In this document: positions 1 to 64,000 of the stretch, piece by piece
How the letters are laid out: each line of letters opens with the position of its first letter
Numbering within the stretch: the first letter of the stretch is position 1
Assembly: GCA_036845805.1 (NCBI GenBank)
Contig: DAIUDD010000002.1
Coordinates: 55,868 to 119,867 of the forward strand
Length of the DNA: 64,000 bases
Reading direction: 5' to 3'
Source of the DNA: Patescibacteria group bacterium
GTDB lineage: Bacteria > Patescibacteriota > Patescibacteriia > UBA2196
The notes under the pieces: generated by a model
Told to the model about the DNA's origin: nothing
The model's database searches: none
The model's input: only the letters and a program-made list of their open reading frames with translations
Position numbers and translations under genes: made by a program

Positions 1-104
1 AGAGCGCGTAGTTTATCAAACAAAAAAATTATAAAAGTGACAAGATTTATAAAAATTAAATAATAAAATAGTGGTAACATGTTTTTTACTTATTAATTTT
101 ACCT

Positions 105-150
105 TAAAAATAAAAAAAACAAAAATCCTGCCGTTAAACAGACAGGATTT
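105..150 (-). terminator. Rho-independent terminator downstream of rpsI (hairpin aatcctgccgttaaacagacaggatt followed by a T-run on the minus strand)
   Basis: Perfect stem-loop at 124-149 followed by a U-run in the direction of minus-strand transcription. Confidence 0.6.
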
Positions 151-199
151 TAAAATAAAAATAATGATCTAAAAATAATTAATAAAACAAATGGCGGTT

Positions 200-700
200 T
201 TAACGCTTACTCCATTGTGGGGCACGGCGAGCTCTTTTTAAACCAAACTTCTTACGTTCTTTGGCTCTAGGATCGCGAGTTAAATAACCATGAGATCGTA
301 AAGATGGGCGATATTCTTCGTTGAATTCAATCAAAGCGCGGGCAATACCTAAACCTACCGCCGCTGCCTGTCCTGATTTGCCACCACCATTAACTTTAAC
401 ACTAAAATCAAAGGAGGTTCTTTTGCCCACAATATCTAAAGGTCCAGTAACCTTGTTTTTAAGTTCAAAATAAGGGAAATATTCGTCTAGTTTTTTATTA
501 TTAATTAAAATTTCGCCCTGACCGTTTGGTATAAGCCGAACCCGGGCGACAGCTTCTTTGCGGCGACCCAAAGCACGAGTAAATTCATCTTTAATCTTGG
601 TCGCGGATACGACCTGTTTTTTTATTACAGCCCTTTTTTCAGTTAAATCTCTTTTAACTTTTTGATGTTGAATTGTCTTTTTTGATTCTTTTTTAAGCAT
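200..700 (-). CDS. rpsI: 30S ribosomal protein S9 with an N-terminal extension of about 35 aa
   Basis: C-terminal GGGKSGQAAAVGLGIARAL...RDPRAKERKKFGLKRARRAPQWSKR is the canonical S9 signature; lies adjacent to rplM. Confidence 0.9.
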   Translation of the reverse strand: MLKKESKKTIQHQKVKRDLTEKRAVIKKQVVSATKIKDEFTRALGRRKEAVARVRLIPNGQGEILINNKKLDEYFPYFELKNKVTGPLDIVGKRTSFDFSVKVNGGGKSGQAAAVGLGIARALIEFNEEYRPSLRSHGYLTRDPRAKERKKFGLKRARRAPQWSKR

Positions 701-709
701 ATATGAAAA

Positions 710-1057
710 TTAAACAAATTTTAACCTTTTCATCATGGCAGTTCTTAGTTTGTTTTTAGGTAGCATATAATAAACAGCACGACTAAAAACCTTGGTTGGA
801 TTTTTTTGCCAAACATCTTTCAATTTGGTAGTGCGCAAATGCCCCACATAACCAGTATGTTTGTGATAAACTTTTTGTTCCATTTTGCGCCCGGTGAATT
901 TAAGCGCTTGGACATTTTTAATAATAACAATATCACCCTCATCAGAAGCGGGATTGAAAGTGGCTTTATTTTTACCACGCAATAACAAAGCCACGGCGGT
1001 CGCGGCGCGACCGACCGATTGTCCGGTTAAGTCAATAGTGTGAGTGTTTCGAGTCAT
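710..1057 (-). CDS. rplM: 50S ribosomal protein L13
   Basis: Sequence MTRNTHTID...GRAATAVALLLRGKNK...VYHKHTGYVGHL is typical of L13; conserved rplM-rpsI pair. Confidence 0.9.
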   Translation of the reverse strand: MTRNTHTIDLTGQSVGRAATAVALLLRGKNKATFNPASDEGDIVIIKNVQALKFTGRKMEQKVYHKHTGYVGHLRTTKLKDVWQKNPTKVFSRAVYYMLPKNKLRTAMMKRLKFV

Positions 1058-1063
1058 AAATTA

Positions 1064-1414
1064 TTAAACAAATTCAATTAAAGACAATTGGGCGTTATCG
1101 CCGCGACGGTTTTTAATTTTTATAATACGCAAATAACCGCCTTGACGGCTTTGATAGCGCGGAACAATAACTTCAAACATTTTCTTCATGGCTTTTTCCG
1201 TGGTCAGTTTGTTTCTAACTAAACGGCGATTAGCCAAGGTATCTTTTCTGGCGCGCGTAATCAATCTTTCTAAAAGCGGGCGAATTTCTTTGGCCTTGGC
1301 CTCGGTAGTAGTTACTTTTTCATATAATATTAAAGAAGTGAGCAAATTTTTTAATAAAGCTCTGCGTGGACCAGATTTTCTATCTAATTTTCTTTTGGTT
1401 TTCTGATGTTTCAT
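1064..1414 (-). CDS. rplQ: 50S ribosomal protein L17
   Basis: MKHQKTKRKLDRKSGPRRALLKNL...QGGYLRIIKIKNRRGDNAQLSLIEFV; lies downstream of rpoA as in the alpha operon. Confidence 0.9.
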   Translation of the reverse strand: MKHQKTKRKLDRKSGPRRALLKNLLTSLILYEKVTTTEAKAKEIRPLLERLITRARKDTLANRRLVRNKLTTEKAMKKMFEVIVPRYQSRQGGYLRIIKIKNRRGDNAQLSLIEFV

Positions 1415-1423
1415 AATTATTTT

Positions 1424-2245
1424 TTAAACTTCAGTGGTGTCGTTTTTTTTCTTGCGACCACGTTTCTTGGGTTTAGGTTCTTCACTTTCTTCTCTTGACA
1501 CTATTGATTGATTACTAGTGTCAAGATTAAGTTCAGCCTCTTCTTTTAATTCTTTTCTGTAATCTAAGAAAAAAGAAAATTGATCAATTAAAATTTGCGC
1601 TGATTTTTTTAAAGCCTCTTCGGGAGTAACAGTCCCATCAGTCTCAATATATAAAAGTAAACGATCCCAATTAGTCATTTCGCCCACCCGCACATTTTCT
1701 GTATCGACCGCCACCCGCTTAACTGGCGAGAAAAAAGCATCGATAGCAATCATGCCAATTTCTTTATCGCGAGTTTTCATCATCTCGGTTGGTAGATAAC
1801 CACGGCCTTTTTCTAACCACGCTTCTAAATTAAATTCTGCCTGATCTTCAGTAATGGTGGCAATAACCAACTCAGGATTAGTAATTTTAACACCAGCAGT
1901 TTTTTTGAAATCACCAGCCAAAACTTCACCAGCGCCAGTTTTGTTTAATTCCATTTTAATTGGCTCTTCAAAATCACCATCAACTTCAAAACGCACCTGT
2001 TTTAAATTAAGAGAAATATCCACCGCATCTTCTTTAACCCCCTTAACTGCCGAGAACTCATGATCTACACCTTGGAGACGAATAAAAGTAATGGCGGTGC
2101 CTTCTAAAGAAGAAAGCAAAACACGACGTAAAGCATTACCCAAAGTTAAGCCATAACCCGGGTAAAGCGGCTCAATAACAAATTTGCCCTGATTGGCGCC
2201 AGTGGTGTTAAAGTCTTTTTTTTGAGCGATGGGGATAGATAACAT
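1424..2245 (-). CDS. rpoA: DNA-directed RNA polymerase alpha subunit, N-terminal domain only; no recognisable alpha-CTD
   Basis: PLYPGYGLTLGNALRRVLLSSLEGTAITFIRLQGVDHEFSAVKGVKEDAVDISLNLK matches the alpha NTD; start chosen at internal Met (MLSIPIAQ, 2245) by alignment with E. coli alpha; protein ends in a Lys/Arg-rich tail about 40 aa after the NTD. Confidence 0.85.
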   Translation of the reverse strand: MLSIPIAQKKDFNTTGANQGKFVIEPLYPGYGLTLGNALRRVLLSSLEGTAITFIRLQGVDHEFSAVKGVKEDAVDISLNLKQVRFEVDGDFEEPIKMELNKTGAGEVLAGDFKKTAGVKITNPELVIATITEDQAEFNLEAWLEKGRGYLPTEMMKTRDKEIGMIAIDAFFSPVKRVAVDTENVRVGEMTNWDRLLLYIETDGTVTPEEALKKSAQILIDQFSFFLDYRKELKEEAELNLDTSNQSIVSREESEEPKPKKRGRKKKNDTTEV

Positions 2246-2323
2246 ATTGATTGCTAGACAGTGTTGGTTTGTCAAATTAAGAAATAAATAAGACAAACCA
2301 ACAATGAAAATAATTTATATTGA

Positions 2324-2959
2324 TTATTTAGAATAAAACTCAACAATTAAACGCGGGTCAACGCCGATTTGCAATTCATCACCTTCGGGTAAAGCTAGCA
2401 CAACACCTTGACCTTTTTCTTTGTCCCAAGAAAGCCAAGAAGGCAACAGACCTTCGGTGGTTGATAGACTTTTTAAATTTTCGGCCAAAGAACCTTTGAT
2501 TTTGGTTTTTTCTTTACGAATAGTAATAATATCACCAACCCTTACTTGATATGATGGAATGTTGTTTTTTTTATGATTAATTAAAAATAAGCTATGGCCA
2601 ATAAATTGGCGCGCTTGTGCTCGAGTTAAAGCTAAACCCAAACGATAAACAACATTGTCCAGACGACGTTCCACAATTTCAATTAATTTAAAGCCACTAT
2701 TGCCCTTACTTTTTACCGCTTCATTAAAATATTTACGCAATTGGCGCTCCATTAAACCATACATGACTTTTAATTTTTGTTTTTCTTGCAAATGTAAACC
2801 ATAATCAGTAATGCGCTGATAACCTTTAGGACCGTGTACGCCTGGAGGATAATTTCTTTTTACCAGCGCGCACTTGCCATCGCCCCGCTCGCCCTTACCA
2901 CATAATTTTATACCCAGGCGGCGGCATTGTTTACATTTAGGATTTAAATTTCTAGCCAT
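2324..2959 (-). CDS. rpsD: 30S ribosomal protein S4
   Basis: MARNLNPKCKQCRRLGIKLCGKGE...LDNVVYRLGLALTRAQARQFIGH matches S4. Confidence 0.9.
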   Translation of the reverse strand: MARNLNPKCKQCRRLGIKLCGKGERGDGKCALVKRNYPPGVHGPKGYQRITDYGLHLQEKQKLKVMYGLMERQLRKYFNEAVKSKGNSGFKLIEIVERRLDNVVYRLGLALTRAQARQFIGHSLFLINHKKNNIPSYQVRVGDIITIRKEKTKIKGSLAENLKSLSTTEGLLPSWLSWDKEKGQGVVLALPEGDELQIGVDPRLIVEFYSK

Positions 2960-2974
2960 AGAAAATATTTTAAA

Positions 2975-3505
2975 TTACACGCGGCGTCTTTTTTTAGGAC
3001 GTACACCGCCGTGGGGCACGGGTGTCATATCTTTAATTGCAGTAATTTTTATACCATTAGTATCAAAAGCGCGCACCGCTGCCTCGCGACCCATACCAAC
3101 ACCCTTAACAAACACATCGAGCTCTTTAATGCCTAATTGCTTAATCTTATCAGCTAATGATTTAACTATAACGCCAGCAGCATAAGGAGTGGCTTTTTTA
3201 GGGCCCTTAAAACCAGCGCGGCCAGCCGTGGCCCATAATAAAACAGAACCATTTAGATCGCTAATAGTAATAATAGTATTGTTGTAAGTAGCTTTAATAT
3301 GAGCCTGCCCACGACCGCCACGTAAAAACGGGGCAGCTTTCTTTTTTTTCTTACCCTTAACAACCACTGTCGATGAACTGGCAGAATTTTTTAATTTTGT
3401 TTTTTCCTCGTTCAGAGATTCTGTCTTTTCTTCAACAGCAACAACTTCAGCTGGGGCTACTGAATTTTCAGTCATCGAATTAATTGTTTTTTGTTCATCG
3501 TCCAT
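2975..3505 (-). CDS. rpsK: 30S ribosomal protein S11 with an N-terminal extension of about 45 aa
   Basis: C-terminal two thirds (GQAHIKATYNNTIITISDLNGSVLLWATAGRAGFKGPKKATPYAAG...PHGGVRPKKRRRV) is canonical S11. Confidence 0.9.
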   Translation of the reverse strand: MDDEQKTINSMTENSVAPAEVVAVEEKTESLNEEKTKLKNSASSSTVVVKGKKKKKAAPFLRGGRGQAHIKATYNNTIITISDLNGSVLLWATAGRAGFKGPKKATPYAAGVIVKSLADKIKQLGIKELDVFVKGVGMGREAAVRAFDTNGIKITAIKDMTPVPHGGVRPKKRRRV

Positions 3506-3544
3506 GTAAAAAAGTATTTTATTTATTTAAATTAATCATCAATT

Positions 3545-3934
3545 TTATGTCTTTTGAGCGGCGGGTTTGCGACCAGAACCCACTGTCTTTCGAACATTGC
3601 CACGAACAGTTCTGGTGTTACGGCGAGTACGCTGGCCTCTGGCCGGCAATCCTTTGGCATGACGAGAACCGCGGTAAGAACCAATTTCTTTTAAACGTTT
3701 AATATTACTAGCTATTTCTCGACGCAAATCACCTTCCACGCGATGTTCTTTTTCTATTTTTTGTCTTAATTTGTTAGCTTGATCATCTGTCAAGTTTTTT
3801 ACTCTGATATTAGGGTCAATATTTAATTCCTTTAAAATTTTCTGCGATTGACTTAAGCCAACACCAAAAAGATAGGTTAAACCTATCTCGATCCTTTTTT
3901 CGTTTGGCAAATTAACACCGGCAATCCGAACCAT
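3545..3934 (-). CDS. rpsM: 30S ribosomal protein S13
   Basis: [26 protein letters not shown]...[24 protein letters not shown] matches S13. Confidence 0.9.
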
Positions 3935-3995
3935 AAAAAAATATTTTTAAGAATCAAAAGTTTTGACTTTTGAATTTTTAATTTTGAGTTTTAAA

Positions 3996-4109
3996 TTAGC
4001 CCTGTCTTTGTTTGTGTTTAGGGTTTTTACAAATCACAACTACGCGCTTATTACGGCGCACAACTTGGCAATCTTTGCATATTTTTTTAACAGAAGCTCT
4101 AACTTTCAT
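3996..4109 (-). CDS. rpmJ: 50S ribosomal protein L36 (37 aa; missing from the ORF track because it is under 60 aa)
   Basis: Manual translation of the minus strand gives [37 protein letters not shown]; sits in the conserved infA-rpmJ-rpsM position. Confidence 0.85.
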
Positions 4110-4126
4110 AAATAGATAATGAATTT

Positions 4127-4429
4127 TTATATTCTATACATAATCCGTCCTTTTGTCAAATCATAGGGCGTTAACTCCACCTTAACTTTATCACCGGGAA
4201 TTAGCATGATCTTATGCAGCCGCATTTTACCAGAAAGCCGGGCCAAGATTTCATGTCCGTTTTCCAAGCGCACCCGAAAGGTAATACTGGGCAAAGTTTC
4301 CACAATTTCTCCTTGCATTTCAATAAAACCCTTTTTAGTAATTTTATGCGGAGAAAAATCATTAGCCACGTTTCCGCTGGCTGGTAATGATGGTTCAATT
4401 TTTGATTGATCAGTGTTTAAATCAGACAT
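4127..4429 (-). CDS. infA: Translation initiation factor IF-1; the annotated ORF carries about 38 extra N-terminal residues, so the true start may be internal or a non-ATG codon
   Basis: [65 protein letters not shown] aligns end-to-end with bacterial IF-1. Confidence 0.8.
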
Positions 4430-4601
4430 TAAAATTGGGGGTATAAAAAATACCCAGAATTTAAAATTCTTGACGATAATTAGTTAAAGATTGGTAAATA
4501 TGATATTTAGCAATATATAATAGTATAATATAAAAGCTTCATAGCTGTCAAGAAAATAGAAGTAAGCCAATTTTATACAAAAGAACTTGATTTTATTGCC
4601 C

Positions 4602-5813
4602 TTAATTGTTTTTTATTACCACCTGGACCCTATTAGCCCAATTGGGAATGCGCTTACCCATACCAAGAGAAAAGACAAAACGGGCATCTTTAATATAGGG
4701 CAGAGATAATAAATAACGACGAGCTTCGCTTTCGTTCTTGCCTAAAATATTTTTTTTAATCTCATCTAAGTCAACTTTCTTAACCACTGGAAAAGTGGCT
4801 TTAATTTTTAAATCAGCCAGACCTAAATTAAAATCGGCTTGAGCATTAATGATTTCAAGACTAATGTTTTCGGCCTCACCCAAAGATTGATCTGCTTTTA
4901 AGTTGTTAGAAAATTTATCCCGAAGAACCTGGCGCATTTCTTTTTGAGAAAAAATCAAGGCTGATGCTTTTAGGGTTAAGGACAAATCAAATTCCTTCAT
5001 TTTGCTATCGGCCGCAACTTCTGGCGAAATACTGGTAACTTCGTAAGAAATTAATTGTTCGACTACTGATAAATTATCACCGGCTTCTTGGCGCAACTTG
5101 TCTTTCAATTTTATTTGCAAATTTTTAGTTAATTTATCCTTGGCTTGATCAAGATCTTCTTGCGAAACAACGGTAACAATATTAGAAGTTCCGCCTTGCA
5201 AAGGGCCGGATAATTGGCCGTAAATTTTATCTTGTTTTTCCCAGGGCAGCGAGTTGATATTAAAACGACCAGTAGTGCCATTAGCTTTATCACCAGCTTC
5301 TTTTGCTTCCACTACCACCTGAATTTGACCAGGCACGACCCTGCCTTCGGCATCAACTTTGGCACCGGGAATGGTTATTGTTTCTTTAACTCGCACAATA
5401 ACACCAGTGATGGTCATTAAATCAACATCAGGAGTTACTGGTTGAGAGGGTCCGGTAGTGTTATAAAATATAGCTTGCCCACTAGCTTTTTGACCCAAAT
5501 CTTTTTGCCCAGTAGCATTAAATTTTTCCTTAATCGATTCTTCGGCGGTTTTTAATTCGGCAACAAAAATATTATTGGCAGGATCACTCTTGGTTTGGTC
5601 GGTAGTTAATTTAAGATCTAATTCTTGAGTCATGTTTTCGGCGGTCAAAACCAAATTAACAGTGACCTGAGGAAAAAAATAGTTAAAAAGGAAAAATAAA
5701 ATTAATAGACCAGCAAAAAAAAGCCACCACTTTTTATGACGTGATACTCCTTTAAGGGGTTTATGAGAAGAAGGAAAATTTTTTTGATAGGCACCAAATT
5801 TGGTAGTAATCAT
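4602..5813 (-). CDS. Hypothetical N-terminally membrane-anchored protein, paralogous to 53491..54636
   Basis: Single TM helix (WWLFFAGLLILFFLFNYFF) followed by a large extracytoplasmic domain; shares blocks with the 53491 ORF (TVNLVLTAEN/TITLTLGEEN, GQAIFYNTTG/GQVKIINNST, TIPGAKVDAEG/SIPAGKETMA). Confidence 0.6.
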   Translation of the reverse strand: MITTKFGAYQKNFPSSHKPLKGVSRHKKWWLFFAGLLILFFLFNYFFPQVTVNLVLTAENMTQELDLKLTTDQTKSDPANNIFVAELKTAEESIKEKFNATGQKDLGQKASGQAIFYNTTGPSQPVTPDVDLMTITGVIVRVKETITIPGAKVDAEGRVVPGQIQVVVEAKEAGDKANGTTGRFNINSLPWEKQDKIYGQLSGPLQGGTSNIVTVVSQEDLDQAKDKLTKNLQIKLKDKLRQEAGDNLSVVEQLISYEVTSISPEVAADSKMKEFDLSLTLKASALIFSQKEMRQVLRDKFSNNLKADQSLGEAENISLEIINAQADFNLGLADLKIKATFPVVKKVDLDEIKKNILGKNESEARRYLLSLPYIKDARFVFSLGMGKRIPNWANRVQVVIKNN

Positions 5814-5822
5814 AAAAACAAA

Positions 5823-7700
5823 CTAAGATAGAACTGCTTTAATTCTTCTCACGCCGGCTGAACTGGCTTCTTCTTTAATAATTTTGAAAGCCCCGAGTTC
5901 GCCGGTATTTTTGACATGTGGCCCACCGCAAATTTCACAACTAAAATTTTCAGCTAAATTATTCGGGTCGCACACAGAATAAACTTTTACCTGATCGCCA
6001 TATTTATCAGCAAAGACGCCAATCGCACCTTTGGCTTTAGCTTCCGTGACAGTCATTTCTTCGCAAGTTACATCCATCTTCTTATTTATCATTTCATTAA
6101 CCAAATCTTCCGCTTGCTTAATCTGCTCCGCTGTCATTTTTTCACTATGGGAAAAATCAAACCGCATTCTCTCTTCGGTAATATTGGAACCTTTTTGATA
6201 AATATGAGGACCCAATACTTTGCGCAAAGCAGCATTCAATAAATGGGTGGCAGTATGATATTGGGTCACTTTTTCGGAATGGTCAGCCAGGCCGCCTTTA
6301 AATTTTCCGGCCGCGGCTGTGCGTGAAAGTTCCTGATGTTTTTGCATTTCAATATTAAAACCACTTTCATCAACTGCCAATCCTTTTTCTTTGGCCAACT
6401 CTTTAGTCAATTCCAAAGGAAAACCAAAACTTTGGAATAAATTAAATGCTACAATTCCCTTAATTTCTTTATCTCTGGTTGCTTCAGCAACCATCCCGCC
6501 ATGGCGGGATGAAAGCGGAGCTTCCAATTTCTTAGTTTCTTTTTCAAATTCCTTTATTCCCTCTTGCAACGTCTGAGTAAATTTTTCTTCCTCCACCTGT
6601 AAATTATCAAGCACAAATTTACGGCTACGATCTAATTCCGGATAAACATCATTCATTAAATTAATTACCACTGTCGCAATTTGGTGAGTAAAATTTTCTT
6701 TAATGCCAAGCAGGCGGCCATGGCGAATGGCACGACGAATTAATTTCCGCACCACATAGCCTTGGTCCACATTAGCGGGCGCAATACCATGATCATCGCC
6801 CATAATAAAAGTAACCGCCCGCAAATGATCAGCAATAATGCGCATCGATCTGATAGTCCCCTCCTTTTCAAGGAGGGGCCCATGCCCCGCAGGGGCAGAG
6901 GGGGTGGTTATGTATTTTTGCCCAGATAACTCTTCAATCTTTTGAATAATTGGTAAAAATAAATCTGTTTGATAATCATCATCCAAACCACTTATCACGG
7001 CTAAATTTCTTTCCAAGCCAGTGCCATTATCAATGTTTTTTTGATTGGCTGGTTTATATTTATTCTCCCCTATTTTTTCGTATTGCATTAAAACATCATT
7101 GCCAATTTCTACCCAGCGCTTGTCCGAGGGATCAAAAACTTTTGGCGCTGGTCCTTTTTTATCAACCCAATAAAACATCTCGGTGCACGGGCCGCAGGGG
7201 CCAGAATTGCCAGTTGGTTCCCACCAATTGTCTTTTTTGGGCAAAGATTTAATTCTATCTTGATCAATTCCGAGTTTTTTCCAAATTTCAATTGATTCAT
7301 CATCGCGTGGCGCATTTTCATCACCAGCAAAAACAGAGACGGCCAAAAATTTTTTATCCAAGCCAAGCTCCTTTGTAACAAACGCAAAAGTCATTTTCAA
7401 GGCTTCCTCTTTCCAATAATCTCCTATTGACCAATGACCGAGCATTTCAAAAAATGTGTGGTGAAAGCCGTCGCCGACTTCATCAATGTCACCAGTGCGA
7501 ACGCATTTTTGCGAATTAACTAGTCGCGCGCCAGCTGGATGTTTTTCGCCAAGCAAAAATGGCACGAGCGGGCTCATGCCGGCAGTGGTAAATAAAATTG
7601 AGGGATCATTTTCTGGAATTAAAGAAGCGCTCGGGATTTCTGCATGCCCATTTTTTTTAAAAAATTCAATGTATTTTTGCCGCAATTCTTTAGAAGTCAT
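5823..7700 (-). CDS. alaS: Alanyl-tRNA synthetase, short form (625 aa): catalytic, tRNA-recognition and editing domains present; no C-Ala domain
   Basis: N-terminal class II motifs, internal HTATHLLNAALRKVLGPHIYQKGSNITEERMRFDFSH editing-domain signature, and a metal-binding C..C.GGPHV site near the C-terminus. Confidence 0.9.
   Translation of the reverse strand: MTSKELRQKYIEFFKKNGHAEIPSASLIPENDPSILFTTAGMSPLVPFLLGEKHPAGARLVNSQKCVRTGDIDEVGDGFHHTFFEMLGHWSIGDYWKEEALKMTFAFVTKELGLDKKFLAVSVFAGDENAPRDDESIEIWKKLGIDQDRIKSLPKKDNWWEPTGNSGPCGPCTEMFYWVDKKGPAPKVFDPSDKRWVEIGNDVLMQYEKIGENKYKPANQKNIDNGTGLERNLAVISGLDDDYQTDLFLPIIQKIEELSGQKYITTPSAPAGHGPLLEKEGTIRSMRIIADHLRAVTFIMGDDHGIAPANVDQGYVVRKLIRRAIRHGRLLGIKENFTHQIATVVINLMNDVYPELDRSRKFVLDNLQVEEEKFTQTLQEGIKEFEKETKKLEAPLSSRHGGMVAEATRDKEIKGIVAFNLFQSFGFPLELTKELAKEKGLAVDESGFNIEMQKHQELSRTAAAGKFKGGLADHSEKVTQYHTATHLLNAALRKVLGPHIYQKGSNITEERMRFDFSHSEKMTAEQIKQAEDLVNEMINKKMDVTCEEMTVTEAKAKGAIGVFADKYGDQVKVYSVCDPNNLAENFSCEICGGPHVKNTGELGAFKIIKEEASSAGVRRIKAVLS
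6856..6912. repeat. Family-2 palindromic element (cccctccttttcaaggagggg ... cagagggggtggttat) inserted in-frame inside alaS
   Basis: Same hairpin plus ggggtggtta module as the intergenic copies at 7712-7801, 26577-26650 and 26781-26945; encodes the extra segment TPSAPAGHGPLLEKEGT just before the conserved RIIADHLRA block. Confidence 0.7.
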
Positions 7701-7711
7701 GTGGTGTTGTT

Positions 7712-7801
7712 AGTCCCCGCCTTATGAAGGCGGGGCCTCATGTTCCACCACCCTTGTGGTGAGTGGAACAGAGGGGGCGGTTAATAAGATCGCCGATAGG
7801 C
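7712..7801. repeat. Family-2 palindromic element, intergenic copy upstream of alaS
   Basis: gtccccgccttatgaaggcggggc shows compensatory changes relative to the cccctcc/ggagggg copies, so the stem is conserved; shares the 3-prime module ggttaataagatcgccgataggc with the 26577 copy. Confidence 0.7.
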
Positions 7802-7847
7802 AAAATAAATGTTATTTATATAATTTTTATTTTAACAAAAATTGACT

Positions 7848-7900
7848 AAAAAAGCAATTTTAAATATCAAAAAACCGCTTGTCTAACAAACGGTTTTTTG
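7848..7900. terminator. Bidirectional terminator-like hairpin (aaaaaccgcttgtctaacaaacggtttttt)
   Basis: Stem aaccg/cggtt flanked by an A-run and a T-run. Confidence 0.45.
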
Positions 7901-7924
7901 TCTTATCTTTCATTCGCCAACCAT

Positions 7925-8195
7925 TTTTATCTCAAGAGAGTTTGGTAGATAAAATTAATAATGATTGACGAGTGAAAGAAAGGAACTGGCTAAATTGTGA
8001 TATTCTCCGTTCCTTATTGTTTTTAAAACCCCAAAAAAGGGGTGCGAGCTCGGTATCCGGATCTGTGAATATTGGATACCTTCCTGAACTGTGTCTGGTA
8101 CTCGCGCCAGACAAGGGAAGTTCTCACGTCTATAACTTCCGAACGTAGTCATAGCTTACGGCGTATGACCGCCTTTTTAATAAGTCTCTGGTGTA
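7925..8195. ncRNA. Putative structured non-coding RNA at the 3-prime end of a high-GC island; strand and family unknown
   Basis: At least five perfect 6-7 bp stems within 270 nt (aaggaac/gttcctt, acccc/ggggt, ggtatcc/ggatacc, ggaagtt/aacttcc, gtcata/tatgac); one longer stem needs a U-G pair on the plus strand; no long ORF; no match to tmRNA, RNase P or SRP signatures that I can recognise. Confidence 0.25.
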
Positions 8196-8196
8196 T

Positions 8197-9003
8197 TTAA
8201 CCTCTTCGGCAATCCGAGGAGATCACCAGAAAAGATGTTTCTTCTGTGCCGTAGGCTGGAAAAAACACTGCTTTAGTTTCCCCTCTCCTTACTTGAGAAA
8301 CTGCAGTATTAATATCATATGGGGATTTCCACCCTCTGCGTTTCCGAACAAATCTATTAGGCCGAATAAACTTACCCGGACATTCGTGCCCAGATAATTC
8401 ATCCGTGCCTTCTTCGGAAACAACAACCACAACGTCGCAAGAACAGATTTTTTTCCCGTCGCTACTGATTGCAACGGCTCGGTCAAAATCGCTCTCGGCG
8501 TTTTTTGCGATTGACTTAACTGCTAAGGTGAGTCTCTCTAACAAAAAGCTCCGAGCCTCAATGTCATCCCAGCGAAATAGCAATGCCAAGACAACATCGG
8601 CATTGGTAATTGACCGAATTCTTCTGCCAATTACCTCGCATTGTGCGACGCCGGCTTTTCCTCGGTATTCCACCAAGTAGGCATCAATCGCACCAAAAAC
8701 ATTTGGCAACCCGTAGATATTGGCTAAATCTCCACGGATTAGCCAATCAGCCAACCCACTAGTGAGAGCCGCAAAAGATTTCTTTAGGAATCTGGTGACA
8801 ACCCCGTCCCACTGAAAGTGAGTGGTGTTAAACGGAAATACAATTTCCGCCGCATTCAACCATGCCTGTTTCCAGGACATCACGGCCGAATACCCAGCTC
8901 CAGTGGCTGGTCGTTTTTGAAGGTAATTTAAGGGATCTTTAATCCCAAAAACTTCCTCTAGCCGGTTGGCCACAAAGGCCAATTTTTTTTCTTCTAGATT
9001 CAT
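8197..9003 (-). CDS. Hypothetical protein (268 aa) in a high-GC island; no family recognised
   Basis: Long ORF with an AGGAGG RBS; local GC about 45-47% against about 33% genome-wide; contains a Cys/His cluster (CSCD...HECPG); structured leader (hairpins 9028-9042 and 9065-9101). Confidence 0.5.
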   Translation of the reverse strand: MNLEEKKLAFVANRLEEVFGIKDPLNYLQKRPATGAGYSAVMSWKQAWLNAAEIVFPFNTTHFQWDGVVTRFLKKSFAALTSGLADWLIRGDLANIYGLPNVFGAIDAYLVEYRGKAGVAQCEVIGRRIRSITNADVVLALLFRWDDIEARSFLLERLTLAVKSIAKNAESDFDRAVAISSDGKKICSCDVVVVVSEEGTDELSGHECPGKFIRPNRFVRKRRGWKSPYDINTAVSQVRRGETKAVFFPAYGTEETSFLVISSDCRRG

Positions 9004-9218
9004 AACTTCCTCCTAAGAAGTTTGTTCGGGAGCACTACTCCCGTTTGCCTGCTTGACCATCAAGCAGTATTTTGAATACTAAAATAATAATCAAAATACT
9101 GCCTGTGGTAATTTTTTAAAGGACTATTTTCTTCTCTTCTAAAACTTTCCAAAAAATGAAAAGTTTTAGTAAAGAGCCAAAGCAGCGGTGCATTGCTGCT
9201 TTGGCAAAAGCGTGTGGA

Positions 9219-9614
9219 TTACTCCGCATTCTGGAACACGCGTTCCAGAATGGCGAAATAATTTGACTTTTGGTCTCCACTCCCGATATATTGGGAGCAG
9301 ACAGCCACCCATTCGCCACCACCTCGGTTGGTGCACACGAGGTGGGCGTTAGAGGTGGCTGAGCCAAAAGTCAAGCTCAGCAGGTCTTGGGGCCGATAGC
9401 CCTTCCACCCGCCGAACTGGCCATCCAGAAATAAAACATTTTCTGAACGGTCTTCATAGGGGTCTACCACGACATCACGGTAGCCCCACGAGTTGACCGC
9501 GATCCACACGCGATCGATGGCAAAACATTTCTCCTCCTCACCTTGGGTGAGAAGGCGGCTCAACCTGCAGAGTTGCGACTCTGTAAGGAGCCTTGTTTCT
9601 TTTAAAAAACTCAT
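9219..9614 (-). CDS. Hypothetical protein (131 aa), same high-GC island
   Basis: ORF with a GGAG RBS 7 nt upstream of the ATG; high GC; co-directional with the 8197-9003 ORF. Confidence 0.5.
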   Translation of the reverse strand: MSFLKETRLLTESQLCRLSRLLTQGEEEKCFAIDRVWIAVNSWGYRDVVVDPYEDRSENVLFLDGQFGGWKGYRPQDLLSLTFGSATSNAHLVCTNRGGGEWVAVCSQYIGSGDQKSNYFAILERVFQNAE

Positions 9615-10146
9615 AATTTCTCCAATTTTTTAACCGACGCCCAATTGCGCCAGTAAACCAGTATGCTCTGGATTGGAGAATCTTGCCACCGCTTCTATTT
9701 CTTTTTTTAAGAAACAAAAGTGGTGGCAAAAAAAATTTTAAAGAACTTTTTTTCTATTGACTGTGGTGAAGACGATTTTCTTAGTAAGAGGCAGATCAAT
9801 AAACAATGTTTGTTAATATCCGCGTTACTAATGTCTCTCTTCTCCACCACGGTCCTTAGAAACAAAAAAGTCTTCTACTGTTCAAGAGAGAAGACCATAA
9901 TTAATAAATCTAATAAAAATTGACTTGTTGTAGGGCTCGCAGTGCCTACCAGACTGTCTCTCTTGTTTTAATCCTAAATTGTAAAGATTAAAATTTATCT
10001 CACATTTTTTATTTTGTATATCTTATTATAGCACACTTGTATAATTTTGTCAATAGATAGATTGTGTATAAATAAAAAAATTACCTAAAATTAGCTAAAT
10101 TAAAGACGTGATAAATCACGTCTCTACAACCATAATTATTACTTTT

Positions 10147-10180
10147 CCTTAATTTCTTAGTTTCTTAATTTCTCTATTTC
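10147..10180. repeat. Family-6 short repeat, T-rich orientation (ccttaatttcttagtttcttaatttctctatttc)
   Basis: Reverse complement shares 23 identical nt (agaaattaagaaactaagaaatt) with the copy at 12746-12777. Confidence 0.6.
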
Positions 10181-10184
10181 TTTT

Positions 10185-12740
10185 TCATCTCAGATCTCTT
10201 TCATGTGGTGGCGCTTCCACTCCCTCGCCCAACTTAGACCGCTCAAAAATTTCTTTTTCCACTTCGGCTTTAGGCCGACCATATTTAAGGCGGGAAAATT
10301 CACGCGCCGCATGAGCAATTTCGGGATTACCTTTAACCGGCGAGAAAGCTGCCATATTAAATGGCCGGGCGGCTTCGTTATTAATCATTAAACGCACATA
10401 AGCATTAAACTTTTCAATATTCATTAAATCATATTCATTAAAAACCGGCGCAAATTGTTTGGACATTACTTCGGTGTCTTCCACCCCAATCCGATAACAA
10501 ACCATGGTGCCGACATTGCCAAAAACAGCGTCTCTCACTTTAGTGTCATTATTTTTAACAAGCTGGCTGATAAATTGATGCGCCATAATCATATTCAGGC
10601 GATATTTTCTAGCTTCAGCTAAAATGGTGGCAATGGAATCAGTGACATAATTTTGAAACTCATCAATATATAAATAAAAATCATTTCTTTGGTTTTCTGG
10701 TACATCCGCGCGCGATAAGGCGGCCATCTGTAATTTGGAAACAAAAGTTAAGCCTAATAAATCACTATTAACTTCGCCAACTTTGCCTTTGGATAAATTA
10801 ACCAAAAGAATTTTCTTCTGATCCATGGCAGAGCGAATATCAAAACCAGAATGCGGCTGGCCAATAATATTTCGCATCATTTCATTTTCCACAAAACGAC
10901 CAGTTTTGGAAATCACATAGGAAAGCATGTCAGCGGCACTCGAACCGCGCTGGGATTGAGCATATTCTTTTTCCCAAAATGATTTAACTAATAAATCATG
11001 ACATTTAGAGAGTTTGTAATTACGAAATTCTTCATCGGTAAAAATCCGCGCGATTTCCACTAAAGTGCCAGGGTCTTTTTGATCTGACATTAAAAGCAAC
11101 ATGGCATTACGCATATAATGCTCAAACATCGGGCCAATCATGGACGGATCAGTGACTAATTTATAGAAAATGGCAATCATTTCCTGAACAGCAAAATCTT
11201 GCTCTTGGGGAGTTTGGGCATCCAACATATTAAGGCCAACCGGACGATCAATGTCTGAAGGGTCAAAATAAATCACATCTGCTAATCTTTCTTTGGGAAT
11301 GGCAGGCAAAATATCATCAATGCCGTTGCCGTGCGGATCAATATAGCAAACACCTTCGCCGTTTTGAATATCTTGTACCGCCATGTTAACCATTAAAGTG
11401 GACTTGCCTGTACCGGTCATCCCAATAATATACATGTGTCGGCGGCGATCGTCGCGTTGTAATTTAACAATAGTTTCTTTGCCGCGATAAATATTTTTGC
11501 CTAAGATAATTCCCTCCTCTGGCATATTGACTGGCGCTGGCGCTTTTCTGGCCCCCAACCAATAAATATTAGGGGTGGGGCAAGAGGGTAAGGGAAAATG
11601 AAACAAAGAAGCCAACTCTTCGGTGTTTAAAATAAAGGCAGACTCGGCTCTAAATTGCCGATGAATTGAATCGGAAATGGTGCGCTCTGATTTTTTTACT
11701 AAAGCCTTAAAACCATTGCCATACTCATAGATATTATATTGGCCAAAAGAATTTAAAATATTTTTTAGATTAATTTCGGAACCGCCCTCAAAAGCGCTGG
11801 CCACCACTAAACGCAAATTAACTTGGAGCGCGCCTTTGGAAGATTTTTCTTCCATTGATTTAATTAATTCCTGATCAAATGGCGTTAATTCAGCGTTTTT
11901 ATTAAGCTGATTTTTAGGTTTTTCACCAGCAGTCATCATAGAATGCAAAGAACCAATACTGCCAAAAGTGCCCTCGGCTAATTTATCATACCAAGACTTC
12001 TGGTTTAAACTTTTTAGAACTGTTTCTATTTTTCTGCCAGACATTATTTCTTTAACTGCTTTTCGGCCACGCTTATGCCATTCTTTATGGATGGGTCTAA
12101 TAATTAATTGGATCAACGCTCCTTCTTTTGAACTAAACTTAGACAAACTGTTGGTCGTGGCGTTTAAAGGATCAACTTCCATTTTGCGGTAAGTTTTAAT
12201 TGGCAATACGTCGGGCCGGGTTAGAAGTAAATTAGCAGCCGAAGCATTACCGGTCGGCGTGAATAAATTATAATCCTCGCTAATTTCGGTTTGGGCATGA
12301 GGATATTGAGCTTGAATTTGTTGTTCAACAAATTGGGCTAGATAGGCGGGTACTACCACATAGAAATAAACCAGTTCGCGCTGAGCTACAATTTCTAAAG
12401 AAATCTGATCGTGGCGACCATAAAGCCAAGTATGCCAACCCTTAAGTGGTTTAATGGCAGCAAAGGCCGCCCATAAATTTTCCGCCCAAGAAATTTGTTC
12501 CTGAATACGATTAGGGCCGGTGTTTTGATTTTGAAGCTCGTCTTTACCGGCCGCTGCTTCTTTGGGCACAGTAATTAATAAAATTATTGGGCGAAACTCG
12601 GCGGGTAATTTATAGTGACTTCTCATCCAAGCGCGCCAGAGGTATAAAACAACAATGATTAAAATAATTACGCCAATCAAAAATAACCCAACCACCAAAG
12701 CGGGGTTATTAAAAATTAATGAGGAAAAAGAAGAAGTCAT
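10185..12740 (-). CDS. Membrane-anchored P-loop ATPase of the VirD4/TraD/TrwB (type IV coupling protein)-like superfamily
   Basis: N-terminal TM helix; Walker A IIGMTGTGKST; Walker B-like LYIDEFQNY; large cytoplasmic domain; start set at internal Met (MTSSFSS, 12740) because the upstream part of the ORF runs through a repeat. Confidence 0.65.
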   Translation of the reverse strand: MTSSFSSLIFNNPALVVGLFLIGVIILIIVVLYLWRAWMRSHYKLPAEFRPIILLITVPKEAAAGKDELQNQNTGPNRIQEQISWAENLWAAFAAIKPLKGWHTWLYGRHDQISLEIVAQRELVYFYVVVPAYLAQFVEQQIQAQYPHAQTEISEDYNLFTPTGNASAANLLLTRPDVLPIKTYRKMEVDPLNATTNSLSKFSSKEGALIQLIIRPIHKEWHKRGRKAVKEIMSGRKIETVLKSLNQKSWYDKLAEGTFGSIGSLHSMMTAGEKPKNQLNKNAELTPFDQELIKSMEEKSSKGALQVNLRLVVASAFEGGSEINLKNILNSFGQYNIYEYGNGFKALVKKSERTISDSIHRQFRAESAFILNTEELASLFHFPLPSCPTPNIYWLGARKAPAPVNMPEEGIILGKNIYRGKETIVKLQRDDRRRHMYIIGMTGTGKSTLMVNMAVQDIQNGEGVCYIDPHGNGIDDILPAIPKERLADVIYFDPSDIDRPVGLNMLDAQTPQEQDFAVQEMIAIFYKLVTDPSMIGPMFEHYMRNAMLLLMSDQKDPGTLVEIARIFTDEEFRNYKLSKCHDLLVKSFWEKEYAQSQRGSSAADMLSYVISKTGRFVENEMMRNIIGQPHSGFDIRSAMDQKKILLVNLSKGKVGEVNSDLLGLTFVSKLQMAALSRADVPENQRNDFYLYIDEFQNYVTDSIATILAEARKYRLNMIMAHQFISQLVKNNDTKVRDAVFGNVGTMVCYRIGVEDTEVMSKQFAPVFNEYDLMNIEKFNAYVRLMINNEAARPFNMAAFSPVKGNPEIAHAAREFSRLKYGRPKAEVEKEIFERSKLGEGVEAPPHERDLR

Positions 12741-12745
12741 AAACG

Positions 12746-12777
12746 AGAAACTAGAAATTAAGAAACTAAGAAATTGA
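12746..12777. repeat. Family-6 short repeat, A-rich orientation (gagaaactagaaattaagaaactaagaaattgag)
   Basis: Inverted relative to the 10147 copy; its 17-nt core gaaactaagaaattgag is identical to 26536-26552. Confidence 0.6.
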
Positions 12778-12877
12778 GGGTTTATTGTTTTCGCCCTTAA
12801 TTTCTCCCGCCCGCCTTGCAAGCCAGAGTGCTGTGGGCAGGTTATTTCTGTGTTTCTTTATTTCGTTTTTTTATTAT

Positions 12878-13348
12878 TTATTTCTCTATTTCAAGTATGC
12901 GGTCCGCTTTAATCTTGGCTTCCTGTTCCACAAAAAATCGATTTAGACCAGGAATAATTTTTAGCCATTTTTTGATCAAATTAAAGACTCGGCGAAACGT
13001 AATTTTAGCTGTTTCAATTAATTCAATAATTTTTTTAGCGGTTTGTTCGCCTTCGGCTTTAAAAATTTTTTGCTTTTCCGGCGAGAGTGAAAAATACAAA
13101 TCACCCAAGTCTTCTTCTAAGACTGCTTCAATGTTTTGATGCAGAGGTGTTTTACTAGAGTCAATTCCTGGTGCACCTACTCCCAGATCACTAACGAGCG
13201 GTAAATTTTTTTCTCCAATTTTTTCGACTTGTTCTAAAGGTGGTGCTTCCATGGCCGAGGAAACTGAGATTTCCGATGATTCAAAATCAGACACCCTTTC
13301 CGGTGTTTTAATTTTTTCTATTTTGCCTGGTTGAATAATAGTATCCAC
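12878..13348 (-). CDS. Hypothetical acidic protein (156 aa), upstream of and co-directional with the VirD4-like ATPase
   Basis: ORF only; no family recognised. Confidence 0.45.
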   Translation of the reverse strand: MDTIIQPGKIEKIKTPERVSDFESSEISVSSAMEAPPLEQVEKIGEKNLPLVSDLGVGAPGIDSSKTPLHQNIEAVLEEDLGDLYFSLSPEKQKIFKAEGEQTAKKIIELIETAKITFRRVFNLIKKWLKIIPGLNRFFVEQEAKIKADRILEIEK

Positions 13349-13410
13349 ATAATTTATTTTAGCATAAAAACAAAAAAGATGGTATAATTGATTTAGAATT
13401 AATTAGTTCT

Positions 13411-14340
13411 ATGTGGCAAAATTTGTTTATTTTGATTGTTTCTCTTTTTTTAATTGTCAAAGGCGCCATGCTCTCAACTAAACACGCCGCGCGCCTAGCA
13501 AAAAATTTTCAAGTTTCCAAATATGTAATTGGTTTTATTGTGGTAGCTATTATTTCCATTTTGCCTGAAACTTTTGTGGCCATTAATTCTTCTTTGGAGG
13601 GCGTACCCGCTTTTGGCTTGGGCGCTCTTTTTGGCTCGAACGTAGCCGACCTAACACTTGTTTTTGTTATTATCATTGCCCTTTCTGGTAGAAATATTAA
13701 AGTAGAAAGTAAAATTTTAAAAAACAACATAATTTATCCTTTCCTTTTTTTAATACCTTTAATTTTAGGGCTCGACGGCTATTATTCCCGCTTGGAAGGT
13801 GGCGCTCTTATAGTCGCCGGCGCCATTTTCTATTACTTAGCCTATAAAAAGGGTCAACGCCATCACCAAACAGAAAAAAATCATAATGGAATTTATAAAA
13901 ATGCGCTTTTTTTAATTTTGGGTATGGCCATTTTACTTATTGGCGCTCATTTTACAGTCACCTCGGCCACCGATTTAGCCCACGATCTTAAAATTACGCC
14001 GATTTTAATTGGCATGTTAATTGTTGGTCTGGGCACCACTATTCCAGAAACAATTTTTTCCTTGGAAGCGGTTAAAAACGATAATGATTCTCTGGCGGTT
14101 GGCGATATTTTGGGTACGGTTTTAGCCGATGCGACAGTGGTCGTTGGTTTGATTGCAATTATTAAACCATTCTTTTTTCCCATAAATATTATATATGTGA
14201 CTGGCGTCTTTATGCTTTTGGCCGCTTTCATGGTGGCTTATTTTATGCGTACTGGTAAGACTATTTCCAAAAAAGAATCTGTACTTTTATTTTTCTTTTG
14301 GTTAATTTTTATTTTTACTGAATATTTTATCAATCACTAA
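13411..14340 (+). CDS. Ca2+/cation antiporter (CaCA / YrbG family)
   Basis: Two alpha-repeat motifs (GLGALFGSNVADL and GLGTTIPETIFSLEAVK) in a 10-TM-like polytopic protein. Confidence 0.8.
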   Translation: MWQNLFILIVSLFLIVKGAMLSTKHAARLAKNFQVSKYVIGFIVVAIISILPETFVAINSSLEGVPAFGLGALFGSNVADLTLVFVIIIALSGRNIKVESKILKNNIIYPFLFLIPLILGLDGYYSRLEGGALIVAGAIFYYLAYKKGQRHHQTEKNHNGIYKNALFLILGMAILLIGAHFTVTSATDLAHDLKITPILIGMLIVGLGTTIPETIFSLEAVKNDNDSLAVGDILGTVLADATVVVGLIAIIKPFFFPINIIYVTGVFMLLAAFMVAYFMRTGKTISKKESVLLFFFWLIFIFTEYFINH

Positions 14341-14341
14341 T

Positions 14342-15280
14342 ATGTCTAATTTGCCCCACATTCAAATTTTTAAACACCAAAATTTTACTTGGTATGACGT
14401 GGATAAACCAAGCAAAAAACAACTAATTTGGTTGAAAGAAAATTTAAATTTTGAAGCAATCGATCTAGACGATTGTTCGCCATTGACTGAAAGACCAAAA
14501 CTGATCGATCGCGGCCATTATGTTTTTTTAATTCTTCTTTTTCCTTTCTATGATAAAGAAACCAAGGAAATCCGTTCTTCAGAAGTAGATTTTTTTATAG
14601 ATAGTGAAAAAATTGTCACTGTCCATAGCGGCGAACTGGAACCAATAATTCGCTTGACCAAAAAAGCGGGCCAAGACCCGGAATTTGGTGAAAAATACAT
14701 GGTTAATGGTTCTATTTTATTGTATGAAATCTTAAATAACTTGCTTCACGAATGTTTTCCCATGCTTAGCCACATTAATCGAGACATCGACGGTATCGAA
14801 ACTAACGTCTTAAATGTTTTTGAAAAAAGATTGGCCATTATTACCGAGATTCTGCGCATCAAAACCAATATTGTTAACTTCAGAAAAGCGATGCAGGCGC
14901 ACAAAAGTATAATTAGCAAGTTAATTAAAGTGTCAGAAAGATTTTATCCTAAAAACCAACTTCATCTATATTTTAACAATTTGGTTAACCACACTAAAGA
15001 TATCTGGGATTTTTTGGAAAATTATAAAGATTCAATCAATGCCATTCACGAAACACATGAATCTTTGATGTCACATCGGCAAACAGAAATCATGAAAACT
15101 TTGACTGTAATTTCAGTGATTGTGTTTCCATTAACTTTATTTGCTGCCATTTTTGGCATGAATACCATGACTGCCATGCCATTCTTAACTTCTAAATATG
15201 ATTTTTGGTTAGTGATTGCGATTATGATTTTTGGAGCTCTGAGTATGTTATTGGTGTTTAAGAAAAAGAAGTGGCTGTAA
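14342..15280 (+). CDS. corA: CorA-family Mg2+/Co2+ transporter
   Basis: C-terminal two TM helices with the signature GMN motif (AIFGMNTM). Confidence 0.85.
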   Translation: MSNLPHIQIFKHQNFTWYDVDKPSKKQLIWLKENLNFEAIDLDDCSPLTERPKLIDRGHYVFLILLFPFYDKETKEIRSSEVDFFIDSEKIVTVHSGELEPIIRLTKKAGQDPEFGEKYMVNGSILLYEILNNLLHECFPMLSHINRDIDGIETNVLNVFEKRLAIITEILRIKTNIVNFRKAMQAHKSIISKLIKVSERFYPKNQLHLYFNNLVNHTKDIWDFLENYKDSINAIHETHESLMSHRQTEIMKTLTVISVIVFPLTLFAAIFGMNTMTAMPFLTSKYDFWLVIAIMIFGALSMLLVFKKKKWL

Positions 15281-15302
15281 AAATTAATTAGGAATAACTT
15301 GT

Positions 15303-15365
15303 TGGTTCAGGATTACACCCTGAACCTTTTTTGTTATAAAAAAACCCCGTATAAACGGGGTTAAG
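15303..15365. terminator. Pair of convergent terminators (ggttcaggattacaccctgaacc + T-run for corA; aaccccgtataaacggggtt for the minus-strand ORF)
   Basis: Two perfect hairpins, each followed by a U-run on the appropriate strand. Confidence 0.65.
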
Positions 15366-15383
15366 CTGAATTATCTCTCACTT

Positions 15384-15629
15384 TTATTTTTTAGAAGCCA
15401 AATCTGTTAAACCGGCGACATTGGTAATTTTAATTAAGCCGGTATTTTTATCCCTTTGTAAAACATCGTCTTGATTTTCTAATTCTTCCAACAAAATCAA
15501 GACGTCTTCTTCTTCGTCAATGTTGAATTCCCAAAGCACATCATTTAGTGGTATGGCCTGGTCTTCTACCTCATCGAGTTGCAATAATAAAAAAATGCAC
15601 AACTTTTTCTTTAATGCTTTACGGGTCAT
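15384..15629 (-). CDS. Hypothetical small acidic protein (81 aa)
   Basis: ORF with its own terminator; no family recognised. Confidence 0.4.
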   Translation of the reverse strand: MTRKALKKKLCIFLLLQLDEVEDQAIPLNDVLWEFNIDEEEDVLILLEELENQDDVLQRDKNTGLIKITNVAGLTDLASKK

Positions 15630-15694
15630 GTGGCCCTCCTAATTTATCATCTTTGCCAAAATAACTTTTTTAAGATAAAATAAACTTACCATTT

Positions 15695-17152
15695 ATGAAT
15701 AATTTTTTCAAGATTTACAATACACTTGGCCGAGAAAAGCAAGAATTCAAGCCCCTGAAAAAGGGGCGGGTTTTGATGTATCATTGTGGACCGACGGTCT
15801 ATTGGACCCAACACATTGGCAATATGCGCGGCATGGTGATGGCGGATTTAATTGTCAGAAGTTTGGAATATTTGGGCTATCGGGTAAAATTGGCGCGCAA
15901 TTATACTGATGTCGGGCATTTAACTTCGGATAGTGATGAAGGTGAAGACAAAATAGAAAAAGGAGCGAAAAGGGAAAATTTAACGCCAAAACAAATCGCG
16001 GATAAATATATAAAAATTTTTGAAGCAGATATTAAAGAACTAAACACCCGACCGGCAGATTATAAACCACGAGCCACTGAAACAATTCCCGAAATTATTA
16101 AAACTGTGCAAACGCTTTTGGACAAAGGCTATGCCTATGAAACAGATTTGGCAGTTTATTTTGATGTTTCTAAAACAAAAAATTATACCAAGCTTTCTGG
16201 CCAAAAAATGGCAGAAAATATAAAAGAAGCCGGCAAGGCCGGAGTCAGCGACCCAGATAAAAAAAATCCAGCGGATTTTGCGCTTTGGTTTTTTCGCGCG
16301 GGCAAACATAAAAATGCACTGCAATATTGGAGCTCGCCATTTAAATCAAATTTGGTAAAAAATGGTGAAGGTTTTCCGGGTTGGCATATTGAGTGTTCAG
16401 TCATGGCCAAAAAATTCTTGGGTGAAACCATTGATATTCATATGGGCGGAGTGGAACATATTCCAGTGCATCACACTAATGAAATTGCCCAAAGTGAAGC
16501 GGCTAATGGGGTGGAGTTTGTCCGCTATTGGCTCCACAATGAACATTTGGTGGTGGATAATAAAAAGATGGCTAAATCAGAGGGCACGAGCTATGCTTTA
16601 AGCGAAATCAAAGAAAATGGTTTTGCCTCAATGGCTTTGCGTTATTTCTTTTTACAAGCGCATTATCGGAGCAAACAGAATTTTACTTGGGAGGCGTTGA
16701 AAGCAAGCCAGACGGCTTATAATAAATTAATTTCTTTTTTAACCGACGAGAATTCAAAAGAATCAAGAATTACAGATTACAAATTACCTGCCTCGCCGAC
16801 AGGTAGGCAGATTACGGATTACAAAAATAAATTTATACAATATCTAGCTGATGATTTTAATATTCCTGGCGCGCTTTCATTAATTTGGGAGATTATTAAA
16901 GACATTGCACTTCCCTACTCTGAAAAAAAGAAACTGATTTTGAATTTTGATAAAGTCATGGGTTTGAGACTGGATAAAATTAAAAAAGAAAAAATAGTTA
17001 CCCCAATTGAAGTGCAAAAATTAATAGCTGAAAGAGAAAAAGCTAGAAAAAATAAAAATTGGCAACAAGCTGATGAATTAAGAATTAAGATTTATGATTT
17101 AGGATTTATAGTGGAAGATGTTGGCGAAAAAAGTGTGATAAAAAAGAAATAA
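15695..17152 (+). CDS. cysS: Cysteinyl-tRNA synthetase
   Basis: HCGPTVY...HIGN (HIGH-type motif), zinc-binding Cys, KMAKSEG (KMSKS motif). Confidence 0.9.
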   Translation: MNNFFKIYNTLGREKQEFKPLKKGRVLMYHCGPTVYWTQHIGNMRGMVMADLIVRSLEYLGYRVKLARNYTDVGHLTSDSDEGEDKIEKGAKRENLTPKQIADKYIKIFEADIKELNTRPADYKPRATETIPEIIKTVQTLLDKGYAYETDLAVYFDVSKTKNYTKLSGQKMAENIKEAGKAGVSDPDKKNPADFALWFFRAGKHKNALQYWSSPFKSNLVKNGEGFPGWHIECSVMAKKFLGETIDIHMGGVEHIPVHHTNEIAQSEAANGVEFVRYWLHNEHLVVDNKKMAKSEGTSYALSEIKENGFASMALRYFFLQAHYRSKQNFTWEALKASQTAYNKLISFLTDENSKESRITDYKLPASPTGRQITDYKNKFIQYLADDFNIPGALSLIWEIIKDIALPYSEKKKLILNFDKVMGLRLDKIKKEKIVTPIEVQKLIAEREKARKNKNWQQADELRIKIYDLGFIVEDVGEKSVIKKK

Positions 17153-17208
17153 TATATATAGTGTGTCATTCCAGCGAAAGCTGGATCCAGAAAAAACAAA
17201 AATAAAAA

Positions 17209-17235
17209 AGCCCCAAATAATGGGGCTTTGTGTTT
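17209..17235 (+). terminator. Terminator after cysS (aagccccaaataatggggctt followed by a T-run)
   Basis: Perfect hairpin plus T-run. Confidence 0.6.
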
Positions 17236-17258
17236 TATTTCGCGCTCGGCTTTTTAAA

Positions 17259-17453
17259 TCACTGCCAAGCTTTCCCCTTTTGTTCATAATATTGATCCGT
17301 GCTCACAGAGCTCGAGCCAGTGGGAATAGCTGGTGGCTCAGTGCCTTCAGCATCGCGACGATCTTCCTCTCCCTCTGGTGTATGAACCGCGCCGTCAGGC
17401 CAGCCAGTATGGGCTAAAATTTGTCCGAATTTTTCATCTTTGTCATTTGCCAT
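17259..17453 (-). CDS. Small hypothetical protein (64 aa) encoded by a high-GC (about 50%) segment
   Basis: Strong RBS (aaggagg, 4 nt spacer) before the ATG; Pro/Glu/Gly-rich; GC content far above its surroundings. Confidence 0.4.
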   Translation of the reverse strand: MANDKDEKFGQILAHTGWPDGAVHTPEGEEDRRDAEGTEPPAIPTGSSSVSTDQYYEQKGKAWQ

Positions 17454-17483
17454 TGTGCCTCCTTGTTTGAAATAATCGGTCGT

Positions 17484-18005
17484 TTATACTTCCGAGTTAG
17501 GAAACATAGAAACGATATTAGCATCTTGTTTTTTTTCTTGACCCATTTTTTTTAAATGTGCATCGATATCCAGATCTAATTCATCGGGCCCGTCAACCAA
17601 GAAATTAATTCTTTCATAGTAACAGGCACAGTGTCCGGTATGGTCATACGCTTGATGACACTCCGAGCAATAGCGCACCACGGCTGCTGCCATCTTTTTG
17701 ATTTCCTCTATGGTTAAAATAGATGCTAACGGTTTTATTCTTTTAATGCCAGTGCTATTTAAATGCTGAGTAATTTTTTTTGCTAAATCATTAATTTTCC
17801 TAAAGCCCCAGAGAGGGTGCGGGACGGTAACTAATAATTGGTGTCGCCGCAAAGCTCTTTCTAACAAATTTGATAAAATTAACCTTTTTTCTAGATCATC
17901 AACGTCTGGCAATTCACCATCATAATTATGATGCTCATTTTTGTAAGCCAGACAGATGGGAGAAATTATGGTTATAACTTCTTCGACTGTTATTTCTTTT
18001 TTCAT
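17484..18005 (-). CDS. Hypothetical protein with a C-terminal Cys/His metal-binding cluster (YCSECHQAYDHTGHCAC)
   Basis: ggagg RBS just upstream of the Met at 18005; no family recognised. Confidence 0.5.
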   Translation of the reverse strand: MKKEITVEEVITIISPICLAYKNEHHNYDGELPDVDDLEKRLILSNLLERALRRHQLLVTVPHPLWGFRKINDLAKKITQHLNSTGIKRIKPLASILTIEEIKKMAAAVVRYCSECHQAYDHTGHCACYYERINFLVDGPDELDLDIDAHLKKMGQEKKQDANIVSMFPNSEV

Positions 18006-18095
18006 ATGTAAACCTCCAAACTTATTTATCTTGTCTAAATAGCCATTTTCTTGTATGCTTACAATACTATTTTTAACAAAATAAATCAAGAAGCA

Positions 18096-19082
18096 ATGAA
18101 CAACGCGCGAAAAAAAAATAAAAAAATAATCTTGGCATTGGCACCAATTGCTGGTTATACCGACAGTGCTTTTCGGGTTCTTTGTTTAGAAAACGGAGCG
18201 GATTTGGTTTACACGGAAATGATTAGCGCGGAAGGTTTAGCCCGCCACAATAAAAAAACATTAGAAATGCTGAATTTTTTACCAGAAGAAAAGCGAGTTG
18301 TGGTGCAACTTTTTGGCAAAAATCCAGAGGCATTTGCAAAGGCCGCGGAAATAATATCAAAGTGTCCGGTGTCAAAGTGTCAAAAAAAAATTTGGGGATT
18401 AGACATTAATCTCGGCTGTCCGGCGCATAAAGTTTTTAAAACCGGTGCCGGCGCGGCACTGATGGATAATAAAAAATTAGCTCGCAAAATTATTGAAGCG
18501 GTTTTGAATAATACCAATTTACCAGTATCCATAAAAATTCGCTCGCGCGTTAAAAACACTACGGCGGAAGAATTTATAAATTATATAAAAGTTTTAGATT
18601 TTAAAATGGTTATGGTACATGGCCGCACACTTTCACAAGGCATGACTGGCGAAATAGATTTTGCCATGATAAAAAAAGTAAAAAATCTATTGCCAGATAA
18701 AATTGTGCTGGGCAATGGCGGTATAGATTCATTAGAAAAATTGCAGGAAATGATTGAAAAAACCGGAGTCGATGGGGTGGGGATTGGCAGAGGCGCTTTG
18801 GGTAGACCAGAAGTGTTTTCTGTTCTCGGGTGTCATCCTTATGAAAATGAGGATCCCCTAGACAAACAAGATCCCCTTTTTCAAGGGGATGACAAAAAGA
18901 ATATTATCCTCCGCCACGCAAAACTATTTTTACAACAAAATTCCAACTTAATTCCCTTGCGCAAACATTTAGTTCATTATTTTAAAGGACAAAAAAATGC
19001 CTCAGAATGGAGGCAAAAGTTAATTAAAGTAGAAACTTGGGAAGATTTAAATTCTGCGTTAGTCGGCGTTAAGTCTGCATAA
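18096..19082 (+). CDS. tRNA-dihydrouridine synthase (Dus family) carrying two in-frame repeat insertions
   Basis: LAPIAGYTDSAFR...VVQLFG...GLDINLGCPAHKV are Dus motifs; the repeat at 18361-18385 encodes KCPVSKCQKK and the palindromic element at 18829-18897 encodes LGCHPYENEDPLDKQDPLFQGDDKK. Confidence 0.85.
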   Translation: MNNARKKNKKIILALAPIAGYTDSAFRVLCLENGADLVYTEMISAEGLARHNKKTLEMLNFLPEEKRVVVQLFGKNPEAFAKAAEIISKCPVSKCQKKIWGLDINLGCPAHKVFKTGAGAALMDNKKLARKIIEAVLNNTNLPVSIKIRSRVKNTTAEEFINYIKVLDFKMVMVHGRTLSQGMTGEIDFAMIKKVKNLLPDKIVLGNGGIDSLEKLQEMIEKTGVDGVGIGRGALGRPEVFSVLGCHPYENEDPLDKQDPLFQGDDKKNIILRHAKLFLQQNSNLIPLRKHLVHYFKGQKNASEWRQKLIKVETWEDLNSALVGVKSA

Positions 19083-19090
19083 GTCCGCAT

Positions 19091-19657
19091 TTATTCCGAT
19101 GGTGGCCGACCCGGTCCCTTCTTTTTCCATTTATTAATTAATAAAAATAATATCACCGGCGCTACCAGCCAAAGCCAATGTGCTAGGTCAGTATTTAAAA
19201 TATTTTGGCTTAAACCAGAAAATTTTTGCAATACTTCTAAAGGTAAAAAGGTGGCCGATAATGATAATAATAAACCAACATTAATAATCCCCAAAACAGT
19301 ACCTTGAAATACTCGACTAATAAAACCGCCAAAAATACCGGCTAATAAATGGGCGCGGGAAAAAATAATCGCCAAAAATAATGAGCATCCAAAAAAACCG
19401 CCCACTTTAATTAAAACCAGTTGCTCTAAGGAAACATGACTTAACCAAAGTTGATAGGGAAAAAACAAAACTAACAAATAGCTACTATAAATACCAAAAG
19501 TCCAGGACACAATTTTGTCGCGTTGTAATAAAAAAATATTAGCCAAAATGCTAAGGGCAAAAAATAACAACAAAATTAAATCCGCGGAATTAGCCGACCA
19601 ATTTAATTGGTTAAGTGATTGATTTAAATTTGGCAGATTAACGACAATTGATAACAT
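19091..19657 (-). CDS. Small polytopic membrane protein, possibly CvpA-like
   Basis: Four predicted TM segments; Gly-rich GIFGGFISRVFQG segment. Confidence 0.4.
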   Translation of the reverse strand: MLSIVVNLPNLNQSLNQLNWSANSADLILLLFFALSILANIFLLQRDKIVSWTFGIYSSYLLVLFFPYQLWLSHVSLEQLVLIKVGGFFGCSLFLAIIFSRAHLLAGIFGGFISRVFQGTVLGIINVGLLLSLSATFLPLEVLQKFSGLSQNILNTDLAHWLWLVAPVILFLLINKWKKKGPGRPPSE

Positions 19658-19733
19658 AAATTTTATTCACAGTCTTATTATAACATATTTTTAAAAAACT
19701 GTCAGAAAATGACAGTTTTTTAATTTTCCTTAA

Positions 19734-20858
19734 TTAAATAATTTCTTCTTTTAACTCTTCTAATATTTTTTTGGCCTTGCGCGACAAGCGACTCGGCGTT
19801 TTAACAAAAACTTCCACCAACATATCACCCCGCCGGCTCGGCCGATTTAATTCGGGCACGCCTTTATCTTTTAAGATAAATATTTTGCCGGATTCCGTAC
19901 TTTCCGGAATTTTTAAAATTACTGGCCCGTCAACCGTTTCCACCTCCACTTTATCGCCCAAACTGGCTTGAACAATATTTAGATTAATTTTAGTTAAAAT
20001 ATTTTGTCCTTGACGAATAAATTTCCTATCAGGTCTAATCTGAAAAGAAACATATAAATTACCCGCGCTCGTGCCTTTGGGACCAACATGACCCTGACCA
20101 GCTATTTTAATTTCTTGATTTTCATCAATCCCGGCCGGAATGGTAATTTTAATTTCTCTTTTATTTCTCACCCGGCCTTGGCCATGACATCTATTACAAA
20201 ATTTCTCTGGTTTTTTACCAGTGCCATCACAAGTCTGACAAATTACTTCAGTGGCAAAAACACCAAAAAAAGTTTGCTGAGTTTGCTGTTTTTTACCGCG
20301 GCCATGACATTCGGGACAAGTAATAATTTTACTGCCCGGTTCAGCGCCAGAGCCAGTGCATTTATCACACACATCTTGTTTATCTAAAACAATAATTTTT
20401 TCCGCCCCAAAAATCGCTTCTTTAAAATCAATGGCTAGTTGAATTTGAATGTCCTCGCCAACTTTTTGTTTGGCCCGACTACGGCTGCGGGCACCACCAA
20501 ATAAATCACCAAATAAATCGCCCAGATCAAATTCTTCGCCATTAAAAGAAAAATTGCCGGAGTTAAAACCGCCCTGGCCACTGGCTCTGGCAAAATCTTG
20601 CCAATTGAACCCGCCAAAACCTTGCCCACCACTAAAACCACTAGCATTATTAAAAGTCTGGCCAAACTGGTCATATTGCTTGCGCTTTTCTTCATTGCCC
20701 AAAACCTGATAAGCCTCGTTTATTTCTTTAAACTTGGCTTCATTGCCGCTTTTTTTATCTGGATGATACTCATGGGCTAACTTACGAAATGCTTTTTTGA
20801 TTTCATCTTGCGAGGCAGATTTGGACACACCTAATATTTGATAATAGTCTTTGGACAT
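19734..20858 (-). CDS. dnaJ: Chaperone DnaJ
   Basis: J-domain (DYYQILGV...HPDK), G/F-rich linker, four CxxCxGxG zinc-finger repeats; start set at MSKDYY. Confidence 0.9.
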   Translation of the reverse strand: MSKDYYQILGVSKSASQDEIKKAFRKLAHEYHPDKKSGNEAKFKEINEAYQVLGNEEKRKQYDQFGQTFNNASGFSGGQGFGGFNWQDFARASGQGGFNSGNFSFNGEEFDLGDLFGDLFGGARSRSRAKQKVGEDIQIQLAIDFKEAIFGAEKIIVLDKQDVCDKCTGSGAEPGSKIITCPECHGRGKKQQTQQTFFGVFATEVICQTCDGTGKKPEKFCNRCHGQGRVRNKREIKITIPAGIDENQEIKIAGQGHVGPKGTSAGNLYVSFQIRPDRKFIRQGQNILTKINLNIVQASLGDKVEVETVDGPVILKIPESTESGKIFILKDKGVPELNRPSRRGDMLVEVFVKTPSRLSRKAKKILEELKEEII

Positions 20859-20876
20859 AAAATAATAAATAATAAT

Positions 20877-21376
20877 TTCCAAGATACAATTTCCCCGCCC
20901 GCATCGCCTTGCAAAGCATGGCGGACAGGCAATTTCCAAATAAAATTCAAATTTCAAATTATAAATTATTTTTCTCTTTTTTAATAATAATTGATGATAA
21001 TATATTTTTTAATTCTATAGCTTCTTGTTTTAGATTCTGCATTCGAGGAGAAAATTCAGGATTAGCTTCTTCTATAATTTCTAACCAATGTAAGGTTTCT
21101 TTGCATTCTTTGCGAGCTATTTTCATGCGATGAATAAAATCTTTGTTACCTAAGGCGTCATTAGCTTCCCGATAATTAGCTCCTATAGAGCCAGCGGATC
21201 TAATTATTTGACTAATTAAAGGTCTGTTAATTTCATCTTTTGATAATTCCCTACACAACCTAACAGTTCTTTTAGCAAAATCAGTAGTTCTTTGTTCTAA
21301 ATTGTATCCGGAATAATCCATAAATTTTATTTTGGATATTGTTATTTGAAATTTATTTGGAAATTGTATCTTGGAA
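20877..21376. mobile_element. Cassette bounded by perfect 18-bp inverted repeats (ttccaagatacaatttcc / ggaaattgtatcttggaa) carrying a four-helix-bundle protein gene
   Basis: 18/18 inverted repeats at 20877-20894 and 21359-21376 verified by eye; right end followed by tandem ggaaattg units. Confidence 0.5.
20959..21321 (-). CDS. Four-helix-bundle protein (TIGR02436-type, the family found in 23S rRNA intervening sequences)
   Basis: SIGANYREANDA...KDFIHRMKIARKECKETLHWLEII is the signature of this family. Confidence 0.75.
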   Translation of the reverse strand: MDYSGYNLEQRTTDFAKRTVRLCRELSKDEINRPLISQIIRSAGSIGANYREANDALGNKDFIHRMKIARKECKETLHWLEIIEEANPEFSPRMQNLKQEAIELKNILSSIIIKKEKNNL

Positions 21377-21388
21377 ATTGGAAATTGT

Positions 21389-21676
21389 CTACTCACCCTT
21401 AAATCCTAACTCTTTTTCCGGTGCCATCGCTTCTTCTATTTTACCAAAATTATTTTCATATTTTTCTAAATTTTCTTTAAGCGCCGCAATCATCCTTTTC
21501 ATGTGCGCTGGGTTGGTAATAATTTTAGCGGCCACACGGCCAGATGGTGGTAAAACATTCATGTAGGTTAAAACAAATTCCTCTTTGCTATGAGAAACTT
21601 GCATAGCATTGGCATATTCGCCACCAGGAAAATTATCTTGGATTTTAATTTCTTGAGGTTGGTTTGGATTAGGCAT
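21389..21676 (-). CDS. DUF3467-family protein
   Basis: GEYANAMQVSHSKEEFVLTYMNV...AKIITNPAHMKRMIAALKENLEKYE closely matches the DUF3467 consensus as I remember it. Confidence 0.55.
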   Translation of the reverse strand: MPNPNQPQEIKIQDNFPGGEYANAMQVSHSKEEFVLTYMNVLPPSGRVAAKIITNPAHMKRMIAALKENLEKYENNFGKIEEAMAPEKELGFKGE

Positions 21677-21686
21677 AAAAATTATT

Positions 21687-21971
21687 TTAATTATTATTTT
21701 TTTTAAAAATTCCTGGTAGGTATTTTAACCAATTGAGATGCAAAAGCAAATGAATAAAAATTAAAGCCAACATAGTCCAACCACTCCAATTGTGCAAGTC
21801 TTCCCAAAAATGTCGACTGCCACCTAAAAAATTAGCAGTTAAATAATTGGGGTTGCGACCGCCCTGAAAACCTTGGGGTAAAAAATATAAAGCCGCGCTG
21901 GAAATTAAAACCAAAATAAAATCGATAAAAGAAATAATATTAACAAAAGCATTAAATTTGATTTTCGACAT
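21687..21971 (-). CDS. Small membrane protein (94 aa)
   Basis: Two hydrophobic helices; ORF only. Confidence 0.45.
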   Translation of the reverse strand: MSKIKFNAFVNIISFIDFILVLISSAALYFLPQGFQGGRNPNYLTANFLGGSRHFWEDLHNWSGWTMLALIFIHLLLHLNWLKYLPGIFKKNNN

Positions 21972-22015
21972 AAAATTTTATTTTTAATTTAAAAAATTTA
22001 TTTCCTTTGCATCCG

Positions 22016-22130
22016 TAGGGACAGGTTTGAAACCTGTCCCTACAAAATAATTTTTATAGTGGAGACGGGTTTGGTATTATCCCGCGATTAGTGGGACCAC
22101 CAAACCCAAGGTTGCGAACTGTCCCTACGA
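22016..22130. repeat. Family-3 palindromic element (gtagggacaggtttgaaacctgtccctac ... gaactgtccctac) upstream of dnaK
   Basis: Perfect 12-bp stem; related copies at 27590-27613 and in-frame at 61433-61460. Confidence 0.6.
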
Positions 22131-22241
22131 AAAATAACATTAAAATTGTCATCCTGAACTTGTTTCAGGATCTCTCTATATAAAATTTTTTTTAAAATAA
22201 TGAGATGCCGAAATAAATTCGGCATGACAAAACATATAGTA

Positions 22242-24158
22242 TTATTTCTTCACTTCCTCAAAATCAGCTGGTTCTGCTTTCGACTCTTCACCACCTGCTG
22301 TTTGTTCACCAGCATTTTCTGTTGCTTTATCTGTTGGCTGTTGACTGCTGGTTGCCTGTTGCTGCTTATACATGGCTTCCCCAATCTTTTGTGCGGCAGT
22401 AGAAAGTTCTTCAGTAGCTTTTTTAATTGCTTCCACATCTTCACCGCCTTTTACTTTATTTAAAACATCTAATTTTTCCTGAACATCTTTTTTAATGTTT
22501 TCCTCAACTTTATCACCAGCATCTTTCAGAGCTTTCTCAGTGGTATAGCTTAAAGTATCAGCCATGTTTTTGACTTCGATCATTTCTTTTTTCTTTTTGT
22601 CATCTTCAGCATGAGCTTCAGCTTCTTTCTTCATCTTTTCGATTTCATCTTTTGATAAACCTGTAGAAGCTGTAATAGTAATATGTTGTTCTTTACCCGT
22701 GGCTTTGTCTTTGGCTTTAACATTTAAAATACCATTGGCATCAATATCAAAAGAAACTTCAATTTGGGGTATGCCCCGAGGAGAAGGCATAATGCCATCT
22801 AAAATAAATCGGCCTAAGGTTTTATTATCAGTAGCCATTGGGCGTTCACCTTGCAAAACATGAATTTCAACTGATGGCTGATTATCCGCAGCTGTAGAAA
22901 AAACTTGCGATTTAGAAGTTGGAATGGTGGTATTTCTTTCAATCAAAGGGGTGGAAACACCGCCCAAAGTTTCAATACCTAAAGTCAATGGTGTCACATC
23001 TAAAAGCAAAACATCTTTAACATCACCCTGCAAAACACCGGCTTGCACAGCAGCGCCAGCCGCCACCACTTCATCTGGATTAACTGTCATGTTGGGTTTT
23101 TTGCCAAAAAACTTTTCTACTGTTTGTTGCACTAATGGCATGCGAGTCATACCACCGACCATTACCACTTCTTCAATATCACCAACTTTTAAACCAGCGT
23201 CAGAGAGGGCTTTTTTGGTTGGCTCTAAAGTGCTTTCAACCAAATCACCAACCAATTCTTCGAGTTTGGCGCGAGATAATTTTAATAATAAATGCTTTGG
23301 TCCGTCGGAGCCAGAAGTAATAAACGGTTGATTAATTTCCGTATCACCGGCAGTGGACAATTCAATTTTGGCTTTTTCTGCGGCTTCTTTAACACGTTGC
23401 AGGGCCATTGGATCTTTGCTTAAATCAATGCCTTCGGTCTTTTTAAACTCATCTAAAATCCAATTCATAATTCTTTGATCAAAATCATCACCACCAAGAT
23501 GAGTATCACCATTAGTTGATTTTACTTCCACTGTATCAGCTGAAATATCCAATATAGAAATATCAAAAGTACCACCGCCCAAATCATAAACAGCAATTTG
23601 TTGACCTTTTTTCTTATCAAAACCATAGGCCAAAGCCGCAGCAGTTGGTTCATTAATAATTCTTTTAACAGTTAAGCCAGCAATTTCTCCTGCTTCTTTA
23701 GTGGCTTGCCTCTGCGCATCATCAAAATAGGCTGGCACAGTGATCACTGCTTCAGTAATTTTTTCACCTAATTTTTCTTCGGCATCTGCTTTTAATTTGC
23801 CTAAAACCATGGCAGAAATTTCTTGCGGCGTATAATCTTTGCCGCTCATTTCCACTTTCACACCAGCGCCTGATTGTTTAATTTTAAATGGCATGGACTT
23901 TAAATCTCTTTGCACTTCTTCATCTTCAAATCGACGGCCAATTAAACGTTTAATAGAAAAAAGAGTGTTAGTTGGATTGGTAACGGCTTGACGTTTAGCT
24001 AAAAGACCAACTAATCTTTCACTAGCTTTATTAATAGCTACAATTGAAGGCGTAGTACGATTGCCTTCCTTATTTTCTAAAATTTTTGGCGCGCCACCTT
24101 CCATAATAGCCATACAGGAATTAGTGGTGCCAAGATCAATACCTAATATTTTTGACAT
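22242..24158 (-). CDS. dnaK: Chaperone DnaK (Hsp70)
   Basis: [19 protein letters not shown] and the full Hsp70 architecture. Confidence 0.95.
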
Positions 24159-24238
24159 ATTTTTTAATAAGATGTCATTCCAAGCGAAGCGAGTAATTCC
24201 AGCTTCTTTGGAATAAATTAATTAATTATTATAATTTT

Positions 24239-24294
24239 GTAACTCCGGTCTTTAGACCGGATTGGATTTATCCGGATCTAAAAATCAGAGTTAC
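24239..24294. repeat. Family-5 palindromic element (gtaactccggtctttagaccggatt...gagttac)
   Basis: Copies also at 30276-30301 and in-frame at 61583-61613. Confidence 0.55.
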
Positions 24295-24596
24295 ATTAAT
24301 TTTTGATGTACCTCAATCACATCGTCAATGGTTACCGGTCCCGAATTTCTAAATTTATTAACTTCCTCGGCGACTAAATCAGTTAACATGGCCGAACCAA
24401 CAATTCCAAAGGGCATTTCCGTAATTTGCGCCAAAAGCGAACTCTGACAAACATCACAGAAAAAATGAACCAGAACACCATTCTCAGTAAAATCTATAAT
24501 TTGGATTTTACGTGCCTCATATTTGGTAGCACAAACTGGGCATTGTTTGATTAGACGCAAAGAACCATTAATAATGTTTTTGTTTTTATTATCCAT
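24291..24596 (-). CDS. Hypothetical zinc-ribbon protein (CPVC...CDVC)
   Basis: Two CxxC pairs; ORF only. Confidence 0.45.
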   Translation of the reverse strand: MDNKNKNIINGSLRLIKQCPVCATKYEARKIQIIDFTENGVLVHFFCDVCQSSLLAQITEMPFGIVGSAMLTDLVAEEVNKFRNSGPVTIDDVIEVHQKLM

Positions 24597-24624
24597 AAAA
24601 AATTAAATTCTAAATTCGAAGCGC

Positions 24625-24662
24625 GAAATTCGAAATAAGATCATTAATGTATTTCGAATTTC
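24625..24662. promoter_or_regulatory. Operator-like perfect inverted repeat (gaaattcgaaata-N12-tatttcgaatttc) upstream of the zinc-ribbon gene
   Basis: 13-bp arms with a 12-bp spacer, 30-70 bp upstream of the 24596 start codon; an aaattcgaa direct repeat lies just before it. Confidence 0.35.
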
Positions 24663-24689
24663 TGATTTATAATTTCAAATTTTTATATT

Positions 24690-25109
24690 TTATTTTCTAA
24701 TCTTTACTTCGACACTCTTTGGTTTAACCCGTTCTTCTTTGGCTAAAGTAACTTTTAAAACTCCGTTTTCAAATTCGGCTTCTACTTTATCATTATCAAC
24801 TGCTGCCGGTAGCGCTACGGCACGATGAAAAGAACCAAAGCGAACCTCTTTGCGATAATAATTTTTTTCGTCAACCTCGGACTTGCTTTCTTCTCTTCCT
24901 TCAATTGTTAAAACGTCATTTTCCACGGCTACATTAATATTTTTGGGGTCATAGCCAGCCAAAGGACAAGAAACATAGACATTGTCTTTGTCTTGCCAAA
25001 CGTCAACGGCAGGCACAAAAGCATGACGATGAGTGGGCCAATCTAAAAAACGGTCCATGTCGTCAAAAAGGGGATCAATTGAAAGGGGGGTCCATTTAAT
25101 AAGTGACAT
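24690..25109 (-). CDS. Hsp20 / alpha-crystallin family small heat shock protein
   Basis: Alpha-crystallin domain (VENDVLTIEG...GVLKVTLAK). Confidence 0.85.
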   Translation of the reverse strand: MSLIKWTPLSIDPLFDDMDRFLDWPTHRHAFVPAVDVWQDKDNVYVSCPLAGYDPKNINVAVENDVLTIEGREESKSEVDEKNYYRKEVRFGSFHRAVALPAAVDNDKVEAEFENGVLKVTLAKEERVKPKSVEVKIRK

Positions 25110-25208
25110 ATATTTAACCTCGAGTTTGTGCTCTGGCTTAAAATAAATAAGCCCGGGAGCATAAACATATTAATTGTTTAAAATTACATCTTGTCTTTTG
25201 ATTATTAT

Positions 25209-25724
25209 TTATTTTACTACGACCATGGCTGGCACAATGACTCGGCCGTGTAATTTATAGCCATCGCTTAAAACTTTGACTATTTTATTTTCCATTTCTA
25301 TTGCTTTCTTAGTTTGGTTGTCGTCATCGTCTGGGTTTAGCTGTGTTTCATCCGTGTTTTCTACCGCTTCGTGTAATTCCGGGTTAAATTCTTCACCCAC
25401 TTGCGGCACGATTTCTTCCAAACCATTATCTTTTAAGACTCTGGCAAACTGATTTTTAATATTTTCAATTCCTTTAACCCAATTATTATCTTTTAAGCTA
25501 TCGGGGATGAAATTTAAAGAAGTTTTTAAATGATTATAAATAGGCAAAAGTTCAACGATAAAATTTAAAGTGGCAAATTTGGCAAAATCTTGTTTTTCAC
25601 GCGTGGTTTGTTTTTTTAAATTTTCATAATCAGCCAAAGCCCGCTTCCAGCCGTTTAAATTTTCCTCAGATTGAGCTTGTAATTTAGTTATTTCTTCGTG
25701 TTGAGGTTCATGTTTTGTATGCAT
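25209..25724 (-). CDS. grpE: Nucleotide exchange factor GrpE
   Basis: RALADYENLKKQTTREKQD ... GYKLHGRVIVPAMVVV; start placed at MHTKHE because the longer ORF runs into a repeat element. Confidence 0.85.
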   Translation of the reverse strand: MHTKHEPQHEEITKLQAQSEENLNGWKRALADYENLKKQTTREKQDFAKFATLNFIVELLPIYNHLKTSLNFIPDSLKDNNWVKGIENIKNQFARVLKDNGLEEIVPQVGEEFNPELHEAVENTDETQLNPDDDDNQTKKAIEMENKIVKVLSDGYKLHGRVIVPAMVVVK

Positions 25725-25738
25725 ATTTTTTTTAGAGA

Positions 25739-25841
25739 ATGTCATTCTGAGGAGCAAAGCGACGAAGAATCCCATATTATCCATGACTGACGGGCTTCCC
25801 TCGTCCCCCACTAGGTTTAGTGGGGGAATCGGAATGACATT
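25739..25841. mobile_element. Family-1 MITE-like palindromic element with terminal inverted repeats aatgtcattc / gaatgacatt, between hrcA and grpE
   Basis: About 103 bp; perfect 10-bp TIRs; internal hairpin cccccactaggtttagtggggg; the hrcA stop codon lies in the right TIR. Confidence 0.65.
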
Positions 25842-26529
25842 ATTTTAAGATATTCTTTACAAAATTTATTAATTCGACATTTTTTTGATAATTCATGCGC
25901 ATCGGACCAATAATGCCTAAGAGCACATTTTTTATTTTAATCATGACCGCGGAGCAGTCGCTTGAAAAATTATTGTCACGGCCGATTTTAATCACAGTTT
26001 CTTCTCTAACTTCTTCATAAACCCTTTTCATTACCTCATCCAAATGATCAATGACTGCAGAAAAATTACAAACCAGATCTACGTTATTAAATTCCGGCTG
26101 GGAAAAAAGATTAGCGAGCCCGGTATAATAGGAATCACCTGGCCCGAAACCAATAAAAACACCAAGTTCTGATTTTTCCGCTAAAATTTTGGCTAAATTT
26201 TTAATCTTTTGTGCTGAATCTTTAATGTCTTTAAAATTTTGAATATCTTTAATTAGTTGTTCTTTTTCCTTACCACTTAATTCGCTTTTTAAATCAATTT
26301 GTTCCGTCACATATTTTTTATAACCATATTCGGTGGGCACCCGGCCAGCAGAAATATGCGGCTGGAAAATATATCCAGCTTCTTCCAACTCCATCATATC
26401 GTTTCTAACAGTAGCCGAGGAAACGTCAATTTTATATTTGTCCACGATTAATTTAGACCCGACTGGTTCAGCTGTACGGATATATTCATCAATAATATTT
26501 TTAAATAATTCTTTTTGACGAGGGTGCAT
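25840..26529 (-). CDS. hrcA: Heat-inducible transcription repressor HrcA
   Basis: N-terminal winged helix (RTAEPVGSKLIV...VSSATVRNDM), typical length; a CIRCE operator lies upstream. Confidence 0.85.
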   Translation of the reverse strand: MHPRQKELFKNIIDEYIRTAEPVGSKLIVDKYKIDVSSATVRNDMMELEEAGYIFQPHISAGRVPTEYGYKKYVTEQIDLKSELSGKEKEQLIKDIQNFKDIKDSAQKIKNLAKILAEKSELGVFIGFGPGDSYYTGLANLFSQPEFNNVDLVCNFSAVIDHLDEVMKRVYEEVREETVIKIGRDNNFSSDCSAVMIKIKNVLLGIIGPMRMNYQKNVELINFVKNILK

Positions 26530-26532
26530 ATG

Positions 26533-26567
26533 TTAGAAACTAAGAAATTGAGAAATTAGAAACTAAG
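26533..26567. repeat. Family-6 short repeat, A-rich orientation (gttagaaactaagaaattgagaaattagaaactaag)
   Basis: 17-nt core identical to 12761-12777; inverted partner at 27653-27690. Confidence 0.6.
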
Positions 26568-26576
26568 GGTTCCAAG

Positions 26577-26650
26577 CTCCCCTCCTTTTCAAGGAGGGGC
26601 GATAGAGGTGATAGCCTCATCGGGGTGGTTAATAAATCGCCGATAGGCGG
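26577..26650. repeat. Family-2 palindromic element
   Basis: cccctccttttcaaggagggg + ggggtggttaataaatcgccgataggcgg. Confidence 0.7.
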
Positions 26651-26742
26651 ATAGTTTCCCTTTATTTCTCTTTTTCTTTATTTCTTAATTACTTTTTCAT
26701 TTATCCCCAACTTTTTTAATCTATTTCCATTATACAAAACAA

Positions 26743-26769
26743 TTAGCACTCGTGTCAAGCGAGTGCTAA
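26743..26769. promoter_or_regulatory. CIRCE operator (HrcA binding site) ttagcactc-N9-gagtgctaa
   Basis: Perfect match to the CIRCE consensus TTAGCACTC-N9-GAGTGCTAA, upstream of hrcA-grpE. Confidence 0.85.
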
Positions 26770-26780
26770 ATGGATTAGCA

Positions 26781-26945
26781 GTCCCCTCCTTTTGAAGGAG
26801 GGGCCTTAAGCCCGAAGGGCTAAGGTGGTGGTTATGGTATTTAGAATTAATTTTATCTTAATGTTATAACCACCCCCGTCTCTGCTTCGCAGAGTCGCCC
26901 GTTAATGTTTGCCGTTGTGGCAAACATTAACTTTAAAAGGAGGGG
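26781..26945. repeat. Composite family-2 palindromic elements (two hairpin modules plus the perfect hairpin gttaatgtttgcc-gttgt-ggcaaacattaac)
   Basis: cccctccttttgaaggagggg ... ggtggtggttat and, inverted, ataaccacccccgtctctg. Confidence 0.65.
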
Positions 26946-27062
26946 ATAAAAAGCTAATTTTAGCCAAAATTTCTATTAGCTATTGACATAATAATAATAA
27001 GATATAATGGTGACATAAATTTTTTAACTTTTTCACAAATCACAAATCAGGGAGGCAAAAAA

Positions 27063-27419
27063 ATGAAAGCCTACTGGATAGAGGGGTTTGGAATTTGTGT
27101 GCCATATGATTCTCAAAAACATCTCCAGTATATTTGCAAATTTATGGTGATGTCCACGCCCGACGGCAATATTATAATTGCCGGTCCTCAAAATACACAT
27201 CGCGCTCTGATGAAGGACGCGGAAAATTTGTTGGAGATGTTAAATTCTCGATCACCCAGATATCCTCTTTATGCTGGCGAGTGCGCCCGCGGTGGAAAAA
27301 TTAATTTATTTGATATGCTTTTTTCATCTGATTGGGAAAGCGTTGAATTTGGAGCGCACACCCCACAAAACATGCGCCTTGAAATTGTAAAAATTTTGGG
27401 ATTAATTACAAAAGCGTAA
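27063..27419 (+). CDS. Hypothetical protein (118 aa) in a self-contained high-GC cassette with its own promoter, RBS and terminator
   Basis: RBS gggagg; upstream ttgacataataataataag motif; downstream hairpin terminator 27456-27490; GC about 45%. Confidence 0.5.
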   Translation: MKAYWIEGFGICVPYDSQKHLQYICKFMVMSTPDGNIIIAGPQNTHRALMKDAENLLEMLNSRSPRYPLYAGECARGGKINLFDMLFSSDWESVEFGAHTPQNMRLEIVKILGLITKA

Positions 27420-27455
27420 CGGTCCCCAGAAATCGGGTGCGAAGATTCTTGTTAG

Positions 27456-27490
27456 CACATTTCCTTATGGAATGTGCTTTTTATTTTTTC
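27456..27490 (+). terminator. Terminator (gcacatttccttatggaatgtgc + T-run)
   Basis: Perfect 9-bp stem plus T-run. Confidence 0.65.
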
Positions 27491-27652
27491 AATTGTCATC
27501 CTGAACTTGATTTAGGATCTCCCAGAATAAGTTTGTCTCAGAGTAAGGGGGTGCTAAAATAAATTCAGTATAAAAATATAAATAAAAATGGACAGGTCGC
27601 GACCTGTCCCTACATCACACTTCATTATTCTCTGTTTATTACTTTTTTGCCA

Positions 27653-27690
27653 CCCTTAATTTCCAATTTCTTAATTTCTAGTTTCTATTG
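27653..27690. repeat. Family-6 short repeat, T-rich orientation
   Basis: Reverse complement reads caatagaaactagaaattaagaaattggaaattaaggg; overlaps the rnhA stop codon. Confidence 0.55.
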
Positions 27691-28091
27691 TCAATCGCCT
27701 CATTTACCAGCTTATCTGCCAGTTTATTTTGTTCGCGAGGAACATGTTTAAAAATTATCTTTTTAAAACTTTGGCGTAAATTAAAAATTTTAATAAAACT
27801 ATCTTGAAAATCAGGATTTTTTAATTTATATTGGCCATTAATTTGTTTGCAAACAAGTTCGGAATCCAAGCGCACCTCGACTTCAGTGACGCCAAGTTTT
27901 TTTGCTTCTTCCAAGCCCAAAACCACAGCTTTATATTCTGCTTGATTATTGGTTGTTTCGCCAATATATTTTTTGTGTAGATACAAAGGTTTGGTTAAAT
28001 TTTTGGCATCAAAAATCACCGCGCCAATGCCAGCGGGCCCTGGGTTGTTACGAGCGCCACCGTCAGTATAAATGATAAGTTTTTTATTCAT
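27678..28091 (-). CDS. rnhA: Ribonuclease HI
   Basis: IYTDGGARNNPGPAGIG...NNQAEYKAV...HVPREQNKLADKLVNEA (DEDD catalytic residues in the canonical order). Confidence 0.85.
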   Translation of the reverse strand: MNKKLIIYTDGGARNNPGPAGIGAVIFDAKNLTKPLYLHKKYIGETTNNQAEYKAVVLGLEEAKKLGVTEVEVRLDSELVCKQINGQYKLKNPDFQDSFIKIFNLRQSFKKIIFKHVPREQNKLADKLVNEAIDNRN

Positions 28092-28098
28092 AGTTTGA

Positions 28099-28519
28099 GG
28101 TTGTCATTCCGAGGAGTAAAGCGACGAGGAATCCCGTGTGATTACCAGCACCCCGGTTTTCCAAAATCGCTCCCAAATTAAACTTAAATCATTAAAATTT
28201 GGATTTATTAGTTTAATTAAATTTATCTTCTTTTCCCTTCTCCATCCTTTGATTTCTTTTTCTCGTTTTATAGCTTCAAGCGGTTTATTAAAACATTCAA
28301 AATAAACTAACTTATTAATATTATACCTTTTTGTAAAACCTTCTTTCTTTTTTCTTTCATGCTGTTTATCTCTATTAGGCAGATATCCAGAAATACCAGT
28401 ATAAAAAACAGTGTTTCTTTGATTAGACATGATGTAAGTACAATAATTTTTTGGTCTTTTGATTCTCATATTTGTTATGATAACACGGGATCCTTCGCTA
28501 ATCGCTCAGGATGACAACC
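28099..28519. mobile_element. Family-1 palindromic element split into two halves by a GIY-YIG nuclease gene
   Basis: Left half ggttgtcattccgaggagtaaagcgacgaggaatcccgtgtgat (28099-28142) and right half atgataacacgggatccttcgctaatcgctcaggatgacaacc (28476-28519) form a 43-bp imperfect inverted repeat; the 366-bp GIY-YIG ORF lies exactly between them. Confidence 0.5.
28104..28469 (-). CDS. GIY-YIG nuclease family protein (YhbQ/COG2827-like)
   Basis: YIMSNQRNTVFYTGISGYLPNRDKQHE...LVYFECFNKPLEAIKREKEIKGWRREKKINLI matches the GIY-YIG motifs; the last 15 codons and the stop are encoded by the repeat half. Confidence 0.8.
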   Translation of the reverse strand: MRIKRPKNYCTYIMSNQRNTVFYTGISGYLPNRDKQHERKKKEGFTKRYNINKLVYFECFNKPLEAIKREKEIKGWRREKKINLIKLINPNFNDLSLIWERFWKTGVLVITRDSSSLYSSE

Positions 28520-30259
28520 TTTAAAGTCTATGACCTTCAACTGCAGTTCGCGCGAACCATTCCACTCATTTACTCCTAATTCTAAAACCGCATCGATAAT
28601 ATCGCCAACTTTTATTTGACTCCCCCATTCAAGAGCAGTACCAAAAGAAATCGCCTTGCGTATTAAATTGTTTTGTTTCAACTGAAAACGCAAATGTTTG
28701 CCCTCCTTGCCAACAGTTGTCATGTCCACAATTTCTAGATTTTTAACTAAAAATAAAGGTGCTGGATTGGCCTCGGCAAAAGGTTCAAATTTTTTTAAAT
28801 CATCAATCAATTGCCAATCCAAATCTTTTAAATTAACCTCGGCATCAATTTCTAAAGTCGGTATTAACTCGACATCTTTTAATTTTTCACTAGCTAATTT
28901 TTTAATTTTTTCAACAAATTTTTGATAATTAGCCTCCCCTTTTATGCCCAAACCGCAAGCTTGGCTATGCCCGCCAAAACGTTCTAAAAATTCAGAGCAC
29001 TGCCCCAAAGCTTCGGTAATATTAAATTCTTTAATGCTTCTGCCCGAGCCAGCCATAATGCCATTATTTAAAGTAAATAAAATTATTGGCCGATTGTATT
29101 TATCTTTTAATTTACCCGCTACCAAACCTAAAAGTCCGTGCAACCAATTTTTATTAAAAATAATTATAATTTTTTCTTTATCATCAAGTGTTTTCAGGCT
29201 TTCCTCAACTTCCATTAGCATTTGCTCGGCAATTTTTTGTCGTTCCAAATTTTTTTCCTGAATATCGCGAGCCAAAGCAATGGCTTCCAATTCGTCTTCA
29301 GTAGTCAGCAAATTATAGGCCAAATTAGCATGGTCAATTCGGCCAGCGGCATTAATTCTTGGCACTAATTGAAAACTAATATTTCTCACATCTAAATCAT
29401 ATAATATAGAGCCGAGCGGCAAATCTTTTAATTCGTCGCCATTGGATAAACTACTCACGCGAATAAGTTCTTGCAAGCCCTTGCGCGGAGTTTTATTTAA
29501 AACCTTTAAACCATAAGATACCAGGGTTCTATTTTCGCCCAAAATTGGCGACACATCGCCGATGGTGCCAATAGCTACCAGATCTAAAAGCCATTTTTCA
29601 AAAGCCAAATATTGTTCTGGATTTTCTGCTGATAAAAATAAGGCTTGAGATAATTTATAAGCCACTCCAACGCCAGCCAGTTTTTTAAATGGATATGGCT
29701 CATTTTGCAAAGAACAATCTAAAATAGCTAAAGCTTCTGGTAATTTTTCTCCGGCCAAATGATGGTCAGTAATAATAGTATCAATTTTATTTTTTTTAAG
29801 TTCAGCTATAGCTTCCAAATTGGTAATGCCACAATCAACAGTGATAACTAAATCTATTTTATCAGCGATTATTTTTTGTACAACTAAATTATTCAGACCA
29901 TAACCTTCAATATCGCGGTGGGGAATATAAATAGCAACATATTTTGCGCCAAGTTTTTTTAAACTTTTTTCTACCACTACTGTAGCTATTACTCCATCTG
30001 CATCATAATCGCCATAAATTAAAATTTTTTCCTGCTTGGCAATAGCCTGCTTAATTCTTTCCACTGCAATTTTCATATCTTTAAATAAAAATGGATCATG
30101 CAAATCTTGGGTAAAATCTGGTTTAAAAAATTCTTCAATTTTTTCCTCTGTGTCTAAACCACGATCATAAAGCAATTGCAAAATAATCCCGCCATAAGCG
30201 GGAAATTTTTTTTGCCAGTCAGAAGGCACTGGTTTTTTGATTAGCCATTTTTGAGGCAT
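28475..30259 (-). CDS. recJ: Single-stranded-DNA-specific exonuclease RecJ
   Basis: DHH motifs (ILIYGDYDADGV, ITVDCG, ITDHH) and DHHA1; the C-terminal 14 aa GCHPERLAKDPVLS and the stop codon are encoded by the right half of the palindromic element. Confidence 0.85.
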   Translation of the reverse strand: MPQKWLIKKPVPSDWQKKFPAYGGIILQLLYDRGLDTEEKIEEFFKPDFTQDLHDPFLFKDMKIAVERIKQAIAKQEKILIYGDYDADGVIATVVVEKSLKKLGAKYVAIYIPHRDIEGYGLNNLVVQKIIADKIDLVITVDCGITNLEAIAELKKNKIDTIITDHHLAGEKLPEALAILDCSLQNEPYPFKKLAGVGVAYKLSQALFLSAENPEQYLAFEKWLLDLVAIGTIGDVSPILGENRTLVSYGLKVLNKTPRKGLQELIRVSSLSNGDELKDLPLGSILYDLDVRNISFQLVPRINAAGRIDHANLAYNLLTTEDELEAIALARDIQEKNLERQKIAEQMLMEVEESLKTLDDKEKIIIIFNKNWLHGLLGLVAGKLKDKYNRPIILFTLNNGIMAGSGRSIKEFNITEALGQCSEFLERFGGHSQACGLGIKGEANYQKFVEKIKKLASEKLKDVELIPTLEIDAEVNLKDLDWQLIDDLKKFEPFAEANPAPLFLVKNLEIVDMTTVGKEGKHLRFQLKQNNLIRKAISFGTALEWGSQIKVGDIIDAVLELGVNEWNGSRELQLKVIDFKGCHPERLAKDPVLS

Positions 30260-30306
30260 GGATATCTTATCTAATTAATCCGGCTTGAAGGCCGGAGTTA
30301 CAAATT

Positions 30307-31170
30307 TTATTCAAATTCTTTCAATAATTTCTCTTTATTAAACACGATTTTTTCAGTAATGGCATTAGTGCCAGCTGTCCAATCAATTTTTTCTTCATAA
30401 ACCGGACGCTTGGTTTGATAAAAAATTCCAATGGGCAGTTTTTCTGTTTCGAGTGCTTTATCTAAGGCTAATTGATAATTATTTTTATCATAATTGGCGC
30501 CTAATTCGTAAACTCTTTGTTGATACCACTCGACAGTGTTTATTTTATTTAATGTGACACATTGTTGTAAAACATCAATATGGGAAAAGCCGGGGTGTTT
30601 AATGCCTTGCTTAATTAAATTAGTCAAATGTGATAAATTAAAAGCGGCACCACGAGCCACAAAAGTCGTACCAGAAACTAAAGATAAGGCCAAGGGATTA
30701 AATTCATGCTTGATTTCACCCCAAGGAGTAGTTTTAGTGGCCGTGCCTTCGGGAGTGGTGGGTGAAGCTTGGCCGGTAGTTAAGGAAAACAAACGGTTAT
30801 TGGCCACGATTAAAGTAATGTTGGAGTTATAACGTGCCAGATGAATTAAATGATTAGTGCCCTCCGAGTATTGATCGCCATCGCCAGCTACAGCAATCAC
30901 GGTTAAATTTTTATTAGCGATTTTAGCGCCCAAGGCCACTGGTAAAGCACGCCCGTGCAGCGAATGAAACCCATAACATTTAATGGTAGAGGCCATATTG
31001 CCAGCGCAGCCAATGCCATAAACAATCACCACGTTGTGCGAAGGAATTTGTAATTCAGATAGGGCATTTTTAATAGCGGCCATAATGCCAAAATCGCCAC
31101 AACCCGGACACCAAGTTGGTAAATAGGAAGTGTGATATGATTGAGGGGTAATTTTTTTATCTATTGACAT
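30307..31170 (-). CDS. 2-oxoacid:ferredoxin oxidoreductase beta subunit (TPP-binding)
   Basis: CPGCGDFGI TPP/Fe-S signature; GDG...N TPP motif. Confidence 0.85.
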   Translation of the reverse strand: MSIDKKITPQSYHTSYLPTWCPGCGDFGIMAAIKNALSELQIPSHNVVIVYGIGCAGNMASTIKCYGFHSLHGRALPVALGAKIANKNLTVIAVAGDGDQYSEGTNHLIHLARYNSNITLIVANNRLFSLTTGQASPTTPEGTATKTTPWGEIKHEFNPLALSLVSGTTFVARGAAFNLSHLTNLIKQGIKHPGFSHIDVLQQCVTLNKINTVEWYQQRVYELGANYDKNNYQLALDKALETEKLPIGIFYQTKRPVYEEKIDWTAGTNAITEKIVFNKEKLLKEFE

Positions 31171-31187
31171 ATTTTTTTATTTATTTT

Positions 31188-32915
31188 TTATATTTTCTCT
31201 ATTTTCCTTATTATCTCCTCCGGCCAAAAAGGTCGGCCATCGTATTTTAAAATTTTATCTTTAATTTCCAGACCAGTTTCTTCGCGAATTAATTGGCCCA
31301 ACTGGCCTTGATAATTATTTTCCACTAACACTAATTTTTTAAATTTATTTAAATGTTTATCTAGACCCAAAGGCAGTGGCCAGACATAACTAAAATGCAT
31401 GACATTAATTTTTTTCTTTGACACTTTGACGCTCTGGCACTCTGACACTGCGTTTAGACACGGTCCCAGCATCGAACCCCAACAGACGAGTGTAATATCA
31501 GCGTCGACATCACCATACAAAGTGGGCAAAGGTATTTCTTTTTTTAACTCGGCTAATTTTTTCATTCTTTTTTCAGTGTTATGTTTTTTATTTTCTGCTT
31601 CTTCGTTAGTCAAACCAAACTCATCATGCTCATCAGAATTGGCAATATATTCGCCGCCGGCGACACTGGGAATAGTACGCGATGAAATACCATCTTTTTC
31701 TAATTTATAACGGGCAAATAAATTTTCATTTTGCCTTGACAATTGATACTGAACACTGGATACTTTTTTTTCAACCTGATTAAATATTTTTTCAGATACA
31801 GTATAAGATGATTCACCTAAAAATTTGTCAGACAAAACAAAAACGGGAATTTGATATTTGTCAGCTAAATTAAAAGCTTTTTGAGTTAAAATAAAACATT
31901 CTTCGGGGTTGCCCGGTGCTAAAACCGCACGCGCAAATTCACCATGGGCAGCATTAATCACATATTTTAAATCGCCTTGCTCGGTCCAAGTGGGCAGTCC
32001 AGTGGCCGGAGCTGGCCGCATCACTTCAAAAATAACTACGGGTAATTCTAATTGCCCAGCTAATGACAAACCCTCGTTCATTAAAGCAAAACCACCGCCA
32101 GAAGTACCGGTAGCTGCGCGCGCACCAGCAAAAGAAGCGCCCAAAGCAGCGTGAATAGCGGCGATCTCATCTTCCGCTTGATGCGCGATAATGCCAGTTT
32201 CTTTTTCTTTGGCCACCAAATAATGCAAAACTTCGGTGGCTGGCGTCATAGGATAAGCACTATAAAATTGACAACCAGAAGCAATGGCACCCAGTGCACA
32301 AGCTTGATTACCAGTCATTAACAAACTATTGTTTTTTTTCTTTAAACCTTTCATACTATATTCATTTGTGTTAGTCGTTTTATTGGCTTTTCCCCACTCA
32401 TAACCAAGATTAAAAGCATTTTTATTTTGTTCAACTACATCGCCCTTATGACCAAAAGATTCTTCAATAATGTCATTGATAATATTAGGGGAATAATCCA
32501 ATAATCCCAGCGCCACGCCAATAGCTACAGTATTTTTCATTAACTCCCCACCGCTTTTTTTTGCTAATTCTACTAAAGAAACTCTGACTATGTTGTCACC
32601 TTTGCGCAAGCGAAGGTCCGGTGCCACGCTTTCATCACAAATTATAATGGCCTTATTGTTTAGATTGTGTTGTTCTTTCTCTAGAGCCTCTTTGGTTAAA
32701 GCAATCAATAAGTCACATTTTTCTGAGGCGGAATGAATGGGCTCAAGAGAAACATCTATTTGAAAAGTATTGTGTCCGCCGCGGATAAGTGAAGGATATT
32801 CAGTATAGGCAAAAACATTTGCGCCTGAGCGTAAAAAATACTTGGCTAAAATTTGTCCGGTGACTTTAATGCCAAAGCCAGCTGGGCCGACAATCTTAAT
32901 GGAAAAATTATTCAT
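31188..32915 (-). CDS. 2-oxoacid:ferredoxin oxidoreductase alpha subunit with fused N-terminal gamma domain; contains an in-frame family-4 repeat
   Basis: Gamma-like N-terminus (IVGPAGFGIKVTGQILA), alpha core; the repeat at 31418-31462 encodes VSECQSVKVSKKK. Confidence 0.85.
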   Translation of the reverse strand: MNNFSIKIVGPAGFGIKVTGQILAKYFLRSGANVFAYTEYPSLIRGGHNTFQIDVSLEPIHSASEKCDLLIALTKEALEKEQHNLNNKAIIICDESVAPDLRLRKGDNIVRVSLVELAKKSGGELMKNTVAIGVALGLLDYSPNIINDIIEESFGHKGDVVEQNKNAFNLGYEWGKANKTTNTNEYSMKGLKKKNNSLLMTGNQACALGAIASGCQFYSAYPMTPATEVLHYLVAKEKETGIIAHQAEDEIAAIHAALGASFAGARAATGTSGGGFALMNEGLSLAGQLELPVVIFEVMRPAPATGLPTWTEQGDLKYVINAAHGEFARAVLAPGNPEECFILTQKAFNLADKYQIPVFVLSDKFLGESSYTVSEKIFNQVEKKVSSVQYQLSRQNENLFARYKLEKDGISSRTIPSVAGGEYIANSDEHDEFGLTNEEAENKKHNTEKRMKKLAELKKEIPLPTLYGDVDADITLVCWGSMLGPCLNAVSECQSVKVSKKKINVMHFSYVWPLPLGLDKHLNKFKKLVLVENNYQGQLGQLIREETGLEIKDKILKYDGRPFWPEEIIRKIEKI

Positions 32916-32982
32916 AAAAATTATTTATTTTTTAATTAAATTTTGTGAAAGAAGAGAGGGATTTAAGAGATAAGATTTAAGA

Positions 32983-33015
32983 GCGAAAAAATTGTAAAAC
33001 AATTTTTTCGCATTC
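32983..33015. terminator. Hairpin terminator (gcgaaaaaattgtaaaacaattttttcgc) downstream of ackA
   Basis: Perfect palindrome flanked by A-run and T-run. Confidence 0.55.
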
Positions 33016-33029
33016 ATAATTCATAATTC

Positions 33030-34121
33030 TTAAATCGTAATTCTTTGAATTTCCCTGGCTATCGCTAATTCCTCATGCGGTTGGACTACTACGATCTCAA
33101 TTCCTTCCAATATTTTCATTTTATCACAAATTTTACGGCGTGTCTGGGGTTGGCCAGCACCAATTTTTCCCGTAAAAACTATGGCGTCAGCGCCACCTAA
33201 AAGCGCCAAATAACCACCAAGATATTTTTTAATCCGTTGAATAAACATTTCAAAAGCCAACTTAGCTCGTGGCTCACCAAAGCCAACTGCTTTTAACAAT
33301 TCTAAATAATCATTATAGCCGCTAATACCTTTAATGCCAGAGGAAAAATTAAGTAATTTTTTGGTTTCAATAATCGCCTGTTCCGCAGACAAATTACTGC
33401 GTAAAAATCCTTGCAAAATTTCTAAAACCACCGCCGGATCAAGGTCGCCGGTTCGAGTTAACATCATTAATCCCTCCAGAGGAGTAAAGCCCATGGAAGT
33501 ATCGATTGGTCTGCCTTTTTCAATGGCCGCAATTGAACAACCGCCACCTAAATGTATGGTAATTAATTTGGCTTGATTAAGATCTAAACTCAATTCTTCA
33601 CAAGCTTTTTTGGCGGCATAACAATGGGAAGTGCCATGAAAACCAAATTTCTTTAAGCCAAATTTTTCATAATAAGGCCAAGGCAAAGGATAAATTTTGC
33701 TGGCTAAGGGCAAATCTTTAAAAAAGGCTGTATCAAAAACGGCGTAATTTTTTATAGCTGGTAAATATTCCATAGCAGCTTTGATGCCAGCTAAATTATA
33801 GGGGTTATGAAGTGGAGCCAGATCGTTTAGTTTTTCAAGCGCCTCAATTATTTCGGTGGTAACAAGCGTATTTTCTTGAAAAACATCACCGCCATGAACA
33901 AACCGATGACCGATAACTTCGATTTCACTAGTATCCCCAACCGCGCGCAGGGCCTCGCGAAAAATTTTATTAATTTCGGTTTGCAAATCACTCGCCGTCT
34001 TTGGCTTTAATTCATAAGCACCTTTTTTAAGCGACGCAAAACTTTCACTGTCAAACAGTTCGAATTTAAAAGAAGTGGAGCCGAGATTAAAAACTAAAAT
34101 GTTTTTCATTAGGGTTGTCAT
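33030..34121 (-). CDS. ackA: Acetate/butyrate kinase family protein
   Basis: ILVFNLGSTSFKFELF, HRFVHGG, APLHNP are acetokinase motifs; 363 aa is on the short side. Confidence 0.75.
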   Translation of the reverse strand: MTTLMKNILVFNLGSTSFKFELFDSESFASLKKGAYELKPKTASDLQTEINKIFREALRAVGDTSEIEVIGHRFVHGGDVFQENTLVTTEIIEALEKLNDLAPLHNPYNLAGIKAAMEYLPAIKNYAVFDTAFFKDLPLASKIYPLPWPYYEKFGLKKFGFHGTSHCYAAKKACEELSLDLNQAKLITIHLGGGCSIAAIEKGRPIDTSMGFTPLEGLMMLTRTGDLDPAVVLEILQGFLRSNLSAEQAIIETKKLLNFSSGIKGISGYNDYLELLKAVGFGEPRAKLAFEMFIQRIKKYLGGYLALLGGADAIVFTGKIGAGQPQTRRKICDKMKILEGIEIVVVQPHEELAIAREIQRITI

Positions 34122-34181
34122 CCTGAACTCCGATGAATATCGAAGTGATAGGATCCCGTATTATATTAGGGGTAATTATTT

Positions 34182-34751
34182 TTAAGTTATCAAAAATCCA
34201 AACCCGCACACTTTTCCTAACCCGCAAGCATTAGCTTCATCGGTATCAAGATGGCAAGACAAGCTATATTTATTTTCTGGCCGCACAACCACATTATCAA
34301 AAATCAAACCGCGAGCACCAATAATTTCTACTTTTACCAGCTGCCCCTTTTTCAAACCCAATTTTTTGGCTTCACTGGTTAAACAATGCAGATGTCTTTT
34401 AGGCACCATGGCTTTTACTTTAATTGTACCCCGTGGGCCTTTAATTGCCAATTGAGGCTTAATTTTTTTTAAATCACCAGACAAAGTTATCGGCGCTTCA
34501 ATACCTAAACGGATAGCATCGGTCAATGCCAATTCCACTTGGCTTTCCGGCCGTACTGGACCAACCACGCGAAATTTATAGCGCGGATCATCGACAGTCG
34601 ACACTTCTTCTGCGGCCGCAAACTGGCCATGCTGGGATAAATCTTTCTTCTTTTTCAATTGATAATTTTTGCCAAAAAGTTTTTCTAAATCTTTTTGACT
34701 TAAATGAATGTGCCGGGCCGACACTTCCACCGAAATTTTTATTTTTTTCAT
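34182..34751 (-). CDS. PduL-like phosphate acetyl/propanoyl-transferase
   Basis: Two PduL repeats, each with an (E)VSARHIHLS-type motif. Confidence 0.75.
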   Translation of the reverse strand: MKKIKISVEVSARHIHLSQKDLEKLFGKNYQLKKKKDLSQHGQFAAAEEVSTVDDPRYKFRVVGPVRPESQVELALTDAIRLGIEAPITLSGDLKKIKPQLAIKGPRGTIKVKAMVPKRHLHCLTSEAKKLGLKKGQLVKVEIIGARGLIFDNVVVRPENKYSLSCHLDTDEANACGLGKVCGFGFLIT

Positions 34752-34758
34752 AGATGCT

Positions 34759-34852
34759 AATTGTCATCCTGAACGATTAGTGAAGGATCTCATTTAAATT
34801 CTTCGCTGAGTTTCGATCACGAGTACTCGGAACTCCACTAAGAATGACAATA
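34759..34852. mobile_element. Family-1 MITE-like element (TIRs aattgtcatcc / gaatgacaat)
   Basis: About 94 bp with 10-bp terminal inverted repeats. Confidence 0.6.
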
Positions 34853-34863
34853 AAAATAATTAA

Positions 34864-36186
34864 TTAATTTTTATTTAAATATTCTTCTAATTTACTGCTA
34901 GCAACAATCTGACCGCCCAATCTGGCAATAATACCTTTTAAATTATAAGAGGTTCTACCAAGACCGGCTGGCATTACCCACGATAATCTTCTGACTCTGG
35001 TGCCGTAATCAAATAAATTTGGATCTAATTCCTGATTAGCAAATAAATATAAAGTATGACTGACTGAGTTCCATTTTAAATAACCAGCGCCAACAGATTG
35101 AGCGGCGATCGCGCCACCAGTTAATTCGCTATCAACATCAATAACAATTTTACCAAATTTACTATCTATAATATAACCATTGGCCAAAAGTTCTTTTAAC
35201 TTTTCCGAGGAAGAATCAACAACTCTCTTTTGTTTTTCTTGATTATTTACAATTTTACCATGTTTGTCAGTATAGATAAAACCATATTTTTTTAATTCCT
35301 GGTCAGATAATTGGCGGAGATAATCTCCGTCCGTTTCTTTAAAAAATTTCCACAAATTTTCAAAAGTCATAAATCGATTCAAACCCAAAATAGTACGATC
35401 TGATTGATAAAAATGTTTAGGGTCACCCAAAGCCTGATAACCGTAACTATCAACCAAATCAACAAATTTGATCAACTTAATTAGTTTGTTTCTTTCCCCT
35501 GTTGACAGGGGTGCATTTTCAAAATTCTGAGAACTGCTTAAAAGACCAAGTTTATCCAGTAATTTAAAAACCATGCCGGCAGCAGAAGGTTCCATAGATT
35601 CTGGATGATGATCAATAATTAAACCTAATCGCCACCAAAAATCACTCTTATTTAATTTTATGATTTTTTCTTGATCTGATAAATCAATCGTTTCCAGCTG
35701 GCCATCGACCTCTTTAAGTAAAGCAACTCCATCATATTGGGCAACATCCATATGAACTGTGGCTGTTTTGCGATCGGAAAATTCAGGATATGAAATTTTT
35801 TCTTTGCTTAACTTCCAACCAGCTAGTTTGAGCAGCCCCAAACAAGTTTTGCCATCTAAATCCGGGTAAGCGGCAATAATTCTGTGGCCGTCTTTATCAA
35901 TAGTTGGTGAACCGTGGACGGCTAATTGAGAAAGAACATGGGGTAAAATCTTTTTTAATTTATTACGTAAATTATTTTCCGCCGCTAATCTGTTTGACCA
36001 ATCATGTCTCATCTTTTCTATAACAGTTGGACCTTTTCCTAAATATTTCTGTTTAATGATTTTTTCCAATTCTCTTTGGATTTTATCTTCTACCCAGGAA
36101 TCAACCGCGGTTTCCCAAGTTTCTTTTGGATCACTTTCAATTTTAGTTGATGTTGGGTCTATTTTTTCCAATGATTTATTTAGCAT
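34864..36186 (-). CDS. DHH-family phosphoesterase-like protein (440 aa)
   Basis: Motif I AAYPDLDGKTCLG and motif III LIIDHHPE; the rest is divergent; contains a small in-frame hairpin (cccctgttgacagggg). Confidence 0.5.
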   Translation of the reverse strand: MLNKSLEKIDPTSTKIESDPKETWETAVDSWVEDKIQRELEKIIKQKYLGKGPTVIEKMRHDWSNRLAAENNLRNKLKKILPHVLSQLAVHGSPTIDKDGHRIIAAYPDLDGKTCLGLLKLAGWKLSKEKISYPEFSDRKTATVHMDVAQYDGVALLKEVDGQLETIDLSDQEKIIKLNKSDFWWRLGLIIDHHPESMEPSAAGMVFKLLDKLGLLSSSQNFENAPLSTGERNKLIKLIKFVDLVDSYGYQALGDPKHFYQSDRTILGLNRFMTFENLWKFFKETDGDYLRQLSDQELKKYGFIYTDKHGKIVNNQEKQKRVVDSSSEKLKELLANGYIIDSKFGKIVIDVDSELTGGAIAAQSVGAGYLKWNSVSHTLYLFANQELDPNLFDYGTRVRRLSWVMPAGLGRTSYNLKGIIARLGGQIVASSKLEEYLNKN

Positions 36187-36192
36187 AAAATA

Positions 36193-37083
36193 TTATAAAA
36201 TTTTTATGGCTATTAAAGTGCGCTCGTGACCATATTTACTTGGATCTTTATTAATTAATTCCTTTTCCAAAAGAAACAAAGATCTTTGATTTTTGTTCCT
36301 AATAAATTCAATAAATCTGCTTTCAGCCAAATATTCATAATAACCATCGGTACCTAAAACAATCAAATCTTCTGATGCTAACTTTATTTTACCACAATCT
36401 AAATATTTAATGGCTTTTTCTTCGCCCGTAACAACGCCATAACCAATCTTTTTACTATTTTTAAAACCATTGCGTAAAAATCGGCGAATAAAAATATGTT
36501 TGGCATTTTCATCAAAAATTTTAGACATTTTCATAAAGCGCCAACCATCAGGCGAACAAAATTTTTGTTTGCCTTGTTTATCAAACACAGCCACAAAAGC
36601 GTCGGCAATAGTACTCCAATATAAATAATTATCTTTTAAGATTACATTGGCCGCAGTGCAAGCAAATAAATCAAAATCTAGGTAATTTATCTTGTTCTTA
36701 ATTCGACCATGAGAATCATTAATTTTTTTAACAGCCTGATTACCAAATTTAAAAATGTCTTTTAGAGAATTTAAATTAAAATTATCATATAACTGGCTGC
36801 TCTTTTTTACTGACTGTTTGGCAAATATATCAGCCACTAAATAGGCCCCGGAAGGATTAGGATAGCCAAATTCTCTTTTAGGATCAAGGGTAACGCCGTC
36901 GGTAACACAAAAAATGGGAAATTTTTTGCTAAAACACAAGGAATCTTCTTGTGGCCAATTTTTATATTGGTATAATTTTTGAATACTTTTTTCTTTTATT
37001 TTAGCCGAGTATCTTTTTTTGGCTAAATTAAAAAAATCTCGAGACACTGGTCGATAAATAGAAAAAAAATGATACTTTAACAT
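36193..37083 (-). CDS. Hypothetical protein, distantly PP2C/SpoIIE-like
   Basis: FCVTDGVT... and LIVLGTDGYYEYL resemble PPM phosphatase metal-binding motifs; weak. Confidence 0.35.
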   Translation of the reverse strand: MLKYHFFSIYRPVSRDFFNLAKKRYSAKIKEKSIQKLYQYKNWPQEDSLCFSKKFPIFCVTDGVTLDPKREFGYPNPSGAYLVADIFAKQSVKKSSQLYDNFNLNSLKDIFKFGNQAVKKINDSHGRIKNKINYLDFDLFACTAANVILKDNYLYWSTIADAFVAVFDKQGKQKFCSPDGWRFMKMSKIFDENAKHIFIRRFLRNGFKNSKKIGYGVVTGEEKAIKYLDCGKIKLASEDLIVLGTDGYYEYLAESRFIEFIRNKNQRSLFLLEKELINKDPSKYGHERTLIAIKIL

Positions 37084-37124
37084 GTTTTTTTAAATCTTGA
37101 TTTAATAATTTGTTCTTTACCACA

Positions 37125-37265
37125 CTACGGACAAAACCAATCTTTTCTTTTATTTGGGGCATCGCCAATCCCCCACCATTTATGACAATGCCCACAATTA
37201 AAATGATAAAATTTTTCCAAACTTACCCGGCCAGTAATTTTTTTATTTTTTATTTTATTTTTCAT
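37125..37265 (-). CDS. Small zinc-ribbon-like ORF (46 aa) ending at an in-frame TAG inside a would-be CPxCG motif; possibly a pseudogene or a stop-codon readthrough gene
   Basis: MKNKIKNKKITGRVSLEKFYHFNCGHCHKWWGIGDAPNKRKDWFCP-TAG-CGKEQIIKSRFKKTC-TAA; the ATG overlaps the TGA of the upstream gene (ATGA); the TAA abuts the ATG of the 36193 gene. Confidence 0.35.
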   Translation of the reverse strand: MKNKIKNKKITGRVSLEKFYHFNCGHCHKWWGIGDAPNKRKDWFCP

Positions 37266-38395
37266 GATTGATTTTTGTGTAAAATATCTTGGTAATGATC
37301 TAAAAAATAACTTTCAAAATCTTCGCTGCCGCTTGTGCTATAAGCCGCAAAAAATTGCCAAATTCTTTCAGACAAGATATCTCGCCCGTATTTCTCATAA
37401 TACCTCCTCATTATTTTATCATTTGTTAATAATTCTGTAACGCTCGCCGCCATAGCAGCACCTTCTTGTTGTTTTTCATCGTTCAACATCTTTTGTAATT
37501 TTGATTTATCAGCACTTAATAATTTAGCTCTAAAATTATCAAAACTTGGCTCATTTTCTTTTTTAAATCCTGTTTTATAAGTCCTAATTATTTCTTCGGT
37601 TAAAATACTTTGGGGATATTGGTAACTTTTTAATTTATTAGGACAAAGTTCTAAAATTATTTTTTCATCATCTGCGGAGAGCTTAATCTTTTCCATGACC
37701 GGATTAATTATGCTGTGCAAAAATTCATGAATTTCATTAATTTCGTTGCCAAGCTCGGCGCTGACATAATAATTTTCATCTATCTCCAAACCGTAGCCTG
37801 ATTGTTCCTTGGTTAAAGGGTTGGTTGGCAAATAAATAATTTTTTTGAGGCGCGATGGCCGAGGATTAAAAAATTTTATTGCTTCATTAATCTTCCTCTC
37901 TAATTCTGGAAGTTGCTCTTTTCTTTTATCAATATCATGACTAGTAAAATTTATGATCTCAGATAAGTCTATTTTTTCTTTTATCTGCAAATAAAAACTA
38001 ATGAATCTCAAAAGTAGTTCTAAAGCATCTTCCTGGTTAAAATCCTTGTATTTAACCATTTGATCAATAATTGCCTGCTGTGATTTTTGGTCTTTTCCAG
38101 CCACAAAAGCTAACCATCTTAAAGTTTCCTCGTCGTCATGAGCTAATCGTTTAATTTCGTCATAAGCAGTTAATAATTCCTCGCTTATTTCAACTTGTTG
38201 ATTTTTAATTATTTCGGTCGCCTGTTTATTTTGTTCATTTCCCCAACGATGGTCGATTGTTTTTGAGATGGCAGAAAATATAATACTTGATTCTATATCA
38301 CTAAAACCACCAATTTCAATTTTTGGTTCAAATTTTTCTTTTTGTTCGTTTTCATTAATTTCTATTTTAATGTCCATAATTATTAGCCATGACAT
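37262..38395 (-). CDS. Hypothetical protein with an HExxH zinc-metallopeptidase motif (NEIHEFLHSIIN)
   Basis: Single HEFLH motif; start ambiguous (Met at 38395 or 38377). Confidence 0.45.
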   Translation of the reverse strand: MSWLIIMDIKIEINENEQKEKFEPKIEIGGFSDIESSIIFSAISKTIDHRWGNEQNKQATEIIKNQQVEISEELLTAYDEIKRLAHDDEETLRWLAFVAGKDQKSQQAIIDQMVKYKDFNQEDALELLLRFISFYLQIKEKIDLSEIINFTSHDIDKRKEQLPELERKINEAIKFFNPRPSRLKKIIYLPTNPLTKEQSGYGLEIDENYYVSAELGNEINEIHEFLHSIINPVMEKIKLSADDEKIILELCPNKLKSYQYPQSILTEEIIRTYKTGFKKENEPSFDNFRAKLLSADKSKLQKMLNDEKQQEGAAMAASVTELLTNDKIMRRYYEKYGRDILSERIWQFFAAYSTSGSEDFESYFLDHYQDILHKNQS

Positions 38396-38468
38396 TTCTT
38401 AAATTTTTTTACACTTCCGTCCCTCCTTTCGCGAAAAGAGGGGCTTTGCTTAGTTTAACAAAAAAACT

Positions 38469-41288
38469 TTATTTGCCATGACAATGCTTAAATTTAATTG
38501 GTGAGCCATCTGGTTTAGTCGCTCCGCATGGGCAGGGGTCATTACGGCCGACTTTTTCTTTATTCACAGTTAATTTGGAGTTTACATCTACTTGTTGCTG
38601 ATCGCTAAAAACTTGTCGCTGACTGGCGGTTGGCGAAACAGAAACTTTAAAAATAGAATAGACAACTTGCCTTCTGATATTTTCCAACAACTCTTTAAAC
38701 AGGCGGTGAGCTTGATTTTTATATTCCACCAGTGGATCTTTCTGGCCATAACCCACGAGGCCAATACCGGTTCTCATGTGATCCATGGCATCAATATGCT
38801 CGACCCACAAAGTATCAATCGAGCGCAAAAGAATGGTGGTCTCGATTAAATTCATGGGCTTTATTTTTTCGCCAAATTGCTTTTTAAGATTTTCATCATT
38901 ATTAATTTTGTTTTCAAGTTCCGTGTATTGCTCTGCAGCTAACTGATAAAAATAGTTAATCAATTTTTCTTTTAAATTATTGCCCTCAATTTCTTTATTT
39001 CTTAATTGCTCTATTTCCAGTGTTTCTTTGGCAGAAAAGATCGTGTTCATAACCTCGAAAATCTCTTTTAGATTCCACTCGCTTTCATGTTCGCTTGAGG
39101 TGTGAAAATTAACCACATTCACAATTTCATCTTTAACATAATCTAAAACAATTTCCCTTAATTTCTTTATTTCTTTATTTCTTAATTTCTCATTATCTTG
39201 TCCGCGTAAGTCAGCGTTATCTTCCGCGTTAGTCCGCGCTAATAATAAGATTTCATTTCTTTTGCGATAGATGGTTTCGCGATGCTTATTAATCACGTCA
39301 TCATATTCAACCAAGTGTTTTCTAATGTCAAAATTATGTCCTTCAACTTTCATCTGCGCTTTTTCAATGGAATTAGAAATTAATTTATTTTCAATGGGCA
39401 TGCCGTCAGGCAAACCCAAAGTGTTCATTAAAGATTTTAATCTTTCGCCGCCAAAAATGCGCATCAAATCATCTTCCATGGAAACAAAAAATTGTGATTC
39501 ACCCGAATCCCCCTGACGGCCAGCACGACCGCGCAATTGATTATCAATCCGTCGCGACTCATGACGTTCCGAACCAATCACACATAAGCCCCCCGCGGCC
39601 TTAACCTTTTCTTGTTCTGACAAATCAGGCGGATTGCCACCAAGAATAATGTCGACACCGCGGCCGGCCATATTGGTAGCAATAGTGACGGCACCTAATT
39701 TTCCGGCTTGAGCGATAATTTCGGCCTCTTTTTCGTGTTGTTTAGCATTTAAAACTTGGTGTGGCACACCAGCACGAGATAATAACTCAGATAAATATTC
39801 ATTATTTTCAATAGAAATGGTACCCACTAAAACTGGTTGGCCTTTTTCGTGTCTCTTTTTAACTTCTTGCACAATAAAATTATATTTTTCCTCAACAGTT
39901 TTTAAAATTACATCGGATTTATCTAGGCGCACCATGGGTTTATTAGTCGGAATAATAATAACATCTAAATTATAAATCTTAGCAAACTCCTCGCCCTCGG
40001 TCGCAGCCGTGCCGGTCATGCCGGATAATTTTTGATACATGCGAAAATAATTTTGAAAAGTAATGGTGGCCATGGTAACTGATTCTTGCTTAATTTGCAC
40101 CCCTTCCTTGGCTTCAATGGCTTGATGCAAACCATCAGAATAGCGCCGACCAAGCATTAAGCGGCCAGTAAACTCGTCGACAATAATAATTTCGCCGTCT
40201 TTAGTCACATAATCACGGTCTTTTTTAAATAAAACGCGAGCACGCAGCGCCTGTTCAACATGGTGAACATCGCGAATGCCTCGATCAGTATAAATATTTT
40301 CTACACCTAACCATTTTTCCATTTTTTTAATACCCGCTTCTGTCAAAGTGGCGCTTTTCATTTTTTCATCAATATTGTAATCAGTGTTTTCTTCCAGACG
40401 GGAAACTAATTGAGAAAATTGCCGATATTTATCAGTTGGTTCGGAATCAGGCGCGGAAATAATTAAAGGAGTGCGCGCCTCATCAATTAAAATTGAATCA
40501 ACTTCATCGACAATAACAAAATGCAAAGAACGCTGAACTTTATAATTCAAACTTTGTACCATGTTATCACGCAAATAATCAAAGCCAAATTCATTATTAG
40601 TACCATAAGTAATATCAGCCCCATAAGCTAGTCGCCGCGGCACTGGTAATAAATAATCTTCCACTATTTTATACCCACCCACCACATCGCGTTTTTTATC
40701 TAATTCATCTTTTTTATCATTTTGAATTTCTAAATTTGAATTTGTTTCTGATTTCGGATTTTGAATTTCTGATTTATCTTGATAAAGATAGGCTATTTCA
40801 TGATTTAAACAACCAGTGCTTAAACCCAAATAAGCATAAACTTGCCCCATCCAAACAGCATCGCGACGAGCTAAATAATCATTAACGGTAATCACATGGA
40901 CTCCGCGGCCAGTTAAGGCATTTAAATAAACGGCAGCGGTAGCAGCCAAGGTTTTACCTTCACCGGTTTTCATTTCCGAAATATTGCCTTCATGTAAAAC
41001 CATGCTAGCCAAGAGCTGCACATCATAATGTCGCTGGCCCAAAGTTCTTTTAGCGGCCTCGCGTACCAAGGCAAAACATTCCGGTAAAATTTCGTTTAAA
41101 ATATTTTGTTGCTCGGCATATTCCTTGTCGGCTAGTTTTTCTTTAAATTCTTGGGTTCGCTGCTTAAATTCGGACGCAGTTAAACTCTGGATTTTTTGTT
41201 CCAGAGCATTGATTTCCTCAACTCGTTTTTGTAGACGATTGATAACTTTTTCATTAGCATCGCCAAATATTTTTGATAAAAGAGACAT
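38469..41288 (-). CDS. secA: Preprotein translocase ATPase SecA
   Basis: DEAD-like motor motifs, full length, C-terminal zinc site CPCGATKPDGSPIKFKHCHGK; contains AT-rich low-complexity in-frame inserts. Confidence 0.9.
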   Translation of the reverse strand: MSLLSKIFGDANEKVINRLQKRVEEINALEQKIQSLTASEFKQRTQEFKEKLADKEYAEQQNILNEILPECFALVREAAKRTLGQRHYDVQLLASMVLHEGNISEMKTGEGKTLAATAAVYLNALTGRGVHVITVNDYLARRDAVWMGQVYAYLGLSTGCLNHEIAYLYQDKSEIQNPKSETNSNLEIQNDKKDELDKKRDVVGGYKIVEDYLLPVPRRLAYGADITYGTNNEFGFDYLRDNMVQSLNYKVQRSLHFVIVDEVDSILIDEARTPLIISAPDSEPTDKYRQFSQLVSRLEENTDYNIDEKMKSATLTEAGIKKMEKWLGVENIYTDRGIRDVHHVEQALRARVLFKKDRDYVTKDGEIIIVDEFTGRLMLGRRYSDGLHQAIEAKEGVQIKQESVTMATITFQNYFRMYQKLSGMTGTAATEGEEFAKIYNLDVIIIPTNKPMVRLDKSDVILKTVEEKYNFIVQEVKKRHEKGQPVLVGTISIENNEYLSELLSRAGVPHQVLNAKQHEKEAEIIAQAGKLGAVTIATNMAGRGVDIILGGNPPDLSEQEKVKAAGGLCVIGSERHESRRIDNQLRGRAGRQGDSGESQFFVSMEDDLMRIFGGERLKSLMNTLGLPDGMPIENKLISNSIEKAQMKVEGHNFDIRKHLVEYDDVINKHRETIYRKRNEILLLARTNAEDNADLRGQDNEKLRNKEIKKLREIVLDYVKDEIVNVVNFHTSSEHESEWNLKEIFEVMNTIFSAKETLEIEQLRNKEIEGNNLKEKLINYFYQLAAEQYTELENKINNDENLKKQFGEKIKPMNLIETTILLRSIDTLWVEHIDAMDHMRTGIGLVGYGQKDPLVEYKNQAHRLFKELLENIRRQVVYSIFKVSVSPTASQRQVFSDQQQVDVNSKLTVNKEKVGRNDPCPCGATKPDGSPIKFKHCHGK

Positions 41289-41436
41289 AAAAGCGTTTAA
41301 AGATAGCTAAATTTTAACAAAATTAGCTACAAAAAGCAAATTTGACGCTTTAAAATAAAATGTGTTAAATTATTAATAATTAAAAATAAAAAATAATAAA
41401 TTATAAACCAATAAAAAACTTTAAAAAGGGGGCCCT

Positions 41437-42045
41437 ATGAATCACCAAAAACCTTTCTTTGTTGTTTTCGAGGGAATTGACAAAAGTGGTAAAGATACAC
41501 AAGCAGATTTATTGGTAAAATACATTAAAAACAACTTGGGGAAAAAAGTATTTTTTACTTTCGAGCCCACAAGGAGCAATGTGTTTGGGAGATTAATTCA
41601 TTTGATGCTGGCTAAGCACATTAAAATTTCACCTCTGTTTTTTCAAAGAATGTACTACTGGGATCGCTGCTGTCATGTGCGCCAAATAAAAAGGCGGTTA
41701 AATCTTGGCTATACAGTGATTTGTTGCCGTTATTTTTTTTCAACCATCGCTTATGGTTATAGCGCTGGCATAAACCCACAGAAAATAGTTAATTGGCACA
41801 AAAAAATGCCATTGCCAGATCTTGTCTTTTATTTAGAAATTGAAGCCGCAGAAGCCATGCGCCGCTTAAAAAAACAAGGTGCTCAAGGTGAACTCTTTGA
41901 AAAAAAAAGCTTTCTAAACAAGGTAATTGCAGGTTATAATTTTTGCCGACAAAAATTTCCAGATATTTGGCAAACAATTCCAGCTCAAGGTAATCAAATC
42001 AGTGTTTTTGAACACATTAGAACGACTTTTATAATAAAAACATAA
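41437..42045 (+). CDS. tmk: Thymidylate kinase
   Basis: P-loop FVVFEGIDKSGKDTQ; DR(C) motif; lid region. Confidence 0.8.
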   Translation: MNHQKPFFVVFEGIDKSGKDTQADLLVKYIKNNLGKKVFFTFEPTRSNVFGRLIHLMLAKHIKISPLFFQRMYYWDRCCHVRQIKRRLNLGYTVICCRYFFSTIAYGYSAGINPQKIVNWHKKMPLPDLVFYLEIEAAEAMRRLKKQGAQGELFEKKSFLNKVIAGYNFCRQKFPDIWQTIPAQGNQISVFEHIRTTFIIKT

Positions 42046-42055
42046 AAAAGGAACA

Positions 42056-42080
42056 GTCCCGTGCTACGGGACTTTTTTTA
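42056..42080 (+). terminator. Terminator after tmk (gtcccgtgctacgggac + T-run)
   Basis: Perfect hairpin plus T-run. Confidence 0.6.
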
Positions 42081-42133
42081 TTTAAAAAATTATGATAAAG
42101 TTAAAACAGAATAAATTAAATTAGTGTCTAGCT

Positions 42134-42172
42134 ACGGGATTCCTCGTCGCTTCACTCCTCGGAATGACAACC
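42134..42172. repeat. Family-1 palindromic element half-site that supplies the gatB start codon
   Basis: acgggattcctcgtcgcttcactcctcggaATGACAACC; the ATG of gatB is the atg of ggaatgaca. Confidence 0.55.
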
Positions 42173-43687
42173 GCAAAAAACTATCAACCAACTATCGGCC
42201 TGGAAATTCATATAGAATTGAAAACCAAAACCAAGATGTTTTGTGGTTGTTTAAATGAAAATGAAAAAATTGGCAGCGCAGAAATTTTGGCTGCCAATAA
42301 AAATGTTTGTCCAATTTGTCTGGCGCATCCAGGCACCATGCCAGTGCCAAATGTAGCAGCCATAAAAGCAGTTATTAAAGCTGGCCTGGCCCTAAATTGT
42401 GAATTGGCAGAAAAATCAAAATTCGACCGCAAGCAATATTTTTATCCGGACTTACCCAAGGGTTATCAAATTTCCCAATATGATGCGCCACTATGCCAAG
42501 ATGGCTATCTAGAAATTAATCAGAAAAAAATTGGGATCACCAGAATTCACTTAGAAGAAGATACGGCCAAACTAACACATACCAAAGAAGGAACGCTAAT
42601 CGATTTTAATCGCGCTGGCGTGCCTTTAATGGAACTGGTAACTGAACCAGAAATTGAATCAGGGGCAGAAGCTAAAGAATTCTGCCAGGAATTACAGGCG
42701 ATTTTACGCGAACTGGAAATTTCTGATGCCAATATGGAAAAGGGTCAGATGCGCTGTGAAGTTAATATTTCTCTCTCGGCTACAAAAAATCTCGGTACTA
42801 AAGTAGAAATAAAAAATTTAAACTCTTTCCGCGCAGTAGAAAAATCGATTGATTATGAAATAAAAAGACAAACTAAAATTTTAGAGGCTAATGAAAAAAT
42901 TATCCAGGAAACGCGTGGTTGGAACGAAAGCGTGGCAGAAACTTTTTCCCAGCGCGCCAAAGAGGGTTCGGCTGATTATCGTTATTTCCCCGAACCAGAT
43001 ATTCCGCCGCTTATTTTTAAAGCAAACAATAAAGAGATCGATCTGAAAAAAATAAAACGAGAATTGCCAGAATTGCCGGCTGATAAAAGAAAAAGATTCA
43101 GCGAGGAATATGGTTTTAATAATTCTGATGCAAAAATTATTACGAGCGATCCCCTCTTGGCCGACTATACTGAAAGAATTGTTTCAGAAATAAAAATTTG
43201 GCTACAAGATTGTGGCGAATTTGAAGGCACCGCAGAAGAAATCTGGCAAAATAATAAAGATAAGGCATTTAAATTAATGGCTGGCTGGCTCACGAGTAAA
43301 TTAGCCGGCTTATTGACCGCGCGCAAATTAAGTTGGGCAGAAAATACCATTAGCGCGGAAAATATGGCCGAATTTATTACCATGATTTTAACGAAAAAAG
43401 TTTCCAGCAAAAACGCTAATATTCTTTTAGAAAAAATGCTCGAAACTGGGGGTGATCCATCACAAATTTTGGAAGATGAGGATTTAAAGACAACTACTGA
43501 TTTTGATTTGGAAAAAGTAATAACAGAAATAATTAATAAAAATCCCGAACAGGTCGCTCAATTTAAAGCTGGTAAGGTTGCTCTGTTAAAATTTTTCTTA
43601 GGCCAAGTGATGAAAGAGTCAAAAGGTCAAGCAGAACCAATGGAAGCAGAACAAATATTGATAAAAAAACTAAGTGATAAAAATTAA
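42164..43687 (+). CDS. gatB: Asp-tRNA(Asn)/Glu-tRNA(Gln) amidotransferase subunit B
   Basis: IGLEIHIEL, the CPIC...HPG region, and the C-terminal YqeY-like domain. Confidence 0.9.
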   Translation: MTTAKNYQPTIGLEIHIELKTKTKMFCGCLNENEKIGSAEILAANKNVCPICLAHPGTMPVPNVAAIKAVIKAGLALNCELAEKSKFDRKQYFYPDLPKGYQISQYDAPLCQDGYLEINQKKIGITRIHLEEDTAKLTHTKEGTLIDFNRAGVPLMELVTEPEIESGAEAKEFCQELQAILRELEISDANMEKGQMRCEVNISLSATKNLGTKVEIKNLNSFRAVEKSIDYEIKRQTKILEANEKIIQETRGWNESVAETFSQRAKEGSADYRYFPEPDIPPLIFKANNKEIDLKKIKRELPELPADKRKRFSEEYGFNNSDAKIITSDPLLADYTERIVSEIKIWLQDCGEFEGTAEEIWQNNKDKAFKLMAGWLTSKLAGLLTARKLSWAENTISAENMAEFITMILTKKVSSKNANILLEKMLETGGDPSQILEDEDLKTTTDFDLEKVITEIINKNPEQVAQFKAGKVALLKFFLGQVMKESKGQAEPMEAEQILIKKLSDKN

Positions 43688-43712
43688 TTTTTCTAACTTT
43701 TTATCATAATAA

Positions 43713-43737
43713 AAAGCCCAGAAATTTTGGGCTTTTT
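43713..43737. terminator. Bidirectional terminator (aaagcccagaaattttgggcttt) between gatB and miaA
   Basis: Perfect hairpin flanked by A and T runs. Confidence 0.65.
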
Positions 43738-43750
43738 AAATTAACGGGTT

Positions 43751-44719
43751 TTATTTTAAAAAAAGATTAACCAATTTTTCCGCTGAATCATAATTTTTTA
43801 CCCACTTAATTCTTTTATCTCTTTTAAACCAAGTCAACTGGCGTTTGGCAAATTGATGAATGGCAATTTTTAATAATTTAATCATTTCTTCTTTGGGATA
43901 CTGACCGCGCAAATAGCGAGAAATATAGCGATATTCCAAACCAAAATCATCCAACCGCTGCCAACTGACTCCTTTTTGGTGTAACAGTTCTATTTCTTTA
44001 ATCATCCCCTCTCTCAGACGCTCATCAACCCGCTGGTCTATTCTTTGATTAATAATTTCACGGGGAAATTTAATGCCAATAATAAGCGGATTAAAAAGCG
44101 GGTTTTTTTTCTGCCGCAAAGCAGAAAACTTGTGTCCAGATAAACAAACCTCAAGTGCGCGGTCTAGACGTCGTGGGTTTTTAGTATCTACAAATTCTAA
44201 AGCGGCTGGATCTAATTTTTTTAATAATTTTATTTTTTCCAAAGTTTCCATTTTTTCGATTTTTTTTCTCAATTTTATGTTGGGCTTAACAGCGGGAATA
44301 TTATAATTATCAATCAAAGCGGAAAGATAAAGGCCGGTACCGCCAACCACGATGGGCAATTTACCACGCGCGATGACATTATTAATGGCTTTTAGTGCTA
44401 ATTTTTTATATTTAGCGACATTAAATTTTTGATTCGGATTAACCACATCAATTAGATGATAAGGGACAAAAGAATTGTCATTCCGGACTTGATCCGGAAT
44501 CCACTTATTTTTATTTCTGGATCCCAGCTTTCGCTGGGATGACAAACTATATTCGCTCAAATCTTTGCCAGTGCCAAGATCCATGCCGCGATAAACTTGT
44601 CTCGAGTCAACAGAAATAATTTCGCCATTAAATTTGGCAGCTAATTTGACAGCTAATTTTGTTTTACCAGTAGCTGTGGGACCGAGAATAACAATGATTT
44701 TTGGTTTTAATATTGACAT
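43751..44719 (-). CDS. miaA: tRNA dimethylallyltransferase with an in-frame palindromic-element insertion
   Basis: P-loop GPTATGKT, ISVDSRQVYRGMDLGTGK; the element at 44475-44546 adds about 27 aa (LSEYSLSSQRKLGSRNKNKWIPDQVRNDNSF) between the GTGK and HLID motifs. Confidence 0.85.
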   Translation of the reverse strand: MSILKPKIIVILGPTATGKTKLAVKLAAKFNGEIISVDSRQVYRGMDLGTGKDLSEYSLSSQRKLGSRNKNKWIPDQVRNDNSFVPYHLIDVVNPNQKFNVAKYKKLALKAINNVIARGKLPIVVGGTGLYLSALIDNYNIPAVKPNIKLRKKIEKMETLEKIKLLKKLDPAALEFVDTKNPRRLDRALEVCLSGHKFSALRQKKNPLFNPLIIGIKFPREIINQRIDQRVDERLREGMIKEIELLHQKGVSWQRLDDFGLEYRYISRYLRGQYPKEEMIKLLKIAIHQFAKRQLTWFKRDKRIKWVKNYDSAEKLVNLFLK

Positions 44720-44808
44720 AATATAATTAATATGATAAATTATATTAACTAAACAAAGTTAATAAAAAAATTAATAAAAAGATAAAATTCACATCGGGAG
44801 GATGGGCA

Positions 44809-45435
44809 ATGGAATTATCAGAAAAAATATTTTTGTATTTTTTGATTATTCTCCAGACAATGTTCATGCCGGAAAGCTCGGTGCCGGTTTGGACAGCCAT
44901 GGAATTACTGTGGTGGCAGGTTTTTTTTATTGTTTCCTGTTTTGCCAATGTCCCGGTGGCTATTATTTTCTGGCCACATCGGTTTGCTAGACTTATTATA
45001 GCACAAAAAAAAATGGCGCAATTTTACCGCCAATGGCAGAATTGGAAAAAAGAAGAAATAAAAGCCACCATCAATAGTATAAAAAAAATTACAGACAAAA
45101 AAACTACTAGTCTGCCGTTTTTAAAAATAATGGTTGGCTGGATTGTTGTTCTGGTCACCATTATTGCCACTTGGTGTAAACTGATTAAAGAAAAGGCAAA
45201 AAAAAGCTTACACCACGCCAGCAATCGAGTAATCGATTGGCTACGGGGACTTGGCTACACCGGCGTTATTATTGGTGCCGGCACACCTCTTTTGCCTGGT
45301 GCCAGACCAGGCGGGTTAGCAGCGGCTTTAATTCTAGGAACAAAGCAAGCAAAGCTGCTGTTCATTTTGTGCGAGGAGCTAAGGATATTGTGCGAGGCGT
45401 ATCTTTGTTCCTTGGGCGTGCAATTATTTCAATAA
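44809..45435 (+). CDS. Hypothetical membrane protein (208 aa)
   Basis: Several TM helices; Gly-rich GVIIGAGTPLLPGARPGGLAAALILG segment. Confidence 0.45.
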   Translation: MELSEKIFLYFLIILQTMFMPESSVPVWTAMELLWWQVFFIVSCFANVPVAIIFWPHRFARLIIAQKKMAQFYRQWQNWKKEEIKATINSIKKITDKKTTSLPFLKIMVGWIVVLVTIIATWCKLIKEKAKKSLHHASNRVIDWLRGLGYTGVIIGAGTPLLPGARPGGLAAALILGTKQAKLLFILCEELRILCEAYLCSLGVQLFQ

Positions 45436-45611
45436 TTTAGCATGCCCGGCATATTTTTTTACAACCTCGAGGCGAGATATTTGGCCAGCCAAAGTCCCGC
45501 CTTTTTTATTTTTAATTTTTTGTTTCTTTTTAAGAATTTCTCTCTTTTCAGATTTGGTTTTTTTCATACGCCAGAACCCCATACATTGGGGCTTTTTATT
45601 TTATTTATTAA

Positions 45612-47012
45612 TCAGCGACTTTGAATATTTTTAACTTTATTCGATACCAACTCCCCTTCTAAATTCCAAATATTGGCTTTAGTAATCTTTACTCGAATAA
45701 AATTACCAATTAATTTGGAACTGATTGGTCTTGGATTATCTAAAATTTTTATTCTTTTAAAATTTCTGGTTTTACCAAAAGCCACGCCATTTTTTACCTG
45801 ATCAACTAAAACCCCCGTTATTAAGCCTAACATTTTTTGATTATTTTCTAAAGCTGTCTTTTTTAAAACCTCATTTAAAACATCTCTTCTTTTTTCTTTT
45901 TCTATGGCGGAAACATTGTCTTTTAATTTAAAGGCGGCGGTACCGGGACGCGGCGAATAGGTGGCCAAATAAGCCATATCAAATTTTATTTTTTCCATAG
46001 CTTTTTTGGTTTTTTTAAAATCGGCTTCTAACTCGCCAGGGAAGCCCACAATTATATCTGTGGAAATATTAATCTTTTTGTTGAGCTGACGAATTTTTTT
46101 AATTAAATCTTCATAATGCTCTAGATTATAATGACGATTCATGGCTTTAAGAATTTTGTTTGAACCAGTTTGCAGAGGCAAATGTAAATAAGGTACTAAA
46201 TGAAAACAAGTGCTAAAACATTTTATTAACTCCGCGGTCATATCTTTAGGATGAGAAGTAAGAAATGATAACCAATAATCACCTGGAATTTTATCAATCA
46301 TTTTTAATAGTTCAACAAAACCTATCTTTTTTATCATTTTTCTGGTACTAGTAATTATCTCTTGAATATTGCTATATGAATTTACATTTTGGCCAAGTAA
46401 AATTATTTCTTTACAACCTCGAACAATTAAATTGTTCACCTCTTCTAAAATTTCTTTAACTGGCCGAGAATATTCCTGACCCCGAGTATAAGGCACGGCA
46501 CAGTAGGAACAAAAGTTATTACAACCAGTCATAACCGGCACATAGGCGCTATAATGGGAAGAATATTGGGGTTTAATATTTAAATATTCATTATCATAAT
46601 TTGTTTTAATGCTTTTACCTGCCTGCGACGCCAGCAAACTGGCTCGCTTGGCAGACAGGTGTTTTAATGAATTAATTTTTTGTGGCCATTCATTTAACTT
46701 TTTAATAGCCAAGATTATTATCCCCTTTTCTGCAAATTTCTTTTTATCTGAGGATAAAATGCAGCCAGTTAAAATTATCTGCTGTTTTTTTTTATTTTTA
46801 TTTTGTTTTTCAATTTTATTAATGATTCCCCAAATCCGATCAATAGCATGCTGACGCACTGAGCATAGATTATAAATTAAAAAATCAGCTTGGCTTGATG
46901 TGGTTTGTTTAAAACCCGCTTGTTCCAAAACAGCCACAATCCGTTCGGAATCAGCATAATTCATCTGGCAGCCAAAAGTGGTTAAATTAAAAATGGGCGC
47001 CAATTTTTTCAT
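45612..47012 (-). CDS. miaB: MiaB-family radical SAM methylthiotransferase
   Basis: N-terminal MTTase domain (FGCQMN), radical SAM CNNFCSYCAVP, TRAM domain. Confidence 0.85.
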   Translation of the reverse strand: MKKLAPIFNLTTFGCQMNYADSERIVAVLEQAGFKQTTSSQADFLIYNLCSVRQHAIDRIWGIINKIEKQNKNKKKQQIILTGCILSSDKKKFAEKGIIILAIKKLNEWPQKINSLKHLSAKRASLLASQAGKSIKTNYDNEYLNIKPQYSSHYSAYVPVMTGCNNFCSYCAVPYTRGQEYSRPVKEILEEVNNLIVRGCKEIILLGQNVNSYSNIQEIITSTRKMIKKIGFVELLKMIDKIPGDYWLSFLTSHPKDMTAELIKCFSTCFHLVPYLHLPLQTGSNKILKAMNRHYNLEHYEDLIKKIRQLNKKINISTDIIVGFPGELEADFKKTKKAMEKIKFDMAYLATYSPRPGTAAFKLKDNVSAIEKEKRRDVLNEVLKKTALENNQKMLGLITGVLVDQVKNGVAFGKTRNFKRIKILDNPRPISSKLIGNFIRVKITKANIWNLEGELVSNKVKNIQSR

Positions 47013-47411
47013 GGACTTAGTTTAACATAAAATTGTTCACTTTTCAAGATTTATGACTAAACAAAAAATACCGATTGAACGGTATTTTTGTTTTTGTTTT
47101 TTGAATTGTATTTTACAAGGAACGCCTCGTTTGTCGAGGTTTATTTTTTATACCCCGGCCTGATTATTTTTTGCGGCTATTTTTATTTTTTTTAGCCGCC
47201 GATTGGCCAGTGGCTAAATTAAATAAAAATGAGAGAGCTTAAAAAAATAATAAGTGACAGAAGGAAAAAAATTTTAGTGTAAAGAGCAAACTCGGGCGTG
47301 ACCACAAAATACAATTCTTTTAAAGGTGCGGGCATAAGTGAATTTTGCGCTTATTCGAACCAACAGTAATAAGTATAGCATGAATTTTATAAAAAGTCAA
47401 ACAAAAAAATG

Positions 47412-48521
47412 CTAATTAATGCGCGTTTTGACATTTTCAATCATACCGATGGCAATTAAGCTCATAACCAAAAAACTGCCGCCATAGCTGACAAAAGGTA
47501 AAGGCAATCCAGTAACCGGCAACACGCCGGTGGCCATACCGACATTAATCAAAAATTGAATAAAAAACATCATCGTTAAACCAAAGATTAAAAATAAACC
47601 AAAATCATTGCGGCAGTGATGCATGATGCGATAGAGACGATAAAAAATAACCAAATATAAAAGAAAAACGATCAGAGTGCCGGCAAAACCCCACTCTTCA
47701 CCCAGAGCAGCAAATATAAAATCAGCTTCGGAAACAGGTAAAAAGTGCAACTGACTTTGAGTACCCAGACCAAGACCGCGCCCCCATAACCCGCCAGAAC
47801 CAAGAGCGATAAGTGACTGCCGAACGTTGTAGCCGCTACCCAAAGGATCTAATTGCGGCTGCAAAAAAGTAATAATCCTGTCTTTTTGATAAGGTTGTAA
47901 AAAAAACTGCCAACCCACTACAGCCAAAATAACCAAGATCAAACAAAAAAATAAAAAATGTTTAATTTTTATACCAGTTAAAAAAAGCATAGCAAACCAA
48001 ATTAAAAAAATTACGACCATCGAACCAAAGTCGGGCTGCAAAACCACCAACAATAAAATTGGTAAAATAATAAAAAAAGATTTAAACCAAATATCAAGAG
48101 AAATTTTTTCACGGCTGGCTTTAGTAGATAAAAAACGAGCCAACAAAATAATAATGGCTATTTTGGCGATTTCTACTGGCTGCAAATTAAATGGGCCAAA
48201 AACAAACCAGCCGGTTGTACCTTGAATTGTTTGACCAAAAAAAAGTACGGAAATCAAAAGTACAAGAGACAAACCATATAACCACCAAGCAAAAGCATGC
48301 CAAAAACGATAATCAATAAAAGAAACTATTAATAACAAAACCAAGCCAAAAAGACTAAAAACTATCTGGCGATTTAAAGGATTAAAGTTTTTGTTATCAC
48401 TACTCAAGGTTAAACTATAGAGGGTGGATAAACCAAAGGCAATTAAAAGAAAAACGGCTACTAAAAGTAGCCAGTCAAAATTTTTAATTAAAGAAAAAAA
48501 TTTAGACCACATATAAGACAA
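47412..48521 (-). CDS. ftsW: SEDS-family peptidoglycan glycosyltransferase (FtsW/RodA)
   Basis: 10-TM protein with GSGYNVRQSLIALGSGGLWGRGLGLG and PVSEADFIFAALGEEWGFAG motifs. Confidence 0.85.
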   Translation of the reverse strand: MSYMWSKFFSLIKNFDWLLLVAVFLLIAFGLSTLYSLTLSSDNKNFNPLNRQIVFSLFGLVLLLIVSFIDYRFWHAFAWWLYGLSLVLLISVLFFGQTIQGTTGWFVFGPFNLQPVEIAKIAIIILLARFLSTKASREKISLDIWFKSFFIILPILLLVVLQPDFGSMVVIFLIWFAMLFLTGIKIKHFLFFCLILVILAVVGWQFFLQPYQKDRIITFLQPQLDPLGSGYNVRQSLIALGSGGLWGRGLGLGTQSQLHFLPVSEADFIFAALGEEWGFAGTLIVFLLYLVIFYRLYRIMHHCRNDFGLFLIFGLTMMFFIQFLINVGMATGVLPVTGLPLPFVSYGGSFLVMSLIAIGMIENVKTRIN

Positions 48522-49397
48522 CTATTTATTTTTCTGAACATTGGTTGTAGTGCCGCGCACAAAACGAGTTTCGGGATTCTCCCCTAACCAAATATAGTTG
48601 TTTGTCTCTAATAAGTCAATGTCGGGAATAATTTCAATGCGGCTGGGGGTAGATAATGCTTCTAGCCAACTAACCCTAAGCTGCCGAGTTTGACCGGCTA
48701 AAAATTTATCTAGGCTAACATAATTAACTGTTTCCGGATAATCACCTTGATATAAAATAACTTGCCAGCCGGTTTGCCACCAACCAAAATTATTATTATT
48801 AATTATTTCTAATTCCACTTCGGACGTACCACGTTCGGAAATAAAATTTTCTTTATTAATAACAAAATTATCTAATGCATTTAATAACTCCCGATCATTA
48901 AATTTTTGCCATTGCACATTTTCAATCTTTAATTCTACAACGCCAGGATAGTTATCAGAAAGATAAGCAAAGTGCCATAAAAATTTCTGCTGACCAGGCA
49001 AAACAAAGGCGCTTTTGGTCGTTAAGGGCAAGCCATCAACCACAAACACATAATCTAGGCGGCGCACCTGCCACCGAAAATTAGGATTATTAATTTTAGC
49101 CACCAAATCATATTTATTTTTATCGGTTTTAATTTGATAGGTGCCAAGAATTTGCAGCTCCTGGGGCTGACTATTTTTAAGATAATTGGCCCACGGACTT
49201 TCGAAAACAGTCAAATCGGCCAGAAGTTTTCGGTAGGCAGCGGTGGAGGAAGTATAAGCAACAAATTTGGTCCAAACATTGGCCCAGAGGAAAATATTTA
49301 ATAAAATCAAAACCATGACTCCAAACCGTTTTAAAAAAACTTGGTGTGCAACGAAAAAATATACCAATTGATAATACCATTTATTTTGTTCGTTCAT
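48522..49397 (-). CDS. Hypothetical membrane-anchored protein (291 aa), translationally coupled to ftsW
   Basis: N-terminal TM helix; no family recognised. Confidence 0.45.
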   Translation of the reverse strand: MNEQNKWYYQLVYFFVAHQVFLKRFGVMVLILLNIFLWANVWTKFVAYTSSTAAYRKLLADLTVFESPWANYLKNSQPQELQILGTYQIKTDKNKYDLVAKINNPNFRWQVRRLDYVFVVDGLPLTTKSAFVLPGQQKFLWHFAYLSDNYPGVVELKIENVQWQKFNDRELLNALDNFVINKENFISERGTSEVELEIINNNNFGWWQTGWQVILYQGDYPETVNYVSLDKFLAGQTRQLRVSWLEALSTPSRIEIIPDIDLLETNNYIWLGENPETRFVRGTTTNVQKNK

Positions 49398-49480
49398 ATC
49401 TTTTTTTAGTTTTCCACTTTTATTATATCATTTTTTAAAAAAATATGATATAATCAAATTATAATTTTTTACACAAAAAT

Positions 49481-49819
49481 ATGTTAGCAACTTCTAAAGA
49501 TCTTTTATATCTAGTACTGGCCTTCTGTGTTCTCTGGGTAACGGTTTTTTTCTGCTGGCTTTTGTATTATTTTATTTCGATTGTGGGTGGAATGAGAAAA
49601 ATAGTCAAAAGTGTTGAGAGTAAGATTGAAAAAATTGACCGGCTAATAGATTTGTTTAAAGATAAAATTGAAAATTCGACCAATTATCTATTTATGATGG
49701 TAGAAAGTGTGGGTAAATTAATGGACTATTTAAAAAATAAGAAAAAAGAATTTATGGAAGAAGATGAAGAAGAAATAAAAAAACAGAAAAAGAATACAAA
49801 AAAGGCAAAAACTGAATAA
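49481..49819 (+). CDS. Hypothetical membrane-anchored coiled-coil protein (112 aa)
   Basis: One TM helix and a Lys/Glu-rich tail. Confidence 0.4.
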   Translation: MLATSKDLLYLVLAFCVLWVTVFFCWLLYYFISIVGGMRKIVKSVESKIEKIDRLIDLFKDKIENSTNYLFMMVESVGKLMDYLKNKKKEFMEEDEEEIKKQKKNTKKAKTE

Positions 49820-49949
49820 AAAATAAATTATATAATTAACAAAAAAAGAGCTGAGAATAACTCTTTTTTTGTTTAATAAAAAATTTGTCAAGCATGGGTG
49901 TATTTGTTAAGATGATAATGTTAAATCATTACTTTTGAATTTTATCTTT

Positions 49950-52900
49950 ATGTTTATCTCCTTACATAACCATTCTCACTATTCTCTCCTAGATGGATTG
50001 CCAAAAATTGATGACTATATTAAAAAGGCAGTGGAATTTGGAATGCCAGCTTTAGCCTTAACCGACCATGGGGTAATGTATGGAGTAATTGAATTCTACC
50101 AAAAATGTCTAAAAGCAAACATTAAGCCAATTATTGGCTGTGAAGTATATCTGGCGCCTAGGGCATTACAATTAAAACATTATGGTGTTGATGAAAAAAA
50201 TAGCCACCTCATTCTTTTGGCTAAAAATGAAGAGGGTTATCGAAACCTGATGTTTCTTTCTACGGTAGCGCACTTGGATGGTTTTTATTACAAACCAAGG
50301 ATTGATAAAAAAATTTTAAAAGAAAAAGCAAGCGGACTTATTGCCACTTCGGCCTGTCTTAATGGGGAAATTCCCAAAGCCTTAAGAAATAATAATTTAT
50401 GGGAGGCGGAAAAATTACTTAAAGAATATCAAGAAATATTTGGACCAGAAAATTTTTTCTTAGAATTAGAATATATTGGTGCGGTTAAAGAACAATTGGA
50501 AGTCAATGAAAAATTAATTGCCTTGGCCAAAAAAACCGGTGCGCCAATGATAGCGGCGCGTGATACACATTATATTAGTGATGAAGATAAAATTGCCCAA
50601 GATGTGCTCGTCTGCGTCCAAACCGGAAAAACTCTAGATGACCAAAAAAGATTAAACATGACGGGAGCAGATTTGTCTTTTATTCAACCAGAAAAAATGG
50701 CAGAATTTTTTAAGGCGGTGCCTGAAGCAATTATCAATACCGAAAGAATTGCAGCCATGGTAGAACTAAAACTAGAATTAGGCAAGCTTAAATTTCCCCA
50801 ATTTCCTTTACCAGAAAACATTGATCCCAATAATTACCTAGAAAAAATTTCTTGGGAAGGTTTAAATAAAAAAATACCTGGCGCTGATGAGGAAACAAAA
50901 AAAAGACTGGCTTATGAATTAGAAGTAATTAATAAAAAGTGCTATGCGCCATATTTTTTAATTGTTTCTGATTTAATCAAGTTTGCCAGAGAACACAGCA
51001 TTCCCACCACAACCCGAGGATCAGCAGCTGGCTCTTTAGTCAGCTACACGGTAGACATCACTACTCTTAATCCACTTGATTATGGTTTGCCGTTTGAAAG
51101 ATTTTTAAATCCATTTCGGCCTTCACCACCAGATATTGATATGGATTTTGCTGATAATCGTCGAGAAGAAGTAGTAGAATATGCTAGACAAAAATATGGC
51201 CACGAAAAAGTAGCCAATATCGCTACCTTCGGCACCATGATGGCGCGCGGTTCAGTGAGAGACGTCACCAGAGTACTGGGTTTACCTTATGAATTTGGTG
51301 ATAAAATTGCTAAACTTATTCCTTTTGGGGCACAAGGTATGCCAATGACAATTAATAAAGCGCTTGGTTTGGTGCCGGAACTAGAAAATATTTATAAAAA
51401 CAATACCGACGCCCAAAAAGTAATTGATTTAGCTAAAAAAATCGAGGGCAGTGCCCGGCACGTATCGGTTCATGCAGCTGGAGTAGTAATTGCGCCAGAT
51501 ATTTTAACCAATTATACCCCGTTACAAAAAGACCCGAGTGTCCAACGCAACATTATCACCCAATATGAAATGCATGCTTGCGAGGAAGTTGGTTTAGTAA
51601 AAATGGATTTTTTGGGTATTAGAAATTTATCAATTTTAGGCGAAGCAGTAAAAATTATTGAAAAAACCAAAGGCATAAAAATTGATTTAGAGCAGCTGCC
51701 ACTAAACGATAAAAAAACTTTTGATTTTATTGCGGCCGGTCATACATTTGGCATGTTCCAACTCGGCGGTACTGGCATGACCAAATGGCTGATGGAATTA
51801 AAACCAACCAGCGTTAAAGAAATTATGGCCATGGTCGCCTTGTTTCGTCCTGGGCCAATGGAATCAATCCCTGAATTTATTGCCAGGAAACAAGGCAAGA
51901 AAAAAATTGAATATCTTGATCCAAAATTAGAGCCGATCCTGAAAGATACATATGGCGTAATTACCTACCAAGATGACTTACTTTTGATTGCTATTAATAT
52001 CGCCGGCTATAATTGGGAAACAGTGGACAAATTTCGCAAAGCAGTAGGTAAAAAAATACCAGAATTAATGGCGGAGCAGGAAAAAATTTTTATTGAAGGC
52101 TGTCAAAAACATAGCAACTTTAGTCTGGAAAAAGCTTTGGCTTTATGGCAATTGTTTGACCCCTTTAAAGGCTATGGTTTTAATAAAGCACATGCAGCTT
52201 CTTATGCTCTGGTGGCTTATCAAACAGCTTATCTAAAAGCCCATTATCCAAGCGAATTTATGACCGCGGTCATGACAGCCGAATATGAAGATCTAGATAA
52301 AATTGCCGAAGCGGTTCAAGAATGCCAAAATATCGGCATTCGAGTTTTGCCACCAGATATTAATCATTCGCGGCCAGACTTTACCTATCTTTCCGACCAA
52401 GAAATAATTTTTGGACTATTAGCAATTAAAAATTTGGGCGCTGATATTGCTAAAGCTATTATTGATAATAGAAAAAAAGAAGGCCAATTTAAATCTTTAA
52501 ATGATTTTTTAAAAAGAGTAAACCATAAAAATTTAAATAAAAAATCTCTGGAGGCCTTGATTAAATCCGGGGCCATGGATTCATTGGGCGAAAGAAATCA
52601 AACGCTGCAAAACATGGACGTGATTCTTAATTTTATTCGTCAAAGAAATAAGCCAGAAAATAACAATGGACAAGCTTCTTTGTTTGGCTCTTTACCAAAA
52701 ACAACGGAAGAAAGGGGTGTTGTTTTGGAGCCGGCACCGCCAGCGGATTTAAAAACCAAGTTAATTTGGGAAAAAGAACTACTGGGTCTTTATGTTTCTG
52801 GTCATCCTTTTAGTGAGACAGAAAAAATGGTAGCTGAAAAAATAACCCACAAGTGTGGAGAAATTGCTACTTTAAAAAACGCCCAAAAGGTGGCCATAGC

Positions 52901-53471
52901 TGGCTTGATTATAAAAGTACAAAAAATTCTAACTCGCCAACAAGAACCGATGGCTTTTGCCATCATAGCTGATTCTAGCGCGGAAATAGAACTGGTGATT
53001 TTTCCAGAAACTTTTAAAAGCACGACGGAAATTTGGCAAAATGATAAAAAAATATTTGTGATTGGCCAGACCAATTTTCGTGATGACAAACCCAAAGTGG
53101 CAGTTAATGAGGTTTTTGAAATAACCCAGGAAACTTGGAACGAAAAAACTGCCAAAATTAAAACGGAAACAATAAAAAATGTTTATGTCAAAAATGGAAA
53201 TGAAATTAAGGTGGGCCAGAAGCGGACCATACCGAGTGAATTGACGATAACCAGAATTTGGATAACTTTGCCTAAATTTTTTAATTCTAATATCCATCAA
53301 AAGCTAAAAAATATTTTTGACAATTATCCGGGTGAGACAAAAGTTTTTTTAAAATTAAATCAAAGCGGAGTGTGGCGTAAGATTGAGACTGATTTTAAAA
53401 TATTTTATCGACCAGAGATTGGACAAAAACTTGAAGAAATAGTGGGAAGTGGTAATATAAAAACAGAATAA
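49950..53471 (+). CDS. dnaE: DNA polymerase III alpha subunit
   Basis: PHP domain (SLHNHSHYSLLDG), polymerase core, OB fold; start set at MFISLHN by alignment. Confidence 0.9.
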   Translation: MFISLHNHSHYSLLDGLPKIDDYIKKAVEFGMPALALTDHGVMYGVIEFYQKCLKANIKPIIGCEVYLAPRALQLKHYGVDEKNSHLILLAKNEEGYRNLMFLSTVAHLDGFYYKPRIDKKILKEKASGLIATSACLNGEIPKALRNNNLWEAEKLLKEYQEIFGPENFFLELEYIGAVKEQLEVNEKLIALAKKTGAPMIAARDTHYISDEDKIAQDVLVCVQTGKTLDDQKRLNMTGADLSFIQPEKMAEFFKAVPEAIINTERIAAMVELKLELGKLKFPQFPLPENIDPNNYLEKISWEGLNKKIPGADEETKKRLAYELEVINKKCYAPYFLIVSDLIKFAREHSIPTTTRGSAAGSLVSYTVDITTLNPLDYGLPFERFLNPFRPSPPDIDMDFADNRREEVVEYARQKYGHEKVANIATFGTMMARGSVRDVTRVLGLPYEFGDKIAKLIPFGAQGMPMTINKALGLVPELENIYKNNTDAQKVIDLAKKIEGSARHVSVHAAGVVIAPDILTNYTPLQKDPSVQRNIITQYEMHACEEVGLVKMDFLGIRNLSILGEAVKIIEKTKGIKIDLEQLPLNDKKTFDFIAAGHTFGMFQLGGTGMTKWLMELKPTSVKEIMAMVALFRPGPMESIPEFIARKQGKKKIEYLDPKLEPILKDTYGVITYQDDLLLIAINIAGYNWETVDKFRKAVGKKIPELMAEQEKIFIEGCQKHSNFSLEKALALWQLFDPFKGYGFNKAHAASYALVAYQTAYLKAHYPSEFMTAVMTAEYEDLDKIAEAVQECQNIGIRVLPPDINHSRPDFTYLSDQEIIFGLLAIKNLGADIAKAIIDNRKKEGQFKSLNDFLKRVNHKNLNKKSLEALIKSGAMDSLGERNQTLQNMDVILNFIRQRNKPENNNGQASLFGSLPKTTEERGVVLEPAPPADLKTKLIWEKELLGLYVSGHPFSETEKMVAEKITHKCGEIATLKNAQKVAIAGLIIKVQKILTRQQEPMAFAIIADSSAEIELVIFPETFKSTTEIWQNDKKIFVIGQTNFRDDKPKVAVNEVFEITQETWNEKTAKIKTETIKNVYVKNGNEIKVGQKRTIPSELTITRIWITLPKFFNSNIHQKLKNIFDNYPGETKVFLKLNQSGVWRKIETDFKIFYRPEIGQKLEEIVGSGNIKTE

Positions 53472-53490
53472 AATATAAAAATTAAAATAT

Positions 53491-54636
53491 ATGCCTTACA
53501 AAAATCAAAATCCAGCATCAAAACCAATTTTTAAAAAAATTATTATTTCCTTTACTGTTTTAGCAATCGTGCTTTTACTTTTAGTAAGTTATTTTTCACT
53601 AGCCAAGGCCACCATCACATTAACGCTGGGGGAAGAAAATAAACCACTTGCTATTGATTTAATTATTGCCCCCACTTCTACCGTCGGAGCACTAATTGGA
53701 AAAATAGTTGATGAACAAATGACACTTAGCCAAAATTTTACGGTCGCTAATTTTACAGAAAGTCCCGGGCTGGCTGAAGGACAAGTAAAAATTATTAATA
53801 ATAGCACTCGAGCGCAAACTTTAATAAAAACCACCCGTCTTTTAACTCCCGATGATTTATTATTCCGGTTAAAAGAGGATGTGTCTATTCCAGCAGGCAA
53901 AGAAACAATGGCCACGGTCTATGCTGATCAAGAGGGTGGAAAATATGATATCCAACCTACTAAATTTACTATCCCGGGCTTATCAAAAGAGCTGCAAAAA
54001 GTAATTTATGCCATTTCAGAAACACCAATGACTGGTGGTTTTAAAAAAACAGGAGTTCTAACGGAAAACGATCTTAATCAAGCACAAGAAAAAATGAAAA
54101 ACGAACTAAAAGATCTAATTAAAAAAGAATTAGAAAAAAAATATTCCGGAACAACTTTTTTGCTAAATTTAATTAATTACGAAATAATTAACCAGAAAAG
54201 CGAGCCGGCAATTGGTACGACGGTTGATAAATTTTCTCTAATTTACCAACTCGGCGTTAAAGCTGTGGTCATAACGGAAAATGAATTGATTTTGGCCGCA
54301 CAGGAAAAATATAAAAATAAAATTATTGAAACTTCAAATAGTGCTAACCTCGAACAAATAACCAACTGGCAAAATGAAAATTTTGAATATTGGTTAAAAG
54401 AAATTTCGCCAAGCAACGAAACAGCAACTATCGCCACCAAGGTGACGGCAGAATTATCAGGCAAACTAGAGGTGGAAAAAATTAATAAAAAAGACTTGGC
54501 CGGCTTTGATCAAAAAGGTGTAGAATATTATTTTTCTCAATACCCGAGCATTAAACAAGTAGAAGTTAAATTCTGGCCCTTCTGGGTTAAAAGCATGCCA
54601 GCTAGCCCAGAAAGAATAACGATTATTACGAAATAA
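53491..54636 (+). CDS. Hypothetical N-terminally membrane-anchored protein, paralog of 4602..5813
   Basis: Same architecture and conserved blocks as the 4602 ORF. Confidence 0.6.
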   Translation: MPYKNQNPASKPIFKKIIISFTVLAIVLLLLVSYFSLAKATITLTLGEENKPLAIDLIIAPTSTVGALIGKIVDEQMTLSQNFTVANFTESPGLAEGQVKIINNSTRAQTLIKTTRLLTPDDLLFRLKEDVSIPAGKETMATVYADQEGGKYDIQPTKFTIPGLSKELQKVIYAISETPMTGGFKKTGVLTENDLNQAQEKMKNELKDLIKKELEKKYSGTTFLLNLINYEIINQKSEPAIGTTVDKFSLIYQLGVKAVVITENELILAAQEKYKNKIIETSNSANLEQITNWQNENFEYWLKEISPSNETATIATKVTAELSGKLEVEKINKKDLAGFDQKGVEYYFSQYPSIKQVEVKFWPFWVKSMPASPERITIITK

Positions 54637-54644
54637 GCCATAAA

Positions 54645-54670
54645 GACCTCCTAAATAAGGAGGTTTTTGT
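54645..54670 (+). terminator. Terminator (gacctcctaaataaggaggt + T-run)
   Basis: Perfect hairpin plus T-run. Confidence 0.6.
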
Positions 54671-54795
54671 GGCTTGAGATTATGTTTTTAATTTCAATTA
54701 AAGTTTTAAAAAAATCAAGATTTTTTTAGAGTTAATGTTTGACTAAAACTAAAGAATAGTTTAGAATATAAATGCTTTATAACTAATTATCTTAT

Positions 54796-55473
54796 ATGAC
54801 AAAAGTTTCTCTTAATTTAAAAGCGGAAAAACGTGAAATTACCGGTAAGGCGGTCGCAAAACTAAGAGCCGAAAACAAAATTCCGGCCGTGGTTTATGGT
54901 CATAATATCGATAATATTAACGTGATGGTTAATGCGGTTGATTTAGAAAAAATCATGCGTCAAAGTAGCGCTTCGGATTTAATTGATCTACAAGTTGGCG
55001 ATAATCCAGCGGTCAAGGTATTAGTTCATGAAATTGACCGCGAACCAGTTAGGGGCCAGATCAGACATGTAGATTTTTATCAGGTTAACATGAAAGAAAA
55101 GATCAGTACAGACGTATCTTTAAACTTTATTGGCGAATCACCAGCGGTTAAGGATTTATCGGGAGTTTTAATTAAAACCTTAGATAAAATAGAAATTGAA
55201 TGTTTGCCAGGAGATTTGATTTCAAATCTAGAGATTGATTTGTCTTTATTAAAACAAATCGGTGATAGTTTGCGTGTTAAAGATCTGGACGTGCCAGAAA
55301 AAATTACGGTTTTAACTGAACCGGAAACAACGGTAGTATTAGTAGAAGAACAAAAAGTAGAAGTGGTTGAAGAAAAACCAACTGAAGTAGCAACTGGCGA
55401 ACAACCCGCAGCCGAACAAAATGCCGAGAATGACGAACAAACTCCGGCTAATGAAAAAAATAATGAAGCTTAA
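54796..55473 (+). CDS. rplY: 50S ribosomal protein L25 (Ctc form)
   Basis: MTKVSLNLKAEKREITGKAVAKLRAENKIPAVVYG... plus the acidic C-terminal Ctc extension. Confidence 0.85.
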   Translation: MTKVSLNLKAEKREITGKAVAKLRAENKIPAVVYGHNIDNINVMVNAVDLEKIMRQSSASDLIDLQVGDNPAVKVLVHEIDREPVRGQIRHVDFYQVNMKEKISTDVSLNFIGESPAVKDLSGVLIKTLDKIEIECLPGDLISNLEIDLSLLKQIGDSLRVKDLDVPEKITVLTEPETTVVLVEEQKVEVVEEKPTEVATGEQPAAEQNAENDEQTPANEKNNEA

Positions 55474-56521
55474 AAAAATAAAAAGACAATTTTTGATCAG
55501 AGCTGGCTTATGGCTGGCTCTTTTGGTAATTATAATTGGTGTTTTTTTTGTTTTGAAACAGCCAAAAGAAATAAATGAGGCGTCGCTAACTAAAGAAACA
55601 GCCCAATCTTGCCTGATGCGTAAAATCGATGGAGTGTGTATAGAAAATAAAGAAAGCCAAGATCTTTGGCCAGTAGCTTTGATGATCGATAATAACCCCG
55701 AGGCTTGGCCACAAAATGGATTGAGTCAGGCACAAGTCGTTTATAATACTTTGGTGGAAGGCGGCACAACCAGAATAATGGCTGTTTTTGCCAGTACGGA
55801 AAAAATAAAAAAAATCGGTCCAATTAGAAGCAGCCGGCCTTATTACTTGAACTGGGTTAAAGAATTAGATGCGCTTTATGGCCATTCGGGAGGCTCACCC
55901 GAGGCGTTGGAAAAAATTATTAAAGAAGAAATACTTAATTTGGAAGAAATTACTTCTTATGGGCCAAAATATTTTTATCGTGATAAAAATAAACTGGCGC
56001 CGCATAATCTTTTTACTGACAGCGAAAAAATAAACCGGGCGCGTCAAGATTGGGAACTTAATAACAAAGCCACAACTTATGTCGCCAGAAAATTTAATCA
56101 AAACAACAGTTTTGCCATTGGTCAGGAAATAAAAAAAATAAGTATTGATTATGCGGCTGGCCAATTGTTTGATGTTGGTTATCAATACCAAACTTCTACC
56201 GAAGATTTTATCCGCTATCAAAATAATGATTTGCAAATTGATGCTAATGATAAAGAGGCAATAAAAATTAAAAATATTATTGTCCAAATCGTGCCCGAAG
56301 AAAAACACCTGGACGAGCTTGATCGTTTAAGCATTGAAACAATCGGCACAGGTACGGCGATGTTTTTATCGCAAGGAAAATTAATCAAAGGCACTTGGCA
56401 GAAAAAATTCATAAGCGAGCCAACAAAATTTTTTGATAGTTCTCAACAAGAAATAATTTTTACGCCGGGTAATATTTGGATCGAAATAGTGCCGGGCGAA
56501 AGAGAAATAAAAATAGAATAA
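55451..56521 (+). CDS. DUF3048 (YerB-like) membrane-anchored protein
   Basis: WPVALMIDNNPEAWPQNGLSQAQVVYNTLVEGGTTRIMAVFAS matches the DUF3048 N-terminal domain; start uncertain and overlaps the rplY end. Confidence 0.6.
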   Translation: MKKIMKLKKIKRQFLIRAGLWLALLVIIIGVFFVLKQPKEINEASLTKETAQSCLMRKIDGVCIENKESQDLWPVALMIDNNPEAWPQNGLSQAQVVYNTLVEGGTTRIMAVFASTEKIKKIGPIRSSRPYYLNWVKELDALYGHSGGSPEALEKIIKEEILNLEEITSYGPKYFYRDKNKLAPHNLFTDSEKINRARQDWELNNKATTYVARKFNQNNSFAIGQEIKKISIDYAAGQLFDVGYQYQTSTEDFIRYQNNDLQIDANDKEAIKIKNIIVQIVPEEKHLDELDRLSIETIGTGTAMFLSQGKLIKGTWQKKFISEPTKFFDSSQQEIIFTPGNIWIEIVPGEREIKIE

Positions 56522-56530
56522 ACATAAAAA

Positions 56531-56560
56531 ACACCTTGAAAATAACAAGGTGTTTTTTAA
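56531..56560. terminator. Bidirectional terminator (acaccttgaaaataacaaggtgt)
   Basis: Perfect hairpin with A and T flanks. Confidence 0.6.
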
Positions 56561-56609
56561 TTCATGATATTTAATTATTTGCATTAATTGCCATTAATTT
56601 TAATGTATG

Positions 56610-57428
56610 TCATTTAGTGTCTAATCGCCACCATTTCCAAAAATATTTAATCCAAGAGATAATATGAATCCAGGCCATCTTCCTGGTTAAATCTAAAAAC
56701 CAATGATTGGCGCCAGATTCGCGCGCATAATAATGAATCATTTGACTATGCGGCACATACCAAACCTCATAACCAGATTGCCAAACACGGCGGCACAAAT
56801 CCACATCTTCCATATACATAAAAAATCTTTCATCAAAACCAGCGGTAAGGCGTTCTAAAACACTGCGACGCAACATCAAAGCACTGCCACGCGCCCAATC
56901 AATTTTGTGTGGTTCTGCGCTAGAAACATCTTCCATAAAATATTCTTTGATCTGCTGCCGCCAAATTTTTTTTAAACCCGTACGTATTAAAGCCGGCAAG
57001 AGGAAAATCTTAGGGAAACGATAACGCGACTGCTGTTCAGTGCGATTAGGGTTAAGCAGACGCGGCGCCACTAGACCAATTTGAGTCCGTGGGTGAATAA
57101 AGCGCCACAAATTTTCAATCGCCTGATCTAAAACCACCACGTCGGGATTGAGAATTAAAAGATATTCTCCCCGTGCCTGTGCCAAACCCAAATTATTGCC
57201 GGCGCCCATGCCGCGATTGTCATGATTTAAAATTAAGCGGTGGCCAGGAAAATAATCATGCATCATTTCTGCCAAGCCATCGTTTGAATTATTGTCCACC
57301 ACGATAACCTCATAATCAAAAGGTAAGGAAAAACGAGCAATGTTTTTTAAACACTGCTTAACTAAATTCTTTGTTTTATAATTAAGGATAATGATAGATA
57401 AAACCATATTTTTTAAGCCACAAACCAT
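56610..57428 (-). CDS. Family 2 glycosyltransferase
   Basis: LSIIILNYKT...VIVVDNNSNDG...LILNPDVVV GT-A motifs. Confidence 0.8.
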   Translation of the reverse strand: MVCGLKNMVLSIIILNYKTKNLVKQCLKNIARFSLPFDYEVIVVDNNSNDGLAEMMHDYFPGHRLILNHDNRGMGAGNNLGLAQARGEYLLILNPDVVVLDQAIENLWRFIHPRTQIGLVAPRLLNPNRTEQQSRYRFPKIFLLPALIRTGLKKIWRQQIKEYFMEDVSSAEPHKIDWARGSALMLRRSVLERLTAGFDERFFMYMEDVDLCRRVWQSGYEVWYVPHSQMIHYYARESGANHWFLDLTRKMAWIHIISWIKYFWKWWRLDTK

Positions 57429-58453
57429 TTTCTAAGAGCGGCAGCTGGCAAATGTTTCCGGCCAAAAGTAATTCTTCTCTTAAGAATCATGCGCGGTAAA
57501 AGTTTAAAAAATTGTCCATAAGCTCTTAGAGTTTTGGGCTCAAAAAATAACAAAAAAATAAATTTTTTAAACTCCAACCAAACAATAAAGGGCAGGTGCC
57601 GCCAAAAGTTGGCGCCGGATTCGTTTTTAATTAAGACAAAAAGATGATTTTTGTAAGAATGAAAATTAATTAATTGAGATTTAGCACGCCGTGCTTTTCT
57701 AATGGCCAAAAATTGCCACGGGCGTAAATTTTGATTGCGTGCTGACCGAAAGTGATAAGCCTTGGCCGAAGGCACAAAAAAACTTTGCCAGTTAAGCAAC
57801 CGTAACCGATAAGACAGATCAAAATCATCTTGATAGGCAAAAAAATCTTCATCAAAATATTCGTCTTGAAATTTAATGCTCTCTAAAGCGACGCGTCGAT
57901 ACAACACACATCCACCAGAAAAACCAAAAACTTCTTGAAGGTTATCATATTGGCCAATATCTTTTTCGCCTTCGCCAATATTCTTAACCAGACGTGATTT
58001 TTTCACCAAAAGACCATAAGAATCAACGATGTCGGTTTTAGCAACTCTGGCTAACCCTCCTTCTTCTAATAATGTTTCGGCGCGTAAAATTTTGCCAGAC
58101 AAAGCGGCGGTATTATCTGTGGCTTTAAGTGCCGCCGCCATTATTTCGGCCAAAAAATTTTCTGCCAAAATGACATCGGGGTTCATAATCAAAACCCAGT
58201 CGCTATAATGCATTTTAAGGGTTTGATTATAAGCGCGACAAAAACCCAAATTGTTAATGTTTTTTAAAATGTGCACTTCCGGATAATTATTTCTTATAAA
58301 TTCTACCGTGCCGTCGCTAGAGCCGTTATCAACTAAATTTACCGCAATTTGAAAATTTTTATCATGCCAAACACTTTGCTGGAAAATCGCTTCCAAACAA
58401 TCTTTAATGAATTTCATGGAATTCCAAGTGACCAGACAAATAGAAATACTCAT
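57413..58453 (-). CDS. Family 2 glycosyltransferase
   Basis: ISICLVTWNS...NLVDNGSSDGT...NPDVIL. Confidence 0.8.
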   Translation of the reverse strand: MSISICLVTWNSMKFIKDCLEAIFQQSVWHDKNFQIAVNLVDNGSSDGTVEFIRNNYPEVHILKNINNLGFCRAYNQTLKMHYSDWVLIMNPDVILAENFLAEIMAAALKATDNTAALSGKILRAETLLEEGGLARVAKTDIVDSYGLLVKKSRLVKNIGEGEKDIGQYDNLQEVFGFSGGCVLYRRVALESIKFQDEYFDEDFFAYQDDFDLSYRLRLLNWQSFFVPSAKAYHFRSARNQNLRPWQFLAIRKARRAKSQLINFHSYKNHLFVLIKNESGANFWRHLPFIVWLEFKKFIFLLFFEPKTLRAYGQFFKLLPRMILKRRITFGRKHLPAAALRKWFVA

Positions 58454-58482
58454 AAAGTTTAATTTTAAATATTAACAAAATA

Positions 58483-60057
58483 CTAATTATTTGGCAAGGG
58501 TTGGTATTGGAAGATAAAAATTAAAACAATAAAGCCAATGCCCAAAGGATGATTTAAATAGGGGGTAAAGATATTAACGGCGAGTAAGGCCACTAAGGCG
58601 ATGCCAAATGAATAATGAATTATGAATAATGAATTATGGTTTTTTTGATTTAAGTTTGAAAAATTAGAATTTGTTTCGAATTTTAATAACTTTTTTATAA
58701 TTAAAAAAAATAAATATAAATAAATGCCTAATCCAACTAGCCCAAATTTAAGGATCATATCCAAATAGCCCCACTCAGAAGCATAAGTAGTCACTTCGCC
58801 GCTTTGGCCAGCAGTTTCATTAATTAAGCGCGGGTCAGTGCTAAAATAAGTAAAAGTGGCGCCAAAGCCAGAACCAATTAGAGGGTGTTTTTTTATACCT
58901 TGCCATAAGGGTGTTAATTGATTCAGGCGGGCAGCCGAGGCAGCTTCACCTTGAGTTAAACGTTGGCCTAAAATACTAGCCCAGTCCCCCACTGGTTTTG
59001 GCGGCAAAAAATAAATGGCACTAACCAAAACCAGACTGGCGAATAAAAATAAAATTATTTTTCCAATCTGTTTTAAAATATTAAAAAATTTTTCTTTAGT
59101 GATAATAAAATAAACCAAATAACTAAGCAGGCCGGCGATTAAACCCACCCAGAAACTGCGGGAAAAAGAAATAATTAGCACGGCTAAACAAAAAATTGGC
59201 AATAAAAAATCAATTAAGATTGAATAAATTTTGTGTTCAGTTTTTTTAAATTTTAAACCAACAAACAAAATAAAAAATAAAATTAAAACATAAATTTGCG
59301 CCGGCATAAATATGCGCCAGACATTGCCAGCCACATGAGTAATTTCAGCGACATTGGTATCGCGCACCCATTGATATATTTCCGGCAGAAAAAAAGAAAC
59401 TTGATGAGTAAAAATATAAAATAAAAATATAGTTTTTAAAAAAATAACACTGCCGGCAGCGCATAAAATTGAGATAATGTTTATTATGAATTTGTGTTTA
59501 TTCGTGTTCTTATTGGTGTAGATTAGTGTCATTGGCAGCGCAACTAACCAATACAACCAATTATTAAAATCTAAAAACACATTACCAAAATCATTGCCGC
59601 GAATTATTCCCCAAACAAAGGCCCAGACAACAATGATTGTCATTCCGAGTTCCGCAATTAATGCGGAACGAGGAATCCTGCGGAAAACAGAATTAATTTT
59701 GTATAATGTTTTGCTTTGTTTTTCACGGGATCCTTCGTCGTTAACACTCCTCAGGATGACATTTACTAAAAACACTGCCATCACCACTATAAAAATTCCC
59801 ATCCTTATAGATAAAACCGTGTTACCTAAATCTACCGAAAACAGATATCCTTTAGAACCAACAAATAATTCTGCTAGTAAAATATAAAGGCCATATTTTA
59901 ATTTGTATAAAGATAAAAAAAGCGTGGCTAAAATTATAGCCACAAAACAAACCGTATTTAGCCAATGATTGGCCCAGCTTAAATATGACAAAATTTCTGC
60001 TAAAATTAGCAAAAAAAATGTAATTTTAAAATATTTTTTACTAATAAAACTTGACAT
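58483..60057 (-). CDS. O-antigen ligase/polymerase-like (Wzy/WaaL family) polytopic membrane protein carrying an in-frame palindromic element
   Basis: More than 10 TM helices and a large periplasmic loop; the element at 59636-59762 encodes VILRSVNDEGSREKQSKTLYKINSVFRRIPRSALIAELGMT. Confidence 0.6.
   Translation of the reverse strand: MSSFISKKYFKITFFLLILAEILSYLSWANHWLNTVCFVAIILATLFLSLYKLKYGLYILLAELFVGSKGYLFSVDLGNTVLSIRMGIFIVVMAVFLVNVILRSVNDEGSREKQSKTLYKINSVFRRIPRSALIAELGMTIIVVWAFVWGIIRGNDFGNVFLDFNNWLYWLVALPMTLIYTNKNTNKHKFIINIISILCAAGSVIFLKTIFLFYIFTHQVSFFLPEIYQWVRDTNVAEITHVAGNVWRIFMPAQIYVLILFFILFVGLKFKKTEHKIYSILIDFLLPIFCLAVLIISFSRSFWVGLIAGLLSYLVYFIITKEKFFNILKQIGKIILFLFASLVLVSAIYFLPPKPVGDWASILGQRLTQGEAASAARLNQLTPLWQGIKKHPLIGSGFGATFTYFSTDPRLINETAGQSGEVTTYASEWGYLDMILKFGLVGLGIYLYLFFLIIKKLLKFETNSNFSNLNQKNHNSLFIIHYSFGIALVALLAVNIFTPYLNHPLGIGFIVLIFIFQYQPLPNN
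59636..59762. mobile_element. Family-1 MITE-like element (TIRs attgtcattccgag / ctcaggatgacat) inserted in-frame in the Wzy-like gene
   Basis: 127 bp with about 13-bp TIRs; preserves the reading frame (42 codons). Confidence 0.65.
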
Positions 60058-60129
60058 AATAATAATAATAAGCTAAGATGGGTGCAAATACTTATGACAG
60101 TGGTCGTAAACATACCAAAAAGGAGGGTG

Positions 60130-60557
60130 TCATGAAAAAGGAGATGTCCATTCGTGATTTTCTGATGATGCCGGAGATCGTGGACTCGCTCATTGGCGAG
60201 GTGATCAAAACAATGGTGAACGGAAATTTCGTCGAACCCGATGACGCGGTAGCGGGTTCGGAAAGAGTATTGGGGGAAATGAATGCGCTCGAAAGAGCTT
60301 TGTACACCCTCCTTTACAACTGTAAAAAAGAACACGAAACGATGGAGGAACGCCACGACCACAAGAAGTGTATGTCCATCGGGCAGAGAGCTGCTTCTCT
60401 CCGGGGAATGCTTTGGGAGAGCGTCGAAAAAAGGTTTGCCGCCGGGATTGACAATGAAGAGGTCGGTGGCACGGGGGTGCGAAAGGGCTTCAAAATTGTC
60501 ACTTTTCCTCCCCAAACATCCTCGGTCTTCATGGAGATTTTAAGAGCCAGTCTTTAA
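60130..60557 (+). CDS. Hypothetical protein (142 aa) in a self-contained high-GC cassette
   Basis: RBS aaaggaggg before the ATG; GC about 48%; upstream ttgacataataataataataag motif; downstream terminator 60566-60600. Confidence 0.5.
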
Positions 60558-60565
60558 GTTACGGG

Positions 60566-60600
60566 TCACCGGTGAAACCACCGGTGATTTTTTATTTTTT
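60566..60600 (+). terminator. Terminator (tcaccggtgaaaccaccggtga + T-run)
   Basis: Perfect 9-bp stem plus T-run. Confidence 0.65.
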
Positions 60601-60686
60601 TATCTTCTACCAACCTTTAGTTAAGGGTCGGTTCCGATTTATCAGGGCTTTTATTTTTATTTAATTTTCGGTAACACTACTCTTTT

Positions 60687-60773
60687 TTGTCATCCTCGTT
60701 CACCTTTTGTCATCCTCGCGAAAGCGAGGATCTGGGTATTTTTTTGGATTTCCGGTTAGATCGGGAATGACAA
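60687..60773. mobile_element. Family-1 MITE-like element (ttgtcatcctcg ... gggaatgacaa)
   Basis: Duplicated left TIR (ttgtcatcctcg twice) and a gaatgacaa right end. Confidence 0.55.
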
Positions 60774-60782
60774 ATAAAAATA

Positions 60783-61808
60783 TCACAAATCTTTACTCTT
60801 ACCTACTTTTTTTCTAATCCCTGCTATGCTATCAATGATAGTTAAAAATAAATTAGTGGGTTGCGCGAGCCAGAGAATAAAAAACTGCCAAAAGGGTTTA
60901 TGTTTTTTAAAATAATGGTATAACGACCGGTTAAAATTAATCTGCTTGCGCAAACTTGGCCAGTGTTTAAAACTTTGCTCTTTGTGATGAATAATTTGCC
61001 AGGCTGGATAAAAATAAATTTGATAACCCACGTCTTTAGCTCTTTTACAAAAATCAACTTCTTCAAAAATCGCCCAAAATTTTTCATCAAATAAGCCAAT
61101 TTTTTCAATAACTTCTTTTTTAATTAACATGGCCGCGCCCATCACCTGATCCACGGCCATATTTTTGTCATGATTAAAATCCAACATAAAATATTGGCGC
61201 GCGGCTTTAAATTTTTCCGGCCAGAAATTATAAAATTTTAATTGAATTAATAATTGGTCTGACAACTTGGGGAATTGGCGACAAGAGCGTTGAAGCGTGC
61301 CATCAGAATTTAATAATTGCGGGCCGAGAATACCAATATTCTTGTTTTTAATCATAAAATCAATGGCAGCTAAAATTTTATCACTAATAAATTCAGTATC
61401 GGGATTAAGTAGAAGAATGTAATTATCTTGTTGTCGGGACAGGTCGCGACCTGTCCCGACGAGTAAAACAGAATTTAGAGCTTGATTATTGGCTTTAGCA
61501 AAACCCACATTTTTTTGATTAATAATAATTTCTAAATTATCCGAACTAAAGTTCGGAGTTACATTAAAAACAGCACCATTATCTGTAACTCCGGTCTTTA
61601 GACCGGATTGTACGGCCAAAAATTCTTGCACTGCCCTAACTGTACCATCAGTTGAATTATTATCTACTAAATAAATTTTCCAATTCACTTCTGACACTGG
61701 ACGCTCTGACACTTTGACACCTTTTTTCATATATTCAAAAACGGACTTTAAACATTTTAAAGTCAATTCGCGCGTATTCCAGGAAACAATAATAATATTT
61801 AAAAACAT
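60783..61808 (-). CDS. Family 2 glycosyltransferase containing three in-frame repeat insertions from three different families
   Basis: GT-A motifs IIVSWNT, YLVDNNSTDGT, LLLNPDTEF; inserts: family-4 at 61689-61722 (VKVSERPVSEV), family-5 at 61583-61613, family-3 at 61433-61460 (VGTGRDLSR). Confidence 0.75.
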   Translation of the reverse strand: MFLNIIIVSWNTRELTLKCLKSVFEYMKKGVKVSERPVSEVNWKIYLVDNNSTDGTVRAVQEFLAVQSGLKTGVTDNGAVFNVTPNFSSDNLEIIINQKNVGFAKANNQALNSVLLVGTGRDLSRQQDNYILLLNPDTEFISDKILAAIDFMIKNKNIGILGPQLLNSDGTLQRSCRQFPKLSDQLLIQLKFYNFWPEKFKAARQYFMLDFNHDKNMAVDQVMGAAMLIKKEVIEKIGLFDEKFWAIFEEVDFCKRAKDVGYQIYFYPAWQIIHHKEQSFKHWPSLRKQINFNRSLYHYFKKHKPFWQFFILWLAQPTNLFLTIIDSIAGIRKKVGKSKDL

Positions 61809-61811
61809 ATC

Positions 61812-63230
61812 TTATTTATGAACGATTACTTTGGTTTTGTCAACCTCGACCCAATCATAAACCTTTTTGGCTTCACCAATACCAAGACGCACACAACCAT
61901 GGGAAACAGCGCGGCCTAAACTGGTTTCACCTTCGCGTCGGCCGTTTAAAAAGGGCAATTCATGAATCCCATTTTCCAAGCCACCGGATTTATAAAAACC
62001 AATAAAATAGGGCATGCCCCACTTTTGGCCATCAGCGCCACCATAAGCCATGGGGTATTTGGAAAAAGCAGTAAATTCTCCCAGCCGCGTGGGGGTGGAT
62101 GGTTTGCCAGTGGAAGTTAAGACATCGTCAATCAGATAACCGTTTTGATAATAACGAAAACGTTGCTTCAAAACATCAATATCAATATATTTATAAAGTT
62201 CAGCGCGGCCGGTAATTATACTTTCTGGCAAAACTAAAATTTCTTTTTCTAAATCTTTGTCAAAATTGCCAACTAAAGGAATCAGGCCACCATTAAATTC
62301 TGGCATAAATTCAATTTCGGGCAAATCGGTTTTTATCTCACCCCAACCATCGGTTATTTTCAGGCGCGAACCACCAGCAATACCGAGCCCGATAACAATT
62401 TCGCCCGTCTTATTTTGATCAACATCAAAACCAAAAATGTGCAAACCTAACAAATAATTTTGATCAGTAATATTTTTTAATTCATTAACCAAACTTAAAT
62501 CGCCGCGGTAAATACTAACTTTAGCCTCATTGCCTTTACCGCCGGCAATTAAAATTTCTTCTTTACCATCACCGCCCAAATCAATTGAGCTGAGATTGAC
62601 TTCTTTGTTTTTGAAATTTAATTTGTTGCTCTTGATTAATTCACCGGCGCTGGAAAAAATTTTAATCACGATATTATTGTTTTCTTCGGCCACAGCCACG
62701 ATTTCATCTTTTTGATCGCCATTAATATCAGCGCAGGCAATCTCGGCACCATGATGATATTTTTTATCAAAAGCAAAAAAACCGGCATTAATAACTGGTT
62801 CGCCATAACCATTAAAAATACGAATATGGGCAGTGCCCCCTGGACCAGCACTGGTTAAAATTTCTCCTTGACCATCGCCATTAAAATCACAGCCAGCTAC
62901 CTTAACCCCGCCTAAAAAATTTTTATCATAAGCTAAAAAACTGTTTATAGTCGAACCATCACTTCTCATAATTTTCACCACTGGGCTTTCGAGGCGGCCA
63001 CTGCCAATTAAAATTTCCTCTTGGCCATCACCGCCTAAATCAATAAGCGCGGCTGAATAATTTAAACCAGCGGGTTTAAAATTAAACTCGTTTTCTAATT
63101 GACCATTAAGAACAGAAAATATTTTGGCCGCGCCAAAATTTTCAGCCGCTTGAGCAAGGCCTAAACCAAAAAATAAATAAATGAAAATTAAATTTATAAC
63201 TAAAATAAAATTTGGAATCTTATAGTTCAT
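61812..63230 (-). CDS. L,D-transpeptidase (YkuD domain) with N-terminal FG-GAP-like repeats
   Basis: Repeated DxxGDGxxEIL units (DLGGDGQEEILIG, DFNGDGQGEILTS, DINGDQKDEIVAV, DLGGDGKEEILIA); C-terminal catalytic HGCVRL. Confidence 0.75.
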   Translation of the reverse strand: MNYKIPNFILVINLIFIYLFFGLGLAQAAENFGAAKIFSVLNGQLENEFNFKPAGLNYSAALIDLGGDGQEEILIGSGRLESPVVKIMRSDGSTINSFLAYDKNFLGGVKVAGCDFNGDGQGEILTSAGPGGTAHIRIFNGYGEPVINAGFFAFDKKYHHGAEIACADINGDQKDEIVAVAEENNNIVIKIFSSAGELIKSNKLNFKNKEVNLSSIDLGGDGKEEILIAGGKGNEAKVSIYRGDLSLVNELKNITDQNYLLGLHIFGFDVDQNKTGEIVIGLGIAGGSRLKITDGWGEIKTDLPEIEFMPEFNGGLIPLVGNFDKDLEKEILVLPESIITGRAELYKYIDIDVLKQRFRYYQNGYLIDDVLTSTGKPSTPTRLGEFTAFSKYPMAYGGADGQKWGMPYFIGFYKSGGLENGIHELPFLNGRREGETSLGRAVSHGCVRLGIGEAKKVYDWVEVDKTKVIVHK

Positions 63231-63264
63231 GCGATAATTATAACAGAAAATAACCTAATTTAAA

Positions 63265-63290
63265 AAACGCTCGAATAAGCGTTTTTTATT
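63265..63290. terminator. Terminator (aaacgctcgaataagcgttt + T-run)
   Basis: Perfect hairpin. Confidence 0.55.
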
Positions 63291-63316
63291 TTCCATAATA
63301 CATAATAATTTATACA

Positions 63317-63991
63317 TTATACATTAATCTTCACTCCCGGTCCCATAGTGGAACACAAAACAATTTGTTTCAGATAAACGCCTTTAACGCCAGCCGGCTT
63401 GGCTTTTTTTAAGGCTTCTATAAAAGTTTCATAATTTTCTTTTAGTTTGGCTTCGGACCAAGAAATTTTGCCCAAGAGCTGGTGCACATTGGAATTTTCA
63501 TCGCTTTTAAAAACAATCTTGCCACCTTTTAAATCAGCCACGGCTTTTTTAATATTGGTGGTGACGGTTTCGTTTTTGGGACTGGGCATTAAACCTTTGG
63601 GCCCCAAAATTTTAGCGACTTGAGCCAACTCTTTCATCATCTCGGGGGTGGCGACGGCGACCTCAAAATCAATCACACCAGTAGTTTTAATTTTATTAAT
63701 TAATTCTTTGTTGCCAATAATATCGGCACCGGCTTCTTTGGCTTCTTTTTCATTGTCAGTAAAGACAGCGATTTTTTTGCTTTTGCCAGTGCCGTGCGGT
63801 AAAACCACGGCCGCGCGCACTTGCTGTTCGCCTTTTTTGGGATCAGTACCCAAACGCACGTGTGCTTCCAAAGATTCATCAAACTTGGCTTTGGCTGTTT
63901 CTTTAATTAAACTTAATGCTTCGTCCAAAGAGTAAAGTTTGTTTTTTTCAATTTTAGCTTTAAGAGCTAAATAACGTTTTGATCGTTTCAT
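63317..63991 (-). CDS. rplA: 50S ribosomal protein L1
   Basis: MKRSKRYLALKAKIEKNKLYSLDEALSLIKE...GTGKSKKIAVF... is canonical L1. Confidence 0.9.
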   Translation of the reverse strand: MKRSKRYLALKAKIEKNKLYSLDEALSLIKETAKAKFDESLEAHVRLGTDPKKGEQQVRAAVVLPHGTGKSKKIAVFTDNEKEAKEAGADIIGNKELINKIKTTGVIDFEVAVATPEMMKELAQVAKILGPKGLMPSPKNETVTTNIKKAVADLKGGKIVFKSDENSNVHQLLGKISWSEAKLKENYETFIEALKKAKPAGVKGVYLKQIVLCSTMGPGVKINV

Positions 63992-64000
63992 AAAATTTTC

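Follow-up and report, generated by a model that had tools for sequence, protein, structure and literature searches.

Tagged hairpin repeats in spacers and protein loops of a Patescibacteria genome and a GIY-YIG nuclease cassette linked to one of their families

Introduction

In the REPIN-RAYT and IS200/IS605 systems tagged hairpin repeats are recognised on single-stranded DNA, and the mobile unit is probably the inverted doublet. The mycobacterial MIRUs are tandem direct repeats in operon spacers; the ends of these repeats overlap with stop and start codons.

The Ssn homologues of Neisseria and Wolbachia bind a folded single-stranded repeat and cut it a few bases upstream of its tag; in Neisseria the C following the palindrome and the three bases preceding it are critical for binding and cutting (PMC11893778). 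SRM repeats are found near 71% of the SsnA homologues and on both sides of 42% (PMC11893778). Chenal et al. demonstrated that the nuclease is active and that it affects transformation; they did not demonstrate transposition and only raised the analogy to insertion sequences (PMC11893778). The CGTC superfamily of REPs includes RPE-4 and RPE-6 of Rickettsia (Di Nocera et al. 2013, PMC3733652).

The window analysed here, a stretch of 64,000 nucleotides, belongs to the tiny genome of a Kuenenbacteria-like member of the Patescibacteria (CPR). It contains a population of REP-type hairpin repeats comprising at least five families and an AT-rich octamer-array type. The copies are intergenic and, in frame, intragenic, and the same families are present in separate genomes. 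A sequence-only reading had interpreted them as RPE-like palindromic mobile elements lying in frame in conserved genes, and this core interpretation is borne out: each reported copy contains what was described, Pfam agrees with the gene identities, and every one of the five families exceeds chance in shuffle comparisons. Several families do coexist in one small genome as claimed, but this is not unprecedented, since Rickettsia conorii and Opitutus terrae have been described alike. RPE-1 to RPE-8 likewise comprise several palindromic families in one small genome and lie in frame in protein loops of hosts that are not inactivated; their host phylum differs, and the classic RPE-1 measures 100-150 bp whereas most window elements measure 25-90 bp.

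Our main reading, to which we assign a probability of about 0.75, is a REP-type population whose nuclease-linked Family 1 cassette is IS-like and whose survivors are shaped by a selection filter. Each repeat would be built from a short fixed tag, a paired stem with variable inner bases and a fixed tail.

Results and Discussion

Anatomy and affinity of Family 1

Family 1 consists of TGTCATYC, a hairpin and GRATC. The tag has 22 matches in the window against 1.84 expected, and 22 or more were reached in 0 of 100 shuffles. None of the bases T, G, T, C, A, T varies, nor does the C that follows the stem. In a set of copies selected because they are foldable, 98.9% of the inner stem is paired, and double changes number 22, compared with 6.8 in shuffles. 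Units occur singly or as inverted doublets. In many units the interior is long and the closing stem measures only 5 bp, and the strict published SRM pattern retrieves only 3 of the approximately 20 units in the window.

To judge from its defining features (a TGTC variant with an 8-bp stem beginning with AT and a 4-5 nt loop), Family 1 is not new and matches the CGTC/TGTC-tagged REP superfamily. It matches the NTS/SRM repeats as well, to which the GIY-YIG single-strand nuclease Ssn binds (Chenal 2025): it corresponds to the NTS CGTCATTCCCGCGMAVGCGGGAATCYRG and agrees with it in the tag, in a stem started by AT, in a short loop and in the C behind the stem. One CPR copy agrees with the Neisseria NTS consensus at all but 2 of 28 positions, and the repeat adjoining the GIY-YIG gene of relative L022 is TGTCATTCCCGCGTAAGCGGGAATCCAG.

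The REPs surveyed by Di Nocera et al. (PMC3733652) also form single units and inverted dimers, provide stop codons with their ends and occur in frame within genes as 20-30 aa, including tRNA synthetase and tRNA-modification genes. Their tail is CCA, in contrast to C(C/T)C(G) in Family 1; the CPR is not among the eight phyla surveyed, and recB of Xanthomonas is the only case noted there in which different families recurrently use one site across lineages. That work places RPE-4 and RPE-6 in the CGTC superfamily that Family 1 fits, and Family 3 of the window carries GTAG...CTAC. Three of the 15 Family 1 elements in the window are wholly intragenic, with more overlapping gene ends, compared with 2% in N. 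meningitidis (PMC11893778).

The following Family 1 elements lie in spacers or at gene ends:
17164-17190 (+), unit downstream of cysS, fitting the published SRM pattern
24173-24215 (+), unit upstream of dnaK
25740-25839 (no strand), doublet filling the hrcA-grpE spacer
27494-27519 (+), intergenic unit of the type found at the 5' end of the L001 cassette
34116-34155 (+), unit overlapping the first ATG of the ackA reading frame
34762-34849 (no strand), intergenic doublet upstream of the PTAC gene
42130-42169 (-), unit at the start of gatB
60688-60772 (no strand), intergenic doublet with an extra partial unit; the published SRM search pattern matches unit 60708-60735

Element ends had been claimed to donate a start codon to gatB and stop codons to hrcA, rnhA, recJ and the GIY-YIG gene. 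The ATG of gatB is indeed inside the GAATGACA end of its unit, and so is the TGA of the GIY-YIG gene. The hrcA TAA only abuts the TGTCAT end of its doublet, and the recJ stop lies 3 nt past a Family 1 unit, within the extended tail. The rnhA stop sits instead in a sixth repeat, of the AT-rich octamer-array type. The start of grpE is likely the ATG in the other end of the 25740-25839 doublet, and the true start of ackA is probably situated 5 codons downstream of the first ATG. The MIRUs likewise fill operon spacers, as this doublet does between hrcA and grpE; they are, to our knowledge, not tagged hairpins and have no sequence relation to the window repeats.

The nuclease cassette

The sequence-only reading had overlooked a partner nuclease gene of Family 1 inside the window. 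The elements concerned are:
28104-28469 (-), GIY-YIG nuclease gene, 121 aa, SsnA-like
28102-28140 (+), Family 1 unit on the 3' side of this gene; TGTCATTCCGAGGAGTAAAGCGACGAGGAATCCCGTGTG
28478-28516 (-), Family 1 unit on the 5' side, encoding the last 13 residues of RecJ, CHPERLAKDPVLS
22147-22229 (no strand), Family 1 doublet of 83 nt, intergenic, downstream of dnaK

The gene product contains a Pfam GIY-YIG domain (E=8e-13), and the spacing of Y12, Y23 and E70 equals that of Y6, Y17 and E64 in SsnA of N. meningitidis. The best solved relative is a UPF0213 protein (E=7.5e-4). We found 8169 homologous cluster representatives; homologues come from many metagenomes, and many of them have repeat-encoded N- or C-terminal tails. 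In the window inverted Family 1 units border the gene on either side, and the one on the 3' side supplies its last 12 codons and its stop. RecJ of the relative L001 does not have the 12-aa tail that the other unit encodes.

A single-domain GIY-YIG gene of about 100 aa between inverted repeats, with the same Tyr/Tyr/Glu spacing, is shared with the NTS/SRM-SsnA system; the host here is a member of the Patescibacteria, a phylum unmentioned in PMC11893778.

An enzyme gene between inverted repeats and tagged hairpins are also common to REPIN-RAYT and IS200/IS605, but the enzyme there is an HUH/Y1 transposase and here a GIY-YIG nuclease; Pfam detected no Y1 transposase in the window. A Family 1 doublet forms a separate hairpin in each arm rather than one long one, since the stems of its arms differ.

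The cassette occupies other intergenic sites in related genomes. L001 contains two cassettes, at korA|korB and korB|recJ, which are 89% identical within TGTCAT...ATGACA and 49-56% identical outside, and L021 and L022 each contain one between wzy and GT2b. The two ends of the 22147-22229 doublet correspond to the two ends of the L001 cassettes, their stems differing by compensatory changes, and the doublet looks like an internal-deletion (MITE-like) derivative of the cassette. We take the site differences together with this putative derivative as evidence for mobility, on sequence comparison; neither a target-site duplication nor a clean empty site could be recovered, and no direct transposition event was observed. 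Chenal et al. (PMC11893778) only hypothesised mobility, for which the different loci of the cassette in relatives and its deletion derivative supply evidence. Of note are this evidence of nuclease-cassette movement and the recurrence of insertion hotspots across the CPR described below.

Family 1 would be the CPR version of the CGTC/TGTC-tagged REPs (NTS/SRM repeats), with the small nuclease encoded at 28104-28469 as its partner, and the unit of repeat, nuclease gene and repeat would behave as an insertion sequence. Inverted doublets would be MITE-like derivatives of the cassette that arose by internal deletion, and single units would be remnants of doublets. We infer that Ssn mobilises Family 1 and that Families 2-5 move similarly via other partners. 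As an altered palindrome abolishes the activity of SsnA in Neisseria even when the hairpin is kept, one nuclease may not serve all the divergent stems. No partner gene for Families 2, 3, 4 or 5 was found in the 64-kb window.

Families 2 to 5

The Family 2 core CCCCTCCTTTTSAAGGAGGGG matches 7 times where 0 matches are expected; these lie at four loci, and a fifth locus is in reverse orientation. Family 3, GGACAGGT-N3-5-ACCTGTCC, has 3 matches and Family 5 has 4, each against 0 expected. The intergenic copies are:
7713-7783 (+), Family 2 variant upstream of alaS, CCCCGCC/GGCGGGG with GGGGCGGTTA
26576-26631 (+), Family 2 element upstream of hrcA
26780-26834 (+), Family 2 element adjoining the CIRCE operator
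26867-26946 (-), Family 2 element at the fifth locus, with an extra internal hairpin
22015-22043 (no strand), Family 3 GTAG-tagged palindrome; GTAGGGACAGGTTTGAAACCTGTCCCTAC
27590-27613 (+), Family 3 copy
24239-24263 (+), Family 5 unit
30277-30301 (-), Family 5 unit upstream of recJ

Family 4 had been described as palindromic and heptad-like; it is actually a short tandem array with a period of 8 nt. Three to four consecutive GYGYCMRR octamers occur in the window only at 18362-85, 31417-48 and 61690-720.

The inner stems differ greatly between copies and are still nearly perfectly paired, and the copies of Family 2 have second hairpins without relation to one another. Both observations would fit an origin at fragile sites where replication errors that generate palindromes, by template switching or fold-back synthesis, formed each hairpin on the spot, with no master element. 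Fold-back synthesis, however, cannot make the parts, non-palindromic and oriented, that the copies have in common, namely the tag TGTC, the tail C(C/T)CGT, the Family 2 box GGGGTGGTTA and the loop CTTGTT; nor does it account for the same families in separate genomes. We regard such an origin as very improbable.

Copies in coding sequences

All the coding copies are read through in frame, as had been claimed, and every host reading frame is intact:
6455-6541 (-), alaS, hairpin TCATCCCGCCATGGCGGGATG between AT-rich octamer arrays, encoding EAPLSSRHGGMVAEATRDKEIKG
6855-6912 (+), alaS, Family 2, encoding ITTPSAPAGHGPLLEKEGT
18361-18385 (+), dus, Family 4 array, encoding CPVSKCQ
18831-18894 (no strand), dus, Family 1 doublet, encoding CHPYENEDPLDKQDPLFQGDD
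31417-31462 (-), korA, Family 4 array, encoding SECQSVKVSK
44476-44544 (no strand), miaA, Family 1 doublet, residues 58-82
59638-59761 (no strand), Wzy-like gene, Family 1 doublet, residues 99-140
61433-61460 (no strand), GT2 site 3, Family 3, encoding VGTGRDLSR
61538-61609 (no strand), GT2 site 2, Family 5 inverted pair
61689-61722 (-), GT2 site 1, Family 4 array, encoding GVKVSERPVSE

Alignment to orthologs, the check proposed beforehand, identified the Family 2 segment of alaS and the segments in GT2 (all three), dus (both), wzy and miaA as lineage-specific inserts. The Family 2 site of alaS is empty in the closest ortholog, P0002, and carries different inserts in seven others; it is occupied in 20% of 120 orthologs. 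In dus the CPVSKCQ segment corresponds to a 7-aa gap against structure 1vhn, with an insert there in 38% of orthologs; the 18831-18894 insert is missing in most orthologs, and others have other families at the same site. The phmmer match of miaA to structures 2qgn and 3d3q is split, 26 query residues against 2 target residues being unaligned. The Wzy-like orthologs align across residues 1-504; the loop carries other Family 1 doublets, in a different reading frame, in L011, L007, L015 and L008 and is short in L005, L012 and L009. GT2 site 1 has Family 1 elements in other orthologs, and site 3 of the L011 ortholog has VGTGLDLSL together with a Family 1 doublet. The exception is korA: compared with structure 6n2n, its copy lengthens the protein by only about 3 aa, and it takes the place of a variable segment, exactly where L001 has a Family 1 unit.

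AlphaFold modelled GT2 (pLDDT 82.6) and Dus (88.4) confidently except at the inserts, which fall in low-confidence loops: pLDDT is 51 at GT2 residues 31-40 (site 1) and 39-47 at residues 71-90 (site 2), dips at residues 118-128 (site 3) and is below 50 at Dus residues 248-263 (the 18831-18894 insert). The coding copies appear to lie in surface loops of essential proteins, much like those of Rickettsia.

The small korA difference is the only support we found for the segments being ancestral or the hosts being pseudogenes or assembly artefacts. Insert-free orthologs exist for every host compared (alaS, miaA, GT2, wzy and dus), the frames are uninterrupted with invariant motifs kept, and the two models are confident. 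Identical proteins are encoded on 5-6 contigs from several sources, and independent assemblies contain inserts of this type. Ancestral sequence and pseudogene hosts are ruled out by the ortholog alignments and the intact frames, and we give this explanation practically no weight.

Alternatively, the repeats might be mainly functional cis-elements under selection (terminators, mRNA stabilisers, operator-like elements or transformation signals) that are not currently mobile, the nuclease being domesticated. Many copies directly follow stop codons, a position shared with REPs to which a role as RNA elements is ascribed; the Family 2 copy beside CIRCE, antisense to hrcA, is similarly placed in the window and in L001, although its second hairpin differs; the Family 5 pair of GT2 is common to the closest orthologs; and Ssn together with NTS modulates transformation in Neisseria. 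The CIRCE-linked copy could reflect function rather than selfish spread. For the population as a whole we consider this explanation improbable: it leaves unexplained the copies in alaS, miaA, dus, korA, wzy and GT2 that vary between close relatives, the different cassette sites in related genomes and the deletion derivative at 22147-22229, and Rfam detected no known RNA family in the window.

Frame preservation and insertion hotspots

Copy length had been suggested as a check on frame preservation. From TGTC to GACA the coding doublets measure 64, 69 and 124 nt; the net indel alone is reliably a multiple of 3. The elements have on average 2.93 open frames and random windows 2.78, which is no excess. 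Of 29 copies, 15 lie in the 11% of the window that is non-coding, where their density per base is about 10 times higher. Strong selection and a peptide-tolerant insertion mechanism had both been offered as explanations. Given the missing open-frame excess and the non-coding location of half of the copies, frame preservation needs no special mechanism, and plain purifying selection is favoured.

On our main reading new copies would insert widely and those breaking genes would be purged, and therefore survivors would gather in spacers, where they often directly adjoin a stop or start codon, and in a small number of permissive loops. The latter would be helix-to-strand or inter-domain loops, in which we infer the inserts to be translated, as 7-42 extra residues.

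Other CPR orthologs carry different families at the same sites, with occupancies of 15-43%, and occupied sites are few, two in AlaRS (20% and 43%) and two in Dus (38% and 28%). Such few sites with high occupancy could point to targeting besides selection, insertion preferring resident hairpin repeats or particular single-stranded structures so that a colonised loop draws more families. Composite inserts are consistent with it (at GT2 site 3 of L011 a Family 3 palindrome comes straight after the Family 1 doublet, and the 6455-6541 insert of alaS places its hairpin between octamer arrays), as are the multi-family intergenic clusters at 22015-22229, 24173-24263 and 26533-26946 and the substitution of one family for another at the korA site. 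However, the GT2 and Dus sites are disordered loops away from conserved motifs, as pure selection predicts likewise, the junctions showed no conserved target sequence, and clustering in spacers is expected anyway with so little non-coding DNA. We consider targeting possible but rather unlikely. The recurrent use of loops across CPR lineages would reflect the selection filter of the main reading, to which insertion into or beside resident repeats perhaps adds.

The 6455-6541 insert of alaS had been overlooked by the sequence-only reading; it lies at the site that is occupied in 43% of the orthologs.

Repeat families of the window

The sequence-only reading had described at least five families of short repeats, and each of the five was found in the window above chance. 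For the Family 1 tag TGTCATYC there are 22 hits (1.84 expected), and the Family 2 core (7 matches at four loci), Family 3 (3 copies) and Family 5 (4 copies) each have an expectation of 0; a fifth Family 2 copy lies in reverse orientation at 26867-26946. Family 4, which had been taken for a palindromic, heptad-like element, turned out to be a short array of tandem repeats with a period of 8 nt, present as three arrays of 3-4 consecutive GYGYCMRR octamers and nowhere else in the window. The 29 catalogued copies comprise 11 that are wholly coding, 3 that overlap gene ends and 15 that are intergenic; the non-coding share of the window is only 11%. All families were also detected in the closest relatives (loci L001, L007, L008, and L011) and fade in more distant CPR genomes.

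Families 3 and 5 have a design of tag and covarying stem in common, the tags being GTAG and GTAAC, respectively. For Families 2, 3, 4, and 5 no partner gene was found in the window, and among 60 of its ORFs Pfam identified neither a Y1 (RAYT) transposase for Family 3 nor a transposase of the classical kind.

Family 3 copies in the window
22015-22043, GTAG-tagged palindrome reading GTAGGGACAGGT...ACCTGTCCCTAC, as in GTAG-tagged REPs
27590-27613, copy terminating in CTAC
61433-61460, copy with GTCG...CGAC in place of GTAG...CTAC

In Family 2 the first hairpin and a box GGGGTGGTTA are constant, and the second hairpin is wholly different among copies but always paired. In a variant copy at 7715-7783 hairpin 1 is CCCCGCC/GGCGGGG rather than CCCCTCC/GGAGGGG and the 3' box is GGGGCGGTTA rather than GGGGTGGTTA. 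Three positions are thus altered together, which in this single case hints at an interaction of the 3' box with hairpin 1. One idea is that Family 2 forms a structured RNA or a triplex, in which the GGGGTGG of the 3' box could in principle pair with the purine arm of hairpin 1; the only covariation in its favour is that of the one variant copy. Three Family 2 copies also surround a perfect CIRCE operator at 26743-26769 (TTAGCACTC-N9-GAGTGCTAA) upstream of hrcA. On L001, a metagenome contig from a syntenic relative, a Family 2 copy likewise lies distal to CIRCE, antisense to hrcA and with an unrelated second hairpin.

A sixth, AT-rich repeat type was observed in the form of tandem WAGAAAYW octamer arrays. 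They are intergenic and also lie in frame in secA (EKLRNKEIKKLRE, EQLRNKEIEG) and alaS, and they bracket other hairpin elements in inverted orientation.

WAGAAAYW octamer arrays in the window
6455-6476, 6526-6541
10136-10194, 12746-12775, 12842-12892
26533-26562, 26648-26706, 27655-27686
38973-39017, 39145-39211

Family 1 as a probable member of the CGTC-tagged repeats

The superfamily of CGTC-tagged REPs is defined by an unpaired CGTC, TGTC or CCTC tag (often TGTC), an AT-started stem of 8-9 bp and a loop of 4-5 nt, and includes Neisseria dRS3 and the Rickettsia elements RPE-4 and RPE-6 (Di Nocera et al. 2013, PMC3733652). A Family 1 unit reads, in this order, TGTC, an AT-started stem, a 4-5 nt loop or a longer interior, a closing GRAT and a C-rich tail. 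Tag, stem start and loop are therefore those of a CGTC-tagged REP, and the link to the RPEs rests on the placement of RPE-4 and RPE-6 by Di Nocera et al. (PMC3733652). The tail differs somewhat, being C(C/T)C, often CCCGT, in Family 1, whereas the tail of the superfamily fits CCA. About half of the units have interiors of 23-48 nt and a 5-bp closure instead.

Family 1 units with the canonical CGTC-REP stem and loop
18871-94
22147-71
22205-29
44476-500
44521-44
60708-31

Across 13 aligned units from the window and its relatives no variation occurs in the TGTC tag, in the AT or in the C that follows the stem. The inner stem varies freely, with 98.9% of cells paired and 22 double changes compared with 6.8 in shuffles, a count biased by the fact that the units had been picked for folding. 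The strict published SRM pattern matched 3 window units and none in shuffles; as the sole detector of Family 1 it was rejected as too strict. A looser structural detector gave a count of 31, which was discarded because of AT-rich false positives. A truncated unit lacking the 3' arm (TGTCATCCCAGCGAAA) lies at 8562-8590, in frame in ORF 8197-9003, and matches the unit at 44521-44544 exactly over 16 nt.

Chenal et al. (2025, PMC11893778) gave the CGTC-type repeats the new name NTS/SRM. These authors showed that SsnA, a GIY-YIG protein of 94 aa, binds the folded repeat on ssDNA only and cuts a few bases upstream; binding needs the C after the palindrome and cutting needs the three bases before it (PMC11893778). 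Family 1 has the oriented structure of SRM/NTS (HGTC tag, WY, hairpin, C-containing tail), and the positions critical for SsnA are the ones that are invariant in the Family 1 units.

A GIY-YIG gene flanked by Family 1 units

A gene for a GIY-YIG protein is situated between two inverted Family 1 units.

Features of the window cassette
28104-28469, minus strand, GIY-YIG ORF of 121 aa (Pfam)
28102-28140, Family 1 unit
28478-28516, Family 1 unit, inverted relative to the other

One flanking unit codes for the C-terminal 12 residues of the GIY-YIG protein and its TGA, and the C-terminal 13 residues of RecJ come from the other. Flanking by repeats on both sides of a single-domain GIY-YIG gene of about 100 aa, as in the SRM/NTS-Ssn system, was found in the window and in both cassettes of L001; the GIY-YIG genes of two other loci, L021 and L022, have Family 1 units on the 5' side only. 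In the predicted window protein Y12, Y23, and E70 have the spacing of Y6, Y17, and E64 of SsnA. Its best relative in the PDB is the UPF0213 protein 1zg2, and NCBIfam gave no name for it nor for nine hypothetical proteins. The protein family is very large (8169 cluster representatives at E<=0.001), and in many members the N- or C-terminus is extended by a translated repeat of this kind, for example VILSEHSEPKDL, RDSSLRSE or SLRMT. The putative partner gene of Family 1 is the SsnA-like GIY-YIG gene of the window. The association of such genes with repeats is not new, having been published in 2025 (PMC11893778).

Comparison of cassette loci

L001 shares the gene order from secA to hrcA with the window (RecJ identity 72%). 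Between its recJ and rnhA genes the GIY-YIG gene is absent; instead there are two copies, situated in the korA-korB and korB-recJ intervals. These two cassettes are 89% identical from TGTCAT to ATGACA and only 49-56% outside that span. In L021 and L022 a cassette copy with repeats upstream is situated between wzy and GT2b, and the L022 repeat TGTCATTCCCGCGTAAGCGGGAATCCAG deviates from the Neisseria NTS consensus at 2 of 28 positions.

An intergenic doublet of 83 nt at 22147-22229 was compared with the cassette ends of L001. At the 5' end 36 of 38 positions agree, with a 3-nt gap besides, and for the 3' end of cassette 2 it is 27 of 31, with a 1-nt gap besides; the stem shows compensatory changes. 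With ends shared in the manner of a MITE, the doublet looks like an internal-deletion derivative of the cassette. No target-site duplication was evident at the junctions read, and the relatives are too diverged for exact empty sites. An analogy of Ssn repeats to IS has been raised, and only raised, by Chenal et al. (PMC11893778). The comparisons of the cassette loci support this analogy, short of showing transposition.

The coding copies are inserts at exposed loops

That the coding copies could be ancestral protein sequence was one alternative to lineage-specific insertion. Alignments of the host proteins with orthologs and structures decide for insertion, as the sequence-only reading had supposed, the korA copy replacing a segment.

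Element-derived segments in host proteins
alaS, 19-aa Family 2 segment, missing in the closest ortholog; 7 other orthologs have different palindrome-type peptides there
miaA, residues 58-82, unaligned with two solved MiaA structures
dus, site A, Family 4 segment, a 7-aa insert relative to structure 1vhn
dus, sites A and B, both variable in an alignment of 21 orthologs, with CHP..., ...GDD or PPLKGG-type peptides in many
GT2, 341 aa compared with 292-298 aa in insert-free orthologs, the difference being three window elements
wzy, orthologs align over residues 1-504; 4 other lineages have Family 1 doublets at that loop in another reading frame
korA, Family 4 array, only 3 aa longer than structure 6n2n; in L001 the very same place is taken by a Family 1 unit

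Because orthologs align over residues 1-504, the wzy gene is whole, and the other reading frame of the wzy-loop doublets argues for independent events. The korA segment is a replaceable hotspot. L001 korA (5343-7226) has an extra Family 1 unit after residue 54 (IHPERVPKGHAEGSHE) that is missing in window korA, and L001 recJ (10001-11854) contains inserts of 21 and 14 aa including a tandem NLEPT..NN duplication. The elements are predicted to encode peptides such as CHPYENEDPLDK, LSSQRKLGSR, and SGLKTGVTDNGAVFNVTPNF.

The expected position of the inserts in surface loops agrees with AlphaFold models of GT2 and Dus. The GT2 model (mean pLDDT 82.6) is confident except for residues 30-41, 68-91, and 118-128, which are the three inserts, each located between a helix and the following strand; the PDB holds no useful relative of this protein. 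In the Dus model (mean pLDDT 88.4) the two inserts and the termini are the only weak parts. As with the RPEs, insertion is in frame, in conserved and intact proteins, and at exposed loops.

The same sites are occupied by different families. In the DNA of 13 GT2 orthologs the three sites carry a long Family 1 unit (L008), Family 1 doublets (L007, L008, and L011), a Family 3 palindrome and a Family 5 pair (L011), and Family 2-like hairpins (L006). With 118-120 CPR orthologs compared for each protein and inserts of 6 aa or more counted, occupancy is 20% and 43% for the AlaRS sites, 38% and 28% for the Dus sites, and 15% for GT2 site 3. The second alaS insert (6455-6541; occupied in 43% of 120 CPR orthologs), missed in the sequence-only reading, consists of hairpin TCATCCCGCCATGGCGGGATG between two octamer arrays.

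Selection, reading frame, and start and stop codons

We considered whether GC-rich palindromes are tolerated in frame because they avoid stop codons. This was rejected, as 2.93 of six frames are open compared with 2.78 in random windows. Nor did the suggested bias of coding copies towards lengths in multiples of three appear: coding doublets are not multiples of three, only the net indel is. Per base, copies are about 10 times denser in non-coding DNA. Purifying selection acting on random or semi-random insertion is therefore sufficient to explain the in-frame copies. In view of the composite inserts and of how few sites are used, there may also be targeting to resident repeats.

Element ends had been said to donate stop codons to four genes and a start codon to gatB. 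This holds for the TGA of the GIY-YIG gene and the ATG of gatB, both inside GAATGACA, but not for hrcA, whose TAA abuts TGTCAT, nor for rnhA, whose TAG lies in an AT-rich octamer array outside the five families. The other end of the hrcA doublet likely provides the ATG of grpE. The first ATG of ackA is element-derived; comparison with L001 suggests that the true start is 5 codons downstream.

Interpretation of the cassette and the hotspots

Stop codons from REP ends and intragenic in-frame REPs coding for 20-30 residues are known from several phyla (Di Nocera et al. 2013, PMC3733652). Intragenic REPs, RPEs and the tag families have all been published before, as has the partnership with Ssn. 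A literature search on in-frame palindromic elements found no paper linking any of them to CPR, and Patescibacteria are not mentioned in the Ssn paper (Chenal et al. 2025, PMC11893778). Two points of moderate interest are added: the same protein loops are reused by different families across the radiation, and our comparisons indicate a mobile cassette with miniature derivatives.

Tentatively, with a probability of roughly 30%, we propose that the CPR repeat-ssnA-repeat cassette is an active IS driven by its GIY-YIG nuclease. Its MITE-like derivatives and the other families of tagged hairpins would be directed to resident hairpins or particular single-stranded sites, so that the same loops of essential proteins would be recolonised repeatedly across the radiation, and the elements would be a major source of protein-length variation in CPR, in part a targeted one. 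If true, the cassette would transpose by a chemistry that is not established in any bacterial IS.

CPR genomes are held to be streamlined, yet about 30 selfish-looking hairpin repeats were found in 64 kb, 11 of them within genes, among these alaS, miaA, dus, korA, and glycosyltransferases. Since alignments of hundreds of CPR orthologs have different families at the same loops, the repeats probably account for many puzzling 'CPR-specific insertions' and for many spurious N- or C-terminal extensions in annotations. For protein engineering, the hotspots also show where conserved enzymes naturally permit insertions. Ssn nucleases are under development as ssDNA tools, and the CPR data are natural evidence of cassette movement and miniature derivatives. 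This evidence bears on the spread of CGTC-type REPs, a question left by the 2013 and 2025 papers.

Gene content and further observations

Pfam searches of 60 ORFs agreed with the gene names assigned from sequence, namely alaS, dus, korA/korB, miaA, the Wzy-like gene and three GT2 genes as well as hrcA-grpE-dnaK-dnaJ, rnhA, recJ, gatB, secA, and dnaE. A tRNA scan and Rfam at gathering thresholds gave no match anywhere in the 64-kb window. An uncultured 'bacterium' MAG encodes a protein identical to the window AlaRS; the best named relative is Candidatus Kuenenbacteria, and close homologues are all from Patescibacteria.

The region 7700-12900 has a raised G+C content (41% compared with 36% for the window) and may be an integrated element. 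A VirD4/TraG-like coupling protein is encoded there at 10185-12821, with octamer arrays on either side of the gene; the region also contains ORFs of unknown type (8197-9003 and 9219-9614) and, at 9176-9361, several GC-rich hairpins. A gene for a 23S rRNA intervening-sequence protein (PF05635; 20959-21396) is located between dnaJ and a DUF3467 gene, remote from any rRNA. The ORFs for ribosomal proteins S9 and S11 and for IF-1 (200-700, 2975-3505, and 4127-4429) begin 35-65 residues ahead of the Pfam domains; these upstream parts are either real N-terminal extensions or over-called starts.

Nine of the MAGs with ortholog loci (L009, L010, L012, L014, L015, L017, L020, L023, and L024) bear public titles as 'uncultured Gammaproteobacteria'. 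They are probably mislabelled, since their GT2-wzy-GT2 gene order and protein identities are those of Patescibacteria.

Follow-up and report, generated by a model that had tools for sequence, protein, structure and literature searches.

Two co-directional genes lie on the minus strand of the window, i.e. the whole 64 kb stretch of DNA analyzed, which comes from a Patescibacteria group bacterium. The first encodes a protein of 131 residues (9219–9614) and the second a protein of 268 residues (8197–9003); both open reading frames had been pointed out in an earlier note made from the sequence, and each is preceded by a GGAG-type ribosome-binding site. They are set among genes for a VirD4-like ATPase, alaS, rpsM/rpsK/rpoA and cysS, i.e. 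housekeeping genes of host-like GC content. The features of the locus are, in the direction of transcription:

10025–10053, minus strand: perfect sigma-70 consensus promoter, TTGACA-17-TATAAT with extended TG (12/12 match)
9615–10018, minus strand: AT-rich, very strongly structured region between this promoter and the 131-residue gene (from folding)
9219–9614, minus strand: gene of the 131-residue protein, an ORFan (from the ORF list, composition and database searches)
9176–9205, minus strand: GC-rich, terminator-like 11-bp hairpin with a weak U tail, directly 3′ of the stop codon of the 131-residue gene
9084–9111, minus strand: promoter-like site of the 268-residue gene, TTACCA-16-TATTAT (9/12 match)
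9049–9067, minus strand: leader hairpin H1, CUGCUUGA-UGG-UCAAGCAG (from folding)
9028–9042, minus strand: leader hairpin H2, GGGAG-UAGUG-CUCCC, whose loop holds UAG (from conservation and compensatory changes)
9004–9022, minus strand: leader hairpin H3, AACUUC-UUAGGAG-GAAGUU, which encloses the Shine-Dalgarno sequence AGGAGG
8197–9003, minus strand: gene of the 268-residue protein, member of a rare uncharacterized family (from homologues, alignments and a model)
8025–8196, minus strand: GC-rich (~45%) structured 3′ UTR of the 268-residue gene, with four or five short hairpins
7901–8017, minus strand: AT-rich segment of host-like composition, with a 7-bp hairpin at 7980–8015 (from folding)
7868–7900, no strand assigned: palindromic, formally bidirectional terminator, A6-CCGCTTGT...ACAAACGG-T6, with 15-nt arms that are 93% complementary

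The promoter at 10025–10053 lies ~410 nt upstream of the start codon of the 131-residue gene and is one of two perfect TTGACA-17-TATAAT sites in the window, where 0.06 are expected. The region that separates it from the gene (9615–10018) has folding z-scores of -10.4 (minus strand) and -5.7 (plus strand); it contains a rod-like hairpin (~9745–9875), a 21-bp hairpin (9683–9729) and a terminator-like GUCUUCU...AGAAGAC-U6 element (~9862–9897), and has neither a significant Rfam match nor a copy elsewhere in the window. The rod-like hairpin was considered as a 6S RNA or a MITE and rejected as both, having no Rfam match and no second copy. A word-indexed search of 5.8 billion proteins with the 131-residue protein returned only the query, and no match was found in Pfam, PADLOC, PHROGs, NCBIfam, the PDB, plasmids or phages. 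Its single-sequence AlphaFold2 model is unusable (pLDDT 37).

Base composition and origin of the two-gene segment

Measured in bins of 100 nt, the GC content is 0.41–0.51 over 8000–8999, 0.35–0.37 in the spacer 9000–9199, 0.46–0.61 over 9200–9599 and at most 0.39 from 9600 onwards. The GC-rich island reported earlier is apparent in these bins, but the background from which it rises is higher than the ~33% given earlier: the window has a GC content of 36.3%, and its genes one of 37.2% (sd 4.0). The 131-residue gene (GC 52.5%, GC3 60.6%) and the 268-residue gene (GC 45.8%, GC3 43.1%) have the highest GC content of the 52 genes in the window, and among the 51 compared for synonymous codon usage they show the worst fit, at -4.5 and -2.3 SD, respectively. 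The view that both genes are compositionally foreign is thereby borne out: base composition and codon usage, by which genomic islets are recognized, are atypical of the host in both, and the 131-residue gene is the most extreme outlier within the window. Third codon positions deviate most, which points to mutational history rather than to protein composition. Contigs holding other members of the 268-residue family have a GC content of 42–64%. Most likely, the two-gene segment was acquired horizontally, from a GC-richer relative.

The locus resembles horizontally acquired ORFan islets in that atypical GC, GC3 and codon usage are limited to two genes amid core genes, one of which (the 131-residue gene) has no detectable homologue; it differs from them in that neither an integrase or other mobility gene nor a tRNA target or a convincing direct repeat was found. 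Transposon ends and repeats were likewise not seen, a scan with ARAGORN detected neither tRNA nor tmRNA genes, and searches of plasmid and phage DNA and proteins gave no match. The only candidate for a target duplication, a direct repeat of 15 nt (TAAYAAAAATTGACT, at 7833 and 9911; 14/15 nt matching), was rejected: by our estimate such a match is no better than chance would give, and it resembles promoter -35 regions that recur elsewhere. In the search for the island in other genomes, proposed earlier as a way to define its ends, all available contigs bearing the two genes are 100% identical, and looking for an empty-site variant via the flanking genes recovered identical contigs only. The ORFan status of the 131-residue gene is weak evidence of foreignness, because sampling of the host lineage is so sparse that even its ribosomal proteins form singleton clusters.

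It is unlikely, although the reading keeps some weight, that both genes are native and lineage-specific, their odd composition reflecting amino-acid content, or an old acquisition still short of host composition, and the "island" being an artefact of comparison with AT-rich neighbors. Consistent with such an origin are the lack of an integrase, a tRNA or a convincing flanking direct repeat, the assignment of the named homologues to Candidatus Uhrbacteria, the position of one homologue (L009) also ~3 kb from alaS, and the observation that at several other loci the family gene is a few percent richer in GC than its flanks. These points are opposed by GC3 values of 61% and 43% against 32% (sd 6) for the genes of the window, and by a synonymous codon choice that is the worst in the window.

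The 268-residue protein and its family

An exhaustive HMMER search of 1.84 billion cluster representatives identified about 10 distant homologues of the 268-residue protein, for which a word-indexed search recovered only the query itself. Metagenomes and metagenome-assembled genomes yielded 17 further distinct family loci. Only two family records are named, both from Candidatus Uhrbacteria; a profile search of genome contigs, in a collection that does not include the window's own genome, gave a single Uhrbacteria locus, and a scan of viral contigs gave none. Comparison of the protein with Pfam, NCBIfam, PADLOC and PHROGs revealed nothing above noise, 23 family members compared with Pfam had no recurrent match, and sequence searches of the PDB with family profiles were equally negative. 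The earlier statement that neither protein of the locus belongs to a recognized family therefore stands with respect to Pfam, NCBIfam, PADLOC and PHROGs, but the 268-residue protein does have distant, uncharacterized homologues. Structure prediction with AlphaFold, suggested in general terms at the same time for both proteins, gave a confident model for this one only (pLDDT 80, pTM 0.74), with no fold match in the PDB or BFVD.

The core of the family is described by the motif AE.DFDRAVAVS.DG.KI...D.VVV, and residues F10, A169, A176, A178, G183, V192 and K211 are invariant; among the acidic and basic residues, E170, D172, D174, D182, R151 and K211 are conserved. The CSCD...HECPG cluster, which had been likened to a metal site, is present in the protein of the window, but its cysteines and histidine are replaced in most homologues in the alignment, which argues against a metal site. 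Gene neighbors of the family vary, and none is conserved across lineages; at some loci they include toxin-antitoxin genes (L009, DUF2283/DUF4258; L008 and L018, a nucleotidyltransferase pair). The 131-residue gene is missing from every other family locus and is thus not a conserved partner. The family comprises rare, stand-alone accessory proteins without known domain or fold.

The 5′ leader of the 268-residue gene

The spacer between the two genes (9004–9218) folds with a z-score of about -8.4 to -8.8. Two hairpins had been noticed in it from the sequence, and both were recovered: gggagcactactccc at 9028–9042, which is H2 and proved to be conserved in homologues, and the inverted repeat cagtattttga...tcaaaatactg (arms 9061–9081 and 9085–9105), within which the promoter-like site TTACCA-16-TATTAT is situated. 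Homologous loci have a TTGACx-17-TAnnnT promoter at an equivalent distance, and a first hairpin is seen in the leaders of many of them (both read by eye). H1 is probably the 5′-proximal stem-loop of the 268-residue mRNA.

A 13-nt block, GGAGUAGUGCUCC, which is unique in the window, is found identical upstream of the homologue P0004 (locus L027), whose protein is only ~33–36% identical, compensatory changes in H2 are seen relative to locus L026, and the equivalent hairpin covaries in a group of homologues of ~310 residues. H3 is directly followed by the AUG (9003–9001); with a folding energy of only -5.8 kcal/mol, this is the sixth most structured ribosome-binding site of 51. Its counterpart in L026 reads GUAUCC-UUAGGAG-GGAUAU, with three pairs fully compensated, and 3/4 pairs of the equivalent helix covary in 13 other leaders. 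When 17 leaders were folded singly with RNAfold, H2 and H3 appeared in nearly all, H3 enclosing the AGGAGG/GGAG Shine-Dalgarno sequence.

In the 13 leaders of the ~310-residue group, 83% of the alignment cells assigned to pairs are indeed paired, compared with 64% after shuffling (0/500 shuffles reach the observed value) and 35–47% when the partners are slid, and 9/12 pairs change on both sides, these pair counts being inflated by the fact that the alignment (A8) was fitted to the structure of the model. For the window and its two closest homologues, a subgroup of three sequences only, 88% of the cells are paired and 6/11 pairs are compensated, versus 0–1 in the slid controls. A covariance model built from the leaders of the ~310-residue group (R2) leaves the window's own leader undetected at E <= 10 and finds those of L027 and L026 only at E-values of 0.26 and 1; the case for homology between the window's leader and those of the larger group thus rests on shared architecture and on three sequences. 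The leader motif accompanies the family across proteins that are 20–35% identical. Scanning 15 homologous loci against Rfam 15 returned tRNA and rRNA only, and the leader of L009 had no match at E <= 1. We thus describe a candidate leader motif that is absent from Rfam and tied to this family.

Computation thus reveals, in this leader, structure with compensatory changes across homologues and an overlap of that structure with the ribosome-binding site, both of which are expected of a translational operator. As judged from these comparisons, the structured leader probably controls the translation of family members. Autogenous translational operators include the leaders of ribosomal-protein genes, the thrS operator and the operators of phage coat proteins or RegA. 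The leader shares with them short 5′ UTR hairpins, one of which overlaps the Shine-Dalgarno sequence, covarying stems with conserved loop nucleotides, and an element that travels with its gene across distant homologues; the candidate operator differs from them in that the protein encoded behind it has neither a fold match nor a recurrent Pfam match and that its motif does not figure in Rfam 15. To our knowledge, a UAG(R)(R) loop motif repeated in two successive hairpins has not been described for any operator. RNA thermometers such as ROSE and fourU also sequester the Shine-Dalgarno sequence, and H3 is comparable to them as a small hairpin that encloses this sequence directly before the start codon. 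It differs in having no Rfam match to ROSE or fourU and no U-rich anti-Shine-Dalgarno strand; moreover, the loop motif recurs in another conserved hairpin of the leader, which is foreign to thermometers, and the family is not one of heat-shock or virulence genes.

The 3′ flank and interpretation of the locus

The 3′ UTR of the 268-residue gene (8025–8196) ends in a weak terminator-like hairpin, CCCC-U6-GGGG-U4 (8029–8042). All five perfect 6–7 bp stems that the earlier note had listed for the 3′ flank can be read directly from the sequence (7980–7986/8009–8015, 8052–8058/8074–8080, 8092–8098/8107–8113, 8116–8122/8134–8140 and 8148–8153/8164–8169). As a whole, the region 7905–8196 folds better than shuffled sequences, with z-scores of -5.8 (minus strand) and -2.8 (plus strand), an asymmetry that favors the sense strand and contradicts the hint of a plus-strand RNA. 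The flank had also been described as devoid of open reading frames, which holds loosely: frames of 58–65 residues are present, with neither a ribosome-binding site nor homology. Its z-scores (-4 to -6) are unexceptional, 11 of 38 intergenic tiles outside the locus (29%) reaching -4 or below on at least one strand, in a comparison that is rough, being based on 20 shuffles per tile. Intergenic z-scores of -4 to -9 are common in this genome, so that hairpin density alone is a poor flag here. The tail has no Rfam match, and neither a covariance model built from it (R1) nor BLAST finds a relative beside 16 homologous genes; most homologous loci have a plain terminator hairpin ~20–90 nt past the stop codon.

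Further downstream, the AT-rich segment 7901–8017 also holds a long imperfect hairpin (arms 7901–7929 and 7956–7984). An Rfam match to Phe_leader in this segment (33 bits for a cut-off of 55, from structure only) was judged to be due to chance, and a reading of 7701–8017 as an alaS leader (T-box or attenuator) was dropped because there is no T-box match. The terminator at 7868–7900 closes the transcription unit upstream of alaS. This palindrome and an adjacent repeat, which had been proposed to mark the end of the island, were both found, the repeat (7711–7801) being a member of a double-hairpin family with copies at 6855, 26576 and 26780. Hairpin-rich intergenic DNA and the adjoining, truly repeated family are reminiscent of REP-like elements, from which the hairpins of the tail and leader differ in being single-copy in the window. 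We conclude that the tail hairpins represent a 3′ UTR together with native intergenic hairpins and terminators typical of this genome, and that it is in the 5′ leader rather than in the 3′ tail that an RNA feature is tied to the family.

Alternatively, the part of the tail at 8040–8196 might be the decayed remnant of a third gene transferred with the island, a possibility that is compatible with our preferred explanation and that we hold to be improbable. Its GC content is island-like and it contains no intact gene; in addition, some homologues are 15–70 residues longer at the C-terminus and end in FCPxPLPxGG, an ending that the protein of the window lacks. Translation read through past the stop codon, however, shows no PLP-like motif, comparison of the tail by tblastx with the window and every family locus gives no hit, and decayed coding DNA would not be expected to show an excess of structure on one strand.

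That the two genes make up a two-component system on a mobile islet, acting as toxin and antitoxin or in defence against phages, appears quite improbable. Both are small, co-directional and compositionally foreign, and the family is sporadic, with variable neighbors that are sometimes toxin-antitoxin genes (L009, L008 and L018), but PADLOC finds nothing, the 131-residue gene is lacking at all other family loci, each gene apparently has its own promoter, a terminator-like hairpin lying between the two, and no similarity to phage or plasmid records is seen.

It is very improbable that the 268-residue protein works with a structured non-coding RNA from its 3′ flank in the manner of a retron, TnpB/omega-RNA or RNA-antitoxin, as the earlier note had suggested for an RNA of ~270 nt: although the tail folds better than shuffled sequences, especially on the sense strand (z -5.8), and its GC-rich part (8040–8196) matches the composition of the island, neither protein matches Pfam, PADLOC, NCBIfam or PHROGs above noise, the 268-residue model has no fold match, the locus has no tandem repeats and no Rfam match, no counterpart of the tail was found beside the 16 homologous genes, and similar z-scores occur in 29% of other intergenic tiles. 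The lack of family matches leaves both proteins without a recognizable reverse transcriptase or nuclease domain, whether RuvC/TnpB, ToxN-like or other. More specifically, neither protein matches an RVT_1-type retron reverse transcriptase in Pfam, NCBIfam or PADLOC at E <= 1 or by fold, and a RuvC-containing TnpB/IscB (OrfB_IS605, OrfB_Zn_ribbon) and a ToxN/AbiQ-type endoribonuclease (Pfam, PADLOC) were likewise not found. Rfam gave no match at the gathering threshold in the whole window, msr/msd RNA included, and at E <= 10 over 7650–10200 only noise (e.g. Phe_leader and miRNA families), with nothing credible for a retron. As for an OMEGA guide RNA, which would be conserved with the 3′ end of its gene, R1 and BLAST find no counterpart of the tail beside homologous genes, and transposon ends were not found; Tandem Repeats Finder reports only AT-rich 8–16-nt repeats at 10077–10182 and none near the genes, where a type III toxin-antitoxin system would have repeats upstream of the toxin gene. 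With OMEGA, retron and ToxIN systems the locus shares a protein gene beside structured non-coding sequence and nothing else; their defining proteins and RNA organization are missing, and the tail RNA is not conserved. We do not regard the locus as a new RNA-guided or RNA-dependent system.

The explanation that we favor, with somewhat better than even confidence, is that the two genes are an acquired cassette in which translation of the 268-residue gene is governed by an operator, perhaps under the control of its own product, and that the tail is a 3′ UTR plus native hairpins. According to this explanation, a GC-rich segment of ~1.6 kb (roughly 8020–9640) with two genes would have been acquired horizontally from a GC-richer relative and set among AT-rich core genes of a small-genome bacterium. 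The 268-residue gene would be transcribed from its own promoter into a leader in which H1, H2 with its UAG loop and H3 with the enclosed Shine-Dalgarno sequence precede the AUG. H3 would restrict ribosome access, and a trans-acting factor might read the UAG(R)(R) loop motif repeated in H2 and H3. Most economically, this factor would be the encoded 268-residue protein, i.e. autogenous translational repression, an autoregulation that we purely infer; the loop motif might instead serve as a 30S standby site. The 3′ tail would act in transcript punctuation or stability rather than in guidance.

A bolder proposal, possible but doubtful, is that the family represents an RNA-binding or regulatory protein, not described before, from Uhrbacteria-like bacteria with small genomes, and that this protein controls its own synthesis via a new two-hairpin UAG(R)(R) operator; in a less likely version, the 268-residue protein would bind the 3′ UTR as well. 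If this proposal were true, a new protein fold and a new cis-regulatory RNA motif would be paired. The family itself is rare and uncharacterized, with a confident model that has no match in the PDB or BFVD, and its candidate leader motif adds to the small catalogue of regulatory RNAs from reduced-genome bacteria.

Composition of the two genes and the family of the 268-aa protein

Every gene from 200 to 13348 lies on the minus strand, and the features of this region that concern the present analysis are the following.

Features of the locus and of its surroundings (window coordinates)
Within 200 to 13348, minus strand: rpoA, rpsK, rpsM, then a 403-aa gene of no assigned function
12740..10185, minus strand: gene of a VirD4/TraG-like ATPase with DUF8128, beyond the two genes of the locus; CorA, Na/Ca exchanger and cysS come after it
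9219..9614, minus strand: 131-aa gene
8197..9003, minus strand: 268-aa gene
9042..9028, minus strand: H2, second hairpin in the 5' leader of the 268-aa gene, GGGAG-UAGUG-CUCCC
9022..9004, minus strand: H3, third leader hairpin, AACUUC-UUAGGAG-GAAGUU
8025-8196: first part of the tail (3' flank of the 268-aa gene), GC about 45% as in the island, four or five short hairpins, then a weak terminator-like CCCC-U6-GGGG-U4
7901-8017: second part of the tail, AT-rich and host-like, two more hairpins, then the strong palindromic terminator 7868-7900
7700..5823, minus strand: alaS, adjoining the two genes of the locus

The earlier note had described two ORFs in a high-GC foreign island, and both the ORFs, each preceded by a GGAG-type ribosome-binding site, and the rise in GC are borne out. 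In 100-nt bins, GC is 0.41-0.51 over 8000-8999, goes down to 0.35-0.37 in the spacer 9000-9199, amounts to 0.46-0.61 over 9200-9599 and drops from 9600 onward (window GC, 36.3%). The 131-aa gene (GC 52.5%, GC3 60.6%) and the 268-aa gene (GC 45.8%, GC3 43.1%) have the top two values among the 52 window ORFs of at least 120 aa, which average 37.2% GC (sd 4.0) and 32.1% GC3 (sd 6.3). They are also the two poorest of 51 genes in the leave-one-out likelihood of synonymous codon choice (-4.5 and -2.3 SD, respectively). The two genes are compositionally foreign, and on balance we favour a horizontal acquisition of the segment; as the available contigs are all identical, its ends cannot be placed. Apart from its lack of mobility genes, the island looks like an ordinary ORFan islet. 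The host lineage itself is very poorly sampled, as even its S13 and S11 ribosomal proteins cluster at 90% identity with one other sequence at most.

Neither protein gave anything above noise in Pfam, NCBIfam, PADLOC or PHROGs, nor a match among plasmid or phage records. For the 131-aa protein, no homologue was found in 5.8 billion proteins by word-indexed search and none in the PDB; its single-sequence structure model is unusable, and no relative is present at any other family locus examined. Word-indexed search with the 268-aa protein returned the query alone; when 1.84 billion cluster representatives were scanned exhaustively with HMMER, ten homologues emerged, the best of which (P0003) aligns over the full length with 34% identity (E 1e-18). 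Further members came from a profile search and from scanning genome and metagenome contigs; 17 distinct family loci were recovered. Family members share the N-terminal helix ELREAFV..RF.E, the core motif AE.DFDRAVAVS.DG.KI...D.VVV and the invariant residue K211, to which the larger members of about 310 aa add a C-terminal FCPxPLPxGG. The cysteines and the histidine of the CSCD...HECPG cluster vary among homologues, and the metal site once proposed on its basis therefore fails. The 268-aa gene is a member of a real, rare and uncharacterised protein family without recognisable fold.

Named homologues come from Candidatus Uhrbacteria only, and several of the samples carry a groundwater label or Hainich well codes. 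Together with a longest contig of 722 kb, the Uhrbacteria names hint that the host may be a reduced-genome, Patescibacteria-like organism. The neighbours vary by lineage (RNase J and a solute-binding protein, ABC transporter, peptidase M23, GMP synthase, toxin-antitoxin pairs, aminoacyl-tRNA synthetases). The sole arrangement recurring past strain level is a family gene directly 3' of the RNase J and solute-binding protein genes, found in three lineages (L008, L010, L018), other neighbours being common to near-identical strains only. Since the family occurs mostly in GC-richer genomes (contigs of 42-64% GC) and the window copy is intermediate, the 268-aa gene may have come from a GC-richer donor and then drifted partially to host composition.

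The 3' flank of the 268-aa gene

The five perfect 6-7-bp stems reported previously in the tail are readable in the sequence, and the palindromic terminator 7868-7900 and the neighbouring repeat 7711-7801 were confirmed from the sequence or with the repeat tool. The region 7905-8196 folds with a z-score of -5.8 on the minus strand versus -2.8 on the plus strand, which reverses the plus-strand preference hinted at earlier; any RNA-level structure would therefore belong to the sense strand of the 268-aa gene. For control, all intergenic stretches of 90 nt or more in the window were divided into 44 tiles of about 200 nt and folded; the z-scores are rough, as they derive from 20 dinucleotide shuffles of each strand. 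The score of tile 7949-8196 is -4.0 (minus strand) and -1.9 (plus strand). Outside the locus, 11 of 38 tiles (29%) attain -4 or lower on at least one strand, the lowest value being -9. Hairpin density is therefore a genome-wide trait, of which the tail is no outlier.

The tail has no second copy of its hairpins within the window, no tandem repeats, no credible Rfam match and no translated similarity to the family loci or the window. Its covariance model R1 (155 positions, 44 pairs) matches itself alone in the window and 16 family loci, no relative of the tail being found at any family locus, and most homologues have a plain terminator hairpin about 20-90 nt past the stop codon; the tail is therefore not a family-associated RNA. 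Its most plausible reading is a 3' UTR followed by native intergenic hairpins and terminators, and it is very probably no RNA partner. The proposed RNA-dependent system, with its RNA partner in the 3' flank, is accordingly unsupported, the tail being unconserved, outside Rfam and ordinary in z-score for this genome. The likeness to retrons, TnpB/omega-RNA or RNA-antitoxin systems fares no better: what defines a retron, an OMEGA/TnpB system or a type III toxin-antitoxin system was in each case looked for at the locus and not found. The locus is a compositionally foreign pair of genes, probably an insert, with ordinary transcript punctuation.

Other promoter and hairpin elements

A perfect TTGACA-N17-TATAAT promoter lies about 410 nt 5' of the 131-aa gene, within 9615-10053 (minus strand); the window contains two such sequences (0.06 expected in 64 kb), the other at 26729-26758. 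The AT-rich RNA between promoter and gene is the locus maximum of structure (z -10.4 minus, -5.7 plus), with a rod-like hairpin of 130 nt and, near 9862-9897, what may be an early terminator. No Rfam family matches this region, which is single-copy in the window; it may represent an attenuator-type leader or else a separate small RNA.

A GC-rich double-hairpin repeat, AGTCCCCNCCTT..AAGGNGGGGC..GGGGG[CT]GGTTA, occurs at 7711-7801, 6855-6917, 26576-26638 and 26780-26842: one copy in the alaS 5' region, one within the alaS reading frame and apparently translated in frame (...PSAPAGHGPLLEKEG...), and two in the 26.5-26.9 kb spacer beside the perfect promoter at 26729-26758. Two small intergenic hairpin families, AATTGTCATCCTGAAC... 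(22144-22183, 27491-27530, 44473-44512) and GGACAGGTCGCGACCTGTCCCTAC (22105-22128, 27590-27613, 61437-61460), agree with an abundance of short palindromic elements in this genome. The VirD4/TraG-like gene is bracketed by a perfect 23-nt inverted repeat, AATTTCTTAGTTTCTTAATTTCT (10151-10173 and 12753-12775), lying 12-13 nt beyond its stop codon on one side and its start codon on the other; this belongs to an AT-rich periodic 'ATTTCTTA' family with further copies at 6455, 19717, 26648, 38973 and 39145. Finally, 3' of GC-rich family members at L009 5449-5560 (Candidatus Uhrbacteria) and L012 2106-2230, a hairpin absent from the window combines a conserved loop, TTTTCA(A)CGATCGTGGATTT, with differing stems (CCCACCG/CGGTGGG vs. 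CCTCCCCGA/..GGGGAGG), a shared terminator coming next. This could represent either a conserved 3' element of local occurrence or a palindromic site for protein binding.

The 5' leader and its possible role

Comparison of the 105 nt 5' of each family start codon reveals, by eye and where upstream sequence suffices, a promoter TTGACx-17-TAnnnT about 90 nt upstream, and then a stem-loop H1, followed by H2 and H3. When each of the 17 leaders is folded singly with RNAfold, H2 and H3 appear in almost all of them. The H2 loop carries UAG or UAA (CCUAGAAAAC, CCUAAGAAAC, AUAGAAC, GUAGAAC, UAGUG); the Shine-Dalgarno sequence lies within the short H3 or pairs with it (H3 loops GUAGGAG, GUAAGA, CGUAGAAA, UUAGGAG). 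Stems vary freely, loop bases and ribosome-binding site being fixed.

A covariance model, R2, was built from 13 leaders of the ~310-aa group, which were then realigned. In this alignment, itself fitted to the model, 83% of cells pair vs. 64% after shuffling (0/500 reach the observed value) and 35-47% with slid partners, both sides change in 9 of 12 pairs, and the covariation score is 0.574 vs. 0.227 shuffled. R2 finds untrained leaders at the right place (L020, E 0.03; L027, E 0.26; L026, E 1) and does not detect that of the window, which groups with the leaders of its two closest homologues (L026, L027). H2 is identical over 13 nt between the window and L027, the proteins being about 33-36% identical, and the chance of a shared 13-mer between two 100-nt regions is estimated at about 1e-4. 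The H3 of L026 (GUAUCC-UUAGGAG-GGAUAU) has the window's loop with three pairs fully compensated; across the three leaders, pairing holds in 88% of cells, and compensation is seen in 6 of 11 pairs vs. 0-1 in slid controls. The leader is thus likely a conserved structured element, and no Rfam family covers it. Of two leader hairpins pointed out in the earlier note, gggagcactactccc is real and corresponds to H2; cagtattttga...tcaaaatactg is present (arms 9061-9081, 9085-9105), overlapping a promoter-like site (9111..9084) and H1, and no counterpart was seen in homologous leaders. Weak second R2 matches about 50-100 nt 5' of the true leaders (L012 860-918, E 0.012; L019 3921-3983, E 0.56) may represent a duplicated hairpin module.

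The window H3 (-5.8 kcal/mol) ranks 6 of 51 ribosome-binding regions by structure and would lower ribosome access. Being two simple hairpins conserved in their loops alone, H2 and H3 resemble a protein operator more than a metabolite aptamer. Within each subgroup the H2 and H3 loops are alike (UAAGA with UAAGA, UAGAA with UAGAA, UAG with UAGGAG), which suggests one trans-acting reader touching both; this likeness could also stem from shared ancestry of the subgroups. The H2 loop might instead be a 30S standby site, UA(A)G also beginning the extended Shine-Dalgarno complement UAAGGAGG. For a trans-acting reader, the encoded protein would be the simplest candidate, leading to autogenous translational repression, and autoregulation through the leader is put forward here as a tentative possibility. 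The leader would work like a translational operator or a Shine-Dalgarno-sequestering structure, and lies outside every curated RNA family. A rare family without recognisable fold, together with a candidate new 5'-leader motif, is what is worth keeping from this locus.

What the first reader, a model, noticed from the sequence alone, without database searches (positions are those of the whole stretch)
10147..12777. VirD4/TraD-like coupling-protein ATPase flanked by inverted copies of a short A/T-rich repeat
The 852-aa membrane-anchored P-loop ATPase (Walker A GMTGTGKST; DEFQN box) and the small acidic ORF upstream of it are bracketed by family-6 repeats in inverted orientation (10147-10180 and 12746-12777). 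The two repeats share a 23-nt identical core, agaaattaagaaactaagaaatt. A type-IV-coupling-protein homolog in a minimal genome may serve DNA uptake or host interaction. The inverted-repeat bracket suggests the module is, or was, mobile.
Basis: partly seen in the sequence, partly recalled or inferred. Interest (0 to 1): 0.5.

Follow-up and report, generated by a model that had tools for sequence, protein, structure and literature searches.

The report
Core CPR secretion-type ATPase, not mobile
The gene is a conserved, vertically inherited membrane ATPase of candidate-phyla-radiation bacteria, related to type IV secretion motors, and the "inverted repeats" around it are arms of two separate A/T-rich intergenic hairpin elements of a common kind, not the ends of a mobile element.

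Summary
An exact 23-nt core (27 nt at 96%) lies inverted at 10147-10173 and 12753-12779, on either side of an 851-aa P-loop ATPase on the minus strand. The acidic ORF lies outside this bracket.

The mobility reading fails.
- Each copy is one arm of a local intergenic element built from tandem AGAAATWA octamers. Element A separates the acidic ORF from the ATPase. Element B follows the ATPase stop codon.
- Further copies sit in the hrcA 5' UTR and after another gene.
- The same octamer arrays occur in intergenic DNA of unrelated bacteria.
- The ATPase and its acidic partner hold the same housekeeping position (corA-X-ATPase-alaS-infA-rps-rpoA) in five CPR lineages.
- There is no transposase and no target duplication.

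The variable DNA is the adjacent 2.4-kb island (7701-10184). Tiny GC-rich inserts with 8-bp target duplications sit inside the A/T arrays.

The parts
10185..12740 (-). 851-aa ATPase CDS. It has an N-terminal TM helix (about residues 13-37), a VirB4-like N-domain (residues 40-405, which is 11526-12623) and a P-loop motor domain (about residues 410-835). Walker A is at 11400-11423 and DEFQN at 10650-10664.
12878..13348 (-). 156-aa acidic ORF, the conserved upstream partner of the ATPase. It has a GTG start and lies outside the repeat bracket.
   Evidence: Present directly upstream of the ATPase in L003-L006 at 46-50% identity, with an invariant C-terminal WLxxIPG..F.EQEAKIKAD motif. It has 72 homologues, the named ones all from CPR bacteria, and no Pfam family.
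12741..12870 (-). Intergenic element A (read on the minus strand). Parts: outer A-rich arm 12842-12865; 36-nt GC-rich insert 12806-12841; inner arm 12794-12805; loop 12783-12793; T-rich right arm 12741-12782, ending at the ATPase ATG.
   Evidence: RNA fold -35.3 kcal/mol, z -3.3. In relative L123 the right arm is 41/42 identical while flanking coding DNA is 71-80% identical. A 52-nt segment of the left arm, including the GC insert, is absent from L123.
10076..10184 (-). Intergenic element B, directly after the ATPase stop codon.
   Evidence: z -2.1; period 8, 4.4 copies.
10025..10053 (-). Consensus sigma-70-type promoter (TTGACA-17-TATAAT with TG) that starts the next transcription unit just downstream of element B.
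   Evidence: 12/12 match, the only perfect site in 7600-13500.
7701..10024 (-). Strain-specific island between the ATPase and alaS. It holds two ORFs (9219-9614 and 8197-9003) with Shine-Dalgarno sites. GC is 0.44 against about 0.36 elsewhere.
   Evidence: Composition. No Pfam, NCBIfam, PADLOC or PHROG hit. The 268-aa ORF has only 11 hits among 1.8 billion representatives. In relatives this slot is empty (L003), holds ClpB (L005, L176) or holds other ORFs (L006).
26535..26693 (-). Element C, of the same repeat family. Its arms are 26656-26693 and 26535-26572, around a GC-rich structured insert. It lies between the CIRCE-bearing hrcA promoter (CIRCE 26736-26762) and the hrcA start codon (26529).
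   Evidence: Fold -56.1 kcal/mol, z -5.7. HrcA Pfam hit.
27655..27679 (-). Element D, a lone A-rich array of the same family (AAATTAAGAAATTGGAAATTAAGGG) directly after the stop codon of gene 27678-28091.

Best explanation
The ATPase is a chromosomal, vertically inherited core gene of ABY1-type CPR bacteria. Its nearest named relatives are Kuenenbacteria, at 71% identity.

It is a membrane-anchored, probably hexameric P-loop translocation motor of the VirB4/VirD4 (type IV secretion) ATPase clade. The architecture is one TM helix, a VirB4-like N-domain (Pfam DUF8128), and a motor domain whose sequence is closest to coupling proteins. It is co-transcribed with a conserved small acidic partner from the 62-nt divergent promoter region at 13349-13410.

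The two 'bracketing' repeats are unrelated to mobility. They are the T-rich arm of an intercistronic hairpin element (A) just upstream of the start codon, and the A-rich array of a transcript-end element (B) just after the stop codon. Both belong to a family of A/T-rich tandem-octamer (AGAAATWA) arrays that populate intergenic regions here and in many other bacteria.

I infer, without direct evidence, that these elements act in the RNA as intercistronic or 3'-end hairpins that set transcript boundaries, stability or relative translation, much as REP-type palindromes do.

Shown: the anatomy, the family membership, the synteny, the non-neutral conservation of the right arm, and the recurrence of the motif elsewhere.

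Inferred: hexamer formation, the substrate, co-transcription, and the RNA-level role of the arrays.
For: Local partners and folds of elements A, B and C.

Family copies at hrcA and after gene 27678-28091.

Distribution in the window: 5-6 of about 9 loci lie in the 10% of the window that is intergenic.

Same arrays elsewhere: identical 20-23-nt arrays occur at gene ends in Kuenen-, Buchanan- and Microgenomates genomes, and in intergenic DNA of Bacteroidales, Vibrio and Chitinophagaceae, often as hairpins. The exact 23-mer occurs in 51 metagenome contigs with GC from 0.20 to 0.57.

Relatives: GAAAT-type arrays are almost all intergenic in relatives and lie at several intergenic regions.

Synteny: corA-acidic ORF-ATPase-(variable)-alaS-infA-rpsM-rpsK-rpsD-rpoA is conserved in L003-L006 and L176.

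Homologues: more than 3600, at 50-71% identity.

Composition: the ATPase is not compositionally different from its surroundings.

Conservation: the right arm is 41/42 identical in a relative whose flanking genes are 71-80% identical.

Literature: VirD4-type homologues occur in 2,918 of 3,035 Patescibacteria genomes, and only 148 of 5,713 lie near virB4 (PMC12102498).
Against: The two flanking arms are more alike (26/27) than the arms within either element. Their RNA duplex (-37.8 kcal/mol) is the strongest matched 5'/3' flank pair among 60 genes. A gene-specific relation is therefore not excluded.

Element B is only weakly palindromic (z -2.1).

No expression data exist, so the hairpin or terminator role is an inference.

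The high conservation of the right arm could reflect homogenisation among repeat copies rather than function.

Only 64 kb of the genome was available, so the genome-wide copy number is unknown.
Confidence: 0.72

Rival explanations
1. The ATPase is, or was, a mobile cassette bounded by terminal inverted repeats, like a composite transposon or a MITE-bracketed module.
For: A 27-nt, 96% inverted repeat flanks exactly one gene. Distant full-length homologues (22-29% identity) occur on Firmicutes, Streptomyces and archaeal plasmids and in Bacillus phages. A second gene in the window, the accessory 23S_rRNA_IVP gene at 20959-21321, is also flanked by inverted arrays and is absent from relative L004.
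Against: The slot and neighbours are the same in five lineages at 63-71% identity. There is no transposase or recombinase. The 8 nt outside the two arms differ (TTACTTTT against GTTTATTG), so there is no target duplication. Each arm belongs to its own local element. The motif is generic. GC content matches the surroundings.
Confidence: 0.03
2. The T-rich 5' leader and the complementary A-rich 3' trailer of the ATPase mRNA pair with each other. This would close the 2.6-kb transcript into a loop, competing with the local hairpin A. It would be a gene-specific control of stability or translation.
For: The duplex is -37.8 kcal/mol over about 35 nt. It ranks first in both directions among 60 x 60 flank combinations. 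The leader arm is 41/42 conserved in a relative. The IVP gene shows a similar 5'/3' complementarity of -40 kcal/mol.
Against: Six of 3540 unmatched flank pairs are equally strong, giving roughly 0.1 after 60 tests. Co-transcriptional folding favours the local hairpin. Relatives L003 and L005 lack a complementary trailer. There are no expression data.
Confidence: 0.1
3. The inverted repeats are recombination sites of an invertible segment, a phase-variable orientation switch for the ATPase gene.
For: The inverted-repeat length (27 nt) is in the range seen for invertons (own knowledge). The repeat is exact over 23 nt.
Against: No invertase or recombinase gene was identified among the window ORFs searched. 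Three independently assembled contigs carry the same orientation and identical sequence. Segments of 2.6 kb that hold a whole conserved gene are atypical for invertons.
Confidence: 0.03
4. This concerns origin rather than function. The octamer arrays may be footprints of repeated insertion and excision of tiny GC-rich palindromic elements that duplicate 8 bp of target. On this view the similarity of neighbouring arrays is a by-product.
For: Three GC-rich inserts of 35-36 nt are flanked by 8-bp direct repeats. The insert at 20895-20929 is flanked by GGAAATTG (8/8) and has an uninterrupted paralogous site at 21352-21372. The insert at 26866-26901 is flanked by TTAATGTT (8/8). The insert at 12806-12841 is flanked by TAATTTCT/TTATTTCT (7/8) and is absent from relative L123. 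The array period in this genome is also 8.
Against: No excision footprint was observed directly. Relatives have period-7 arrays. Identical arrays occur in phyla where such elements were not looked for. This does not explain the strong conservation of the right arm.
Confidence: 0.2

Closest known systems
VirD4-type coupling-protein (T4CP) homologues of Patescibacteria (PMC12102498, Microb Genom 2025)
   Same: Near-universal CPR proteins detected with T4CP profiles, usually encoded far from virB4 and without a relaxase. NCBI names close homologues of this protein 'type IV secretion system DNA-binding domain-containing protein'.
   Different: The paper treats them as VirD4 homologues. The passages of the paper I read (term search only) do not mention the VirB4-like N-domain, the conserved acidic partner, or the fixed corA/alaS neighbourhood seen here.
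TrwB / VirD4 / DotL coupling proteins
   Same: Membrane-anchored P-loop motor. Best sequence matches in the PDB are TrwB at E 3e-6 and DotL at 2e-5. The fold match to TrwB has TM 0.55-0.58 normalised to the target. A helical insertion lies between Walker A and Walker B.
   Different: This protein has an extra 366-aa N-domain between the TM helix and the motor. It has one rather than two TM helices. It is not linked to a relaxase or to Mpf genes. It falls far below the NCBIfam family cut-offs.
VirB4 / TrwK (R388) T4SS ATPase
   Different: About 10% sequence identity. The TIGR00929 score is 26 bits against a cut-off of 643. The protein has its own TM helix. No VirB3, VirB6 or VirB8 genes lie nearby.
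REP/BIME-type intercistronic palindromes of enterobacteria, and Correia/NEMIS-type elements (own knowledge)
   Same: Imperfect palindromes placed between cistrons and at transcript ends, repeated around the genome and able to fold in the mRNA.
   Different: The arms here are A/T-rich tandem octamers rather than GC-rich unique sequence. The copy number is unknown. No RAYT-type transposase was seen. The same array sequences recur across phyla.

Membership tests
Type IV coupling protein (VirD4/TraG/TraD/TrwB) | P-loop NTPase domain of the T4CP type (Walker A, Walker B, family profiles) | tested here: met
   Pfam T4SS-DNA_transf scores 28.7 bits (cut-off 20.1), TrwB_AAD_bind 30.7 (20.5) and TraG-D_C 28.5 (22). 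TrwB is the best PDB sequence hit.
Type IV coupling protein (VirD4/TraG/TraD/TrwB) | Architecture of an N-terminal TM anchor directly followed by the nucleotide-binding and all-alpha domains | tested here: not met
   A 366-aa alpha/beta N-domain (residues 40-405) lies between the single TM helix and the motor.
Type IV coupling protein (VirD4/TraG/TraD/TrwB) | Curated family score (NCBIfam TraD / VirD4-like models) | tested here: not met
   SXT_TraD scores 48.9 against a cut-off of 366. conju_CD1115 scores 40.7 against 250.
Type IV coupling protein (VirD4/TraG/TraD/TrwB) | Genetic linkage to a relaxase and/or mating-pair-formation genes | tested here: not met
   The neighbours are corA, cysS, alaS, infA, rps genes and rpoA, here and in five relatives. 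No T4SS family was found among the 26 other window ORFs scanned against Pfam.
VirB4 ATPase | VirB4-type N-terminal domain fold | tested here: met
VirB4 ATPase | Sequence membership (TIGR00929 VirB4_CagE / Pfam CagE_TrbE_VirB) | tested here: not met
   26.2 bits against a cut-off of 643. No Pfam VirB4-family hit.
VirB4 ATPase | Encoded beside VirB3, VirB6 or VirB8-type membrane components | tested here: not met
   None in the window or in the relatives' loci. The rest of the genome could not be examined.
Patescibacterial DUF8128 / T4CP-homologue family | PF26449 N-domain plus T4CP C-terminal domains, with high identity to CPR proteins | tested here: met
   Precomputed Pfam hits on the identical protein. 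The best 120 hits are at 51-100% identity, and the named ones are from CPR bacteria.
HerA/FtsK translocases | HerA-type central domain | tested here: inconclusive
   DUF87 scores 24.1 against a cut-off of 23.2, over 52 residues around Walker A only. HerA PDB hits are at E 0.004-0.014 and fold TM is 0.4-0.5. This is superfamily-level similarity only.
Transposon or MITE-bracketed mobile module | Terminal inverted repeats with a flanking target-site duplication | tested here: not met
   The inverted repeat is present, but the 8 nt outside the arms differ: TTACTTTT against GTTTATTG.
Transposon or MITE-bracketed mobile module | Presence/absence or positional polymorphism among relatives, and an element-encoded recombinase | tested here: not met
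   The position is the same in five lineages. The only gene inside is the ATPase.
REP-like repeated intergenic palindromes | Imperfect palindromes confined to intergenic regions, in many copies per genome | tested here: inconclusive
   Four intergenic loci in 64 kb (A-D) fold better than shuffles. The genome-wide count could not be obtained because the source genome is absent from the scanned collections.

The most novel reading that the evidence does not exclude
The DUF8128 proteins counted as 'coupling proteins' in CPR genomes may not be coupling proteins at all. They may be stand-alone motors with VirB4 architecture (TM helix, VirB4 N-domain, ATPase). Together with the conserved acidic partner, such a motor could form a chromosomally fixed translocation device unlinked to the T4SS.
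Probability: 0.12. Interest if true: 0.6.

Novelty: new member of a known kind. Interest (0 to 1): 0.3.

Why it matters
The finding removes a false lead: this is not a mobile T4SS module in a minimal genome. It also adds one useful refinement. The near-universal 'VirD4-type' homologues of Patescibacteria, whose role is open (the S. epibionticum homologue was reported non-essential, PMC12102498), have a VirB4-like N-domain. In ABY1-type lineages they also have a fixed acidic partner and a fixed genomic address. That points to a housekeeping translocation function rather than conjugation.

The A/T-rich octamer-array hairpins recur across phyla and deserve a systematic census. So do the 35-nt GC-rich inserts with 8-bp duplications that land in the arrays. 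Both are cheap to study and could explain much of the intergenic repeat structure of these small genomes.

Tried and rejected
- Rfam (gathering threshold on the whole window; E-value mode on 7600-13000) and tRNA/tmRNA scans found nothing meaningful.
- AAGGG/AAGGA at the arm ends as a Shine-Dalgarno site: rejected. No consistent start codon follows, and most genes here lack an SD anyway.
- The arrays as promoters: rejected. Good sigma-70 promoters lie beside the arrays, not in them.
- The arrays as 'stops in all six frames' insulators: rejected as a rule. The right arm of element A leaves the ATPase frame open back to TTG at 12821.
- The arrays as a CPR-specific conserved signal or DNA-uptake sequence: rejected. 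The same 20-23-mers occur in Bacteroidales, Vibrio and other intergenic arrays. Density in the window is only about 1 per 8 kb.
- TIGR or CRISPR-like arrays: there are no spacers, and no Tas or Cas genes were identified among the ORFs searched.
- The genome contigs and metagenome-contig scans did not return the source genome, so no genome-wide copy count was possible.
- A search for the 3' flank of the nearest relative failed. The best C-terminal fragment found was only 76% identical and of the ClpB-type lineage.
- PADLOC and PHROGs gave nothing for the island ORFs or the acidic ORF. No att-like direct repeats bound the island.
- IMG/VR holds only distant relatives (25-32% identity) of the ATPase.
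- A search of the held papers for the repeat sequence found nothing.
- The afdb50 fold library was unavailable.
Full report
**What is in the sequence**

The region holds one long minus-strand ORF, with ATG at 12740 and TGA at 10185-10187, encoding 851 aa. It has one N-terminal hydrophobic helix, Walker A GMTGTGKS (11400-11423) and a DEFQN box (10650-10664).

No such match occurs in 100 shuffles. It extends to a 27-nt inverted repeat at 96% (I14).

The acidic 156-aa ORF (12878-13348, minus strand) is not inside the bracket. The upstream repeat copy lies between that ORF's stop codon and the ATPase start codon.

**What the repeats are**

The repeat is a tandem octamer, (AGAAATWA)n, ending in AAGG(G). 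Each flanking copy is part of a local intergenic element.

- **Element A (12741-12870).** Read on the minus strand, it consists of:
  - an A-rich arm;
  - a 36-nt GC-rich insert;
  - the rest of the A-rich arm, ending in AAGGG;
  - a 13-nt loop;
  - CCCTC followed by a T-rich arm that ends 6 nt before the ATG.

  It folds at -35.3 kcal/mol, z -3.3.
- **Element B (10076-10184).** It starts 4 nt after the stop codon. It has the A-rich array, a small hairpin (10104-10123) followed by a T-rich run, and a degenerate T-rich tract. The fold z is -2.1. A perfect TTGACA-17-TATAAT promoter with a TG extension follows at 10053-10025 on the same strand. The ATPase transcript therefore most likely ends within element B.
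- **Element C (26535-26693).** This third full element lies between the CIRCE operator and promoter of hrcA (CIRCE 26736-26762) and the hrcA start codon. It encloses a GC-rich structured insert and folds with z -5.7.
- **Element D (27655-27679).** A lone A-rich array follows the stop codon of gene 27678-28091.

Look-alike copies inside secA (38985-39010, 39157-39190) and alaS (6459-6476) are in frame and encode K/E/I-rich peptide.

The 'inverted bracket' is therefore the right arm of element A plus the left arm of element B. Any two neighbouring palindromic elements of one family will produce such a bracket.

**The motif is generic**

A scan of one genome per species for AAGAAAYWAAGAAATTRAGG returned 101 stretches.

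- The CPR hits (two Kuenenbacteria, a Buchananbacteria, a Microgenomates and two Patescibacteria-group genomes) lie at gene ends or between genes. Several form full palindromes.
- Equally many hits are intergenic octamer arrays in Bacteroidales, Vibrio, Chitinophagaceae and others. They often have an inverted partner and neighbouring arrays of other octamers.
- The exact 23-mer occurs in 51 metagenome contigs with GC from 0.20 to 0.57, again in intergenic arrays.
- In relatives of this organism, GAAAT-type arrays (there with period 7) are almost entirely intergenic. They lie at several intergenic regions, including both sides of the ATPase operon and downstream of alaS.

**The gene is not mobile**

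The identical protein lies on several independently assembled contigs with identical surroundings.

In five lineages at 63-71% protein identity the order is dnaJ ... dus-cysS-corA-[acidic ORF]-ATPase-(variable slot)-alaS-405-aa ORF-infA-rpsM-rpsK-rpsD-rpoA-rplQ-rplM-rpsI.

The ATPase GC content (0.38) matches the window. No recombinase lies nearby. The 8 nt outside the two arms differ, so there is no target duplication.

What does vary is the slot between the ATPase and alaS.

- In this window it is a 2.4-kb island (7701-10184) with GC 0.44.
- The island has its own consensus promoter and two ORFs with strong Shine-Dalgarno sites.
- The ORFs match no family in any library searched.
- The 268-aa ORF has only 11 hits among 1.8 billion representative proteins.
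- Relatives have nothing in this slot, or ClpB, or other ORFs.

**Is the bracket more than coincidence?**

The two arms flanking the ATPase are more alike (26/27) than the arms within either element. As RNA they would form a -37.8 kcal/mol duplex.

In an all-against-all test of 60-nt 5' and 3' flanks of 60 genes, this is the best matched pair and ranks first in both directions. However, six of 3540 unmatched pairs are as strong, which gives roughly 0.1 after multiple testing.

A close relative (L122/L123) has the acidic ORF at 82% amino-acid identity and flanking coding DNA at 71-80% nucleotide identity. It retains the right arm at 41/42 and the loop plus right arm at 51/54. Its left arm lacks 52 nt that are present in the window. 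The relative's shorter element still folds, with z -2.7.

The right arm is therefore not evolving neutrally. Whether that reflects function as a leader or hairpin, or homogenisation among repeat copies, cannot be decided here. Long-range 5'-3' pairing remains a low-probability rival.

**What the ATPase is**

More than 3600 homologues were found. The best 120 are at 51-100% identity, and those that carry names are from CPR/Patescibacteria, typically 'type IV secretion system DNA-binding domain-containing protein'. Their precomputed domains are PF26449 (DUF8128) plus T4CP families.

- **Sequence profiles.** T4SS-DNA_transf, TrwB_AAD_bind and TraG-D_C pass their Pfam cut-offs, and DUF87/HerA barely does. 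All NCBIfam TraD/VirD4/VirB4 models are missed by large margins. A profile of 20 family members finds TrwB (E 3e-6) and DotL first in the PDB, then HerA. PADLOC mad8 (E 3.5e-18) and PHROG 5156 (E 2e-85, full length) also match.
- **Full-length model.** The AlphaFold model (pLDDT 77) matches TrwK/VirB4 of R388 best over its full length (E 7e-12, low TM because of domain orientation). The motor domain matches the VirB4 C-domain (TM 0.65), the DndH C-domain (0.62) and TrwB (0.55-0.58), with TM normalised to the target.

The layout is therefore one TM helix, a VirB4-type N-domain, and a VirB4/VirD4-clade motor. This is VirB4-like in architecture and T4CP-like in motor sequence.

Distant full-length relatives (22-29% identity) occur in Bacillus phages and on Firmicutes, Streptomyces, haloarchaeal and Sulfolobus plasmids. 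IMG/VR has only remote ones.

The 2025 survey of Patescibacteria T4SS reports VirD4-type homologues in 2,918 of 3,035 genomes. Only 148 of 5,713 lie near virB4, relaxases are rare, and the S. epibionticum homologue is non-essential (PMC12102498). This protein fits that class.

No T4SS, pilus or competence partner was found among the window's other ORFs. Those identified include SecA, DnaE, RecJ, POR, GatB, HrcA, AckA, FtsW, MiaA and glycosyltransferases.

**The acidic partner**

It lies directly upstream of the ATPase in every relative examined. It has an invariant C-terminal segment and 72 detectable homologues, the named ones from Uhr-, Falkow- and related CPR bacteria. It matches no Pfam family. 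Its function is unknown. I infer that it works with the ATPase.

**Mechanism proposed**

Shown:
- a conserved two-gene unit in a housekeeping neighbourhood;
- a membrane-anchored motor of the T4SS ATPase clade;
- intergenic hairpin-forming arrays on both sides.

Inferred:
- the unit is transcribed from the divergent 62-nt region at 13349-13410;
- element A modulates the ratio or stability of the two cistrons;
- element B, with its small hairpin, ends the transcript ahead of the next promoter;
- the protein forms a hexamer that moves DNA or protein at the membrane, independently of conjugation.

**Verdict**

The ATPase is a known kind of CPR protein, with an under-appreciated VirB4-like N-domain. 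The repeats are a generic intergenic array. Interest as posed is low to moderate.

Noticed in passing
window 20895-20929, 12806-12841, 26866-26901: Three GC-rich palindromic inserts of 35-36 nt sit inside A/T-rich arrays and are flanked by 8-bp direct repeats: GGAAATTG 8/8, TAATTTCT/TTATTTCT 7/8, and TTAATGTT 8/8. The first has an uninterrupted paralogous 'empty site' at 21352-21372. The second is absent from relative L123. They look like minimal mobile elements that make 8-bp target duplications, which equals the period of the octamer arrays.
   Followed up: partly
window 6855-6917, 7705-7800, 26576-26650, 26780-26842: A GC-rich structured repeat family: AGTCCCC[T/G]CCTT-loop-AAGG[A/C]GGGGC, then a variable hairpin, then GGGG[T/C]GGTTA. 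Eight of 18 predicted pairs show compensatory changes. One copy lies in frame inside alaS, where the protein has 13 extra residues relative to three orthologues. This recalls Rickettsia palindromic elements.
   Followed up: partly
window 6478-6520: A second in-frame insertion in alaS (PLSSRHGGMVAEAT), encoded by the GC-rich palindrome CATCCCGCCATGGCGGGATG. It lies right next to an AGAGATAAAGAAATTAAGGG octamer stretch. L006 has a similar insert at the same site.
   Followed up: partly
window 7701-10184: A strain-specific island between the ATPase and alaS. It has GC 0.44 and a perfect sigma-70 promoter (10053-10025). About 150 nt of non-coding sequence follows, ending in a terminator-like hairpin (about 9865-9900) with no Rfam match. 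Two ORFan genes with strong Shine-Dalgarno sites follow, whereas most genes in the window lack one.
   Followed up: partly
window 20859-21400: A 23S_rRNA_IVP-family gene (20959-21321) lies between the DUF3467 gene and dnaJ. Relative L004 has only a 74-nt spacer at that position. The gene is flanked by inverted A/T-rich arrays of 39-48 nt (duplex about -40 kcal/mol). It is therefore an accessory gene with the same kind of 'bracket' as the ATPase.
   Followed up: partly
window 26736-26762: A perfect CIRCE operator (TTAGCACTC-N9-GAGTGCTAA) overlaps a TTGACA-18-TATAAT promoter upstream of hrcA, which heads a gene run that includes dnaJ. The 160-nt element C lies in the predicted 5' UTR.
   Followed up: partly
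window 38985-39190 (secA): Two direct copies of the octamer array lie in frame in the SecA wing/scaffold domain. That domain spans 252 residues against a 200-position profile, which suggests a repeat-derived K/E-rich expansion.
   Followed up: no
window 22144-22183, 27491-27530, 44473-44512, 28094-28137/42134-42177, 27590-27617/61429-61460 and others: Several further families of GC-rich palindromic repeats (TGTCATCCTGAAC...GGATGACA, TGTCATTCCGAGGAG..., GGACAGGTCGCGACCTGTCC) lie in intergenic regions. Some abut or overlap start codons, for example GGAATGACA at 42164.
   Followed up: no
loci L008-L086 and L125-L175 (Bacteroidales, Vibrio, Chitinophagaceae and other contigs): Intergenic tandem-octamer arrays (TTAAGAAA, AAGTCTTA, CGTAAATC, CAAAGTT and others) are widespread outside CPR. 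They are often paired as long hairpins with periodic arms, and I found no description of them in the held papers.
   Followed up: partly
window 10188-12740 (protein): The motor domain matches PADLOC mad8, a component of the MADS defence system, at E 3.5e-18. That is stronger than any Pfam T4CP model. The protein also matches the uncharacterised phage family PHROG 5156 over its full length.
   Followed up: no
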